Below are positions 1 through 64,000 of a stretch of 64,000 nucleotides of DNA, one piece after another. The stretch comes from Moniliella sp. 'wahieum' (taxonomy: Eukaryota). Positions within the stretch are counted from its first letter, which is position 1. Every line of letters begins with the position of its first letter. The notes beneath the pieces were generated by a model. That model had not been told where the DNA came from. It worked only from the letters and a program-made list of their open reading frames with translations, and did not search any database. Made by a program: the position numbers and the translations under genes. The stretch is from assembly GCA_003971905.1 (NCBI GenBank), contig RSEE01000033.1, forward strand, positions 124,001-188,000, written 5' to 3'.

Positions 1-1244
1 GGCAAGGCGCGCCTGAGACGGGCCAGCTGCCAGGCGCGTACGCTAAACCCGCTTCGATTGACCTTGCCCCGTTCGGGGACAATGTACACGAGTATGCAGC
101 TACGACGGGTGCGACCAAGTTGCGCGAAGCGATTGCCAAGTACTACAACGTGACGTACCGGCAGGGCAAGGCGTCCCAGTACACGGCGGCGAATGTGTGT
201 GGTACCTGGTGGCCGGGCCGGCTTGTCGCGTGTAGCGTCAATCATTGGGTCGGTGAATACGGGGTACCAATTGCCCGAGTACACGGCGTACGAAAACATG
301 TTGGGCGTGTTCAAGAGCTTGGTGCCCATTCCTACCCAGCTGAGCGAAGAAGAAACAACTACAAGTTGCGCATGAACGGACTGCGCAAAGAGATTCGCAA
401 CCGTGGTCTCTCGGCCGTGATCATGTCCAACCCGCGCAACCCGACAGGTCAACTCATCGAGGGCTCTGAGCTCAAAGAACTGGTCCAGATCGGACGGGAC
501 ATGCATGTCTCTCTTGTGCTCGACGAATTTTACTCGTGGTACATGCTGGACGGCCCGCTGGGACGCGCGGTAAGCGCAGCCGAATACATTGATGACGTGA
601 ACCAAGACCCAGTAATTCTGATTGACGGCCTGACCAAGAACTTCCGCTGTCCGGGATGGCGCGTATGCTGGGTGGTAGGCCCACAAGACTTGATCAATGC
701 CCTGGCCGAGTCGGGCTCCTTCCTGGATGGAGGCGCAAACCATCCACTGCAACTGGCTGCGGTGCCGATGCTGGATCCAGAACGGTGCGCTCAAGATCGC
801 ATGGCGCTCCAGGCTCATTTCCGTGCCAAGCGCGACCATGTTCTGAACCGCTTGCGCAAGATGGGGCTGCCGGTTGAGGTGCCGCCCGTGGCGACCTTTT
901 ACATTTGGCTTTGCCTTAAGAAATTGCCTCCCCCTCTCAATTCGGGCATGACGTTTTTTGAGGAACTGCTCAAGGAGAAGGTCATCACCACCCCAGGAAT
1001 CTTCTTTGATATCAATCCCAACCATCGGCGTAACATCATTGACTCTCCATGGGAGCCGTATGTTCGTTTGAGCTTTGGCCCGCCGCTCGCTGAGTTGGAC
1101 CAGGGACTGGATGGAATCGAACGGGTCCTAGCTAAGGTCAACTTGGGTCCGCGGGCGCCTGAGGCCCGGTGGAAGCAGGCCTCTGCCACGCTTGGAAAGG
1201 GTTATGTCAAACATAACCGCACTCGCTCCTCTACCCTGTTCTAA
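1..1244 (+). CDS. PLP-dependent class I/II (aspartate-aminotransferase-like) aminotransferase, 5' end outside window
   Basis: Stitched frames give GQGAPETG...EYAATTGATKLREAIAKYYN...VVPGGRAGLSR...SNPRNPTG...VLDEFYSWY...DGLTKNFRCPGWRVCW (PLP-lysine motif)...YVRLSFGP; apparent frameshifts near 200 and 355; TAA at 1242-1244. Confidence 0.9.
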   Translation, partial: QGAPETGQLPGAYAKPASIDLAPFGDNVHEYAATTGATKLREAIAKYYNVTYRQGKASQYTAANVCGTWWPGRLVACSVNHWVGEYGVPIARVHGVRKHVGRVQELGAHSYPAERRRNNYKLRMNGLRKEIRNRGLSAVIMSNPRNPTGQLIEGSELKELVQIGRDMHVSLVLDEFYSWYMLDGPLGRAVSAAEYIDDVNQDPVILIDGLTKNFRCPGWRVCWVVGPQDLINALAESGSFLDGGANHPLQLAAVPMLDPERCAQDRMALQAHFRAKRDHVLNRLRKMGLPVEVPPVATFYIWLCLKKLPPPLNSGMTFFEELLKEKVITTPGIFFDINPNHRRNIIDSPWEPYVRLSFGPPLAELDQGLDGIERVLAKVNLGPRAPEARWKQASATLGKGYVKHNRTRSSTLF

Positions 1245-1796
1245 TTGGTCGCCATTGGTCCTTTTGTGTGCAAGGCTTTTTCTGGATTATTCCTCTACAC
1301 AGTTTCCTATTCCTACCCTTTATCGGTCGGTATCATTCAACTACACCACAACTCAGGATCTCGATCTCCTACCTTGACCCTCTTTTCCTGTTTCCGGGTG
1401 CATCTTTTTCGCCGCTTTCTGCCTTCCTACTAGACGTGCCCTGTCGTCCACTCCAGTGTATGCGTGTGGTCGACAGATGAGCTGTTGATGGTTAGACTAA
1501 TATATATCCCTCATGTCTTGGTTTCTGCCCTTTGCTCTGTTATACTTTGTTCACTACGTCCACTTCTTGCCTTAGGCACCGATCTCATATACACCTCTCG
1601 ATTACACCTTACGCTGCACTCCTTCTCCCATCTCTACTCGTTGTAGCACTATACTCTATCGGGGGGGCTCGGGTCCCGTGTATATATGGTTAGGTCAAAA
1701 AACTGCATTATCTGCATCATCGACATCATCCTTTTGCCCCTTTAATAACCTCGGGAGGGTCTGAAGCTCTGAACTCTGTTACGAAGGTTGAAGACG

Positions 1797-1858
1797 TTGA
1801 AGCTTGAAGCTTGAAGCTTGAAGCTTGAAGCTTGAAGCTTGAAGCTTGAAGCTTGAAG
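1797..1858. repeat. (TTGAAGC)n heptamer tandem repeat, 8 perfect copies plus one degenerate
   Basis: Directly visible; every junction forms the palindrome AAGCTT. Confidence 0.95.
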
Positions 1859-2907
1859 TCTCTCGACGGAGATATTGCAGTACACTTCAGGCCTTCAGGT
1901 TTGCTCAAACCCCTGTCTCTCCCAGATAATGTGTGTTTGACTGAGTACTGAAGCCTACAGTAGCATCAACCCCTGAATCAAATTGAATCGAGGCTATAAG
2001 TGCCTGATCCAACAGTTCGACCCACGCACTTTTTGTCTACTACGTCTCCACCTTGCCAATCGCGCGCTCCACGCACAAGCTACGTTTGTTGAACGGCCTG
2101 ACAGACCCCCTGCCAGGGGGTGCGGTCAGCTGGGCAGAGGACAGGAAACAGTTGCGAGCAAATAAGGTATCCGTCGAAGGCAGGCCCCTGGCCCTCAGGC
2201 CCCTGAGGGGGCCAGACACCTGGGGTGTGTCACAGCTAAGTGTGGCAGCCGGTGGCTCCCACGCATGTTGTGGCTTACTGGAGCTCAAGGGGCCAATGGT
2301 GGTCCCACATCATGCATCATGCATCACGACGGCTTAGGCCCCACTTTGTAACACAGCGGCACAGCATGGGGCGACTCAAAAATTCAATTCAATTCAATTC
2401 AATAACCATCGATGATCGATGATTATACGAGACGCGCATCGTGAGCAGCCCAGGTATTACGGGGCGGTGGCGAGACCAGAACCGTCGCACTTTTTCAAGC
2501 TCGAGCTTCCTCTTAGGCCTTGCATGTTCACATGTTCACACCTGCCGACTGTACCAGTAAGGACCGGCAGACCAGAGGGGGTTGTTGCACGGCAGGTGAA
2601 TGAAGCTTCATTCCATCATGCAGGTAGGGAGAACAGGACAAGGGACAAGAGGGTGTGTGGTTAGAGAAAACATTCATGATGAGCAGGAAACAGGAGATGG
2701 GTTCTAGATGAACTGGCGAAATGCCAAGAGGGTAGTAAATGGGGTAGCAAGACGCTTCATTCCTCTGGAACCCAGACCATGAAAAGGGGAAGCACGGTGC
2801 GATAGAGAGAGAGAAGGAAACAGTGCGTTGGATCAACCGTAACACATTTCGTTTGCCCTTGGGCGAAAAAAAGGACCAAGAAGCCCAAGGAGGACAGCGA
2901 GTGTCTC

Positions 2908-3569
2908 TTAGATCAGGGCAGCCGCAGCCACACCGACAACGCCAGCAATCGCAGCCGAGGCCACACGGACCGAACCGGCGGACGACTTGGACGAGCTCGA
3001 GGAGGCGGGCGCCGAGCCAGCCGAGCTAGCGTCGCTGCCCTTGGAAGCCGAGGTGGCGGCACTCGAGGCAGGGGGGCGGAGCTGGCAGGTTCCGAAGCGG
3101 CAGAGGAAGCGGCACCACCCGAGCCCTGGGCGGAGCCCGATCCACCACCGGAGCCAGCGGTGACGGCGGGAGTACCACCCGACTGGCCCAGAGCGCCGGT
3201 CGAGTCGGTCACATCAAACTGAAGCGACTTGCCAGCAACGCTGGCAGGAGGAGTGAACGTGTAGGGCGAGTTGGCGTTCGTGACGGTTTGACAACACCAG
3301 TTTGGGCACCGTTGGCGAAGGTGTGAACGACCAGAGTGTAAGGGGCCGATCCGCCGGACCACTTGACCTGCAGGGGCACGCCGGTGATGAGCGTAGTGGT
3401 GGGGGTGATCCTGGAGAACAGCGGAAAGGAGAGGGTAGGTTAGTATGACCCGGTGCAGCGAATGGGAGAACACAAGGGGGTGAGGGGGCGACGGTACGCA
3501 CACGGAAGGGCCAGCGGCCAAGACGGCAGCGGCAGCAGCCAAGAGGACAGAGAGGTGGAAGAACTGCAT
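2908..3569 (-). CDS. Small secreted Ser/Gly/Ala-rich, probably GPI-anchored cell-surface protein
   Basis: ATG at 3569, signal peptide MQFFHLSVLLAAAAAVLA; intron 3411-3501 (GTGCGT..ACTAAC..CAG); exon 2 VITPTTTLITGVPLQVKWSGGSAPYTLVV..., Ser-rich stalk, hydrophobic tail ASAAIAGVVGVAAALI-TAA; needs ~2 indel corrections. Confidence 0.8.
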
Positions 3570-3674
3570 AGCGAGCAGAGTGGGAGGATGCAAAGGAGCG
3601 AAGGGGGTGTGCGACGCAGCAGAGGAGGTGGGTGAGAGAGGGGAAGGAGCGAGGATTGGAGGCCGTGGCGGTGC

Positions 3675-3681
3675 TTTTATA
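3675..3681 (-). promoter_or_regulatory. TATA box (TATAAAA) of the GPI-protein gene
   Basis: Canonical TATAAAA ~105 nt upstream of the ATG, followed by a pyrimidine-rich leader. Confidence 0.6.
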
Positions 3682-5170
3682 TCGAGAGGGCCCGGCGTGT
3701 CAGAGACTGGATGCGCAGAGCATACATAGGCTGGGTGAAAGAAAGCCAAGCGGACGGGCAAATAGCAAGTCGCTCCGAGGGACACTGGCTGGATGCGAGG
3801 GCAGGGGCGGGCGGGAAAGAAGGCGGTGGATGATCGTGATGATCTTCGAGCGGCAAGCTTTGGGCGTCGTGCAGGGAGGCCGGTGGGGGAGGAACCGGAC
3901 CGGTGACCGGTGAGAAGGGGGGACGGGGCAGTGTCTGTGGCGCTGCCTGCCACGTCGAGCGGACGGGCAGTGCAGCGATGGGGGCCGTGGTGGTGGCCCG
4001 GCGTCCGGCGGCACGCGGAGATGCGGCGGCGTTTGAGGCAGCGCCAGAGCGTGTGACTGGGGTGGTGCCGCCGCGCGAATTGCCTAGCGCTCTGGTATGC
4101 AAGGGAGGCAGAGTGCATCGCAGGCGTAAGATCTAAGAGCTGGACGATGCGATCGGTGCGGCTTGGGATAGCCATGGTGCGGATGCGTGACTGGTGACGC
4201 GAGCAACGTGTCCAGCGACGCGATGGCGATGATGAATAACGGCGAGGGAAGCCAGTGGTGAATCGGGCTGCGTGGCGTTGCTCTCTGCCGCCCCCTGGCA
4301 CGCCGGGCGCATGTGGGCGCTCACGCGCTCCGTGCTGGCTGCCCGCCTGCTCGGCTGCCCACATCCCAGACGCGCTTGGGTGCGGCCGCACCAGGCCGCA
4401 CGCCGTGCCTGCCGCCCGCAGCCCTACACAGTGTCGAACTGTGGGGGCGCCCACCCGCGCGCATCTGGGGCACTGTGGGATGGAAGGTGTGGGATCGGCG
4501 CTGGCCTCCGACAGCACGGCGCAAGTGCACATCACACCGCCTCCCCGCCACCGCCTGCCTAGACCCCGCCCGAGCTGCCTCCTCCGCAACAGCCAAGAAG
4601 GCAGCGCGTCGATCCAGGTGGGGCCAGCACAGGGCCCGTGTGCGCGGGCTGCCCGCCCCTGCCGCCGCACGCTGCTCCCTGCTCCTTCCCTTGCACCTCC
4701 ACCAAACGATTGTGTTTGGCAAACGTTTAGCTCAGCGCGCGCTGAGCTCAGTCGCTGCGATGCTGAGGGTGACCGATGCCAGTGAGGCCTCAGCCTGAGG
4801 CCTCAGCCTGAGGATCGATGAGTCGATGCGATGATGCATCATGCATTGCATCATCCACATCGACCATCCATCAACCATCCATCGACCATCCCATCCCATC
4901 CTCGTGCTCTGCGTTTGTCCCATCAAAATTTATCTTGAAGCTATCCGGACCCTCCCTTGTTGGCGCCAGAAATGAGGTGGCCGTAGGGGTGCAGGTGGAA
5001 ATGACCGAACCACGCCTGCGCATCAACGCGAAGCTCGATTCACGCTTCACATGAACCATGAACGCGTGAACGTTCGACTTGAATGTTGAACGTGGTGAAA
5101 CGTTAATTTGAAAGTTGAACCATGAGTCAACTGTAGATTGAACCGTTTCATCCTGTTTGCCCCGTTGGAT

Positions 5171-5248
5171 GCATTACATAATGACCAATGTCTAGTGCAT
5201 TATATAATGACCAATGTCTAGTGCATTACACAATGACCAATGTCTAGT
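5171..5248. repeat. 26-bp minisatellite, 3 copies (GCATTAYAYAATGACCAATGTCTAGT)
   Basis: Copies at 5171-5196, 5197-5222, 5223-5248 differ by 1-2 nt. Confidence 0.95.
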
Positions 5249-5559
5249 TTCTCAATTCTCAATGCTTAATGACTTGCGCTAATGCACCGGTCAAGTGTTC
5301 AAAACTCGCTTCAATTACAGCACGTGACGCATGTGTATGGCTACAAGCATAACCATTTGAACGTTGCAATCGTGCTACACATGCGCCACGCAGCTCGCTA
5401 CGGTGGCTGCGACACCATCGTGGCCCTGTGCATCCACAAACCATCATCGTCGCCGCGCCACTGCGCTTAGCTTTTTGGGCCACCTCACCCTTCCAGTCTG
5501 TCCTCCACAGCGGCGCTGGTTCCCGTTAGCCTTCCTTTATCGGGACTGCTGCTGCCACC

Positions 5560-6951
5560 ATGGCCCGCAAACACCACTCCGATAGCAAGGCCGACCCAGA
5601 CCATGCTCGCCGTCCAGGAAGTTAGTTCAGCCCCGCGTTGAGGAGGAGTACACACTAAAACCCCCCCCCCCTACGTAGATGACGCGTTCCGCAGCAACGG
5701 CTTCGGGCATGGCAACCACTTCTAACGCCTCGAACCGTCATCCCGTCGCTCTTGGGCATTGCCCTCCTCTTCTTGCCGATCGGTGGGATCCTGTACCACT
5801 TTAGCCAGACCGTTGTCTCCCTCACCATTGACTACACCGACGTGCCACCGAGGCGGCCAGTGGTCCTGCCACCATTGCCTCCTCGCGCTATTCGTACATT
5901 CTTCCCGACACGCAGGCCAAGCCGGCTGCGCCGACGTACCAGTGGGTCGACTCGACTACCGCTCCGGGTAACAAGGTGTGCCAGTTGGACTTTGATGTGC
6001 CGACAAGCATCAGGCTCCGGTGTACTTTTATTATCGGCTGGAAAACTTTTTCAAAACCATCGCCGGTACGTGCAGAGCTACGATCTGGACCAACTCAAGG
6101 GCAAACTTTCGTTCGGCGCACGACTTGTCGGGCCAACAAGGGTTTTGTCAGCCGCTCGCATGGGAAACGTACTATGTCTCGGTCGGCAACAGCACGCCGT
6201 CCAAGGTGGACGTGCCCATCTACCCTTGTGGGTTAATCGCCAACAGTGTTTTCAATGGTACGTTGGCCCTCTCTCTTGGCCCCTCTGGGGCAAAGCGGAA
6301 CTGGGTGAATGCCTGCTGACTGACGCCCGTTTCCTTCAGATACCTATACCCCCGTTCTCCTCGACTCGACGGAGCTGTGACGAATACGACATACACGATG
6401 AGTGAGAAGGGGATTGCCTACCCAGGAGAAATGTCCAAGTATGGCACCACCAAGTACACTCCGGATCAGGTGGTGCCGCCACCTTTTTGGCAGGGCGCCA
6501 AGGGCCGGTATGGTCAGCCGACAGGCAGGTACACCAACGAGAGTATGTTTGATCCTTCGAAGGACGAGCACTTTGCCGTCTGGATGCGCGTCGCGGCCTC
6601 TCCACGTTCCGCAAGATGTACATGCGGCAAGACACCAACGACCTTCTGCGGCCGCTATCGGTGGAGATCCAAGATAGTACGTCCCCCCCCCTCTTGTTTT
6701 GTGCGTGGTCTTGGTGGAAACTAACCTGCATGGGATCCAGACTTTCCCGTGACCATGTTCAGGGCCGCAAGTCCATCGTGATGGCCAACGCGGACTGGAC
6801 AGGTGGTGCCAACCCATTCATGGGGATCGCCTTGATGGTCGTTGGGGCCATCAGCTTGCTCTGTGGGCTGGCCTTCCTCATCCGACACGTAATCAACCCA
6901 AGGAAGATCGGAGACCCGCAGTACCTTAGTTGGTACAAGCAGAACAATTGA
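5560..6951 (+). CDS. CDC50: CDC50/LEM3 family P4-ATPase (flippase) beta subunit
   Basis: MARKHH...RRPG|..AF.QQRLRAWQPLLTPRTVIP, TM1, FYYRLENF(F)QNHRRYVQSYDLDQLKG, IYPCGLIANSVFN, DEHFAVWMRVAA, GGANPFMGIA-TM2-PRKIGDPQYLSW; introns 5621-5678, 6258-6339, 6677-6740. Symbol denotes the family, orthology not tested. Confidence 0.92.
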
Positions 6952-7446
6952 GTATCCAGCTGCAAGCTTCAAGCCCTGCCTCTTTGTCCCCTGTCCCATA
7001 CCATCCGCCTTCACAGAATGTACATCCGTTTAGCATTGCCTGTCTCTAGCGTTGCAGGCAGCCTATTTGTCACCCTCCAGGGGCTCAGCTTGGGCAACGT
7101 GGAACACTATGTTCAGGGGGAGGGGGGAGATGGGAAGAACAGCTCCTGAAACTCATTCATCGATCCTCGGCCTGCCTGAGGTTGAATCACGCTAAGGATG
7201 AAGCGCAATGTGCAGAAGTCCAACAGCGTCCAACCCAGTCGGCAATTCACCATCGCTACAGAAATGAATACGAAGGAATAGGTTGCTAAATGCGCATCAT
7301 TTTGGGACGAGGGGAAGGCTCATATAGAGCAAGCTCACAAACTCAGCATGAGATGCTGGGAGGAACACAACGCATGGAAGATGCAAAGGGGCATATGCAA
7401 CAGCCACATTCCATCCGGACGGCGCTGCTCAGTCGTAGACGAAACG

Positions 7447-7973
7447 TTAGTCCGAGTGGGCGGGGTGTAGACCAGCTGGGCGTGGGGGGACACACGCTTA
7501 ATCTGGCCCTCCTGCTCGAGGTGCTTAATGGCGCGGCGGGCGAGGGAACCGTTGATCTTCAACCGGTCAATCAGGGTGGACTGGGAGATGAACTTGAACG
7601 TAGGCACCTCCTTGATGATGCGGTCGTAGGTGGCCTTGTCCAGAACAACATTGTTCTGCGCCTTGTCCTTGACCTTGCCCTTGGACCACTTCTTTTTCTT
7701 GGCCGACTTGGTGGCCGAAGCCAGGATAGCAGACTTCTTGGGAGGCACTGGGAAGGAGAAAGAAAGCAAGAAAGAGGAATGGTCAGCTCGTGTCCCAACA
7801 TTCCCATCCAGCCCAGCAGGACATGGCATTATCAGGATCACAGCCGCCCAGGGTAGGTAGGAAGAGAAGGCACAAGGCAAGGCGCAAGCACCGCCCTGCC
7901 TTGCGCCAAGCACAATACGGTCGATGAATCCGGCACATCGCCCGTAGCGCAGTAGGTAACGAGTCAACTTACT
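7447..7973 (-). CDS. RPS25: 40S ribosomal protein S25 (eS25)
   Basis: MPPKK...KKKKWSKGKVKDKAQNNVVLDKATYDRIIKEVPTFKFISQSTLIDRLKINGSLARRAIKHLEQEGQIK...HAQLVYT(R)A; intron 7748-7972 (GTAAGT..GCTGAC..CAG); stop TAA 7449-7447 after one indel correction. Confidence 0.95.
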
Positions 7974-8814
7974 TGTGACCACTCCGGGATAAGGCCTGGT
8001 GGAGAAGAGGCAGCGGGCCGAGGTTGCCAATGATCCAGTTGGGGTATCTGCGTCGGTGGCAACGCAGCACGCACAATAGGGTTGTGCATGACCGGCCTAG
8101 TCCCTCACTGCCATTAATTGCGCCACAGTTACAACGGTATTGCACCCGCATCCTAGGGTTACTGATTACCCAAGCAATGAAATGCACTTTTGCGCAGCAA
8201 GCAAATGTGCGTCTTCGTGGTTGGTTGGTCACCGGTCACGCGTCACGCGCGGTTACTTCCGACTGATATAATTTCGGCGGGCTACAACATGCTCAACGCT
8301 GGACTCTTGACTGCCTGGGGCGAATGTTCTGATCCTGTTCTCACGGGTTTGACTCTTACCTCCCTACTTGGTCGTCTTCAATGGCGTTGGTTAGGCGTTG
8401 ATGCTGGGTAGTAGGACACCATTGGTAGTTGACCTGATGGACACCTCAGATGAAGGGAGGAAGAGTCAGCTAGTCAGGTGAGGTCCTTATTTTGGCAACG
8501 TTTGGCACGTTCAGTCGTCCAAGGTGGCCATGTGTTGCAAAAACCGCGCGGCCAAATCCGTTGATGAGGAATGTCTACCTGGCGCCTAGTATGTCGAATC
8601 TTTGGTGCAATAAAATGGCAGAGTCCAACTTTTTTCCCATGTCCGAATCCTCCATCTAATCGGGTACTACTGAAGCCCTCCGTATGGCTTCGAAGCTAGT
8701 AAACCCGAAAATGCAGGAAGGAGCTTGTTCGAGCAAAGCACGGTCGAGATTACGATGCTTGATTGGACCGTCAAGGAACTAGCACGGAAAACACGCTTCT
8801 GAGAGCGTTTATAA

Positions 8815-8906
8815 GCTTCAATGGGTTAGTGGTATACTACATCGTTGCCAGACAGCCTAGTACCTGTGAGACATCGATGACAGGGGTTCGATTCCCCTTT
8901 GAAGCA
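8815..8906 (+). tRNA. tRNA-Gly(GCC) with ~23-nt intron (8851-8873)
   Basis: Acceptor GCTTCAA/TTGAAGC+A, D-loop AGTGGTA, anticodon stem CATCG/CGATG with TT-GCC-A, intron after position 37, T-arm AGGGG-TTCGATT-CCCCT. Confidence 0.9.
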
Positions 8907-8912
8907 TTTTTT
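8907..8912 (+). terminator. Pol III oligo-T terminator of the tRNA gene
   Basis: TTTTTT directly after the discriminator base. Confidence 0.8.
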
Positions 8913-9981
8913 GGTACATCAGCTTTGTCTCTCCGTCAACCCTCCCTACCTACCTGCGTGTTCTCCAAGTTGGACGTGCCGAGTCTAAGGGTGGCTCCCG
9001 TGTTCGAGCACGGTTGGCCCAGTCTCTCCTGATGAATAGGATCTCCGCTATTTTCTCGCTTCGCTTGTCTTTGCTCCGTAGCCAAGGGCCCGTGACAACT
9101 GACAATTCGATGCCGCAGAGGCCGTGCCGGGATATGCCTTTGACCACACACACCGCCGCAGTACTACTAGCGCGATTGCATCACCCTCGCGGGTCATCAG
9201 ACTCGAAGCCCCATCAAGGCGTCGTCAGTCGCTGCAGGCTTCGTAGTCCACCGTTATTGACTGAATCTCTCTATTTCCCAAGAGCAAGTATCGACTATCG
9301 GTCGCCCCATGGCCTAATCCGTGGAGGGATCTGGTAGGCGGAGAACGGTGAATCAGTGGAGACCATGAGACCCGAAATCCACCAAGATAACCAGGAACCC
9401 GGAACCAATAATAAGCCACTGAGCTTGGTTGATTTACGCGTTTACGGCGGGTGGCTGTATGGGCCACAGCATCCTAGACTATTGGGAACGACCTCATGCT
9501 AATACCATAGGCTTGAGGAGGCAGGATGAAAAGACAGTGTCAAATGTGGCAAGAGAGACGAACAGCGCCAGGCTGTATGAAAAGGACAAGGCCACGGACG
9601 GGACAGGGGAAAGTGGGGACCACTTTTCCTCTGGACAACCGTAGCATGAGGTCCGAGAAAATCGGGGGGAAAGAGAGGCCCAGGACACCCGTGAACGGGG
9701 GCGAAACCAGAATGACGAACCGAGAAACAAAGAATAGCGAAAACGCAGTAAAAGCGTGGAGAATCTCGTCACCAGGGCGAGAGAAGATATGATTGGAGGG
9801 CAGACATGGGTAGAATTTGAGGGGCAGACATGGGTACAATCACAGCCACGGAGCCATGTGGGTCTCAGCGCGGTAGGTCCACCGTGCTTGGTATGAACAG
9901 GGTGCAGTGAACCCGCCCAGTAGGTCCCAGAGTAAGACGCGACACAAGAGGAATCCCGGGAACGGGCGAAAGAGAATCCGC

Positions 9982-10734
9982 TTAGACGTCGTCGGCCGAA
10001 AGAACACGGTACTTTAACGGCTTGAGCACGCCCACACTGAGGTCGGCAAGCTCCTGGAACACGCCTTTGGTCATGTCGACACTAGAAAGAATAGCGCAAC
10101 GGTTAATTCAGGAACCCAGAGTAAATAAAGAGGCAACGTACCTGTTTTGACCGCAGCCCGCACATTGGTCCACAACCTTCGCGGCGACCATTTGCCGTTG
10201 CTACAGAGGAACAAATTGAAGTCAGTAAAAAGTATGTGGGGGAAAGCAAGATCAGCAACGAGGTGGAAGCAGATACGAACTAGTCTGAAGAGAGAAACGG
10301 GTTAGCCTAACATCCTTGGACAAGGCACGAGTTCAAAGGGAGGAGTGATTGTCCACCCGTGAGACCACACGAGAGAGAGGAGGGTGAGGGGTTAGGACGT
10401 ACGGAGATGGAGCCAGCTGCCACAGGGAGGGCCGCCGGCAGGAACAGCAACAACCATGTCGCTGTCAGAGGGGGTGGGGCCGCCGCAAGCCGGGTTGTCG
10501 AGCTGAAAGAGAAGGTCAGTGAGTGTGGTGGGCAGGCAAGGGAGGGCGAAAACACACCTGACTGCCGTAGTAGTAGGTACCCTGACCGCCAGAGTACACG
10601 CGGTAACGTTTCTCAAGCGCCATTTCCGAGTGGCGGGCCTTGCGCTCGAGAGCGCGCGTCTCGCCCGAGTTGAGCAGGTTGGCAGCAGCGGCCATCGAGG
10701 CGGCGGCGAGAACGAAGACGGTAGCAAACTTCAT
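9982..10734 (-). CDS. Secreted RlpA-like double-psi beta-barrel (expansin/loosenin-like) protein
   Basis: Signal peptide MKFATVFVLAAASMAAA, Kex2-like LEKR, then YSGGQGTYYYGSQ|LDNPACGG..SDSDMVVAV..PCG..LHL-H-Y-NGK(M)VAAKVVDQCAGCGQN|SVDMTKGVFQELADLSVGVL; introns 10503-10557, 10285-10402, 10201-10280, 10082-10141. Confidence 0.88.
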
Positions 10735-12366
10735 GGTGGCTACTAAAGAGAATGGAGGGTGGGCAAGGACGGAGTGGGCAGAGGGCAGGGACGGAGGGGG
10801 TGTTCTGGCTAGCAGAAGAGGGGAGGGGTGACAGAAAGGAGCGGGTGGTGGTGAAGAAAGACGCGACGCTGGCGGAAAACAGAGGCTGGGAGGGTGGGCT
10901 GAGGTGGGCGAGGTGCGCTCTGCTGCGCTGCGCTGGGCGGGTGGGGGGGGGTTCGTGCCAGCCTCGCCGGCGCGCTCCGGCCGAAATCGGGCGTGCAGCA
11001 GGAGGCCAGTGTGATGCGCGAGCCCCGTGCATGCTGCAAGCACAGGGCACAAGCATCATGCATCATGCATCAGCCATCAGCCATCATGCCCACCGGCACG
11101 GGCGGCTCTTGGCCTGACGCCTCGCGGCGCTGAGCACACCGGGATAAACCCGAAGGCGTACGGCCTGTGTGTGCCAGCGCTGATCTGGATCGGCGGGGTG
11201 CACCCGTCGCAGCACAGCAGCCAAAGCGCACGCTGGCCCGCTGGCTCTTGTGCGTTTCCAACGTCACGTTGGCAGCACGGGGGCAGCCACTCCCGCTGGC
11301 GATGCAAACTGAACACTCGCGGGTCTACCAGTGATTCGTGAAGATTCAGTGGAACTGCACTCCACTGCAACGTTCACCACATTCAACCAACCGAGCATCG
11401 CTCCGCATGGGGACAGCGTTGTGCCCGAGAGCGAGCGGCTCGCTGTTGTCACACACACTCGCTCCCGTCCGGGGCACCACAGGGTACCCCACGCGGCACC
11501 CCCCCGGCACCACACGTGCCACTTGGGGAGCACGCATAGTGATTGGGGTGGCTTATGTAACCCACCCGACGCGTCGAACAACACGCACCATTCCAGCAAC
11601 CATCATGCATCAATGGGCGATTGCAAGTTTCAAGGCTTCGTATTTCTTCAACTTGAACACGGCCTGCACGGCGCCCATCAGCAGCATGTGATGAATGGGG
11701 CCCGCTGCACGAGCGCCATGAGCCTCATGCGTGAGGGCATTATCGGAATCGGCCTCTCTCTGGGACAGCCGCCTTCTCGCTTTTGCTACTTCACGCGACA
11801 CACCACGCCGTCAACGTCAGTCTGGACGTATATATGTTTCCTGCTTCCGAATATGGTTCCATTACTTCCTCATGGGACACACAGTCTACGCCCGAGAAGG
11901 CTCCTGTCATCTCCCCACATGTGTACCTCTGCGTTTATACTAGGATGACCTCGCCATGATCAGCTCGCTAGAACTGATAAAGGTGTACATGTAAGCCTAC
12001 ATCGACGGCCAAAATGTACTTGTTGTTTGTTCTTTATCATTCACGCACACGATGAAGGGTGTGGCATCAAAGAGGCACAGATGCAAATGAAAGATGCCGT
12101 CAAGTGCAGCAACGGAAGGGGGCGGAAAAGTGATTGCTACAGAATGGTGGCATTGGATACGACAGCAACGAATTGTGAGTAAAAGGAAGAGAGAACAGTG
12201 AATGTATTGGGGTGCATATGGGCTAGAGAGTGATGATACAGAAGGCGTAATGGAGGGTAATAGGGAGGGGAGAAAACAAGGCCAAACAGGGATCATCACG
12301 AGGCCTGTGTTTTCTGAGGTGACAAAAACGAGTGCAAGGGTAGAGGGAATGAACTTGGCAGGTATA

Positions 12367-13830
12367 CTATACCATACTCGTATCAACCTCGGGGCTCATT
12401 CGCCTCTTGACTTTCGCATTGAGGTCATCCTCTTCCGTCAGTTCTTCCAAAAAAATCCGGGGTGGCTTTCAACGACAATACCGTTCTCAATCCTTGTGGG
12501 CCATGGCCTAGCTTGGGGGAAACGTTGGGGGTCGTATTAGTAGCTTAATTGCTCATCTACTTCTTGATCCACCAGTTAGTGGTACTCGGGCTTAGAATTC
12601 TTGGAGCAGTGGCCGGTATTGCGTCGGATTGGATCGATGCACAACTCTCCGAGCGTGAGTCTTGCATTTACTCGCGTCATCATCAGTTGAAGGGGTAGCG
12701 CGAAAACCGATGTCGGCTAGTCTGGCGCCCACTTTGGGTCTTTGGGCGCAAGGCGCAACGTACCACGGACACTACCGAACACTACCTCCTTGCTTTAGTC
12801 TTTCTCTCCTATACCAATTCACTCTGGCCGACGAAAAAGAGGGATGAGACGTAACAACATGCGCTACAGAGGGGCGAAGAAATTTCCGAATCGCCCATTC
12901 CAATTCTTGAGCGTGTTCGCCGCCTGGCAACCTGTTCCGGAAACCACAGAATATGGGGTCGGGTGAGGAATGCCGATGTTGAGCGTCGAGACGGAAAATT
13001 ATTAAGGGCTCGGATTCGGGATCGTGTGCCAAAAGGTTGATGAGGTGACGGACTGGTGCAATTGGTCCCGCAAGACTTTAACTCCTGTTCCTGCGTCTTT
13101 ACTTCCAGTGCAAAGGACAGGTGGATGAGAGTGAGATCTGTTAAGCAAAAACCATGTTGAACACGTACCTACTTTCAGCTCCAGCAGACCGTGTTCGCGT
13201 CCTGCAAGTCTGCGCAACGGATCGTGGCTGCGTGATATGAACGGGCGCTTTCAAGGGATTGGGGGGTGGGTCGGTTTTAAAAGCGCGAGTCCCTTGCGTT
13301 GCGGAGCATGCGCACCAGATCCAGCAGTCACTAGTCATGGTGCGGTTCGTAAAGTTGTCTCCTCCCGTTTTGTAGGTTGTGATGGGACTGTGAAGAAGAT
13401 ACGGCCAGGCCGCTCTGTGCTCGCCAGTGGCTAGATACTGGTGCTGCACGAACGGCGTTCCCCCTTGAGCATATAGGTGAAACGGCGTTCTCGGACGCTG
13501 AGAGCTGAAGAGGTCTTGTTCGACTCGGGGGGGAGTGGAGGAACATATAGGCGGGGGGTTGACTTCGGGAAACTTATGACAGACTACATCGTCTGGCCCG
13601 TTGAAAGGCATGCCACGCCGGCCATTTTGGTACAGCGCTCGAAAGTGCTCCGTCCCGGACGATGCATGACCCAAAAGTCTGTATGGGAGCCATGCTTGAG
13701 CAGGGCGTAAGTAGTCTTCTAACTTTTGCTGCCTGCTGTCAAGCCGTCCTTTTTCACCTTTTGATCTGGGGAAAGGCTAGTGGTTGAGCTGGCCCCAGCT
13801 TCGCCTTCATCAAAAGATCGCGGGGCGTAC
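12367..13830 (-). CDS. Possible orphan multi-exon gene or decayed gene (no recognisable domain)
   Basis: Consecutive minus-strand open stretches (YAPRSFDEGEAG..., 13141-13674, 12772-13032) and a last exon after CTAAT..TAG (GHGPQGLRTVLSLKATPDF..EELTEEDDLNAKVKRRMSPEVDTSMV-TAG); lower GC than neighbours. Confidence 0.3.
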
Positions 13831-14877
13831 CTGCGTTGTTTGTTTAAAACCAAAGAGAAGAGTCTCCATTCACACCACGCACTACTGGTTAATGTATATG
13901 TTCATGCTCGAGACAGGTCAGAAGCTGAAGGCACCCTATTATCGCCTTGTGTAGTAGATAGATGGACACGACCAGGTGTCTCTCTCTTATGTCTTGTTGG
14001 CATATGTTTTTTTTTTGCTCAGCGAGGGCAGACAATGAATTTGAAGGAATGATTCCTTGAGGATGTCATACTTGTGGCCGAGGACGCTACTAATGAACGA
14101 GTGAAAGCTTCGTGGACGATGAGACGCGGGCGATAAGAGATGGTGAATACTTGTGTCTTTTTGCTCAGCCGAGGTTTAGGCGTTTTTTTTGACTTGACAA
14201 CACGCGTCTGTAGGTGTTGCGCGTAAGGGTGTGTGTCAAGGGAGGCGGGATAAAGGAAAGGCCGGCAGGCCAGGCAGGCCATTCTACTGTACACCAACGT
14301 TATGAAAAGATGCCTGGGGTGCATATATGTTGACGTGTACCATGCTCAGCATGGGAGGGGAAGTGATGGCAGACCAAAAGGATGGTAGGTGGGAAGGTGG
14401 GCCCAATCTAGTATGTCATCGATACAGTCCAACACACAAACCCGAATACACGATTACATTCAGCCTATATCTGCACTCTTACGAGGACTTGCCGGGTCTA
14501 TATGAAGTTGAGATGCGTATATCGTCAAGGAACCCAACACGATATATATGCCTAAAAGTGGAGAAAAGTGGGGAAATTGATCGATCCAGAAAAGAGATAC
14601 TGCTGTCAAACATGAAAGAGAGAGAGCAGTTCATAGAAGGAAAGCTATACAAGCACGGAAAGGGCTTTCTGGCAGTGACGCCAAACAGAAAGAAGACGAT
14701 CCGTGTGGTCCATCGAAGCGTAGGTGACCGTTGACATAACCAGAGAACAGCGCGACACGAGGCGAGGGGGAATACAATAGGCGGGGGCGAAAAAAAAATA
14801 AAAATCAGCCAAGGCCACAGATCCATCAGATCCTGCCGAGAGGGTTTCATCCACAAGCTCCCCTCTTTCCCGTCTGG

Positions 14878-16420
14878 CTAGACATGTTGGGCTTGGGTGA
14901 ATCCCGGGGGTGGGTGGGTTTCAATAAAAGGCTCCATGACGAAGACGGCGGATCTGATGCTCAGCTCCTCGACGCGAGAGACCAACGCATGACGTTCAGC
15001 TTCAAGCTGATGGATGCGGTTCAGCAAGATTTGATTGTGAGCAACCAAGTCCGCGTCTTCTCCTCTCTGGCTCGCTTCCAGTTCGGCATTGCGCGCTCGT
15101 AGACGATCCACCTCATCTTGCATGTTCTTCCATTGAGCCGCTTTGTACAGCCGGTGCCTTCGTGCGGCCAGGTGTTGCGAATGCGCTTGGCCTCGGCATC
15201 ATCCACTTTTTCATCCGACTTGTACTTCTTCCGGGACCCGCGCTGGAGCGCCAGAGCTTCGTCCTTCTGTTCCCCCCTTCCAAGCCGGGCACGTCATTCG
15301 AAGTGCCTCCTTGCCCCTCGCCTTCCTTCTGCGGGCATTGGATGCTTTGCCGTCTTGATTGGCCGACGCGGCAGAATTCGACGAGCGTTTGCGCCGAGGC
15401 GGGATGGGTGCATCCAGTTGAATCAGCTGGCTGGGATCTTGGAATCGGGCGCTTGCGACGTTCCACGACCGGGCGGGTAACAAGTCGGCGACAGTCATAG
15501 GGCGGTCAGCACCGGCCGAGGCATTGCCACTAGCCCCCTCCGAAGTGTTGTCTGGCCTTCTTGGCGGGATCGACACCGTCTCCCGAAGAAGGGTGGGAAG
15601 GCGCGATGGGGGATGCCTGCGGGCCAGTGCCGGTACCAGACTTGGAGGGAGGGTCGGGCAAAGTTTTTTCGCCGTCGATAGTTGGGACGGGCATAAATAC
15701 TGGGGGAGGCTCGCTGCTCAGGACGTTAGGAAGAGGTAGGAGCGATTGCGAGCGAGGTCCTCTTGTCCCTCAAGGACGACGTGCCATCTTCCACCGAATT
15801 GCTTGGGATATTGCCCGCGGACGTAGGCGGGACTGTAGCGCGCTCGCTCGTTATAGACTCCATGAAGGCCTGGTAGAAGATGCCGACATCAGAACCGCTT
15901 TCAACCCCCCGGGGGTGGAGCGTGACTAGCACAGGGGAAACATATGGACATACCTGGTGGATTGAGCGCCATATTATTCCAACCACTCGGGATGGAAGAG
16001 TTCCCCACCATGGAAGGGGTTGCGGAATGGTTAGTGTTCCCGGATGGATCGCTGTTGGGATGAAATGGAGTGGTCTGAGAGACCATAAAGCCCCGTTCTT
16101 CCTGTGCCATGCCTGGAACAGGCACCGATTGCCGGCGGGGAAAGGGGGTTGGTTCGGCTGATCCAAATACGTCGGTCGCGGAAGATTCGCCGCTGAATGC
16201 GGGGCGAGGGGATACCCCCCTGACGCGGGCTGACCGAGGAAGGGCGTGGATGGTGAAGAGCGGGATTGGACGTAGGTGACTGATCTGGAGGCGCGGCTCC
16301 AGAATAGGTAGCTTCACGAGCCGCATCGTCTCGGGCTGCCGAGGCGCCCGCCGGCGGCGGGGCACGCATCCCAGGGGCTTGCCCCCAGGAATATGGTTCT
16401 CGGGAAGAGCCAGGAAACAT
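14878..16420 (-). CDS. bZIP transcription factor, Gcn4/CpcA-like basic region
   Basis: One-base correction near 15170 gives AEAKRIRNTLAARRHRLYKAAQWKNMQDEVDRLRARNAELE followed by a second heptad run; low-complexity N-terminus from ATG 16420 (MFPGSSREPYSW); GTATGT donor at 15953. Confidence 0.78.
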
Positions 16421-17078
16421 GGCTGGGAGTGGGTAGTGTTAAAGCGGAGGAAGAACGATGTGGAGAAACGAAGCGCTAGCACGCCAAGAACGAAAGGCAG
16501 GGCTTACAGTGAACTGGACTGAGGCCAAGATGCGGGTTCAGGGTGGGGCAGAACTGAATGCTGCTTTTTGGTAGGATAAGGCGCTGGAGGATCCTGTGCC
16601 AAGAGGGCAGGCTTGACTATGCCAGCTGCCTGGGATTTTGATGGGGCGCACGAATCAACGAGCTCCGATGGAGAGAGTTCTCTAGTGACAGGAGAGAGCC
16701 CGCTGGCTGAGCTGTACCTGCAGAGGGTCAAAAGGACGATGCCGGCAAAAGGTTTTGAAGGGCGGAACACAAAAGTGTTTCACTGGTTTCATCACTGTGC
16801 TACTGGTATGTGCCCAGCCAAAGCGCTGCGATGGAGGCAGGTGGGCGTGGGGTGGAGGTGGGGAGGATGTACGCAGCGTAGGGGGGGGCAAACAGTGGCG
16901 GCGAGAACGCGGCGTAGCAGGGGAGGGACAAAGACGCTCCAGGGCGCAGACGCGGAAGATGGTGGTGGTGGAGAGGAGCTAGCTAGAAGCTGTGTGCCCT
17001 GCCAAGCTATAGGTTGAAAAAACTACTGGGGGTGTATCGCGCGACGCGTCTCTCCGGTACGCCGAGACTTGTCGGGAA

Positions 17079-17084
17079 TTTATA
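17079..17084 (-). promoter_or_regulatory. Putative TATA box (TATAAA) of the bZIP gene
   Basis: CATATAAATT on the minus strand followed by a ~650-nt pyrimidine-rich, ATG-depleted leader. Confidence 0.5.
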
Positions 17085-20000
17085 TGCCTGCCGTCCAGAG
17101 CCGAGTCTGGCCTGTGGCAACAGAGGGCTGTGCCCTGCACGGTGGAACCGGCCTCTGCCTGCCGCTTTTTTGCGCGTCCCTGGAACCCCGTCTTGGAAGC
17201 CGCTGGGTGCCCTTGTGTGCCCGGCTTCCCCCCGCAGCTCTCTCCCTGATGCATGAAAGTCCCCCCCTCTTTTCCTCTCCACAGCAGAACAACTCTGCCA
17301 GGCACTATTCCTCTGTTCGTAGGCCCACTGCCTCTCGCCTTGTTCATTCTTGCGCTATGGAGATACCTGTCAGAATGTCCAAGTATGTGTCGGGCGGCTA
17401 CGCACACAACCTATTACTGGCGCATGGCGTACACACCCATGCTATAGGCGATGGAGGGGCGAGAGGGTCTGAACAGAGCCATACGCCTGCGGTTGCAGGG
17501 CTCGACCAACAAACATTCCCTTCCTGTGAACGATATGCCGTGGCCACACGATACCCTGCAATCAGTTGGCAGCGTTGCTTTTTAGGTTGTGACGTGCAGC
17601 GAGGTACATTGTGGTACGCTGAGAGGAACGGAGATGATCGATGAGATGATTCACTCAACCAGTCCCCCCTCGCTCTCCCACCACGCAGACAGTGCACCGC
17701 GCACGCGACCGTGAACTGTGTGCCGCAACCACACCTCGACGGCCCACAGGGTCTCTCAGATCTCAGCCATGGAATACAGCCAATGATGCCGACTGCCCGC
17801 TTCCCTCCGAGCGCCCAGCAGACAACCGCGGTGCACGTGGACCTGGCAGAATCACGCATTTGCATGCTCCCACTGCCCGCGCCGGACCGCAGCGCAAGAC
17901 ACACCGGCCCAGGCCGTCAGGCACTCAGGCATCGAATGTCGACGGTTGCCGACCCCGACAGGTTTCAGTTAAAAGGGACCAGGAGGGTCGAGCCCGGCCT
18001 TTAGCGGGATAGCAGGCGTTAGCACTTGGGACGTAGTGCCCCCTGCACTCCTGCGCGTGGTGTGTGGGCATGGGGCACGGTTCTACAACGCGCAACGCCG
18101 GTATTAGTGACTACTTCTGTCACGGGTGTCTCTAATGACTAGCGGAAAGGGACCAACAGTAGGACCGGTCTCAGATGGCGTAAGGAGGTTACATACTTCT
18201 ACGCTCGGCTGGGGCGCCGCCTAGTGCCGCCCTGTGCCGGCTCGACCACTTTCAACCGACGGCTGCGGATATTGCACGGCATCATGCATCTCGACAGCAA
18301 GCGGGGTTGGGTTACTTGCGCACATACTCAGTCCTGTCCCTATTTGCGCCGTGCGCGTGACTAGACTCTTAATGACTTCATTTCGTGACTGGCGAGTGAC
18401 TGAGGATCTGAGGACTTCCAGCATCCGCATCACCATATAGCAGCCAGTTACTATTTCACAATTGACTAGTGAAAAACGATAGCAAGAGTATCGAGTTTAC
18501 TGAGTACACAGTGAGGCAGTAGTGCTAGTGAGGCACTGAGTCAGTCCTGAGGCTCAGGCAACCTGATCGATGATCGACGAGAGGGGCTTAAGGGAAGGTT
18601 TTGATGCCACTTTTGTAACCTGTACGATGCAGCAGTTTCTCGAACATGTGACAACAGAGATCGTCGAGTATATAGCCCGTGGCACCCATAGGCTACCATA
18701 TCAGCGCATCAGCACTCAGCGGGCTCAGCGCTCGGCCTCAGCGCTACAGCCCTTGACACACAGACCGTGTCTGTTGATGCTGCATTAGACCAAGGCCCAA
18801 AAGAGTGCGCTTGTACACCGCTGTAACATGTAACAGGCTGAACTCAACGCTTTTCGGCCCTTTCACCCCTTCCTCCCAACACCAGCACCCCCATCAAACT
18901 TGTCGCGAGACCACAAACGCTCTCAACACACACTTTCTAATAATTAGTAACCCCAAAAAACCCTCTCCATTATCTGCTCTTCACTCAGCTCAGGTTTCAG
19001 GCCCTTCAGGCCCTCTCTGGCTCAGTGCTCACCGACCACTTTCAGCGATGAAACTCATCCGCATCACCGTGCAATTTCCAGACGTTTTGCATCTACGTTC
19101 TACAAAACCATACAGCGACGACGACATTCTATACGCTTTTCTATGGGTTACTTCAACACTGGCAGGTCGCCACACCTAATGATGTTGGAGGGATGGCCGT
19201 GACGCATGACGCGCAATCTCATCAATGCAGACGTTCACCGTACCCATCGAAACAGCTATAGCTTTGTGCAAGCAAGTGTATACCACCACAGCCATAGATG
19301 GTTGTGTTTGGGGTAGGAGGGATGCTGGGGTTGTCCGGTGGGGAGGATCGAGCACGACGGTACAAAAAAACGTGGTTCCACACGACTTTTTGAAACCTAA
19401 GAATGGGGCCTGTGTATGTGTGTGTATGGGCGGTTTTTAACGTTTAACGTTTAACGGTTGAACGTTAAACGTTAGATCTCACGCGTTAGGCGTTGCGGGT
19501 CAAGAGTTAGGAAGGCAGGGGGGACGGCTAACTGTAGCACAGGCAACACACAACGTGTAACGTGTAACCGCCAGTTCGTCAGCACCTTGTCAGTGACTAC
19601 TACTACTGTGTTAGCGCTTAGCGCTTGGCAGTATAGAGCGAGACGGAGCGACTATAATGCTTCCCTCTGGCCTCTGAGATCTGAGGATGGACACAACAGT
19701 TGGGCTGTGGGTGTTGCTTCTCGTGTGGGCGATTCCCACGTTTATCCCTAAGCTTAAGTTCAAAAGTGAATGCTCAGAGTAACGTTATGGCGGCTGAGAG
19801 AAGCTCAAGCTCAGCGCGCAGGCTGAGCAGAGCTGAGATCAGCTACTGCATTCGTACATTGCAAGCCCTTCCTTGGTAGCTACCTCGCGAGTTATTATAA
19901 CCGTGGTTGTTGAACGTTGAGCGCGTTGAGCGGCTGAACCTCAACCAGGCCTCAAGCCTGATCCTGAGCGCTGAGTTTGAGCTGAACCGTTGACCCTGAG

Positions 20001-20742
20001 GCTGCCTGAGTTCAGACTGTGAGAGTCTTGAGTAGTACTTAGTTCCAATGTCAACGCGTCAACGCGTCAACGCGTCAAGGTTCAACTATTGAGTATCGAG
20101 TACACTCAGTACTGAGACGCGCCGCCCGAACTTGAATCCATGGCAGCGGAACGAACGGACCCGCGTAAAATCAGGCTCCAACGTTTGCGCTTTTTGGTTC
20201 TGAGTCCTCCGTCTCACCAATGACGGGCACTGGCCGCCTGAGGCCGGAACATCTGAACCTGCTCAACTCAGTCTGAGGCTTGAGCTTGAGGCTTGTGTGA
20301 GTACTGAACTGAGTACCCAGTTATACTCAGTCTCTGTCCGTCGTTCCAAGTTCTGAGTAGCACTCACCGTCAATATTCAGTGGAGCTGGTCGATCGTGGA
20401 GTTGGTTACAACAGCCTGCGATGGGAGAGATTCGGTGCAAACCTTCCTACGTCCGTCGTTCATCCGGAGATTGAACATTGAATTGAATATTGATGGTCCG
20501 CGGCCGCACAGACAGTAGGGTTGCAGACTGTCCGTCGTCCGGTTTCGCCGCGTCGCGCGCAAGCAGCCCAGCCACCGCACCGCCGGACGTAAGCGATTAT
20601 CGATAAGCCCACGCTCACGCTCGTCTGCACCACCGCCTCTTGCTTCTCCCTCACTTGCCCAGCAGGTGCATGCGCAGTGCCTCTCGCCTGTGCCTCCCCT
20701 TCCGCTCCCCCTCCCCCTCCGCACCGCCTCCTCCCCCGCACC

Positions 20743-22510
20743 ATGTCCTCAGCAAGTGCCGCTGATGCCGCCCCGAGGCTGTCTTGAGCGACAATCCTGT
20801 CGAGGCGTACGAGCAGAACGCTGCCCGTGCCCTGGGCGACGGTCCTCCCATGCTGGACACGCCTCCCCTCAGCGATGACTCCGCCCCGTTGTCCCGCACA
20901 CACACGTACTCCTACGACCCACCAGCCGTACCTACCACGTGGGGCGAGTCCTTCCAGTCTTGGCTCCGCTCCAAGCCAGCGCTAGACAGCGCGGCGGCGG
21001 AGTTGCACATGCACCACAAGCATACCCCATACTTTACTCACGCTACTCTTGGAACATCCCCATGCACTCGGGTGCCGAAAGCATGTATCAGCTCTGGAAC
21101 ACTCGCTCGCACGCACAGAACGTTACCGACGCTCATTTGCCCACACTGCGTGCTACCATGGGCTTAGAACGGGCTCCCGATGGCAAAGTCGCTGCCCTGA
21201 GGCTGGTCGATGTGGATGCCCGCCCGAGGGTACCTCGGCCTCCTCGGCAGAGGGGTCAAAACGCACGCCACTTCTTCAGCAAGCATGACCGACACAAGGG
21301 CTTATCAACCTCGAGGTGGGCAACCCCACCATCGCGCCAGGTACTGCTGAGTGGGCCGCAGAGCCCAAAGTGGTTGTCCTCCACGGCTATGGTGCCGGCT
21401 CAGCTTTTTTCTTCCAGAACATCAAAGCTCTCGCCCAGGCCCCTATGCCTTCTCCCACGACGTCGAAGGAGAGTAGCAACCGCCTGTTCGTGTTGGATTG
21501 GTTAGGCATGGGTCGCTCGGCCCGCGTCCCCTTTCACCCCAAACCTGAGCTTTTGCACGACGATAAGGACTCTCACCACAAGGCTGGTGAAAATGGGCAG
21601 AATTGGCCCCCGGAACACCTGATCGACTGACGCGCAGAAGGGTGGAAGCGGCCGAGGAGTTTTTCCTCGATAGCTTCGAGGCCTGGCGCCGGATCATGAA
21701 AATCGAACGCTTTGTCTTGGTTGGCCACAGTCTCGGTGCTTATCTTTCTCTTGCTTACTATAAGGCATCCCGAGCGGGTGGACCGCTTAGTCCTTGTCAG
21801 CCCTGCGGCCATGGGAATCAGTACGTCGGATGCGAAAATATCCTGGTTTTGTTACTAACTACCTGTTCCCCTGGCAGACCCCGAGTTGGCCGAGAAAAAG
21901 TCAAACAGGCTTCCGACGACGACGGAGCGAGACCAAGTTGTCGAGCCAACCGCAACGGGGAATGCTTGGTCGGGCTGCGATCTCCTTCTTCACATTTTTG
22001 TGGGAACGCAACTTATCCCCCTTTGCACTGGTTCGTGGCTCGTTGTTTGCAGGGCCCAAGCTTGTCAGCAAGTACACTCTGCGTCGCTTTGGCCATTTGG
22101 AAGACGAAGATCTGCGCAGTATGCATACCTACGCCCATGGTATCTTTGTTGCCCGCGGCTCCAGTGAGTACAGCCTCAACTGGTTATTGGCCCCGGTGCT
22201 TGGGGCCGTTGGCCTGCTATCGCACGGATGCAACAGGCGCTGAGCGCTCTTCCTCCTGTGTCCCAGTCCCGATCAATCAAGGATGTGCCCATCTCTATGA
22301 TCTACGGCTCGCACGATTGGATGGACCCAGGTTCGGGCCAGAAGATGGCTGAGTTGCTGTGGAAGCACGGGTCACCCAAGGCCAGTGTGTACGTTGTCCC
22401 CAAGGCCGGCCACAACGTCTTCCTTGATGCACCCATCCCTTTCAACCAACTTATCACTGCTTTGCTCCGTGCCCCCTCCAATCCCACTTCGCATTCCCCC
22501 TTTCCAGTAA
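20743..22510 (+). CDS. Alpha/beta hydrolase, Ict1/Cld1/ABHD4-5 family (lipid deacylase/acyltransferase)
   Basis: VVVLHGYGAGSAFFFQN, LDWLGMGRSARVPF, AEEFFLDSFEAWR, LVGHSLGAYLS (GxSxG), HPERVDRLVLVSP, MIYGSHDWMD, AGHNVFLD (Hx4D); several indels; 3' end approximate. Confidence 0.88.
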
Positions 22511-23012
22511 TCTTGATCCCGACGGTCGCATTTCCGATGACGAAAAAACTGCACGTCTGTGTGCGGCGTGGACACGACTCAACACGGTTTGATTTCACCT
22601 CACATCTCACCTGCATATTGCATGCCACACTCTGTCCTACGCTCGTTCCTTTCATCACCGCTTACGCATTTAACCTGCTTCCCTTCGATAGACTTTGGTG
22701 TACGCCGGTCTTGGGGGTTGATACACACTGGTTTTGTCCTTATATTGGCCGGGAACAGCACTGAAGTGAAGACATGATAGGTCCTTTTCCCTCCAAAAAC
22801 GATTGTGTGGGACATAGTCACAAATGACTCTGGCCGATAGAATACGTGTCAGAGAACTGTATCCTTCAACCAAGCAAACCTCATACATGCACCCTATGTT
22901 CTCTGCAGAGCCCTTTGCCTATTTACCACAGCTACGTTCCACTACATCAACAGGACAACCTTCTTGTATGAGAGGAGCCCCCAGCATATGGATTGAGAGG
23001 TTCTTGCCGCTC

Positions 23013-25758
23013 TCAGAGAGCCTCCTCGTCTTCCTCGTCCGCTTCTGCCCGTTCCCGGGTCGCTGCTGCCACCACATCTCGTGGGTGAGGTGCAGCTTTT
23101 GTTGCCGCCGAGGCGCACTGGCTCCCACCGCAAGCTTCTGCTTGGCCCGGGCCTTGTCTTCTGCGGATGCGCCGGCGCCCACGCCGCCCGCGGACCCGTC
23201 CGCATCGTCGTCGGCCCAGGCCAAGACAAGATGGCGACCCAAAAAGTGCGTGTGTGCAAGGGCGTCCATGGCAGCGGCAGCGGCCCGACGCGAAGTAAAT
23301 TCAACAAAGGCAACCCCGAGCGGAACGGTCGAGCTTGGTGGGCATGCGCACAGCTGCCACCTCCCCCTGGGCCTGGAACAGCTGTCGCACCTCCCGCTTG
23401 GTCGCCTGAAAGGGCAAGTTCTTGACCAAAATGGTGGCCCGGCCTGCTTTGCCCTTGCTAACTGCCGCAGAGGGCGCGGCCGAGCCGTAGGCAGCGGAAT
23501 CGATGGTCCGAGTGGCATCCTGCTTGGAAAACTTGACGGACAGCGCGTGGCCATCCAACGTAGCCCCCTGAGTTGCCTCGAGCGCATTGCGCGCATGCTC
23601 GGCGGTGCGGAAACCAGCAAAACCAAAACCCATGCTGAGCTTGGCGGGTCCGGTGCGCTGCCGTCCGGGAGGAGGTGCCGGTGCGGTCTTGGTTGCACAC
23701 GAGCAAAGATGAACCCCGGGAAATGCTTGAAGAATGTAGTCAATCCCGCGTCCGTTGTAGTAAAGGACAAATTCTTGATGAAAAGCGTCGCGCCCGCATC
23801 GGCCTCGGTCGCTCCCTCCTGGTCTTCTCCTTCGCCCGTTTCCGCACCAAATTTGGCTGCAAGCGCTGAGGCAGGGGCTGACTTGCCCTGGAGCGCCGTC
23901 TGGGGCCCCACCTTTCCTGACAAAAGTCCTCGGGGAGCTTGTTCTAGATAGAGAGGCTTGTCCTTGAAGCGGGTGTATGCCAACGATCGTAGAGCTGCCC
24001 GAGCCTCGTTCAACACAGGCATCTTGACCAGCGCCAGGGTACCCGTGGGAGGAAGCATCACCTTGGCTACGTCTCCGTGACGAGAGAAGAGTTTTCGCAG
24101 GTCTTCTTCAGTTGTGCCAAACGATAGGTTTTTCACCATGATCAATGTCGCATCTCGTGGCCTGGCCTGTACGTTCTTCCCCTCTGATGGTGGTGGGGCC
24201 AAAAGGGCCAGGTCAACCCCATGGGCAGCAAAGTAGTCCTTCGTCTCCTGTACGGCCTTGGTCTCGGCCAAGGCAAGACGTACACCTGCCGAAGTGCCGT
24301 CGTCATCCTCTGGATTGACCAGATCAGATTTGCTGATCCCCAACGTTGAGATACGGAGGCTGCTACCGAATCGGCATCCATGTAGAGGGTGCCCCACGTG
24401 ATTGCATCTCTGCCCTCGGCAGCAGCACGCTGGCGAGCGGCCAATCGTTGTTGCTTGAGGGTAACCTTAGCTGCACTCGTCGCCTCCGGCAAGCCAGGTG
24501 CAGCTTTATCAGCAGCCGGGTCCACATGGATGACCCGGCCTTGGAAGGTGGTGCCTTCAACCTCGCGGAATGCCCGTAGTGCATCATCCGGATTTTGGAA
24601 CGAGACAAAAGCAATGCCCTTGGACTGTTTGGTTTTGCGATCAACTGGGACTTGGACCACACTGACGGGGCCCCATTGTCCAAAGTGCTGCAGGACTTCG
24701 TCTTCGGTGGCGCTATAGGGAAGATTGCGTACGAACACTCGCCCATCCCCATGATCAAGTCCACAGCCTCCTGCTCCTTCTTGAGTGCCTCGGCACGCTT
24801 CAGCGCTGCCTTTTCAGCCCTCTTGGAAGCGCGCGCCACCTCCGCATCCTCCTCTTCGTTTGATTCGGACGAAGACGATTCTCTTCGTCCGACTCGTCCG
24901 ACTCATCCGACGACTGGGCCTGCTGGGTGGCATCCTCTTGACCAATATGGTACTTCATTCGTGAAGCCATCCACTCGGCATCGGTCATGCCGTTTTGTCC
25001 CGCGTCGTCATCTTCTTCGTCTTCGCCATCCTCGTTCTTCTTTGCTTCTGAATCCGACCCGGTTTCGGATTGGCGGTGTGCCTGAGCCTGAGCCTGGGCT
25101 TCAGCTTCTGCTTTCGCAGCGCGCTTGGCACGCTTAGCGGCTTTACGTGCCGCTTTTTTCTCCTGCGCATCACCATCCACCTCTGCAGGTGTCTTGAGCG
25201 CATTCAAGTCTTGCATATCCGCATCCTCTTCATCCGATCCAGGGCCGGCTTACTTTCGGCCACCGGGGCAGGAGCAGGCGCCTCCTCATTGGCCCAGGTA
25301 CGCCGCTTGGATTTGGGGGCCATCACAGCAAAAAATTCATCAAATGTAACCTCTTGTGCTCCACGACTCTTTTTCCGGGGCGGTGGCTTGACCTCTTCCT
25401 CGGGTCGGCGCTTGCCATGGGATGGGGCGGTGGAGGCGTCTCCAGCAGCGGCGGGCGGGGCGCCTCGCTGACTTGGCGTGGCATCCTTGGTTGGTGGGCG
25501 GGAGTAGTCGACAAGGATGCGACTGTTGTGGAGCATGGTGCCATTAAAGTAGTCTTTCGCACGGCTTGCCTCATCGATGCTGCGGAACCCGACAAAGGCG
25601 AGGCGACGAGAAGTGCCATCGGGCTTGTGGAGAACCAACACATCGGTCACAGCGGGCGGGGCGCCGGGAAGGGTGAGGATGTGGGCGCGCAGCTCGGCGC
25701 TGGTGGTGGAAGGGGGAATATTTCGCACCAGAAGGCGCGAGTTGGGTGGCGTGGCCAT
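23013..25758 (-). CDS. MRD1: Multiple RNA-binding domain protein 1 (five RRMs, 40S biogenesis; RBM19 orthologue)
   Basis: RRM1 SRLLVRNIP..SRRLAFVGF, 'FDEFFAVM..RTWAN', RRM2 FVRNLPY..SKGIAFVSF..FQGRVIHV, linker 'WGTLYMDADSVA..VRLALAETKAVQETKDYF', RRM3 IMVKNLSFG..MLPPTGT, RRM4 LFIKNLSF..SMGFGF, RRM5 ILVKNLPFQATK..THFLGRHLVL; stop TGA 23015-23013. Confidence 0.93.
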
Positions 25759-26092
25759 GGGCAAGAGATGGCGAGAGGGCGAGGCGAGGTGGCGGTGGTG
25801 TTGGTCGACGGCCTGGCTGCCCTGACTGCCAGCACCCAGACGCGAGAAAAAGCAAGACTGGGGCGTCATTAAAATCAGTTTTTTTTTCTTGGGGCCGTCG
25901 GCTTATGTCAGCGGGTGATGTAAGCCGGGGGCGGCCGCGCGGGCGACGTGGAGCCCACGTGTGGAGCGCGGCGAGCCAGCCGGAACGCCTGGCCGGGGCG
26001 GCTGCTGGCAGGCAGCGGACGTTCGGTCGACGCTGCGCTCGGCGAGCTACCACCTTCTCCACCTTCTCGATCGTCCTGCTTCCTCCTTCGCC

Positions 26093-27756
26093 ATGGTGGT
26101 GCTCTCTGCGTCCATATGCACGCGTGCTGGCACGCCCATTCTCTCTCGCCAGTTCCGCGACATGAGCCCTCTCGCGTCGAGTTTGCTCGCCAGCTTCCCG
26201 CGCCTCGTCAGTGCCCATGCCCAGCACACGACCATTGATGCCGACACGGTGCGGTATGTTTACACGCCGCTCGAGGATCTCTATCTCGTCCTCATCACCA
26301 ACCGCACCAGCAACATTCTCCAAGACATCGACACCCTCCACCTTTTGCGCGCGTGGTCCAGGACATGTGCGCCAACTCTGTGACCGTACCCGCTGTGGTG
26401 GGCGACTATCCGTACCCTGTCCGTCCCACTGCGGGCAGGGTGGACGAGTCATCAGTCTTGCGATTGTCGTTTGAGCTTTTGGGTGCATTTGACGAGATTA
26501 TTGCCCTCGGCTACCGCGAATCTGTCACCTTGCCCCAGATCCAGACTATCCTGGCCATGGAGTCCCACGAGGAGAAGATTCAAGAGATGATCGAACGCAA
26601 CAAAGAGGCCGAGGCTAAGGAGGAGCTCAAGCGACGGGCCAAGATGCTTGAGAGCCAACGCCGCGACGCCGCCCGCCGTGGCATTCCTTCCAGCAACTTT
26701 GCCGCCTCGATTGGGGCTTCGACGCCTGGCGGCTTTGCAGGCAACTCGACTGCTTCCTTACCTACTCCAACGATTCATCGCGACGATCTGCGTGGCGCAG
26801 CGGCTACGCCCCAAGCCAACCTTTCAAGGGCAAAGGGATGCAACTGGGCAAAAAGTCAACTTCAGCTACGGCCAGCTTCTTGGGTACCTCGAGTTCGACC
26901 CCGACCGAGTCGCCTGTCCCGACTCCGGTCTCTTCGGTACCTACTCCTGCTGCCGCAGCGGCCGCTCCTGCACCAGCCCGGCCGCCCGCGGCAGCGTTCG
27001 ACCCCCACACCCTTTTGGGAGCTACAGATGCCCCAGTGGCCCTGCTGGCGCGCGAGCGGGTTACGCTCGTGGCAGAACGGGACGGATGCGATCGCTGGAG
27101 GTACGTGGGGATTTGGAGTTGACCGTTCGGGACTCGGATTGGTCCAAGGTGCGCGTGGCGCTTGCGGCCAACGCGAGTCCTTTGGCCAGTGCACTTTCCT
27201 GGAAGACCCACCCGCACATTGATGCCGCTGGCTGGACGGCGGATACTGTGCTGGGGCTGCGGGACGCCAACCGTTTTTTCCCGCTCAACCACCCGCTCGG
27301 CGTGCTGCGCTGGCGGGCCGCCTTGGGCCAAGGCGCGGCCGCGGCCAACGAGGCGGCTCCGTTGATCATTTCCTCTTGGCCTGGCCCGGCACCAGGAGGC
27401 GCAGAGGCGATTATCGAGTTTACTGCAGCGGCCGAGGTGCAGGACGTGACCATCCACGTCTCGGTCCCGTCCGAGGCGGAGGTGACTGGCGCATCGCAGG
27501 GCGATGCACTCCCTACGGCAGGAGAGGTGGTCTGGCATCTCGGCCACCTCCTCCCGGGTGCAACGGGGTCGCTCGAGCTGACTGTTGCTGGGGCGGATCC
27601 CGAGGACCCATCGGCGTTTAGCACCTCGGCCGAATTCTGGTCGGCTACCACCTTGGCCGGGGTGGAGGCGGTGTCGGTGACAGCCACTGATTCGGGGGCG
27701 CCTGCGCCATTGCTCTGCAGAGCTTTGTCAGTCCGGACCGGTACGTGTTTGGCTAG
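26093..27756 (+). CDS. RET2: Coatomer subunit delta (delta-COP)
   Basis: MVVLSASICTRAGTPILSRQF..VRYVYTPLEDLYLVLITNRTSNILQDIDTLHL..FELLGAFDEII..MESHEEKIQEMIERNKEAEAKEELKRRAK; C-terminal mu-homology region (EVRGDLEL, WKTHPHID, GVLRWR); 3' end approximate. Confidence 0.95.
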
Positions 27757-28431
27757 TGGATGCCCACGACAAAAAGATCGAGTACACTGTCTGGCGTGCT
27801 TGCTGGAGGGAAGGGTACATAGGAGGCCTGTGTGCTAGGATGGTGCAACTCAACCAGTACACAATGGGGTACTTGCATTGGAGGGGGGGGGGGCATGTGT
27901 GGCAGACTATGGGGACGCAGAAACACCGAATAGTGAAAGCGGAAATGAGATGCGGTACCGGACGCGGTGGAGGCGGGCGCAGAAGGTGGTGGTGGCGACG
28001 CCCAGCATGTCGATGACGGAGGGTGGCTGAGTGCAACGTTCAACGTTCAACGTACGTTCAACGGAGGTCCAGGGCGGCCGCCTGGCAGGGTTGCGTACTG
28101 GAGCGCTACGCGTACCCACCCAGGACCACTGCAATGTTGCAATGCGCATCCACACCACACACCCCGTAAAAAATGCTGCGGCGGAATAAATTTTCGACGG
28201 GCAGATGGGCGCTGTTGCCCCCACTAGGGTTGAAGGCTCCGCCCGCCCAGGTCGCAAGGCTGGATGAGCCAAGGAGGTGGTCGCCAGCTCCGTTGATCGT
28301 TGTCCATCCACCGTTACCAAGGCCGGTGTATTCTGTGCGTCGACCCGCTCCTCGACACCCCTCCCCTGCCACCTCAGCGCCGAAGAACCACGCGTGCTGA
28401 CCTGTCCATCCTCCTTGCAGAGTAGTTCGTC

Positions 28432-28947
28432 ATGTCCCGTTTCACCGAGTACCTCGTTGTGGGCCGTCACCTGCCGACGGAGAAGGAGCGACTCCTAAGC
28501 TGTACCGTATGCGCATCTTTGCGCCCAACTCGGTGGTGGCAAGTCGCGCTTCTGGTACTTCGTCCGCCAGCTGCGGAAGATGAAGAAGTCCACGGGTGAG
28601 ATTGTGGCGGTGCACGCGATTGCCGAGGCCAAGCCGTGAAGGTGAAGAACTTTGGGTGTGGCTGCGCTACAACTCGCGTTCGGGCACGCACAACATGTAC
28701 AAGGGAGTACCGCTCCCTCTCGCGCGCCGAGGCTGTGGAGAACATGTACCAGGACATGGCGGCCCGCCACCGTGCCCGCTTCGCCTCGATCCACATTCTG
28801 AAGATTGCCGAGATTGAGAAGGCGGCTGATGTGCGTCGCCCCTACATCAAGCAGCTCATCCAGCCCAACCTCAAGTTCCCGCTGCCCCACCGCAAGTCGT
28901 CGGCCAAGTCGGTGTTCGCGGCGAACCGCCCGAAGACGTTCTACTAA
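28432..28947 (+). CDS. RPL20: 60S ribosomal protein L20 (eL20/L18A)
   Basis: [91 protein letters not shown]; several indels; probable 5'-UTR intron ending at 28420 (GCTGAC..CAG). Confidence 0.96.
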
Positions 28948-29479
28948 GCATGTCGCCCGGCGGCATGGCCCGGGAGGTGGTTGCTCACCGCCCCTACGTT
29001 CTGACGGCTGCCTGCGAGGGAGTGCTGCACTGTGAGTGCTCCCGGAGGGTGGCTGTTGCCAAAAGCGGAACAAGCATATTATGTTCGCTGCCTTGTCCTG
29101 TGTTTGCGGGCGGCGGGATGGTATTGCCGCCGGCGGCGAGACGCACGCCGGTATGCTGAAATTCCAGTGTTCTAGGCAGCCTGTGGGAAGGAGGGGGGGG
29201 CGTGGGCGCTGGGGCCGAGATAGCAGCGACAGGCGATGGTGACGTGGAGGGAGGCGGGGGTGAAAGGGGTGCGGGCGCTTACGTAACATGCGTGGGGGGC
29301 GGCCGCGGGTGGCTGCAGTGGCTCGGCTGGCGGGGTGGCTACGACAGCCGCTGCGCCCCTCGTGTGCGACAACGACAACGACGACGACCGACTGCGGCGC
29401 CTCTCTTCTGCCGCGCCTGCCGCCGCCACCCGCCCGCCACCTCCTCCCCCCCTCCCCACCACCTGCGGCGTTGGCGCCC

Positions 29480-32400
29480 ATGGCCCCGTTCCTGCGCCTC
29501 CCGTCGATGCTGGCGGGGCTGCGGCCGCAGCAGCCACTGGAGATGCTGCCCCGCCCGAGCATCCCTGCCCCGACCAGTCCGCCGCCGTCACCCCTCCTGA
29601 TGCTTCTGCCTTGATAGTACGACTGCTTCTCCTGCTCCTGCTCCTGCTCCAACGCCTGCCCCTGCACCCGCCACCGCCACCGCCACTTCCATCGAGAACG
29701 CGCCAGAGAGCAAGGACGACGCCGCAGCAGAACCGGCCCAAGATGAAACCGTGGCGCCCCTGGCCGCTTCTGCGTTGACGCCTGCGTCCGAGTCGGAATC
29801 GGAGTCGGTGTCAGAGTCGGCATCGGCATCGGAGTCGGCGGCTCCCTCGCTCCCAGAGCCAGAGACATCCTCCTCAGCCTCGCCATCCATGCCACCTGCG
29901 CCACCCCCTGTGCGCGTGAACAGCGGCAGCTCGAGCGTCACTCTTCGCTCTACTCTCCACTTGCACCGCCTCAGCCGGCCCTTTCCTTTAGCTCTGCCGA
30001 GTCTGGCGCGGTCCACTCTCCTTCGCCTGCTTCCGACGCACCCGCCTCGGTGTCACCAGCGGAAGACCTCACCAGCCCATCTCTCGAGGCACCATCCCCC
30101 CCTTCCGCCGTCACCCCGACACGAGCTCAACCCCGGGCCCAAACCAAGGTCAAGATTTCTACCAGGATCCGCTCCCTCCCCTTCCGCCGCCCGCACCCAT
30201 CCTGTCGCAGCCGCTCACCGAGGCCGAACTGCTACCGGTCGTATCAGTGGTCAAACGCCCTACCGCCCGAGCGCAGGTCAAGTCTATCTTGAAGCACCCG
30301 GTCGCCACCCCTGCCCACAACGTTCCTTCCGTTGGGGGTGCGACGCTCTTGGTGGTTTGGGCAACAGTGCGCTCGGCTCGTCCATCTCGTCTTTCCTAAC
30401 AGGCAAACCAGGCCAAGCATTGAGCGTCAACGGGACCAGAACATCAACACCAAGCTCGCTCAGGGGGGCATGAACGTCCAGGTTCCCTTGGACGAGGCGG
30501 GATATGGTTGCCCAGCCTTCCCACATGGGCAGTGGTCTTACGACCGGGACATCAACCCCCCATGGCCCCACTACAACAGCAGCGCCTGAGCCAGCTTCCG
30601 CCGCAGCGGCTGGATTGGGCAACATGTTTAAACGCTGGGTCCCCCAACCTCCGCCGGCGGTGGAGCATGTGGCATCCCCTCGCTCCATCTCGTCGCGCGA
30701 CCCTACTACCCCTTTGCTGCCGTCTGTCCACCCCAATTCAACAACCGCCGCCCTCCCGGACTTCCAGCACCAGCACCTCAGCATCGGCGTCCACTCCTTC
30801 CTCTGCCCCCCAGGCGACGTCCGCTACGACCGCCAGCTCAGGATCCGCTGACCGCGCTCGTCTTCCGCCCGCGCGGTTGGAGGATGTGCCGATCAAGAAG
30901 GTGCAGTTCCGCATGGCTGACATCTCCGTGCTTTATCCCATCACCGGCTCCCATACGCCTGCGTCGGAAGACGTTACCCGCAGAAAAGTGGAGGCTGCCC
31001 ATCGTGCCCGAGTTAGGGCGCGTACGCTGAGCACCGCTCCTGCGGCCTCGGCGAAAGCTCCTGCTGCATCCGTGGGGCAAGCGAATGAGTCGGAAGTGCC
31101 GAATTACAACGTGGTGGAATTGGAGAAGTTGTATCGCAGGTGCTGTCGGGCAGAGAGGAGCTTCCACTGAAGCGCATGCGGGTTGTCTTTCAAGACGCTG
31201 CACGCATTGCCGAAGAGAAGCGGAGAAGCAAGATCAATGCTGTGCTTTCGGCCGAGGAGCGCAAAGCGGAAGAAGAAGAAGAGAAAGCGAGGGCACGGGT
31301 GGAGAAGGGGAAAGCGGTTGAGTCATCCTCCGTGGCCGGAGTCGAGAAACCCAGCTCGTCCCCGCCTTCCCCCCCAGCGGATGGATCGGATTCAGCTGCT
31401 TTGATCGCTTCGGTCGAAGCACGTTTCCCCCCCTCGTATCAGACCGCGACGCTCTCCACCCTCGACCTTTCGTTCCTCATTCTCGACCGTGCTGCCATTG
31501 ACCCTTTAGCCGACTTTTTGAGTGTCGATTTCGGCCTTAAGAAACTCATTCTCGACCACTGTGGCTTGACGGACGAAGTATGTATTGTTGTTCCATTTCG
31601 GGTTAGTTTTTGGTCTGGCTTTTACTGATTTATTTTTGTCATCCGTTCCATCGTACAGGGATTGAAGGCGATCCTGCACGCCTTGCTCATCTCGGGCACG
31701 CTCCCACATCTTTCGCTCGCGGCCAATAAGCCGGTTCGCTACATTGGTTGGCGCTACCTGTCGGGCTTCCTACGTCGGGCTCAAAAATTGGTTAGCCTGG
31801 ATATTTCGGAAAACGGCTTGACTCGCCCGGCACTTGAATCGATCCTGGCTTCCTTTGTTCGTTCCCAAGCAGAGCTCGAGGCGCTTTCTCTCCATCATTC
31901 TAGCCACCGTGCTACGCATGAACCCAAAGAGAAGGCTGTTGGGAACACCCCGGATGCCCGCACGGAGCAACCAGAGGACAAAGCTAATGCAAAGGGGAAA
32001 TCGCCAGCCAAGGATGACGGCCTTGTTGCTGACCCGGAGGAGGTGGACTGGGACGGGGAACCCCTGTTTGCCACTGCACCGCTACTGCGACTTAACCTCA
32101 ACCGAGACGGCCTTCCGCCAGTGTCGAACGTGCAAAGCCTACGGCTGGAAAATTGCAACTTGCGTTCATCTTCCATGCTCGAGGTAGTGGCCAAGTCCCT
32201 CCGGTTCTCCACGCTCAAGCACCTCAGTCTGCGGCGCAACCGAATCGGCCACTCGGCGTCAACGGGTGTGGCACTGGCGCTGTTGTTGCGAGACTACGCG
32301 GACGACTCGGTCGCTGCCGCTGACGAGGCAGCCAGAGTGATCGATTTAGCGCACGAGGTGTCTCTCTCGGGCAACGGGCCTGGCACCCCGGGCTTTGCCG

Positions 32401-34608
32401 CCGTGGCCGCCATGGTGCCTCCCAAGCCTATGACGCAACCGGAGCAGCCTATTACCCTGCCTCCCCTCGGCGGACCCACCGTCGGCGTCACTCTTCCTGT
32501 GGCGAGTGTGGGAAGTCGACTGGAGAATGCACTGAAACGCACAGCCACGGATCCGTCCCTGGATGCTACCCAAGCTGAGGCGGAGAGTGTGTCCCCTGCC
32601 GCACTGGCTGCTGCACGAGACCGTCTTTTTCCGAAGCCAAGCGTTCACGGCGGATCCTGGGCGACTTGCCCCGGTTCGGATGTCTGCTGACTCTGGACCT
32701 CAAAAGCAACGATCTGCGTGGCGCTGGCGCCGCTGCGCTCGCGGGCGCACTCAAGAAGAACCGTACGCTGCGCGTGCTGAACCTTTCGGACAATGGACTG
32801 GATGTTGCGGCGCTGGTGTTGTGCTCGCCGAAGGTCTGCGGGGCAACACGGTGCTGGAGACGCGGATGTCAGCCACAATGCATGTGGTGGTCCGGGGCTG
32901 GAAGGGATCCATGCGCTGCGCCAAGTGTTTGCGCTGCGCACGGGGCTCAAGCGCCTGTTTCTCAACGATACCGACGTGTCGTCGCAGGGTGCCATTGCGT
33001 TGGCCGAGTTTATCCCCGAAGCCAAGAGTCTGCTCCACCTCGATTTGACCGAGAACTACAATGTAGACTTGGCCGGGGCGATGGCTCTGAGCGTCGCGTT
33101 GCGCCTCAACAAGTCCATTCGCTGTCTCGACCTGCACATTCCTCCCAACGAAGCCGACTGTGCGCGCCTGTCGCAGGACATTTTTAATTCGTGCGTGCGC
33201 AATACCCAGGCGGCGCAGGAACGCGCCCGGGTCAAGGGCGCCAACGCCATTCCAGCGCCCATCTACAAGTCCACCTTGGCCCGCACCGCTCAGGCGCCCA
33301 CCACCCCCTCCACCGATCCTAGCTCGGCTTCCCTCCCGCGCCCCCCCGCCTGGTCCGGGCCTAGCAGCGAAGCCGCACGCCAGTTGGTCCGCACCGTCCA
33401 ACACGATACCGGCATCGACGGCCGTCGTAAGGCCGATATGGATACCTTGTTGGAAGCCGCGACGCAATGCCGCGACCTGCTACTCCAGTTCCGCGACCGA
33501 CAACGGTCCCTCTCTGGGCTGGGCCGTGGGGACCATAACCCGGGCCAGCCAGGGTCCCCGGGCAAGGCCGATCCTATGCAGACGACGAAGAGACGTGGCG
33601 CGCGATGGGCGATGTGGTACGGCAAGCGGCGCGGGTGCGTGTGCGTCTAGGCCAGGCGTGCAGGGCATGGAAGAAGGCCGGTTGCTGGAACGCGTGCTGG
33701 CCTTGTCGGATCAGCTGGAAACGTTGACGGTCGAGCTGCCCAGATTCGCCAACACGTCAAACTCACCCGTCAGACCGCAACTGCTCTCCAAGCTTCCTCC
33801 AGCTCGGGATCGGGCTCGGCTCGGGATCATCATTGGGCTCGGGCTCGGGGTCTGGGTCTTCATCAGATCTGGGTCCGTGTCTGGCGCCAGGGGTCCAGCC
33901 TACCGTCCGCGTGGGGGCGGAGGAGTGGCTACTGCGCCCTCGGCCGTGCACCGACTTAGGGTGTGCCGTTGGTTCCAGCTCGGGCTCCGGGTCGGGGACG
34001 GGGGGTCGACGTCCGCTTCGTCGCCTACCTTTTCGATTGGGTCGGACGAGGAAGACGATGAGCCGCTGGAGAATTTGGTCCCGCGGCCGATGCCGGCTCG
34101 GCGCGTCACCGCCGACACGGAGGACCAGGCGGGACGCTTGATGGTCTCGGGCTGGACGATGCCGAGCCGGTGCGGTTGGACGAGGAGGCGGAGACCGAGG
34201 CGGAGGCGGATGGATGGAAGAGAGGAGAATGGGGTTGGAGATGGAGGTGGGCTCGCTGGGCGACAGGAACCGACAGGACTCGATGCTGAACGCGATACCG
34301 ATGTCGACGGTACGGGGAGGAGGAGAGTGGTGTGTCCCAAGGCGTTGACGGGGTTGACGGGTTGATGGGGCCGACGGCGTGGCCGGACGGCAGGAATGCA
34401 AGGCAGATGGGGCGGTGCGCTCGGCCAGCTCGCCTCACTGCCCCACCTCCCGCCTCTCACCACCGCTCTCCCACTCAGTTCCAGCCCGCACAGCCACTCG
34501 CCCACCGAGGCGCGCGCCAAGGACCAAATCGTCGAGGAAGGCGCTATGTTCCGGCGGGCCAAAGCGCTCGAGGCCGAAGAGGCGGCGCACCCGCCGCCCA
34601 GCTCCTAA
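29480..34608 (+). CDS. Large RNI-like leucine-rich-repeat protein, Mhp1/Gip3-like (putative PP1 regulator)
   Basis: Low-complexity N-terminus, KSILK and KKVQF motifs, 'LYRRCCRA.EELP', LRRs (LKKLILDHCGLTDE|GLKAILHALL, LRLENCNLR, LLTLDLKSNDLR, LRVLNLSDNGL, LKRLFLNDTDV, LLHLDLTENYNV, IRCLDL), C-terminal 'EEGAMFRRAK'; intron 31578-31658; start inferred. Confidence 0.8.
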
Positions 34609-35178
34609 CTCGTAACCCTGCTCCTCGGCTTCTACCTCTGCATGCTGCGTGACCTGACATGGAAACAGGAAAGAATGGGTTGGGTTGGCAAGGTAGAACC
34701 AAAGGGTAAAAAGGGCAAGGGTAAATAAAGGTAAAGGTAAAGGGAGCGTGCCAGGAGGGAAGACAAGGTGGCCAGATAGGGCAGTATAGCAAGGGAGCGG
34801 GAGGAGAGGAGAGGAGGAGAGGAGAGGAGGGAAGGATGGGGCATCGGCCAGGAGGTAAGGTGGCCAAGAAGAGGGACGGGTTTCCCCTAGCTTACGGCGA
34901 GAGGGGATGCAGCCAGGCCAGCCCGTTGGGAGCGCAGCAGCGTATCCGTCTGTCGCACCGTCTGTGGCATCGTCGTTGGGGGGTCCAGCTGGGCGAGAAG
35001 CTGAGGAGGTTGGGATTGGAGTGTGGGGGTGGGGGTGGGAGCGCCTCGAGCGTCTGCAGCGTAGGGCAAGTGGTCATGACACTGGAACGGGTCCGACCTG
35101 GCGAGCTCGCGCGACGTGCACCGGGAGTGCGAGTGGACGCGGCAGGTCAGCGCCCGGGCCGGGTTGAACGTTGAACGA

Positions 35179-36234
35179 TCAACGATCAACGGTCAACGGC
35201 CAACGACCAACCTTCACGGCGGCAGACATGGGGCGAAGCGTGGTGCGGGTCGAGGGGGCGGTAGGGGGCAGTGGGTAGTAGTATGCGCTTAGCGACGACG
35301 GCGGCGCGGCCGGATGGAGCGGGTGGTGGTGGACCGGGTAGGTGACATGGGTGGGGAATGAGACGGGTGCATGGAGTACGAGCGGGCGGGGCCGGGCGGA
35401 AGGCGGGCCGGAAGCCGAAGCTGAAGCCGAAGCTGAAGCCGAAGGAGGACGGAGGGCGCAAAGGCGTAGGAAGACGGGTCGGTCGGGCCTTGGAGCGGCG
35501 GGAGGGAGCGGCCGAGGTCCACGGGATAGTGGGTGCTCATCGGAGGCATGGGCGGCACGAGCGAGGGCGAGGCGGGTGCAGGTGCCGACGCCGACGGACG
35601 GAGGGAAAGGCCATAGGGCGTCCGGCGCAGCTGCGGCAGGGCCGGCGCACCCGCCGACGGGCGGCATCGGCGACTGAGGGCCGCAGGCGGCAGGGGAGCA
35701 GCCCGTGTCGGGAGCGGGGTAGGCATGGGCAGGGTGGGCAGGATGGGCAGGGTGGGCAGGATGGCAGGGTGGGCAAGATGGGCAGATGGATGGGAGGATG
35801 GGGGCGCGCAGGGGCAGGGGCGCGCGAGGAGGAGGCACGGGGGGCGACTGGCGTGAGGCGGAGGCAGGTGGGTATCGGTGCGCTGGCGCTTAGTTGGCGT
35901 GCATAGCGCAGTCCGCATGCGTTGCACAGGCTTGCGGCCGCTGGGGCCCTTGCGCACTCGGGCTGGCGCGCGTGCCGCAGAAGGAGCAGAGCTTGTCTGT
36001 TGCGGCGGCGGGCCGCGCGGGGTCCGAGTCTGGACGGGCGGTGGAGGAGACAGGCGCTTGCGGGCTTTTTGGACAGGGCAGCGTGGGGGTGGGGGTGGGC
36101 GTGGGGGCGAGGTGGGGGCGGCGGGGGCGGCGGTGCTGGCGGCGGCGGGGTGGGGGCAGTGGGGGCGAGGGCGAGGCGGCAGGTGCGTGCAGCTCGCCCG
36201 CTGCGGGCGCGGGGGGGCAGTGGCAAGCGAACAT
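35179..36234 (-). CDS. GATA-type zinc-finger transcription factor (CX2CX18CX2C)
   Basis: After indel correction at ~35900-35995: [34 protein letters not shown]; Pro/His-rich flanks; both ends approximate. Confidence 0.8.
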
Positions 36235-36561
36235 GCAGTGAGCGCGTGGGGTATGGTGATGGGAGGGATGGGATGGATGGCTGGATGGCTGGATGGGATG
36301 GATGGATCAGGATGGACGGATGGGGATGAATACGAATAGACGGACGGATGGATCGCGCATCCCGCCAGTCAGCGCTCTCTTTTGCCGCACAGAAGCCCAG
36401 CCCCACTGGTCACGCTTCGTCACGCGTCACAGCCCTCCACCCCCCGCACGGCACCTGCCAACTGATCGACCGGTGATCTCGATCAGCGCGCTCAGTGCAT
36501 GCGCGCGCCGCCCACAGCGCGCCAGTGCATGGTGATCGAGCGGCGAGTCGATCGAGATCGC

Positions 36562-36609
36562 TGATCAGGATGATCAGGATGATCTGGATGATCTGGATGA
36601 TCTGGATGA
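36562..36609. repeat. (TGATCWGGA)5 nonamer repeat in the divergent promoter region
   Basis: Two TGATCAGGA then three TGATCTGGA copies. Confidence 0.9.
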
Positions 36610-37075
36610 CTGGGCGCAGGCGCACTCGCCCCACAGCGCGCAGCGCCCGCCCCGCCCCTGCAGCCCCCTCTGCAGCGCCTCCTGCCGTGCGCACCGCCGA
36701 GGCTCGCTCAGCCCCTTTGGCGGCACACTGCCCCGCGCCCTCTCGCCCCTTTGTTCTGTCCCGCAGCCCCTGGACGCGGCTCTGCCCACGGCTCTGGGCC
36801 GCGGCCGAGTGCGCAGCGTCGTGCTGGCCCCCTGGTCGGGCACGGCGTCGGTGCTGTGCGCCGCCGGCGCTGAGCCGCTGATCGATGACTGGGTTAGTGC
36901 GGCGCTAGCGCTTCTGCGTACGCCCATGCACCATGCAGCGCTGGCATTCGCAACCACCCTCTTCCGCGGCGGAATGGGGCGGCCGTTGCAACCGAGCAGC
37001 GGCCAGGGCGGGGCGGCCAGTGCGAGGCATTCGATCGGCTGGGCCGCCGGCCGGTGCGTCTCTCCCCCCACCACG

Positions 37076-37938
37076 ATGGATCCCACCCAGCCCGCCTACG
37101 CCCCGCCCTCTCCCGCGACGAGTCCAGCGAGGAGGGCGCCCTCTCTGACAGCACCCCGCCTCCTCCCGCTGCCCCCATCCCCACCACCACCACCCCTCCT
37201 CCTCCTCCTCCACCGCCCCACCCGGCCCCCCACCCCCCACCCTCCCTGGGCCGCTCCCTGGGACCAGCCCCGCACCCCTCTACCACCGCCGCCCACCGCC
37301 TCCCCTCTCGCCACCCTCAGCGCACCCCCGAGCCCAAGCAGCCCTCAGAGACCGAGCCCCAGCCTCCGCTTCACCCCCCAGCGAACGCTCCCCCTGCAGA
37401 CCAACCGTCCCCCCACACGCACGTTGATGCTCAACAGCACTCTCCGTCTCCGCTCCCCCGGACCTCAACACACACCGCCACGCGCTGCAGCAGACAAAGA
37501 AGCTGCCCCCGGCCCCGTCTGAGCACGTGCAAGCCCAGAACCCCGGCTCAGAGCGCCCCCCTGAGCCCGCCGCCGATGAGACCATGAAGGAAGCAGCACC
37601 ATCAGAGGCGGCTTGGGACTGGGCCCTACGCCCGCCATCCCTTCTGCCCCGTTGGCTCCAACCGGCACGTCGATGGAGGTCTCCCCCCCTGTCCCGCAGT
37701 CCGACCCCCCAGTCGGAGGAAGTACCTATGGAACTGGACCCCGCTCCTGTGCCAGAGCCCGTGCCTGCACCGGACCCTGTCCTGCTGCCCAAGAAATTGG
37801 CGAGCCCAAGATGGATAAGACCTTGGCTCCTGCCCTGTCGTGCCGGCGACTGCATCTCTCCGGTGTCACTCCGGATGCAACTCTGGCTCCGGATTCTGCT
37901 CCTGCTCCCGCCCAGCTCCAGCTCCAGCTCCAGCTCCA

Positions 37939-37988
<50 letters not shown>

Positions 37989-40925
37989 CCTGCTCCTGTG
38001 CCTGCTCCTACTCTCGCCTCCGTTTCGGTTCAGCTCTGGCTCCTGCTCCAGCTCCAGCTTCGATTTAGCTCCAGCTCCTGCTCCAGCTCCAGCTTCGGCG
38101 GATTTAGCTCCGGCTCCTGCTCCAGCTCCTGCTGTTCAGCTCCGGCACCGGCTCCTGCCTCATCTAATACTCTGGCACCCACTCCTGCTCCAGCTTCTGC
38201 TTCTTCACCTGCCCCTTCGCTCTGCTTTAACATCTGCTCCAGTGCTTGATTCTGGTCTAGTTCTGGTCCTGGTCCCGATACTGCCCCTGCTGCGACCCGT
38301 GGTCCTGGCCCGGTGCCTGCTACTAGCCCGGGATAGTCTCGACGCCTGCTCCAACTCTGGCATCGGTGAAGCCCCAGCTCCAGCTCCAGCGCCAGCTCCA
38401 GCATCGGACCTTGTTTCCGCTCCCGCTCCGCTTCTCTGCGCACCCGCCGCTTCACCTACAGCTGCTGTAGCTGAGACGGTGACTGCTTCCGACCCGGGAC
38501 CTGCATTCTCTTCGACCCAGGCTCAGCTTCAGCTCCAGCTTCAGATGTGGCTCCAACGCCGGTTCCAGCTTCGGCCCCTGTCCCAACATCTCTAGCTCCA
38601 GCTGTGGCTCAGCCCCAGCTCCAGCCCAGCTCCAGTTGCGGCTCCGGCTGCGACTCGTCTCCGGCTCCGGTTCCAGCTATTTCTCCGGCCCCAGCTCCAG
38701 CTATTGCTCCGGCCCCAGCTTCAGCTCCAGCTCCTGCTCCAGCTCCTGCTCCAGCTCCTGCTCCAGCTCCTGCTCCAGCTCCGCTCCACGCTCCAGCTCC
38801 AGCTCCAGCTCCAGCTCCAGCTCCAGCTCCAGCTCCAGCCCAGCTCCAGCTCCAGCTCCAGCTCCAGCTCCACTCCAGCTCCTGCTTCAACTACTACTAT
38901 GCTGCAGCTACTACAGCTACTGTTCCGGCTCCAGCTTCAACTAATGCTCCAGCTCCGGCTCCTGTTTCTGCGCCGGTTCCTGCTCCCACATTAGCTCCCG
39001 TTCCAGCTGATGATCAGTTTCAGCACCCACTGCTGCTCCAGCTCCAGCTCCTGCTCCTGCTCCCATTGCTGTGCCTGCCTCTCCTCTGCATCAGCTCCAG
39101 ACGCAGATTGACTCCGGCACCAGGTCCGGTACCTACCCCTGCAGCAGTCCAAAACTCTGCTCCTACGGCATCAGATCTTACCTCGGCATCTGCTGCGACA
39201 ATCGGCCGCCCCTCCTACGGCAGTGGCTGTGCCAGTGGCTCAAGACTCTTCTGTGCTCGGGACGGAGGCACCTCTTCCTAAGGCGAGTGCTGCCCCCCCC
39301 TGCCGAGACGGATACGGTACCTGCCCCGCCTGCGCCCGCCACCAAGATCGCCAATGGCGCCGACCCGCCGCTGCGATTGAGAGTCACACTCCTCCAGCGA
39401 AAAGGGCGAACGGGGCAATGGAGGACCAAGAGCAGACCAGTTGCAATGGCAGCAAGAGTCGAATGAGACCGAGCTTCTACTACCTCTCGCTCCCGGCAAA
39501 CGACGATCCGGTACTACACCCCTACCGACGAGTCCTCCCGTGGCTCGCGCGCTTCCAGTTTGAGCCGTGACGCCGAGTGGGATTATGTGTATGCGACAAT
39601 GGGTCGGGAGGGAGTGGAGGCAGACGCGCCGCCCGATCGGGGGTACGAAGCACGATGGAATGGGATGCGGAGCAAGCGTGGGGCGAAACGCCGTCGACTG
39701 GATCACGACCAAGGTCTTGCCACGGCACCGGGGCAACAATTGCGCCGCCGCGAGGGAGTTGCGTTGGATCCGTTCGGGCAAGTTGGCAGGATGGGAGTGA
39801 ACACAAGGTCGACAAGGAGGTAGTTTTTTGTTGCATTTGTCTGGTGTTGTTTTGCCTTCTTTTCTTTTACGGGGGAGGCAGGGGGTAAAGGCAACAAGCT
39901 AACTTGGGTTACGTGCCTGTTGGGAACAGATTGACGATCGGCAACGCGCACGTGTGGCAGCGCTGCAGCGAACGGGGGTGAACGTGTTGCTAGCGGCCGC
40001 GCCGGGTCCCAAGCCTACTGTGCCGGAGAAAGAAGAAGGGTACACGCTGTTAGGCGAAGCTGATCCTGTGGTCAGCTCAGCGCGCGCTGGCCACGCGTAT
40101 CTTGCGTCCGGTCAGCTCGGCACGGGGGTTGCTCGAAAGCGCTGCGCTGCAGCGCACGTTTACCAACCCCCACCTGACCCGCTTGGCCGCGACGGCGATG
40201 GACCTGCGTGCTGGCGAGGCGAGCGTCGGGCGCGGTGTGGGGCGGATATGGCGGCGATAACGAGTACAACGCCGCGCGAGGCCGAGGGGGAAGAGACGGT
40301 AGCCCAGCACCGTGCGGCCGAGGCTGAGGCTGCGCTTGCGCGTTCCTCGGGCCCCGCGGGGGCGGGACAAGCGCAGGAAGATGTGCCTGGGCACACGTTT
40401 GGACCTGTGCCGCCGTCGGGGGAGCTGGATCCGTACTTTGCACGGCTGGATCGGTTGTTTGTTACTCCTGGTGGATTGCAGATCCCGTTGCCCGAGGCGG
40501 AGACGGAGACGGCGGCCACGCCGACGGCGGTACTGTCGATTGAGCAGCAACAAGAGGTGGTGCGTGCGGCGATGGAGTGCGTGTACGACCTGCATGCAGA
40601 TTCGACCGAGTATGCGGAACTGCTGGAAGAGGTGCAACGACGAATTGCGTCCGTGGTGCGCAAGCGGACGCGGCTGTGGCATGCGCTGCGTGTCTGGGCG
40701 CTGCGCCAACTGGAAGGACCCCAGCAACCGTCGACGGAGAGGCGGAAAGTGATGGCGAAGATACTTTTCCCGGTCGTCTTGGCCGAACGCATGCTCACCA
40801 CCGAACGGGTCCAGCTCGCCGCAGCCAAGGCCGAAGCCGCCGCCCAGCCCACCGTCAACCCCACCGACCGCAGGCGTACCGACCAAGGACGCGGACCGGC
40901 CAAGTCGAGGCGCAACAACCACTAA
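37076..40925 (+). CDS. Hypothetical protein: very long Ala-Pro repeat region plus C-terminal helical/coiled-coil domain
   Basis: ATG 37076 (MDPTQPAY), acidic/Pro-rich start, AP repeats, globular-looking segment ([34 protein letters not shown]-like), intron 39820-39929, C-terminal [65 protein letters not shown] at 40925. Confidence 0.6.
37905..39062 (+). repeat. Degenerate coding hexamer repeat (GCTCCW)n = (Ala-Pro)n
   Basis: Long runs of GCTCCA/GCTCCT, purest at 37913-37988 and 38720-38880. Confidence 0.9.
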
Positions 40926-41015
40926 GGTGCTTCGTCCGCGTTGGTCCGCCTTGCGCCTCCCACCACTGCATGCTGGCACTTAAAGTCGTAGTGTACTTTT
41001 TTCCGCGTCGAATTC

Positions 41016-41070
41016 GGATTGAGTATTGGATTGAGTATTGGATTGAGTATTGGATTGAGTATTGGATTGA
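41016..41070. repeat. (GGATTGAGTATT)4.6 tandem repeat
   Basis: Four perfect 12-bp copies plus a partial copy. Confidence 0.95.
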
Positions 41071-41462
41071 AGAGAAGACCCGTACCGCGTGGTGCAGTGT
41101 AGCGCAACGATGAGCGCGTGGAAACTGGCACAGAGGTAGGGCAGAAAACGTTGCACACAGTAGAAGAGGCCAAGATAGAGCAACAGGTGGTCAACGTTGA
41201 GTGAACGTTGAACGCTGATACTTCTATTGAGAGTTGATTAAGATTGTTGATAGCCGCGTTTGTTCATTATACGTTCATGGTACTCGCGTTGCCTGACACA
41301 TGTGCCGTGCCAAACAGCACATCTCGCTTGTCTATCCTAACTCGGTTAACTAGATTGCTTGATTGTCACGCTTAGTTTGCGGCCCCCTCGGTTTGGCTGG
41401 CATCCACTGCAGGTCTCGTGTGTATGGTAGCACAAGTGGACGAAAACGCACTCACTCTACGG

Positions 41463-41538
41463 CTCTTTCTCTTTCTCTTTCTCTTCTCTTTCTCTTTCTC
41501 TTTCTCTTCTCTCTTTCTCTTCTCTCTTTCTCTTTCTC

Positions 41539-41569
<31 letters not shown>

Positions 41570-41624
41570 CTTTCCTCTTTCTCTTTCTTCTTCTTTCTCT
41601 TTTCCTCTTTTCCTTTCTCTTCTC
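41463..41624. repeat. Polypyrimidine (TCTCTT-like) microsatellite
   Basis: ~160 nt composed only of C and T. Confidence 0.95.
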
Positions 41625-42952
41625 ACAGTTTCCACTCTCTTCTTGCAGCACACAGGGTTGAACGTTGAACAAGAACACTTGTGCTGCTCCATGTGACGCA
41701 GCCCCTCAATCTGGTGGAATAGAATCGGAGTGTTTTATCTTCTCCTGTAAAAGGTGTTATCGATATCGGCAATCGAGCATGGGTACTACGAGAGCTGTGG
41801 AAAAAGCGGGAAAAAAACAAGAAGCAAACCATAGCAGTGTAATGCGTAACGTAGTGTACTGTCGAGGCAGGTGCAACGGGGGAGAACACAGACTGGATAT
41901 ACGATGTCCGTCTCGCTCCCCGTCCTGCTGTTGAGCGCCTGGGCTCTGGGAGAGTCGAACTGAGTCGGTGAAGGCGAGAAGATGAAGAGAAGATGATCGA
42001 TGAGGTCATGAGGACTGCACCACACTGCTGCTGCTGCTCAACGTATGCACTGGGACTCGGCGCTCAACGTGCGTCACGCGTCACGACGCCTTCCGGACGC
42101 ACCGGCCGCGGTGAGATCGGACATCGATCTGACAAGTGGGGTGTGGTGTAGAAACGGGGTAAGACTGGCCAGCGTGTCGGCCGGTGTGGGCACAGAGGCG
42201 GTGTGCGGTACGTCCGGGACAGAGCGAGACAGAGGCGCACACTGCTCCTCTGCCGGTGGGGCACAGGCGCCGGCGGAGGAGGGGGGCAGTGTGTACGGCC
42301 TCCGGACAGAGGACGCCCACGTGGGGCGCCAGACACGCCGGGCCACGCTCCACGGCGCCAGCATGAGGTCATCGTCCGAGGCGGCGCCGGTAGGACACTG
42401 CCGCTGTGCGGAACCCCTGGGCTCGCTGCACCGACATCTCAGAGACACAGCCGCAGCCAAAGGCAGGAGGACGATGGCCGTTTGTGGGCTTGCTGGGCTG
42501 TTGGATCGGCAGCGTCCGGCCTCTGCCACAGAAGACGCTTCGGACGGGAGATAGCGCCCCGTGCTCCACTCCACCCTTCTCGATTCGTGCGTTGGGAGGC
42601 GTTGGGTCTCGGTTGTGCGACAACTGAGAGGCAGAGACGCAGTACTCTCATACATGTGGCCGGCCGGTCATGGCTCCACCGGGATGTCGAGGAGCACATT
42701 GACGACGTTGATGCGTGACGCGCCAAGCGTCAAGCTTCAAGCTCTTCAAGCATCGAAATCAAGCCTCGGGCGGGTGCGCAGGCAGCCACCGCTTAAATAC
42801 CGCGCCCCTTCCCCCGTGGGGACCATCCAACACCTCTCCTCCCCCACCCTCGTATCCTCTCTTCTCCCTCGACGCCGGTCGTCATCTCCCCACAAGCTTC
42901 TGGAAAGCTCCCCGTCCCCTCCTGCCCTCCCGCCCCGCTCATCCCATCTACC

Positions 42953-44029
42953 ATGCACCTCCGATTCCTCTTTGCCATTGCCGCTGCTGGTTCAGCGGCA
43001 GTCTCCGCCGCATCCTCCTTCCCCAAGCCCCGCGCCGCCGCTCCGGCTCTGGATGCCCGACGCCCCTCTCCGCCGCCTCGTATGGTACGTCGGCATCATT
43101 CGCACCGTCCCCACCGCCACGCCCACCACCGTCACCAGTCGGCAAGCCAGTCCGCGGCGTCCACTGCGCCTGCCAGCCACAACGACGGTGCAGAACCACG
43201 TAGCTGGTGCTAGCAGCAATTCCGCTCCGCCAGTGGCAGTAGCAGTAGCAAGTTGACCATGTCGAAGAACGGGCTGAGTTGGGCCGACGGCAAGTACCTC
43301 AACGTTGATCTGTTTACCAAATCGATGGGCTGGCTCTACTCGTGGGACGTCAGTCCCACCCAGGGTGACCCCACGGCTCCCTACTTTGTCCCTGATGGCA
43401 TCCAATTCTGGCCCATGCTCTGGAGCAACGAGCAGGAGCGTGTGGGCCCGTGGGAGCAGTACGTGCTCAACGACCGCAATGCGCCGCAGAACAAGGCCAA
43501 GGTCGCGATGGCCTTTAATGAGGTGAATCAGGAGGGTCAGGCCAACATGAAACAAGCCGATGCCTGTGGTGCGTTCCGGCAATACCTCATGCCTCTTAAG
43601 GATGACGACTGGACCATCATTGGTCCCTCGACCAACGGTGCCCCCGATTCGATTGGTTGGATGCAGGCATTCAAATCCATGTGCCCCGATGCGTACAATG
43701 CGATTGATGCGCATTCGCTGCACTACTATGGTACCGACCCGCAAGCTGCCATCTCTTATCTCGAACAATGGCACAACACATTCCCCGAAAAGGATGTGGT
43801 GATTACCGAGATTGGATGCATGAACTACGGCGGTCAGCAAACGCCCACTTGGGCACTGCCTTCCACTTTGTTCAAGGGGTCAACCAATGGGCTCAACAAA
43901 CGGACTGGGTCAAGGGCTTGGCCTTTTACGCCCCCTCTCTTGCAGATCAACATCAACCAAAACTCACGTCTTGCCACCAGTGGTGGCCAGCCCACGCCCC
44001 TGTTTGACTTTTGGGTCAACAATTCGTAA
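42953..44029 (+). CDS. Secreted GH128 (Asl1-like) beta-1,3-glucanase
   Basis: Signal peptide MHLRFLFAIAAAGSAAVSA, His/Ser-rich linker, then KNGLSW, WLYSW, FWPMLW, AFNEVN, GQANM, IIGPS, WMQAF, DAHSLHYY, VVITEIGC (two catalytic Glu contexts); indels near 43200 and 43860. Confidence 0.88.
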
Positions 44030-45016
44030 ACGACTTGTCCATTTGTCCCTACACTTGGATGCCGTTTTCACATGGTTTCGAGCAAAAAGCGCGAACGATC
44101 AGCTGGTCTATCGGTCGTGCGCTCGTGACTCTATCCTACTAGATCAAATCCCTTTTCCCCATCCATCTTTGGTCTCTTTCTTCCCCCTCGGTTCCCCTTT
44201 CACTACCTCCTTTTCGATTTTCTGCTATATATCTTGCACAACTTCCTTTTTGTAACGCCATCACATGTCGAAATTACTACCCTATCTCTATTCTGGATCC
44301 ATACCATTGACAGAGCATGCACGGAATCCCACGGTTGGTTCGTCTCGCCTTGTTCGCCTCGACTCTCATCTGACCTGTTTCGCCGTCGTACGTCCCTTCT
44401 GTTATATGTCGACGCCGTTCCTGACCTTGTTCGCCCTACCAGTGTACATTCCGACTTCATCCCGCTTGCCCTCGCTATACTGGCCGACTTGATCGCCTGA
44501 CCCATGAGTCCGTTGCACACTGTCTTCTGTGTCTCTCGCTAACCCTGTGCTGCTGTTGACTTGGCCAGCTTCTCCCTAGTGCGCACTCCCCTCACACTAA
44601 CCTGCCACTTTTTGTACCGCTCACTGCTCTACTACGTTGTGGTGCTTCCGTCCTGCGTCACATGTCACACCTAACCGTGGTTGCCGTGTAATCGATAATT
44701 GCTTCCCAGCGATCTTCGAATGCATTTTCTATACGTAAAAAATACCTACCCTGCCTGTAAATCTAGTAGTTCTGCATCAATGCCAGCCCCATCCAGACAG
44801 CCGGTTAGAGGGCCTACTAGCACGCATCCAATCAACAGCTAAGCGTTTGGGCGCATTTGGGCTAAGCGCTTGAGCGCATGTGGCCAAAGTGTCCAAACGT
44901 CCCGAAGAGGAAAATTTACTCATTTTTGGGTGATGTGGTCGGCTTAAGCAGAATATTAATGTTTCATGACCGCCCGTGGCTACGTTGCCGTTGGCCATGT
45001 CGCGGAGGAACGCTAC

Positions 45017-45114
45017 CCACACATCCGTCCCCAGGTCCACACATCCGTCCACAGGTCCACACATCCGTCCACAGGTCCACACATCCGTCCACAAGTCCAC
45101 ACATCCGTCCACAC
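45017..45114. repeat. 20-bp minisatellite (CCACACATCCGTCCACAGGT), ~4.8 copies
   Basis: Directly visible, no spacers between units. Confidence 0.95.
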
Positions 45115-46051
45115 ATAAGCACCGATAGATGTTCCCAACCTCCACCCCCACCCCCCCCCCTTCCCCTTCCCCCTTCTCCAATCTCCCGCCATCTCCATGC
45201 CCAGGACCACCTCGCTGCTCTTCTCCACCCTCCTCTCCGCCCCCATGCCCTTTGGGCAGTGCACCGCCCTGCTCATCCAGCACCCCTCGCCCAGCAGGCT
45301 GCCGCACTGGCTGATCTCGACGCTGGCTTCGAGTACGAGCGCCTGTTGGCGATCGTCGGTGCTGCGGCGATCAGGCAAGAACGCTTTTAGGTAGTAGTAT
45401 ATATATCTAGGTTGTGTGCATTCCATTGACAGAGCTTAAGGCTGGGACAGGGGGAACGCTACGTCTAAACCGAACCGTTCATCTTGCGGGGGTTACTTGG
45501 GGGCGCCACCAGGGTCAAGGAACCAGGGGGATCGCCAGGATATCAGGACCCTCCGGCTCACGCCATCCGGTCCCGTACCCTAGGAAGCGCGTGTGGACAC
45601 GGAGGAACGTGGTTGACATCCGAGCGAGGAACCATTTCCACTGAGACTTAGTAGCCAACTCCTTCCAATGCGCAAAAACTTGCCCGCCGTCTTGGTGCCG
45701 TAGTATCCTCAGTCGCCTCGTCAAAGCCAGGGGGAAAAACGGCTCTTGAGTGCGTCCCTGGTACTTGGCGTTCTTGTCGCATTCTGCTTGTTCAAGCATC
45801 CGAAGCAGCTCCTTCTCCCGGCGTTCCAAGGGGGTTGCGGTGCTCTCATGCACCACCCCCCGGAACGCGCTCTGCAATGATAGTAAGGCCTGAAAAAGGG
45901 CTACAAGCAGAACTTGATCTCCATGACGAATTGCTCGTATAGAAGAGACTGGCTGTATTCAAAGAAAGGGCACGAAAACGGTATATGCATCACTTTTGAC
46001 TACTAATGCATCTCACTAGTGCAGTACCGAGTTGTCCTCGGCGCACTGAGT

Positions 46052-46516
46052 ACTGATAGCTCATCGAAATTTCTGGCCCACAACCTATGGGGCCTTGTGA
46101 GCCTCTCGCCACACAAGCCTCGTCTGTGCGCAGCTGACGGAACCGAGTCGACCACGTCTGGTGGCATGGTCTTGCCTGATATCCTTCGCGTCAAGAGGCC
46201 GGCCATGCCGCCCAACAGTTGAGCATCAACGAAACGGGCGCTTCGAGCGGACGGTTGACGGTGACGGTTGCCCCCGATGGGACTCGACGGTCAGTACCTA
46301 TGCTTTGTCCTTGTCCACCCATGCACTGATAACGCCTTTGAGCAGGATGACTGGAAATGGCGCTCTGGTTGTCTCGACCTTGCGATCATCTTGCCGCCAG
46401 CTTTCCTTGTAGCAAGGTTGTGGCAATGCTGATCTGATCGACTAGCAGTATCAAAGTACTATCTTGTGGCAAGATCCGCGGTAACGTTGTGACCAGAAAT
46501 TTCGATTAGCTATAGT
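46052..46516. mobile_element. Non-autonomous ~465-bp element bounded by imperfect ~32-bp inverted repeats (MITE- or Helitron/Helentron-like)
   Basis: Left ACTGATAGCTCATCGAAATTTCTGGCCCACAAC (46052-46084); right GTTGTGACCAGAAATTTCGATTAGCTATAGT (46486-46516) is its near reverse complement; no transposase ORF inside. Confidence 0.6.
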
Positions 46517-46585
46517 TGGATCGATAACCGACCGGCAACCCACACAACCGGCTACCCCCCAACCACTTTTACCCGCCCTCTGCCC

Positions 46586-47494
46586 TCAAGCACCCGATCC
46601 TGCCGCGGACCCACCTACCCGCGCCGGCCCCATCGCTCGCACACACCCACGTGCGTGTTGGCTCTGTTGGTTCCGCCGGTTGCTCTCCTGCCCAGCCTGA
46701 TCGAGCGCAGAGAACGCCCGCACAGCGCGCAGAGCATCCACGTACGGGACCGCGCGCAGGGCGTAGGCCAACGCAAAGTCACGTACACCATTGAGCAATA
46801 GGGCATGGAAGAACGAGTCTGGGATCGCGTGGGCGTTGGCCAATTGAAGCTGCTGCACCAGGTCGCGATGCTGCGACACATACGTCGCACCACTCTCCCG
46901 GCCCTGGCGTAGGCGGTGGATGCGACCAATCAGGTCGGCGTGAGCCGAGAAGGTGATGGTGCCGAACGCCTGGGTGAGAGCGTGACGATATGCCGAGGCC
47001 AAACGGAACCGTGGGGCACCACATCCCACCATCTCGTCCACGCGCAGACGTGCACCTGGGGAAAGGCCGGCGGTAACGACTTGGACCAGCGCAGCGTCGA
47101 ACGCTTGATGGTAGACACGGCTGGTGGTCCGACCGCGAAAGGCGATCGCTGCGTACGGGTGGATAGCGGCAATCCGGGAATCCATGTTGCTCATCCAGTC
47201 CAGGAACGAGAAGGGGGTGGGGGCTTCTGGTAGCTGCTCCTGACGCGCTTCAGCGGCAGCACAGGTAATGGGGCTTTGCACGTGCAGCGGAACGAGCGCG
47301 GGGATGTCGAAGGGCTGGAAGGGCATCACGGGGTCCTCGTCGGGTTCATCCGCGGGACCCAAGGGCTCATCGAGCGCATGCGGCGTGGGCGGGGTGCCAG
47401 GGGTGGATACACGGGGAGAAGGTGCATCTTCCACGTCCGAGTCGCCGTGGCGGGGCTCTGCAGCGGCCGGGAAGCGAGCATGTGCGGCGGGCAT
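46586..47494 (-). CDS. Stand-alone retrotransposon Gag-like (copia/UBN2-type capsid) ORF, 302 aa
   Basis: Uninterrupted ORF from ATG 47494; pattern ALTQAFG..ADLIGRIHRLRQGRESGATYVSQHRDLVQQLQLANAHAIPDSFFHALLLNGV resembles LTR-retrotransposon Gag; no pol, zinc knuckle or LTR seen. Confidence 0.65.
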   Translation of the reverse strand: MPAAHARFPAAAEPRHGDSDVEDAPSPRVSTPGTPPTPHALDEPLGPADEPDEDPVMPFQPFDIPALVPLHVQSPITCAAAEARQEQLPEAPTPFSFLDWMSNMDSRIAAIHPYAAIAFRGRTTSRVYHQAFDAALVQVVTAGLSPGARLRVDEMVGCGAPRFRLASAYRHALTQAFGTITFSAHADLIGRIHRLRQGRESGATYVSQHRDLVQQLQLANAHAIPDSFFHALLLNGVRDFALAYALRAVPYVDALRAVRAFSALDQAGQESNRRNQQSQHARGCVRAMGPARVGGSAAGSGA

Positions 47495-50179
47495 ACTGGG
47501 ATCGGCAAGAGAGGAGGCGCGGATGCGGCCTGAAGGATGCTTGCTGTGGATGCCGATTGTGGCAGTCAACCAGCCTGCCTGGAATGGTGCGAGCAGTAAT
47601 CACTAATCACGCAATGTACAGCATGATGGGATCTGGGAGACACAACGGGCTCGTTGAGTTCAACTTGAACGCTCATGTTTCAACGTCTCAACCTTCACGC
47701 GTCACTCGTCACGCTTCAAGCTGTCATCTGCACAGCCAGTGGGTCTTGTGTGCAACCCCGTCAGTACCGTCCAACGGATTGAGGCGGCGGTGGTACGAAA
47801 TATGTTCCCAAGCCCCCAAAGAGAAAAAAAAAGTATATCCAGCGTACTACCGTAGTGTCTAGTGCAACTTCCTGGCCTGTGGAAGGGAGATTGCTTCGGA
47901 TGCCGACAGGTATTCATTCAGGCTGCATGGAATGGCGCCTTATATACCAGAGGAGAAGGAGAAGCTAACACACGGTAGACCACGCGTGATGAGGGGAAAG
48001 AGACACAAAAGGGGGCAAGGAAGATCTAGAACAAGGATCATACCCACATCCTGTGGGAATGTGTGTGTGATCCGTCATGGCCTATTCCATGTTTGTTCCC
48101 TTGAACCAAGCATGCCCTGGTGAGCTATAGTACTAGACCAGTTGAGACGACTGTGCAGCATAGTAAAGGAGCCATCAGAGGTTCCCGAGGATGTAAAAGG
48201 GAATTAGTCGAAGGGGGGGATTCAAAAACGTCAATAAAAAAACAAGTGTACTATACACTCTGGGGCATGGCGGGGAAATTTCCCTTGGGGCTTCAAGAAG
48301 CTTGAAGCTTGAAAGCTGTGAGCTTGACTATCAATTGCAGCTCAAACATATGATTAACGTGTTGAACACGTTGAACTACGTCTTCGACCCTCCGGGCCCT
48401 TTTGCAGCTTCACCCGCTTCATTATAGTCATTGGTTTCACCCATACACTTTCGCATGCGGTTCCCCCGCTTTCAACGTGTTCAACGTATACGTTCGACGT
48501 TCATATATCATAGGTCATCTGATCCTCAGATCCTGTGTTTCAGCCTGAGATCCATAAGAGAAACAAGACGCCTATAAGATCCGTGAGACGACCTGAGATG
48601 AGCTAAGAGAAAAAAACGTCACGAGGGCAGAGAGATGCATCCTGCATCCCTCTCCCTGTGCGAATCAACCTATATACTTTCGCTCCTGGGCTGCGTCGCG
48701 AGCTTGCCTGAAAACTGCATGGAGGTCATGCAGGTCGTGGCTTGGCAACTCAAGCAACTCAACGACCGACCAGCGCAGTGGAAGACGCATTAGAGTGTAC
48801 TATAGTAGCGGAGTCCTCTATACAAGTGAGAAAAGCATTCCGGCCCCTGATGTGATGCATAATGGTCAACGTCGTCAGCGCGCCCAAACGCGCCAACGTT
48901 CAACTGTATACCTGAGTGTCCGACGTCACTGCCGGTGTGGGACGGGGAATGCGGGGGATCCAACCCCATGCATGGCTCAGCGCTCATCCCTATTCCATGA
49001 CTTTTTGATGCCTGGCTTGGTTAGTGACTAGTAGTGCCAGCGACTAAGTAGTCAAGCTTCAAGCTAGCCCAGTGAACTAGTGAGTACATTAAGTACGGAG
49101 TACGAAGCACTGCAGTATCCTGAGTGTAGCTAGTGAGTTGAAAAGCTTTTTCACTATTAGTGACTCACTCCGCTTCAATACTCGTTGCTGGTTCTTGGAG
49201 GCTGGGCGCTGGATGCTGGATGCGGGATGCGGGATGGTACGTTTGATCTCCCATGCGAGATCTCCCATGTCACGGGCCAAGCAAAACAGAAGCGCTGTAA
49301 GCTAATCAAGGCGCTCCCAGCGCTCCGCCCCGCTGATAAGCCATCCACCCCAACCCCAACATCAGCCCCAGTACCAATACCAACACTAAAAAGCAAACTG
49401 CAGAAACAAACAATTGGCGCCATTGGCTTGGTCCATGATGCATGATGCATGACCTGTCTCGTTGGCCCTGGCCTTGCCTTGGCCCTGGCCTTGCCTTGGC
49501 CCTGGCGCTGCGTAGAGGCCCAGGCGAGGAAGGAGCTACGATGGGCACGGCTAAGAACAGAAGATGAGGCCTGAGCGGAGCGGGAGGATGATCGAAGGAG
49601 ATACGGTATGGCGCCGAGACCAGCTGCATGGTAGGAATAGTGCTAAGGGGGAGGAGTGGGAGGCCAAGCCTGCGCCAGCCAACGTGCCCGTTGCGCTTCC
49701 CGATCGATCCGCCGATCCGCGCCAAAGCAACAAGAGCAGCATGGCCCGAGCCCGCCGACAAACGGACGGCTCGCCTCCACCCTCGCCGTCAACTGACTGG
49801 GCAAGAAGCGTGGGAAGCGTAGGGGCACCGCCGCAGTACACGAGGGTACGGTAGTACGGTGGTACGGTGGTACGGGGAGAAGCGAAGCTGGATGGGGCAA
49901 GTGCAGGGGCACAAGGAGGCAGTGCGTGGGTCCAGAGGGGAGCAAGGAGTAAGACGATGGGGGCCAGAGCCAGTGTGTGGGGGGGAATCTTGGATGTGGG
50001 CTTGACGATAGAGTGAGAGAACAAGAAGAAGAGACGAAACAAACAACCCACAACCCCGGAGCGCGAGAGGAAAAGCGCACCGGCGGCGGCCAAGGCCAAG
50101 GCTAAAGCTAACGCTAACGTGGAAGTGTAAAAAAGTGTAAAGTGTAAATGGAACGTGGAACGTGGAACGTGGGAGCTAC

Positions 50180-51051
50180 CTAGGCCTTGTCGAGCCAGGT
50201 GGAGCGGTGGGGGTGGGTGCGATCGCGATGCGGCGGGTAGACCGGGACGGGCGGCGGGGAAAAGTCGGCATAGGGGTACTCGCTCTCGCCGCGGGGCGAG
50301 CCCAGGACGGTCGGGGGCGGTGGGGTGGGCGATAAAGCTCGCGGCGGCCGAAGGTCGTCCTCGTCCTCCTCGGAATCCAATTCGAACGAGCGCAGAAATC
50401 CCGACCGCCGATCTTCCCGCCGCGGCACATGGGCCAGGGTGAATTCATGCCACAGTTCAAACCAGGGGCAGGCACGGAGAACGCGGTCGCGTTCGCGCGC
50501 TTCGGGCGGGGAGTGGGGGGGCAAGTCCTTGCGCAGCGCGAGCGACGGCCGCGGCGGAGGCGTGGCAGCGGCAGAGGCACTGGTGGAGGAGCTGGCGGCG
50601 CTCGAGTCGGTGGGGGGCAAGGTACGTGGGTGCTGGCGGGTGCGTGGGCCCGTGGGGGGGAGGGGAAGGCAGGCAGGCCTAATGCTTCTTCTTGCTCAGC
50701 GACCAGCGCAGCATACTTGCGTTTCATCACATCAATGTGACTGCGCACCGAGCCGGTCGCCGGCGGGTTCTCCGGCCGGACAAGGACCGCCAGGATCTCG
50801 AGCAGGCGCCAACAGGGGGTGCGGCGGTCGTCGTAGTGCAGCGGACCGGGGCTGTAGACAACGCGGTTGACCCAGGAGCGGTAGTAATGCAGCCAACGGA
50901 CCAGCGTCAGCTCCTCGTCCATGGTCCAGCGGCGGCGGGGGCGAGCGGGCGCGGGGGCGGAAGCAGGGGTGCCGGTGCGGTTGGAGGCGGGGGCAGGGGG
51001 AGGGGAGGGGGAGGGGCGAGGGCGGATGCGGAGGGAAGGGGGTGGGAACAT
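50180..51051 (-). CDS. Myb/SANT-like (trihelix/MADF-type) DNA-binding domain protein
   Basis: ATG 51051; RRRWTMDEELTLVRWL..W..L..VRSHIDVMKRKY, then after one indel near 50640 RVLRACPWFELWHE; acidic/Pro-rich tail; TAG 50182-50180. Confidence 0.65.
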
Positions 51052-52376
51052 GGTGGCGGGGGCTGTGATGGGGGTGCGTTGGTGGTGGCAGCGGGTGCGT
51101 GGCGGGCGGGGGAGCGCTGGGAGAGCAGATGGGGGTGGGCACAGGCTGCTGGGCGAGGCGCGCGGCGGGCGCCTTGCGGGCGGTGCGGTTGGGTGGCATG
51201 GGCGAACGGAGGCGGGGGGGGGGAGGGGGGAGGCAGAGGCAGAAGGCGAAGGCGAAGGCGAAGGCGAAGGTGAAGGTGAAGGTGAAGCAGAAGCAAACGC
51301 AAAGGGTGGGAGTGGCGGCAGAAGGGCGCCAAGCAAGCAAAACACTCTACTCGTCCCCAACAGCCAGGCGTGCCTGCCTTTGCGAGGGGCTGAGGGCGGG
51401 CGGTGGGCGGTGGCCTGAGCCTCCGGGCAGGCGGCGACCGATGAACGAACGTAGAGTTGAACGTTCAGTTCGACTTGGGCAACCGCAATCGTCGACTGAG
51501 CAGCGGGAACGCTAACGTTATGAAAGGCACCGCAGCCACGCCACGCCAGCGGCTGGGACGGTGGAAGCCTTGCCTTGCCCGACGCTTGGCTTGAAGCTTC
51601 AAGCTTCAGGCGAAGCTTCGGGCCAGTGGGAGCAGCGGCGGATCGGATCACGAACCATGCCTGCCCAGCCTCTTCCCCATGCCCCAGCCGCTGACGCCTG
51701 CGCGTGTAGCACGCGGTATCGAGGCAGTCCTCCGTCCTCCGTACCAGTCCGCCCCTCTGCACGCATCCACGCAGACTCAGTCCTCATCCCCCCAGTGGCG
51801 GCCCACCCACACCCCCACCCCACCCGCCGCGCACCCGCCACGCACTCGCCCGCTGCTGCCACATCACCCGTCCCATCACCCATCACCCGCCGCCCGCACA
51901 CGCACACGCAACACTCCACCCCTCCCCGTCCATCGCCACGCACGACGCACCCCAGCCCCCAGCTGCCCAGCCCCCGCGCCCCACCACCCACCGCCCACTT
52001 CCGCCCGCCAAACCCCAAAGCAAAACCGCCGCACCAGCCGCCGCGCTGACGTGGCTGCTGTTTTGTTCTCGCCACCTTCTACCCACCCGCCTGGCGCTCA
52101 CGCGCCCGCCCGTGACGTGACGCGTGACACCCCCGCCCACATCCAGGCGCCTCGATCCTAGCACGCCTCAGCGCCTGAGCACGCCGGAGCACCACCAATC
52201 AAAACGTACTAGCTACCAGATCTCACTGGGGCACAGGGGGGTTACGGTTACGTGGTGAGTAATAGTGAGTACTGCATGAGTCTGAACCTGTCCCAGCCAG
52301 TCCACCGCCGACAGGCGCCAGGCCTGAGAGCCTGAGCCTGAGGATCGCACCTTTCCCCTCCCCTGGGGATAGGTAA

Positions 52377-52422
52377 GCGGATGCGGATGCGGATGCGGAT
52401 GCGGATGCGGATGCGGATGCGG
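52377..52422. repeat. (GCGGAT)7 microsatellite
   Basis: Seven perfect copies plus a partial copy. Confidence 0.95.
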
Positions 52423-54756
52423 CCCGTACCGCGGTTGCGACGAAGCGCCGAAAGAGTCGTGAGATCTGAGATTTCGGTTCTCGATCTTAGATTCTCACAT
52501 GTGTGATGCAGATGCGCCTTTCACCAATTTCACCACTCGACGCACTCCGCCCTGCCCAACCCTATCTTTTGTTTTTTTTGCACCCTCTGCCTCTGTTCTC
52601 CCTCTGTCCCCTCTGTTCTCTGGGCCCTGTCCCGTGTTTGCTCGGTGGGAATGCAGCGCTGCATAGCTTGACGCGCGGCTGTAACATGTCCGGGCAACCA
52701 GCGACAGGCAATTGCGCTCACTTTGCCATGGTGCATGACGCGCATGACGCGCATGACGCGATTGACGCAATGACGCATGGGGCGGCGGGCGGCAAAATTC
52801 ATGTGGATGTTCAACACGTTCAACGTTCAATATTCAATGGCCAATTATGGTTACTGGTTACGTGCGTATCATGAACAGGAAACCTTTTTTGGCCTTTTCA
52901 ATCGGAGGCCTGCAGCGACTGGGTCCACCGGGACTCCCATCGGAACTACCGACGGGCCCCAGTCGTTAGGGCATTGAATATTGAAGCTTGAAGCTTCAAC
53001 TTGAATGAGCACGTAGGCCTTTCGGCTTCGGCCGTACGGCCTCACGCACCTCAATGAATGTTGAAAGGTGAAATTCAAAATGTTTTCAAGCTCAGGCTGA
53101 GCGGCTGAGCCCCGCTGCAATTAAAGGAAAAACTGAACCGCTTGAACTTTGAACTTTGAACGTTGCTTGAACCTTCGAACCTGTGGTTGACGATTGAATA
53201 TTGACGCGTGACGATCAATGATCGGTGATCGATGATCCCAAGGCCAGGCGCTCAGCGCGTTCACTGAGTACAGAGCCATCCCCACGCTCCTTGGCAGCTG
53301 CCACCGACATGCTCGCCCCCCTGCCCGCGCCTCCGCGCCTCCCGCAGAACAGTTCCTGTTACCGCGGGGCTTCCGGCTGCTACGGGCTGCTACGGGCCGG
53401 CCGCGCTTCCGCCCACGGGCAGGCACAGGCATGCAGCATGGCTCGGGACCGCGGCTAGCCGTTCAGGCAACGAGAACGTTTTTGTTCAACTTGAACGTTC
53501 AACGTGTGAACGTCCAAGCAACGTGCAAGCTCAGGCCTCAGGCTGAGGCCTCAGGAGCCCTCAGGCCGCCTTGGTTGGGTTTCAAGGACGTGGAACGGGG
53601 AGCGAGGAACGTCGGGCGGCGGTAGGCCGCCGCGTCGCGCGCTCAGCTGAGCGCCTGTTGCATCCAGAAGCTTGAATTGCTGAAACTTGAAATATGAAAC
53701 AATGGCCAGAACGGACTGGGGAGCGTGGAGGGTGGAGAGCCGACAAGCCATCTCCATATGATCGATGACGCGTGACGCACGCTGACGCTGGGTGGATTGG
53801 ACCGAACAAACCGGTTTACGCGTTTACGGTTGATTTACGGGATTTACTTGAGTTCCATTAGATGTATGCCGTGTAGGATACCACGTACCAGCCTGCATCA
53901 ACCTGACCCAACCTGTACACTAACCGGTGCCACTCCAGCCACCACAGTCCATCCTATCCACCATTGACATCGCAACTAATTAAAGCAACCCCTCCCTTAC
54001 ATCTGCTTGGTTGCGACCGAGAACGAGACCCAAATGGAAGATCTGGGCAGCCTGATGGAGACCGACTGGAAACCTGGAGCACCTGCGCAGCTTGCGTACC
54101 ATTGTTTTGCCCCGCACTTCGTTCCTTACCCTAGAGCTGGCATCACGCGGATGCAATCCTACCATGGACCCGACTTGCTTGTCGGCCTTAGGTTGCTTCA
54201 GCACAACAGGGCCCATCGGAGCAGGGTAGAGAGGTTGGGCCTACTGTGCCTTTTCTACTTGCGCGTACCACGCTCCTGCGCCCGCGAAGGCATGAGTTTA
54301 CGCATCACGTACCCCATCTCACTCGGTCGGACGTTGATTCGCTCCGCTCCGAACCGAGCGCTGGACCCGGAAGCGCAAGGACGCTGTAAGTGGGAGCTTG
54401 GGTAGGATGGGTAGGACCCGGCCCAGCGGGGGGGGGCGGTCGTGGGTGGGTGGGAACGAAGGAAGAGGGATAGATCCTGTGCATGCGCACACACAAGCCG
54501 ACCGCGCACACGTGGGCGAGGGCACGTCTGAGAATGTATACCTTGTATATGATTCGTTTTGGTTCCTCAGGCTTAGGCCTCCTTACCGCCTCACCGTTCG
54601 TGGTGCCACCTCCCTCCTCCCGTGGGGAACATACGCACCACGGCGACCGACGCGTTCCCCAGCGGAGGCGAGGTCGGTCCGTTTTGGAAGAGGGGGGCAA
54701 GGGGGGCAATGCGATGCGATGCGAGGTCGCTTTCGCAAGGGTAGCGGGAGATTAAA

Positions 54757-54867
54757 TTAGGTTAGGTTAGGTTATAGGTTAGGTTAGGTTAGGTTAGGTT
54801 AGGTTAGGTAGGTTAGGTTAGGTTAGGTTAGGTTAGGTTAGGTTAGGTTAGGTTAGGTTGGGTTGGG
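54757..54867 (+). repeat. Interstitial telomere-like (TTAGG)n tract, ~20 units, decaying into TTGGG
   Basis: Directly visible; two internal irregularities. Confidence 0.92.
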
Positions 54868-57800
54868 TTGAGGCTACTGAATGGGCAAGGGTGCCAACAA
54901 GTTGGTTGGACTTGATTCTGTTGCGCAAGGAGCCAATGGAGAGGGGTTGGCTGGTGCGTTGCGGCAAGGGGAAAGAAACGTCAGAGCGCCAGTCACGCCC
55001 ACGCCGGATAGCCCAAGTGCCGACCGCTTGCCACCGCGTCCAGCCTTGGGTGCAAGAGGGCTGAGCCTTCAGGCTGAAGCCTCCCTCCGACCTCTCTCAC
55101 TCAACCCACCCACTTCCCTTCCTGGCGCGCTGGACTGAACGCGGGCTGACGCACTGACGCACTGACGCGACACCGGATCGGTGGGGTCGTTGGGTTGCCC
55201 TGGTGCGCTTTCATTCGTGCCAAGTCGGGACGTAGTGGGATGGGCCATCGAGAGAGGATCGAGAGAGGATCAAGAATGTAGACGATGGATGGTGCAATGT
55301 GCGTCCGCGTCTTTGTCCGCCTACGCATGGCGTACGCAGTGCGGTATTCAAGCCTCAGGCTGAGTCCTCCTGAGGCCTCAGGGTGGATGGGCGGCCCGCG
55401 GGCAGTCTGTCAACCATGCGAAGGAGGTTGAATGAGGACTGGTGGAACATCGAGCTGATGACCTGATGAGAACCGAGCAACTGATCTGAAAACCGTTCAA
55501 CGTGCGTGTCAGCGACCAGGGAGATTGCAGATGGGAGCGGCGTGTAGTGTGACTGCAGCAGACTACAGCTGCTGTAGCCCGTGGCTGTTCCCCTTGAGCT
55601 GGACGGCGTCGATGAGTATCGAGTGTCGAGTATCGAGTAGGTGGGTGTGGGGGCTGGTGGCTAGTGGCTAAGCTAATAGTGAGGAGGGAACAATGGAGAC
55701 AACTGGGATGCACGATGCAGGGCGAACGGTGAATGAGTGTGACAACCAAAAAGGTGGATGCAGGACGGTCCATTGCGTCATACATGTTCCACATTGCTGT
55801 GAGTCGGTTGACTGATCCACTGCCTCAGCCTCAGCCTGGGGCGGGCGAAAGCACTGTCTCAGTGGCAAGAGCGCTGCGAGAGCCAAAGACGGGCGGTTTC
55901 AGCGACGGAGGGCGAGCCATTGAAGCCATTGAAGCAGCCTAGAGAGAGCAACTCCATCGGGGTAGCCTCAGTGCTGAGGCTCAGTGTAGCGCACGGGTAG
56001 ACTGGTAGCGCCGACGCAGGCCAACGCCACCCTCCACGTACCGCATGGTCCCAGATGTGGAGCAGCCAGGGTGCTCCAGCTTCCAGGTGCTCCCCAAACC
56101 TTAAACCCCATATTAATTCGCCCGCCGCAACTCTAACTCTGTTGAACGTTGAACGTTGACGCGTGACGTGTGACATGTGACACATCCCACGTTGCGTGTG
56201 ACGGTGACATACAGACGGTGGCGGCCGCGTCCATTCAGCGTCTTCCCCGCGGTCGGAAGGAGCTATGGGGAGCGTTGTCCTTCAAGAGCTCGGAGCTTGA
56301 CGCATCATGTGCATGACGCATATGAGACGCACAAGCACATGCACAAAAGCACATGCACATGACGAATCGCTGAAGCCCTGAGGCTCAGGCCTGAGGCGCG
56401 GAGGGTGTTGTAACGAAGATGATTCGATGATCTCGGAAGTGTTTCTCAAATAAAGCCGTGATCGGTCCTGGGCTCCGAACGTTTGGGCCGAAGAAGACGA
56501 GCCGAGGCACCGCTGTGCATCCGTCCATGTGTAACAAACGTGCACGCAAGAGGCCGCCCGCATTGTACACAGCCAGCCGCTTCTCGGATCGAGTTCGCAG
56601 GCATGCGTCTCAACCAGTGTCTCGATCCTCTCTTGATTTGGGACCATTGGGAATTGGCCATCCAAGACGGCGGTGCAGCGAAGTGAGATAGTCTGAGATC
56701 TGAGGTCTGTGACATGTGTGACCACTATCCGCTACGACTGCATTACATGGAATGAATGTCCCACTGTTACAAAACATGAAGACTATGACATGGTGGATTG
56801 AATCACAATCCTGAGGTAGTCCATATCATAGTCTCTCCACACGCAAGAGAAAGATTATCGATTACGCGGTACGGGGGTGGAGTCTGCGAGAGAGAGAGAC
56901 CTGCAGTGGGTGTTAGGTATACCCTCCTCCTGTGACTGCATGTGACATTGCACATTGCGAGGCAGGGCAGAGGCTGTCATCATCCTTTTGACGTATACAC
57001 CCCGACACACACAGGTTTGGAGCTATACTTCCCCTCTCGCTTGAGAACGGTCGACTTTCAAAAACGCTCCTCCCTCCCCCCTAGTGCCGCACTAGCCCCC
57101 CTTGTTCTCGGTGATAAACGATAGTCCGTGGGAGTACTCGTTTCCTCGTTGTAAAACCGAACAAAGCCTTCTCTCTCCTCAGCTCGTGATCCGTCAAAAC
57201 CTCGTGCAATGCGGTGGGCTTGTGCGCCCGGTGCACATGGTTTTTCAGTTAGCTCTCAGCTCTCGGCACGCTCAGCCCTTTGATCTCAGCAATACAGAGC
57301 TCAAGCAATGATCATGACCATGAGATTGACAACTTTGATAAAGACAAGTGGTTCCTGTCAACGTTCGACGTTCGACGTTGGACTTGGCTTGGATTATGTG
57401 TGGTAGGACGGGATTGTAGATCAAAAAGGGGCTTCAAGCTCCAAGCTTCACATTCGCCACATGGCACATGTCCCTCCCGGCAAACAGGCGGGGGGATGGA
57501 AACGTAGTGCAATTGTATGAGTACTCCCAGGTGAGTACTGTGGCTGAACGATCACGTTGAACGTTGGTACTGTCACCCAGAAACCACGATATGCAGAAGG
57601 CCGACGGACACCATCGTTGATGATGGTCATCGATCATCGATCATGCACACGCAATGGGGAAAAACAAGGTTACCAGTGTGGCTGCGTCCCTAGGGGGCAC
57701 AGTACGAGAGGTAACCGGTAACCGGTAATATATGACATCGTGGGAGCAGGTGTCCATGTGGTCCAACGGGACGCCGATCGGGTTGGAGAGGGAGGGAGAG

Positions 57801-59469
57801 AGAGCGCGTTTGACATGTTGACATGTGGGATGCTCGCTGACGCGCTGACGATGCACATGATATGTGGCAGAGAGTGCGGGGGAAACAAGGGGATGCACAT
57901 GGTGTTGCATTGATATGTCTCCTACTCGGTGGGCGTTAGGCGCAGAGAGAGAAGGCCGTTACCAACGTGCGAGGTGCTGGTGCGCATACCATATTGGTGA
58001 GAGACGGACCCGGGCTGATTGACTAGGGTCTGCTAGTAGCGACTGCTTGGCGAGGATGAATACGAGTGCCGAGGAGAATGGCCTATCTGAAAGAGGAACA
58101 GCGACTGCGACGTGCGATCAGGGTCCAAACGTGCGAATCATGTGAATGTGGGAGACACGCAACAGCATATGGTCTACCGAGCGCCACAAGAACAGATATC
58201 TGAACTCAGATGAGTTGCCAGGATGCGCCGCTGTCCCAGCGACATGTCAGGCGCAGAGTGGCAGACTGCCCAGCTGATGTGCTGTTCGCACGCGTTGGGC
58301 AGAGCCTCAGGAGTTACTAGCTACTGCGAGTCATCACTAGTTATCGATTCTCAGCTGCTAGTTACTCTTGGCTGCTAAGGCCTAGCGATGGCTTGGGTGG
58401 GTTTGGGTGGATGGCTGCTGTGCACGCTGGCTGCGGCGGGGAGGTGCGTGATGTGTGACTGGCTGGCGCGGTGCGGGAGATATGCGGGGGCGGGGCAGCT
58501 GTGCAGACAGGGGCGCGGTGCGGGGAGGCCGGTGCAGCCAGGGTGTGCGAGCAGCCGTGGCGGCGGAATGGCCCAAGGCGAATACGCGCCGCCAGCCACG
58601 GGGGGCAGTGTGCTGCGGCAGCGAGCCCTCGCGTGTCTGCGTTGGAGCGGGCGTTGGGGGCGCGGGCTGCGGCTGCGTGCGCCTCAGGCTACACATGGTA
58701 CGCTCCCTTTCTCCTCCGCCTCCACACCGGCCCCCCGCCCTCGCTTGTTCTTGGCGGCATAGCGCTTATCGCCTCGAGTGCTCTCGCGCCCACCCCCACT
58801 CATCCATCCATCCGCCTCTCCCCCGTCGGAGAAGACACGGCTGATGTGCTGATGCGCACCCAGCAGGCGAGCTGTTCTGGTCTGTCTCGCGTAGCCTCCA
58901 ACCGTATGGTTGCGTGCACCCTCTCCGCCCCCAAGCCCCGCCACGGGGGGGGCGCATGGGCCAGGACCAGTATGTACATCGCCCGCCATGGCCGATGATC
59001 GATGAGGTCATTTGTCTTCGGGATCAGACGGTGGGGACAGCAGGCCAAGCAGTGCCCACGAGCGCGTGTGCTGGCGTGCACTGCCCCTCGGACCACACCC
59101 TGTCCGCCCATTCTGCTTCCATGTGGCCAGGCAACGCACAGTGCTCACGCTCAGCGCTGAGCGCGGGTTATACCGTCGCACTCATCCGTCATCCCGATCG
59201 CTTCTCTCTTTCATCTCAGCTCCCCACGCACGCCACTGCATGGGGCCAGTTGATGATGATCGATGAGCATCGTCTGCGCACTGGGCCGCAGGAGCAGCAT
59301 GCCCAGCCGACGCTGCTGCGTACGTGCCGGCTCACGCCTGCTGCTTCCCGCCGCGCCTCTGCCTCGGTCGGCCCTCGTCGACCGGCCTACTCCGGCGTCT
59401 GTGTCCACCAACCCACCCAATCCCCTCCTCCATAGCCATCACCTCCACCGGTGCACACGCACACAACCG

Positions 59470-59476
59470 TATATAA
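59470..59476 (+). promoter_or_regulatory. TATA box (TATATAA) of the aspartic protease gene
   Basis: ~120 nt upstream of ATG 59594, followed by a CT-rich leader. Confidence 0.6.
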
Positions 59477-59593
59477 CCCCCACCCCTCGCCGCCTCTCCT
59501 CGCCTCTCTCTCCCCACCCACCCAAGCTCCCTGCTCTTGCTCCCCGCCCTCCACTTTCTCTCCCACCTCTTCGGTCCGCTTTTCTCCTCCCCA

Positions 59594-60858
59594 ATGCAGC
59601 TCTCTTCCACATTTGTCGGTCTGGCTGTCGCGCTCGGTGCGCTGAGCGTGTCGGCGGTGCCCTTTGGCCCGAGCACGGGGCAGATTACTGTCCCGCTCAC
59701 CCGCCGTGCCGAGCGCAACTTCCGCCGCGCCGACGGGTCGATCGACATGGCCAAGTTTAACCGCGAGCGCGAGCTGGTGCGCGCCAAGTACACCCGTACC
59801 TTGGCCAACTACGAGCGCAACACGGGCTCCAAGCACCGTTTCGTCACCGGCACGGCTACCCCCGCCCGCCCGTAGCACGGGCACCGTCGACTTGAAGGAC
59901 GTGGAGAACCAGTCGCTCTGGACGGGCACCATTGGCTTTGGTTCGCCCGTGCAGGACATCACCATTGGTACGTCCCCCACCCCACAATGACCTTGTCTGG
60001 CCTGCTTTTGGTTTGCCATGTGCTGACGCTTATTCTTGTCTCTTGTCTCTGTGGTGGGGCAGACTTTGACACGGGCAGCTCGGACACGCTGGTCAACAGT
60101 GGTGCCTACACCCCGAAGTCTTCCTCCACGTCTAAGAACACGGGCACGTCGTTCAGTGACTCGTACGGCGACGGCACCACGGCGTCGGGCACGGTGTACT
60201 CGGACAAGTTGACCATTGGCGGTCTTTCAGCCGACAAGGCGTACATTGGTCTCGCGTCGCAACAGTTCATCTCGGGCGAGGGCAGCAACGAGGGCATCAG
60301 CGGCATGGCCTTCCCCAGCCTCAGCTCGTTCCAGCAACAGGAACCCTACTTTTACTCGTTGATCAAGGCCGGTGTGCTGGACAACCACGCCTTTATCTTT
60401 TCCCTCTCTGACTCGGGCTCGACCTTGACTTTGGGTGCGACCGACTCGAGCGCCGAGTTCACCGCGGTGACCGATGCCTCCTACTGGACCGTCTCGGCCT
60501 CGGTCGAAGGCACCAGCATCGACGCTGTCGTCGACACGGGCACCACGCTGATTGTGGCGCCGGTGAGCGATGCCGAGTCGCTGTACAAAAAGTTGGGCTT
60601 GCAGTACACCAACAGCAACGGCCAGGTGCAGGCCACGTTTGACTGCAGCTCGCCCCCTCGGTCAGCTTCAAGTTCGGGTCCAAGACGATCACCTTGGGCG
60701 ACTCGGTCTCGGCCGGTACCGACTCGGATGGCAACTGCGTCTTTACGGTGGTGGGTGAGGACATGGGCATGAGCTCGTGGATCACGGGTGACTCGCTTAT
60801 CGACTCGACTTCCAAGGTCATCTTTGACGTGGCCAACCAACAGGTCGGGTTTGCCTAA
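59594..60858 (+). CDS. Secreted pepsin-like (A1) aspartic protease
   Basis: Signal peptide MQLSSTFVGLAVALGALSVSA, propeptide, LWTGTIGFGSPVQDITI|DFDTGSSD, flap YGDG, GISGMAF, AVVDTGTTLI, WITGD..VIFDVANQQVGFA-TAA; intron 59968-60062. Confidence 0.95.
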
Positions 60859-61861
60859 ATGTCCCTCCCCCCCACCTCCCTTCTCTCTCCTGTGCGCCTG
60901 TTGCATGAACTGGGGACCTTGAGAGAGATGAGAGGGGTGCCCCAAAACCCGCCCCTCACCCCTCTCGTCTGATTTCTGTTCGCCGTGCAATAGGAGGCCG
61001 TCGCGCCTTCTCTTTCTCGATCCGATCGGCCTCTCCAGCGGACTTTGCTTTCTTTTGCCCTCCATGTTTTCCTCTCTCTTAGTTGGCTTTGTTGGCCCTA
61101 CCCTCAGCTAGCTGCTGCCCTCTGCACTCCTGGACCCGGCTGGTGGAGGATGAAGCTTGAAGCTTGAAGATCTAATGTTGATACGGATTGACGCCCACGT
61201 GCTTGCTTGCTACTATATAGTTTGTCAGTGCCCTGCTGGCTCCTCCTGCGCCCGCCGCTGTGCTTGGTCGACATGATCGGCATGATCCATGATCGACACG
61301 GTCCTTTTTACCACCAGCTCAGGCACGCTAGAAAACCGTAAGCACGTTGGTGCGAGACTGCTCGCTTCGCTGGGAACCGGCGGGAACCGGTAAGGCTGGC
61401 TGGCTGCCTGTCTGGCTGCCTAGCTCTATTCCATGAGCGTCGGAGCGCGGATGCTGGGGCAAGTAGCATGTAGCATGATGCATGTGTTACGCGGGCAAAA
61501 ATAGGAAATCGGGAACAGGACAAAGGGTAACATGTAACATGGGGCAGGGTAAAAAATGAATAATGGATCTCCGTGAGGAGCTACTATATGCGTTCGATCC
61601 GGTGGGCCCAGTGTGCAATGTCAAGCAATAAGGCCTAAGGCCAAGGCCATGCCGCCGCCAAAGATTGCTTTTCTCATAGATAAAAAACCAGCGCGTTCGT
61701 GTATCTGGTGGGCGCGTCAGTCCAGGCCAGCGGGCCGTATCCAGCCCGTTCAGCGACACGCAGACGCAGGGCATATACTATTCCCCAAAGCAATCACAGC
61801 GGGCGCGAGGACGAGGCGCCGGCGTGACCAAAGGTGTGTGAGTTTGTCTTTGGTCAGGGGG

Positions 61862-64000
61862 TTACTGCGGTCCAGTCTCCGACGACCAAGCTGGCACCAC
61901 GCTCGGCCTCTCGGACGGCGGCGTACTAGGCGAGCCAGGGGGAAAAGGTAGCGAAGCAGATGCAAAAGGCTGGACACACTCCCACGCTCGTTGGGCCATG
62001 CGGAGCGCTTCGGTCGGCCCTTGGCACGCCAGCGTCTGTAGTGCCGGGGCAATGCGGTGCGCTACGGTGGTCAGGTCATCGCCAAAGGTGCAGACGGAAG
62101 CGGAACGCGGGGGGACGCGGTCGGTCGAAGCGCCACCGGCCGAAACGTCATTGGTCGAAGTGCCATCGGTTGAAGTGTCACTGGGCGGGGCAGCACGGGC
62201 TGCTATCTGGGTCGGATGGGAAAACAAGTGGATGACCAAGGCGCACGCGTTCGACGCAGAGTGCGGTGGCATCCGTGCGTCTCTCCGTGCGAGCACCGAG
62301 AGGAGCATGCTCAACAGCGCAGGCTCCTTCTGCATCCGCTGGGGCGGCGAAAGCGGTCCAAGCCGCACCGGCGCGCGCGCACTGGGGTCGTCAGCGCTGG
62401 AGGGCAAGTGCGAGCGCCGAGATTCTGGCTCTTGGGGCCTCGCTGCGTCTCGGGCTGCGTCAACGTCCGCATCTGCGTCATCGTCATCGTCACCATCGTC
62501 GTCTACTGCAGCGTCTGCGTCGGTGTCTAGCTCGGTCCCCCCCGCGACATCGGCCGGGGTAGGACTGCTGTTCTGGGGAGGGGAGAAGGAGCTAGGGGGG
62601 GACAAGCTGCGCCCCGTCGTGGCCGACAGGGGAGAAGTCTGTGTGTCGGGCATGACGTTAGGGAGGGAGAGGGAGCAAGGAGCGCCGAAGCGACGCACGC
62701 CGCTCCTACCGGCGTGGTGGCCAAGAACCCGAGCGCGGTCAGCCCCTCGTTGACCAAGACGGGGTAGCGTGCCGACGCACACACCATACTGCCTAGCGCC
62801 GTGGCGACGGCCGCGCAGGCCATTGCGTCTCGAGCGGCCAGCATGGTGCGGGCCAACTGGACGCCCTCGGCATTGGCCTGGCTGCGCGACGCGCTTTCTA
62901 GCGCCGCAGCGTCCGGCAGCGGAATGAGGAAAAGCGTTTGCACCACCCGAGCACCCGCCCAGCTTCCAAGCTGGTCGGCGACCAGGGCTGATGGCTCGCC
63001 ACTTGGGCCAACGCGTCCTTGCCCGGCCCCAACGCTACACGCACCGAGTTGCCCGCCGCCCTGGCACAAGTTCTTGAGAACCAACACGGTGCGGAACAGC
63101 AAATCGTTCGTGACGAGCGTTGGGCCCGGTGCGCCTGTGCCTGCGCCTGTGCCTGTTGCGCCGGTAGGCGAGCGAGCCATGCGCAGCACCCCAGCTGCCT
63201 TGTCCACCCAGCCTACGCTGCCGAGCAGGCCTTTGTTGGCGCTGGGAAGGGATAAGTTGCGCATCGTTCCCATCAACGTGGTGGATTGCTGGACCAATTG
63301 GCGTGCCCAGGTACGGTCAAAGATGGGCACCAAGCGTTGCGCGAGATGAAAGGTATGTACCAAGCTGACGCAGTGCGCTTCGGTTCGGACCAGGCTTCCC
63401 AAAGCCAGCAGCGCGACCGAGACGAGCTCCGGACGATGCTCGTCCGTGTCGGCCAACCAGTCCAGCAGCAGGTCCACCAGCCACGCGGCCGAGCCAGACC
63501 CTTGATGCGGCGCGCCCGTTCCAGCGGGTACCAGTAGCATGTCCACCGCCCGCGGTTCATTGACAATCGCGAGGAAGCTACGGACCAAGGCCGAACGACA
63601 CTGCTCAAATGTCTCATCTTCGTCCCATGAGATACCGCTCTCCTCGTCCGCCTCTCCCATCCATTCGTCCCACTCGGGCGCCTCAGCGCGCCGGGGGCCT
63701 GACGAGCCACCAGGACCAGGTCGCAACCGAGGCGACGCACGTCGACTGGAGCGCCACCTGGATCGCTCTTCCTCCCCCGCGCAAGGCAGAGGGAAGCGTG
63801 GCCTGCGCCAAAACGTGGCATACACCGCCATCGGCGTTCGGTGGCGCAAGCCCGACGGGTAGCGTACCGCATCGGCCCAGCTGTCTGGCGCGACGGCCGC
63901 GCGGCGCCAGGCACTGCTGTCGAGCGAGAAGGATTCGATGAGTTCGGCGGCGGTAGAGAGGATTTGGTCGTCGATCGAGACGAGCATCGCTCGCTCGCTC
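61862..64000 (-). CDS. ARM-repeat protein, Bem4/SmgGDS(RAP1GDS1)-like; 5' end probably outside window
   Basis: LLDWL..VALLALGSLVRTEAHCVSLV, LMGTMRNLSLPSANKGLLG, VLVLKNLC, RYPVLVNEGLTALGFLA; continues into the 61862-62782 frame after an indel. Confidence 0.7.

Follow-up and report, generated by a model that had tools for sequence, protein, structure and literature searches.

Palindromic heptamer junctions in the intergenic DNA of Moniliella sp. 'wahieum' as probable excision footprints of a cut-and-paste transposon

What process could have scattered through the intergenic DNA of Moniliella sp. 'wahieum' so many T-N-A triplets that stand 7 bp apart and are separated by self-complementary spacers? 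The question was raised by a stretch of 64,000 nt from this smut-related fungus (GCA_003971905.1, contig RSEE01000033.1, positions 124,001-188,000, forward strand), hereafter the window, in which an earlier note cited 12 such sites. All 12 exist, with two coordinates slightly inexact: the TGA placed at 1797 is found at 1798, and the first TCA of the site cited at 28033 comes 7 bases later.

The repeat pattern and the anatomy of its junctions

In the window T[GC]A-N4-T[GC]A was found 166 times, compared with 41-89 for the other spacer lengths from 0 to 15. The spacer was palindromic in 88 of these, with 13 of the 16 palindromic 4-mers used, while Markov controls of orders 3, 5 and 6 (60 simulations each) gave means of 4.0, 9.9 and 26.0 palindromic spacers per window and maxima of 11, 21 and 35. 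The suspected excess of palindromic spacers thus stands above these backgrounds. In a 264-kb sample, made up of the window and 20 further stretches, palindromic spacers separated T[GC]A triplets in 236/496 cases and T[AT]A triplets in 29/77, and the six other classes of self-complementary triplet reached 3-8%. Only T-N-A triplets show the excess, and any centre base serves, so that the earlier restriction of the centre to G or C was too narrow. Direct-repeat pairs dominate (palindromic in 154/295 TCA..TCA and 174/316 TGA..TGA pairs), mixed-centre pairs being a minority (19/111 and 23/86). A survey of 464 kb for tandem runs of period 7 gave 296, of which 142 consist of a palindrome of the form A..T plus one base (7.4 expected) and 4 belong to the C..G, G..C and T..A classes (22 expected); since the enrichment is limited to A..T palindromes, a general hairpin-driven growth of repeats was rejected. 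Genome-wide, one 17-base three-copy pattern matched 2457 times per strand, and its reversal, used as a control, never matched. Events were present in each of the six contig groups examined, at 0.34-0.66 per kb in sets that differ by about 20% in coding DNA, and extrapolation gives roughly 25,000 events in the assembly. A few matching junctions were also seen in unrelated metagenome contigs.

The target is written here as ab-TNA-xy (7 bp, N being any base), and P denotes a palindromic base at the junction. One copy of the target is whole, and the two bases after it form a palindrome with its end; the other copy lacks 2 (the commonest case), 1 or 0 of its outer bases; +7, +8 and +9 junctions are accordingly a 7-bp target copy plus 2 P bases, with the other copy trimmed by 2, 1 or 0 bases. 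Each occurs in two mirror forms, the left-hand and right-hand types. The sites in the window are listed below, strand '.' throughout.

1715..1730, +9 junction, right-hand: full 7-bp target doubled with 2 P bases between
1787..1858, longest array, (TGA AGCT)n, with a left-hand +9 junction ahead at 1787-1802
1940..1951, +7 junction, left-hand
2310..2326, three-copy array (TCA TGCA)
4127..4138, +7 junction, TAA centre, right-hand
8464..8477, +8 junction, left-hand
9433..9446, +8 junction, TTA centre, right-hand
11056..11072, three-copy array (TCA TGCA)
18564..18575, +7 junction, right-hand
19400..20500, dense patch 5' of an alpha/beta-hydrolase-like gene, with events at 19611, 19909, 20065 and 20482
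28034..28053, array (TCA ACGT) in a non-coding gap
41191..41213, mixed-centre palindrome (TCA ACGT TGA), then a +7 junction at 41202-41213
42730..42741, +7 junction, right-hand
49436..49452, three-copy array (TGA TGCA)
51592..51608, array with one complemented centre (TGA AGCT TCA AGCT TCA)
52818..52838, two-palindrome chain, left-hand and right-hand at one TCA
52973..52993, two-palindrome chain, ATAT then AGCT, one TGA
53193..53213, two-palindrome chain, ATAT then CGCG, one TGA
56148..56168, two-palindrome chain, ACGT then CGCG, one TGA
57627..57643, three-copy array (TCA TCGA)
57810..57823, +8 junction, right-hand
61151..61169, three-copy array (TGA AGCT), 3' of an aspartic protease gene
1715..61640, full window set of 46 listed +7, +8 or +9 junctions or array ends

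The flank supplies the spacer, which is the reverse complement of the two bases that border TNA. Where lag-7 duplications start with T-N-A, this relation to the last two duplicated bases held in 255/356 cases; the same test gave 1-10% in 14 of the 15 other classes of first and third base, and 18% in C-N-A. The preference is confined to T at -1 and A at +1, and all 16 xy dinucleotides are used. The P joint takes the form of two bases after TNA and 2 P bases only. The duplication has a hard edge at 7 bp, two bases from TNA. Lag-7 extensions peak at (0,2) = 47 and (2,0) = 53, compared with (1,1) = 13, and two-base P joints were found in 291/380 duplications of 5 bp, 26/59 of 6 bp and 28/59 of 7 bp, falling to 1/15 beyond that length (0/4 at 8 bp, 1/6 at 9 bp, 0/5 at 10 bp).

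After the removal of uninformative flanks, the two mirror forms numbered 111 and 100 for +7 junctions (null about 17), 26 and 18 for +8 (null 1.3 and 1.1) and 12 and 11 for +9 (null 0.3), beside 28 plain 7-bp duplications (null 1.1) and hybrid 4-base spacers numbering 10 and 6 (null about 1.5). The mirror forms are equally common, with a mild exception at C-N-A (37/200 versus 11/158, p=0.0016), and none of 190 informative 8-base spacers combined P bases of the two ends. Two-palindrome chains consist of a left-hand and a right-hand event at one TNA, and sites had been hit again at 16 times the per-site rate (48/414). Relative to nearby genes the strands were balanced (91 versus 87), as would be expected from a symmetric cut.

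Genomic location and change between haplotypes

In coding DNA, assigned by a self-trained Markov model, 2 events were found at 4910 TNA sites, compared with 254 at 19,633 sites in non-coding DNA, bearing out the earlier impression that such sites lie mostly outside coding sequences. Events were commonest 5' of genes, at 18-19 per 1000 TNA, compared with 5.6 close to 3' ends and 1.2 in gaps that resemble introns. They also cluster: 114 of 234 sites lie no more than 300 bp from another, where the null gives a mean of 58. The cores of young retroelements carried no event at 511 TNA.

Related haplotypes inside the assembly were compared over 178.8 kb of alignment. Of 61 clean 7-bp indels, 9 were clean new +7 events and 12 were array steps, and the haplotypes additionally differ by four +8 and two or three +9 junctions. 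These differences are probably insertions and not deletions. In 23 of 148 events the other haplotype carries the short allele, and in 89 the orthologous position on a separately assembled contig is identical. The 9 new alleles are not tandem copies of a prior unit and the spacer is derived from the flank; simple slippage is therefore insufficient, as had been argued, and the later array steps are such that they cannot be told apart from it. The birth of these microsatellites by whole-unit duplication through slippage was likewise rejected, on runs of 5 with the (0,2)/(2,0) asymmetry. Substitutions per position were 0.022-0.080 inside motifs and 0.036 in flanks, and 134/410 motifs were gapped between haplotypes compared with 130/623 controls. 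The conservation among relatives that the earlier note had proposed to look for was not seen at this level, the motifs not being kept above their flanks.

Excision footprints and the alternatives

We consider it probable, with a chance of roughly two in three, that the sites were left behind on excision by a cut-and-paste transposon, one that duplicates a 7-bp target and closes the flanks as flush hairpins of the RAG/Transib type. A dimeric transposase would insert at NN-TNA-NN with a 7-base stagger, so that the target is duplicated; on excision each flank would be sealed as a flush hairpin, much as in RAG/Transib, and a host nuclease would cut each hairpin about two bases beyond its tip, so that two 3' overhangs of 4 bases are left (xy y'x' and the mirror form). 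End joining would mostly overlap both overhangs fully and retain one, yielding +7 with a palindromic spacer, and partial trimming would yield +8, +9 or a plain duplication. As the scar would hold two fresh targets, repeat hits, probably with later slippage, could build the arrays and two-palindrome chains. Passages of PMC5499845 describe flank hairpins made by MULE, hAT, Transib and RAG elements, and, according to part of PMC2175297, Artemis opens hairpins mainly at +2 to give 4-base 3' overhangs. The marks of a flank-hairpin footprint were found here, namely a fixed duplication length, a symmetric target, mirror products, even-centred P bases and variable trimming. In the genome there were 2 matches to Pol X and 1, weak, to the SNM1/Artemis family. 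The agent would most likely be a low-copy CMC/CACTA-Transib-type element, and the scars appear to be neutral by-products. Several observations count against the excision reading. Known footprints are much less uniform than this product, P bases of the two ends were not found together in one joint, CMCT elements are described with duplications shorter than 7 bp, the mirror imbalance at C-N-A is not predicted by a fully symmetric reaction, and no element was found in the DNA sampled.

Searches of up to 983 kb, the largest sample and 1.4% of the assembly, yielded no element with inverted repeats flanked by a 7-bp duplication centred on TNA. Perfect inverted ends of at least 11 bp with 5-9-bp duplications gave 2 matches in the sampled DNA, both unrelated; TNA-centred pairs with inverted inner ends (24/8172) were mostly array-array or retroelement-internal repeats and included no element; and TNA preceded a candidate 8-base terminus in 3/83 cases, about chance. 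Genome-wide profile searches covered five transposase families. Harbinger (PF13359), MULE (PF10551) and Tc1/IS630 (PF13358) gave 0 matches, as did hAT (PF05699) and Plavaka (PF18759), for both of which the control was also silent. None of 79 scanned frames (72 of 123 picked open frames and 7 repeat read-throughs) held a transposase. In excerpts of PMC12810828 an active CMC element of Cryptococcus is described as having only 4 full copies and as missed by Repbase; an agent so rare could thus escape the sampled DNA.

The strongest alternative, which we hold to be improbable, is a host-encoded or domesticated nuclease acting with no element inserted; it would cut NN-TNA-NN symmetrically with a 7-base stagger where chromatin is open, and fill-in, hairpin sealing and end joining would follow. 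Such an enzyme predicts the identical anatomy, and it would suit a process that is recent (the 23/148 short alleles) and found on all six contig groups, the 983 kb without an element and the 16-fold re-hitting of sites. However, no host enzyme is known to make a 7-base stagger and then to seal the filled ends as hairpins.

The suggestion that the pattern is the footprint of a mutational process was right in kind, but polymerase fold-back or template switching, the process that had been named, fits less well than staggered symmetric duplication with hairpin repair and is rather less likely than the host nuclease. Here a 3' end at T-N-A would fold back, add two bases and resume, or a 3' flap or snap-back intermediate would be ligated. 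The dominant +7 product would follow directly, T-G wobble would account for the C-N-A asymmetry, and snap-back synthesis is described in passages of PMC9303309 as giving inverted templated insertions. However, fold-back does not predict the +8 and +9 junctions, the TNA-centred plain duplications or the hard 7-bp edge, and it leaves unexplained that G-N-C, C-N-G and A-N-T are never used; the 4+1 and 6+3 geometries were at chance (33/120 and 0/34), and hairpins of 7-9 bases are barely stable (0 to -0.1 kcal/mol). It is the hard edge together with the +7/+8/+9 family that favours staggered duplication and hairpin repair, and that lowered a T-N-A triloop fold-back as the leading model. A loss of FEN1/XPG-family genes was rejected on finding 12 matches, about three per haploid set.

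Selected binding arrays, in which a protein would recognise T[G/C]A half-sites at a 7-bp spacing, were the other reading offered at the outset, and we now think them very unlikely. Enrichment on the 5' side of genes (18-19 versus 5.6 and 1.2 per 1000 TNA) and clustering (114/234, null 58) would suit such a protein, but a preference for insertion at open promoters would yield the same bias of location. The spacer is the reverse complement of flank bases, any centre base serves, and the motifs change as fast as their flanks or faster; flank-derived spacers and turnover between haplotypes leave the protein-binding reading unsupported, and transcription-factor arrays with a fixed conserved motif were rejected on the same two grounds. 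A basecalling or assembly artefact is hardly credible, for although the assembly is rich in indels (179 kb of aligned haplotypes contain 1575 one-base gaps), 89/148 events are identical on separately assembled orthologous contigs and events are scarce in coding DNA (2/4910 TNA) and absent from young retroelement cores (0/511).

Several other footprints were considered and rejected. A Tc1/mariner footprint consists of a TA duplication and a constant filler from the element ends; here the filler tracks the flank (all 16 xy), and there was no DDE_3 match. Ac/Hermes footprints are odd-centred, with the complement at the junction, and such Ac-type joints were at chance (0 in one test, 39/512 and 7/278 in another). 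A 4-bp duplication with 3 P bases (Top2-like) was found in 2/385 at TSA starts; a related class with a non-T first base was raised (109/386), and can arise from decay of the first T. The abundant non-LTR retroelement was set aside as a source: its duplications, where found, were of about 7-12 bp and not TNA-centred, and 30 aligned copies of it carried no 7-bp insertion.

Implications and comparison with known systems

More broadly, we tentatively suggest that an enzyme which forms hairpins and has NN-TNA-NN (7 bp) as its target, either a long-active, very-low-copy and undescribed CMCT-type transposase or a domesticated host one without an element, may be the main source of insertions of more than 3 bp in this lineage, making heptamer microsatellites from unique sequence, and that the same process may underlie the unexplained 10-bp repeats of Ustilago maydis and the few metagenome junctions. 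If the excision reading is right, the genome would hold a fossil record of tens of thousands of excisions, from which target, stagger, hairpin geometry and joining outcome could be read without the element, and would show an origin of new tandem repeats other than slippage. Motif finders would call such scars promoter motifs. It would also become possible to test directly the long-standing idea that the short repeats of smut genomes with few transposons were left as footprints by elements since purged, and if no element exists the pattern would represent an undescribed host mutational process.

Literature searches found no published description of this junction signature. The nearest likeness is to the coding ends of V(D)J joining by RAG1/2 and to Transib excision, which, as described in parts of PMC2175297 and PMC5499845, share an even-centred palindrome of 2 bases flush with the flank end, trimming of the other end and the logic of a 4-base overhang. 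Unlike in those systems, the target here is 7 bp and T-N-A centred, a single product prevails, P bases of the two ends were not seen together, and scars number in the tens of thousands, with no element in the sample. The CMCT clade differs in the length of its duplication, given in a portion of PMC12730594 as 2-5 bp compared with 7 bp here. By the same portion, hAT7 of Pucciniales makes 7-bp duplications, and hAT elements thus resemble the present case in duplication length, basidiomycete host and flank-hairpin chemistry; they differ in the odd-centred joint, at chance here. CNEST and CNIRT6, the CMC/EnSpm-like elements of Cryptococcus neoformans described in excerpts of PMC12810828, are low-copy, invisible to repeat libraries and basidiomycete, and are a plausible kind of agent, although CNEST duplicates TA; the word 'footprint' is absent from the main text of that paper. 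In U. maydis, 10-bp repeats across the genome have been proposed to be transposon footprints (Laurie et al. 2012, as cited in PMC4081816). The comparison with them is by description, the part of PMC4081816 concerned giving no repeat sequence, and the likeness lies in a transposon-poor smut lineage with many short intergenic repeats and in the 10-bp length that TNA-N4-TNA shares. Finally, SD-MMEJ snap-back (PMC9303309) and short-range template switching (PMC8604942) also produce inverted insertions from the immediate flank, but theirs vary in length and primer, whereas here there is one geometry and one target triplet.

The duplication rule

The sites at which the earlier note saw T[G/C]A repeated in a 7-bp register, with a changing but mostly palindromic 4-nt spacer, all exist in the window, where 88 of 166 N4 spacers between T[GC]A are palindromic; Markov backgrounds up to order 6 never gave more than 35. 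The pattern is real and genome-wide. Only T-N-A is affected, six other self-complementary triplet classes being 3-8% palindromic, and 142/296 period-7 runs pair an A..T palindrome with a single extra base, where 7.4 would be expected. G and C do work as the central base, but the restriction to them fails, since TTA and TAA work too (TCA 100/138, TGA 107/150, TTA 29/39, TAA 20/31). Pure arrays are short (397 two-copy, 57 three-copy, 8 longer). Counts rest on the window (C33:124001-188000) and stretches fetched from the same assembly (69.5 Mb, 223 contigs), 264 to 983 kb depending on the analysis.

Close haplotype pairs were aligned over 178.8 kb in 46 segments, after removal of two off-diagonal repeat matches, and 7-bp indels were found to peak at 66, against 54, 52 and 26 at 5, 6 and 8 bp. 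Nine clean 7-bp indels are non-tandem, with a short allele ab-TNA-xy and a long allele ab-TNA-xy-y'x'-TNA-xy or its mirror, y'x' being two palindromic (P) bases, the reverse complement of xy; of the remaining clean cases, 12 are steps in arrays and 9 are tandem copies of other kinds, in 9 the indel overlaps a motif with a short run, and 22 fit none of these. In 664 kb, the spacer is the reverse complement of the last two duplicated bases in 255/356 five-base lag-7 duplications starting with T-N-A, in 37/200 starting with C-N-A, and in 1-10% of the other 14 classes. Since the spacer is copied from the flank, any palindrome can occur. The same rule, acting left and right on one 7-mer, explains the two-palindrome chains: all 24 exact chains in 764 kb (48 over both strands, among 414 one-sided events) are predicted in full by pairing a left-hand with a right-hand event at the same 7-mer. 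In the genome sample, isolated events almost lack xy = AA and xy = TA, with a single case of each where 7.9 and 5.6 would be expected.

Junctions were classed by whether the copy opposite the two P bases was trimmed by 2, 1 or 0 bases (+7, +8, +9), with palindromic flanks excluded and permutation nulls. The +7 forms dominate (111 and 100), and the sibling classes lie far above the nulls: +8 (26 and 18, some fitting two labels), +9 (12 and 11), in which both sides keep the whole 7-mer, and plain 7-bp duplication (28). The haplotypes differ at four +8 and at two or three +9 events. Duplicated blocks extend to 5, 6 or 7 bp, with P joints in 291/380, 26/59 and 28/59, and not beyond, 8-10 bp giving just 1/15. 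From this family and the 7-bp limit, the unit is therefore NN-TNA-NN, a symmetric target of 7 bp that shows no clear base preference beyond TNA. In a minor class the centre base is complemented; its 73 cases (transitions number 58, other transversions 20) exceed what the substitution spectrum suggests (C-G 532 versus 2785 transitions).

Distribution and genome setting

The events are almost absent from coding DNA, as had been noticed by eye; our own coding model assigns 2 of them to 4910 coding TNA sites and 254 to 19,633 non-coding sites. Per 1000 TNA, the rate is 18-19 on the gene 5' side, falling to 5.6-14 on the 3' side and to 1.2 inside intron-like gaps. Event sites cluster (114/234, null mean 58) and show no strand bias (91 versus 87). 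Every contig group carries the junction family at 0.34-0.66 per kb, and spaced stretches from large contigs, 400 kb in all, hold 159 events, which after correction for chance put the assembly total very roughly at 25,000. For 148 events in aligned regions, the other haplotype was identical in 89, had 1-2 substitutions in 14, the short allele in 23, a rearrangement in 19, and was ambiguous in 3; the process is thus recent.

The nearest named proteins to the first gene of the window, an aminotransferase, are those of Tilletiaria anomala (72%) and Tilletia (69-73%), and the source is therefore a smut-related basidiomycete. The assembly holds four copies of this gene, those on contigs C20 and C22 being 95% alike and ~78-81% alike to the others; contigs C17 and C62 match each other at about 90%. 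Some four related haploid sets seem to make up the 69.5 Mb, one pair 90-97% alike and the others about 80%; the source may be a hybrid, a polyploid or a mixed sample. Gene order against C17 and C62 (window 3180-64000) is patchily conserved with intervening genes shuffled, and genes ~61 kb apart in the window lie ~21 kb apart there. Frameshifts break conserved genes, most window genes being affected, and the 179 kb haplotype alignment holds 1575 one-base gaps; both indicate that the assembly was built from error-prone long reads. Other features were as follows.

Window 8815-8906: tRNA gene, probably intron-containing
Window 37896-39063 and 41463-41621: microsatellites of ordinary kind, comprising long hexamer tracts of (CTCCAG)n type and one (CTCTTT)n tract
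Window 45403-45875, also fetched stretches L087-L116 and L040: one end of a young retroelement present in many copies
Window 54755-54865: internal telomere-like (TTAGG)n tract inside a long gene-free stretch
L022 7500-8849 and L066 8719-9999 (fetched stretches): Copia-type reverse transcriptase (RVT_2) frames

The young retroelement gave 898 first-look candidates, with copies 94-99% alike and of varying truncation length; its frameshifted frames had no Pfam match, and its read-through contains reverse-transcriptase-like words, which we take to mean a non-LTR type. Several TG..CA repeat families of 180-230 bp resemble solo LTRs.

Origin of the sites

We consider the sites to be probably excision footprints of a transposon (probability about 0.68). 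Flank-hairpin transposases and end joining leave just such a product, a symmetric duplication of fixed length that carries P bases on one side and is trimmed on the other. Such hairpins are formed by MULE, hAT, Transib and RAG and opened by host enzymes (PMC5499845, in excerpt), and Artemis is described as cutting hairpins mainly 2 bases beyond the tip, leaving 4-base 3' overhangs (PMC2175297, in excerpt). Two such overhangs overlapping in full would yield both +7 forms in equal numbers, and a switch within the overlap would yield the observed hybrid spacers (series 111, 10, 28, 6, 100, with the two +7 forms at its ends).

The weak point of the transposon reading is the agent. The elements seen in the sample were retroelements only, and a genome-wide search limited to hAT, Harbinger, MULE, Plavaka and Tc1 transposases found none. 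Nor did the sampled sequence, up to 983 kb, yield an element end with a 7-bp NN-TNA-NN duplication. A few active copies would suffice, since CNEST of Cryptococcus, at 4 full copies, was missed by Repbase (PMC12810828, in excerpt). Cutting by a host or domesticated nuclease is an unlikely source, and fold-back of a polymerase, which the earlier note had raised, somewhat less likely again. That note's other suggestion, a binding code read by a protein, we regard as very improbable; between related haplotypes the motifs are no more conserved than their flanks. An artefact can practically be dismissed.

Other loci and known systems

In 120 metagenome loci selected for containing a (T[GC]A TGCA) array, P joints were 8/85, versus 230/321 in this genome; an array of this kind is thus no proof of the process on its own. 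In three loci, chosen post hoc, the P-joint count is 4/5, and the junctions have the same anatomy.

L184 3839-3860: metagenome contig, includes a two-palindrome chain
L149 4908: metagenome contig
L131 3951: metagenome contig

As the same process in other organisms, they are a lead only.

A description of this signature was not found in the literature searched, most subscription journals being outside its reach; the nearest printed idea is that 10-bp repeats of U. maydis are footprints (cited in PMC4081816, in excerpt). The joint works like the RAG/Transib type, which is even-centred, as here, whereas the odd-centred joints of hAT occur at chance level. CMCT target duplications are described as 2-5 bp (PMC12730594, section 3.1), unlike the 7 bp found here. 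As both the CMCT duplication length and the hAT joint geometry fail, the sites are assigned to neither, despite their RAG/Transib-type joint.
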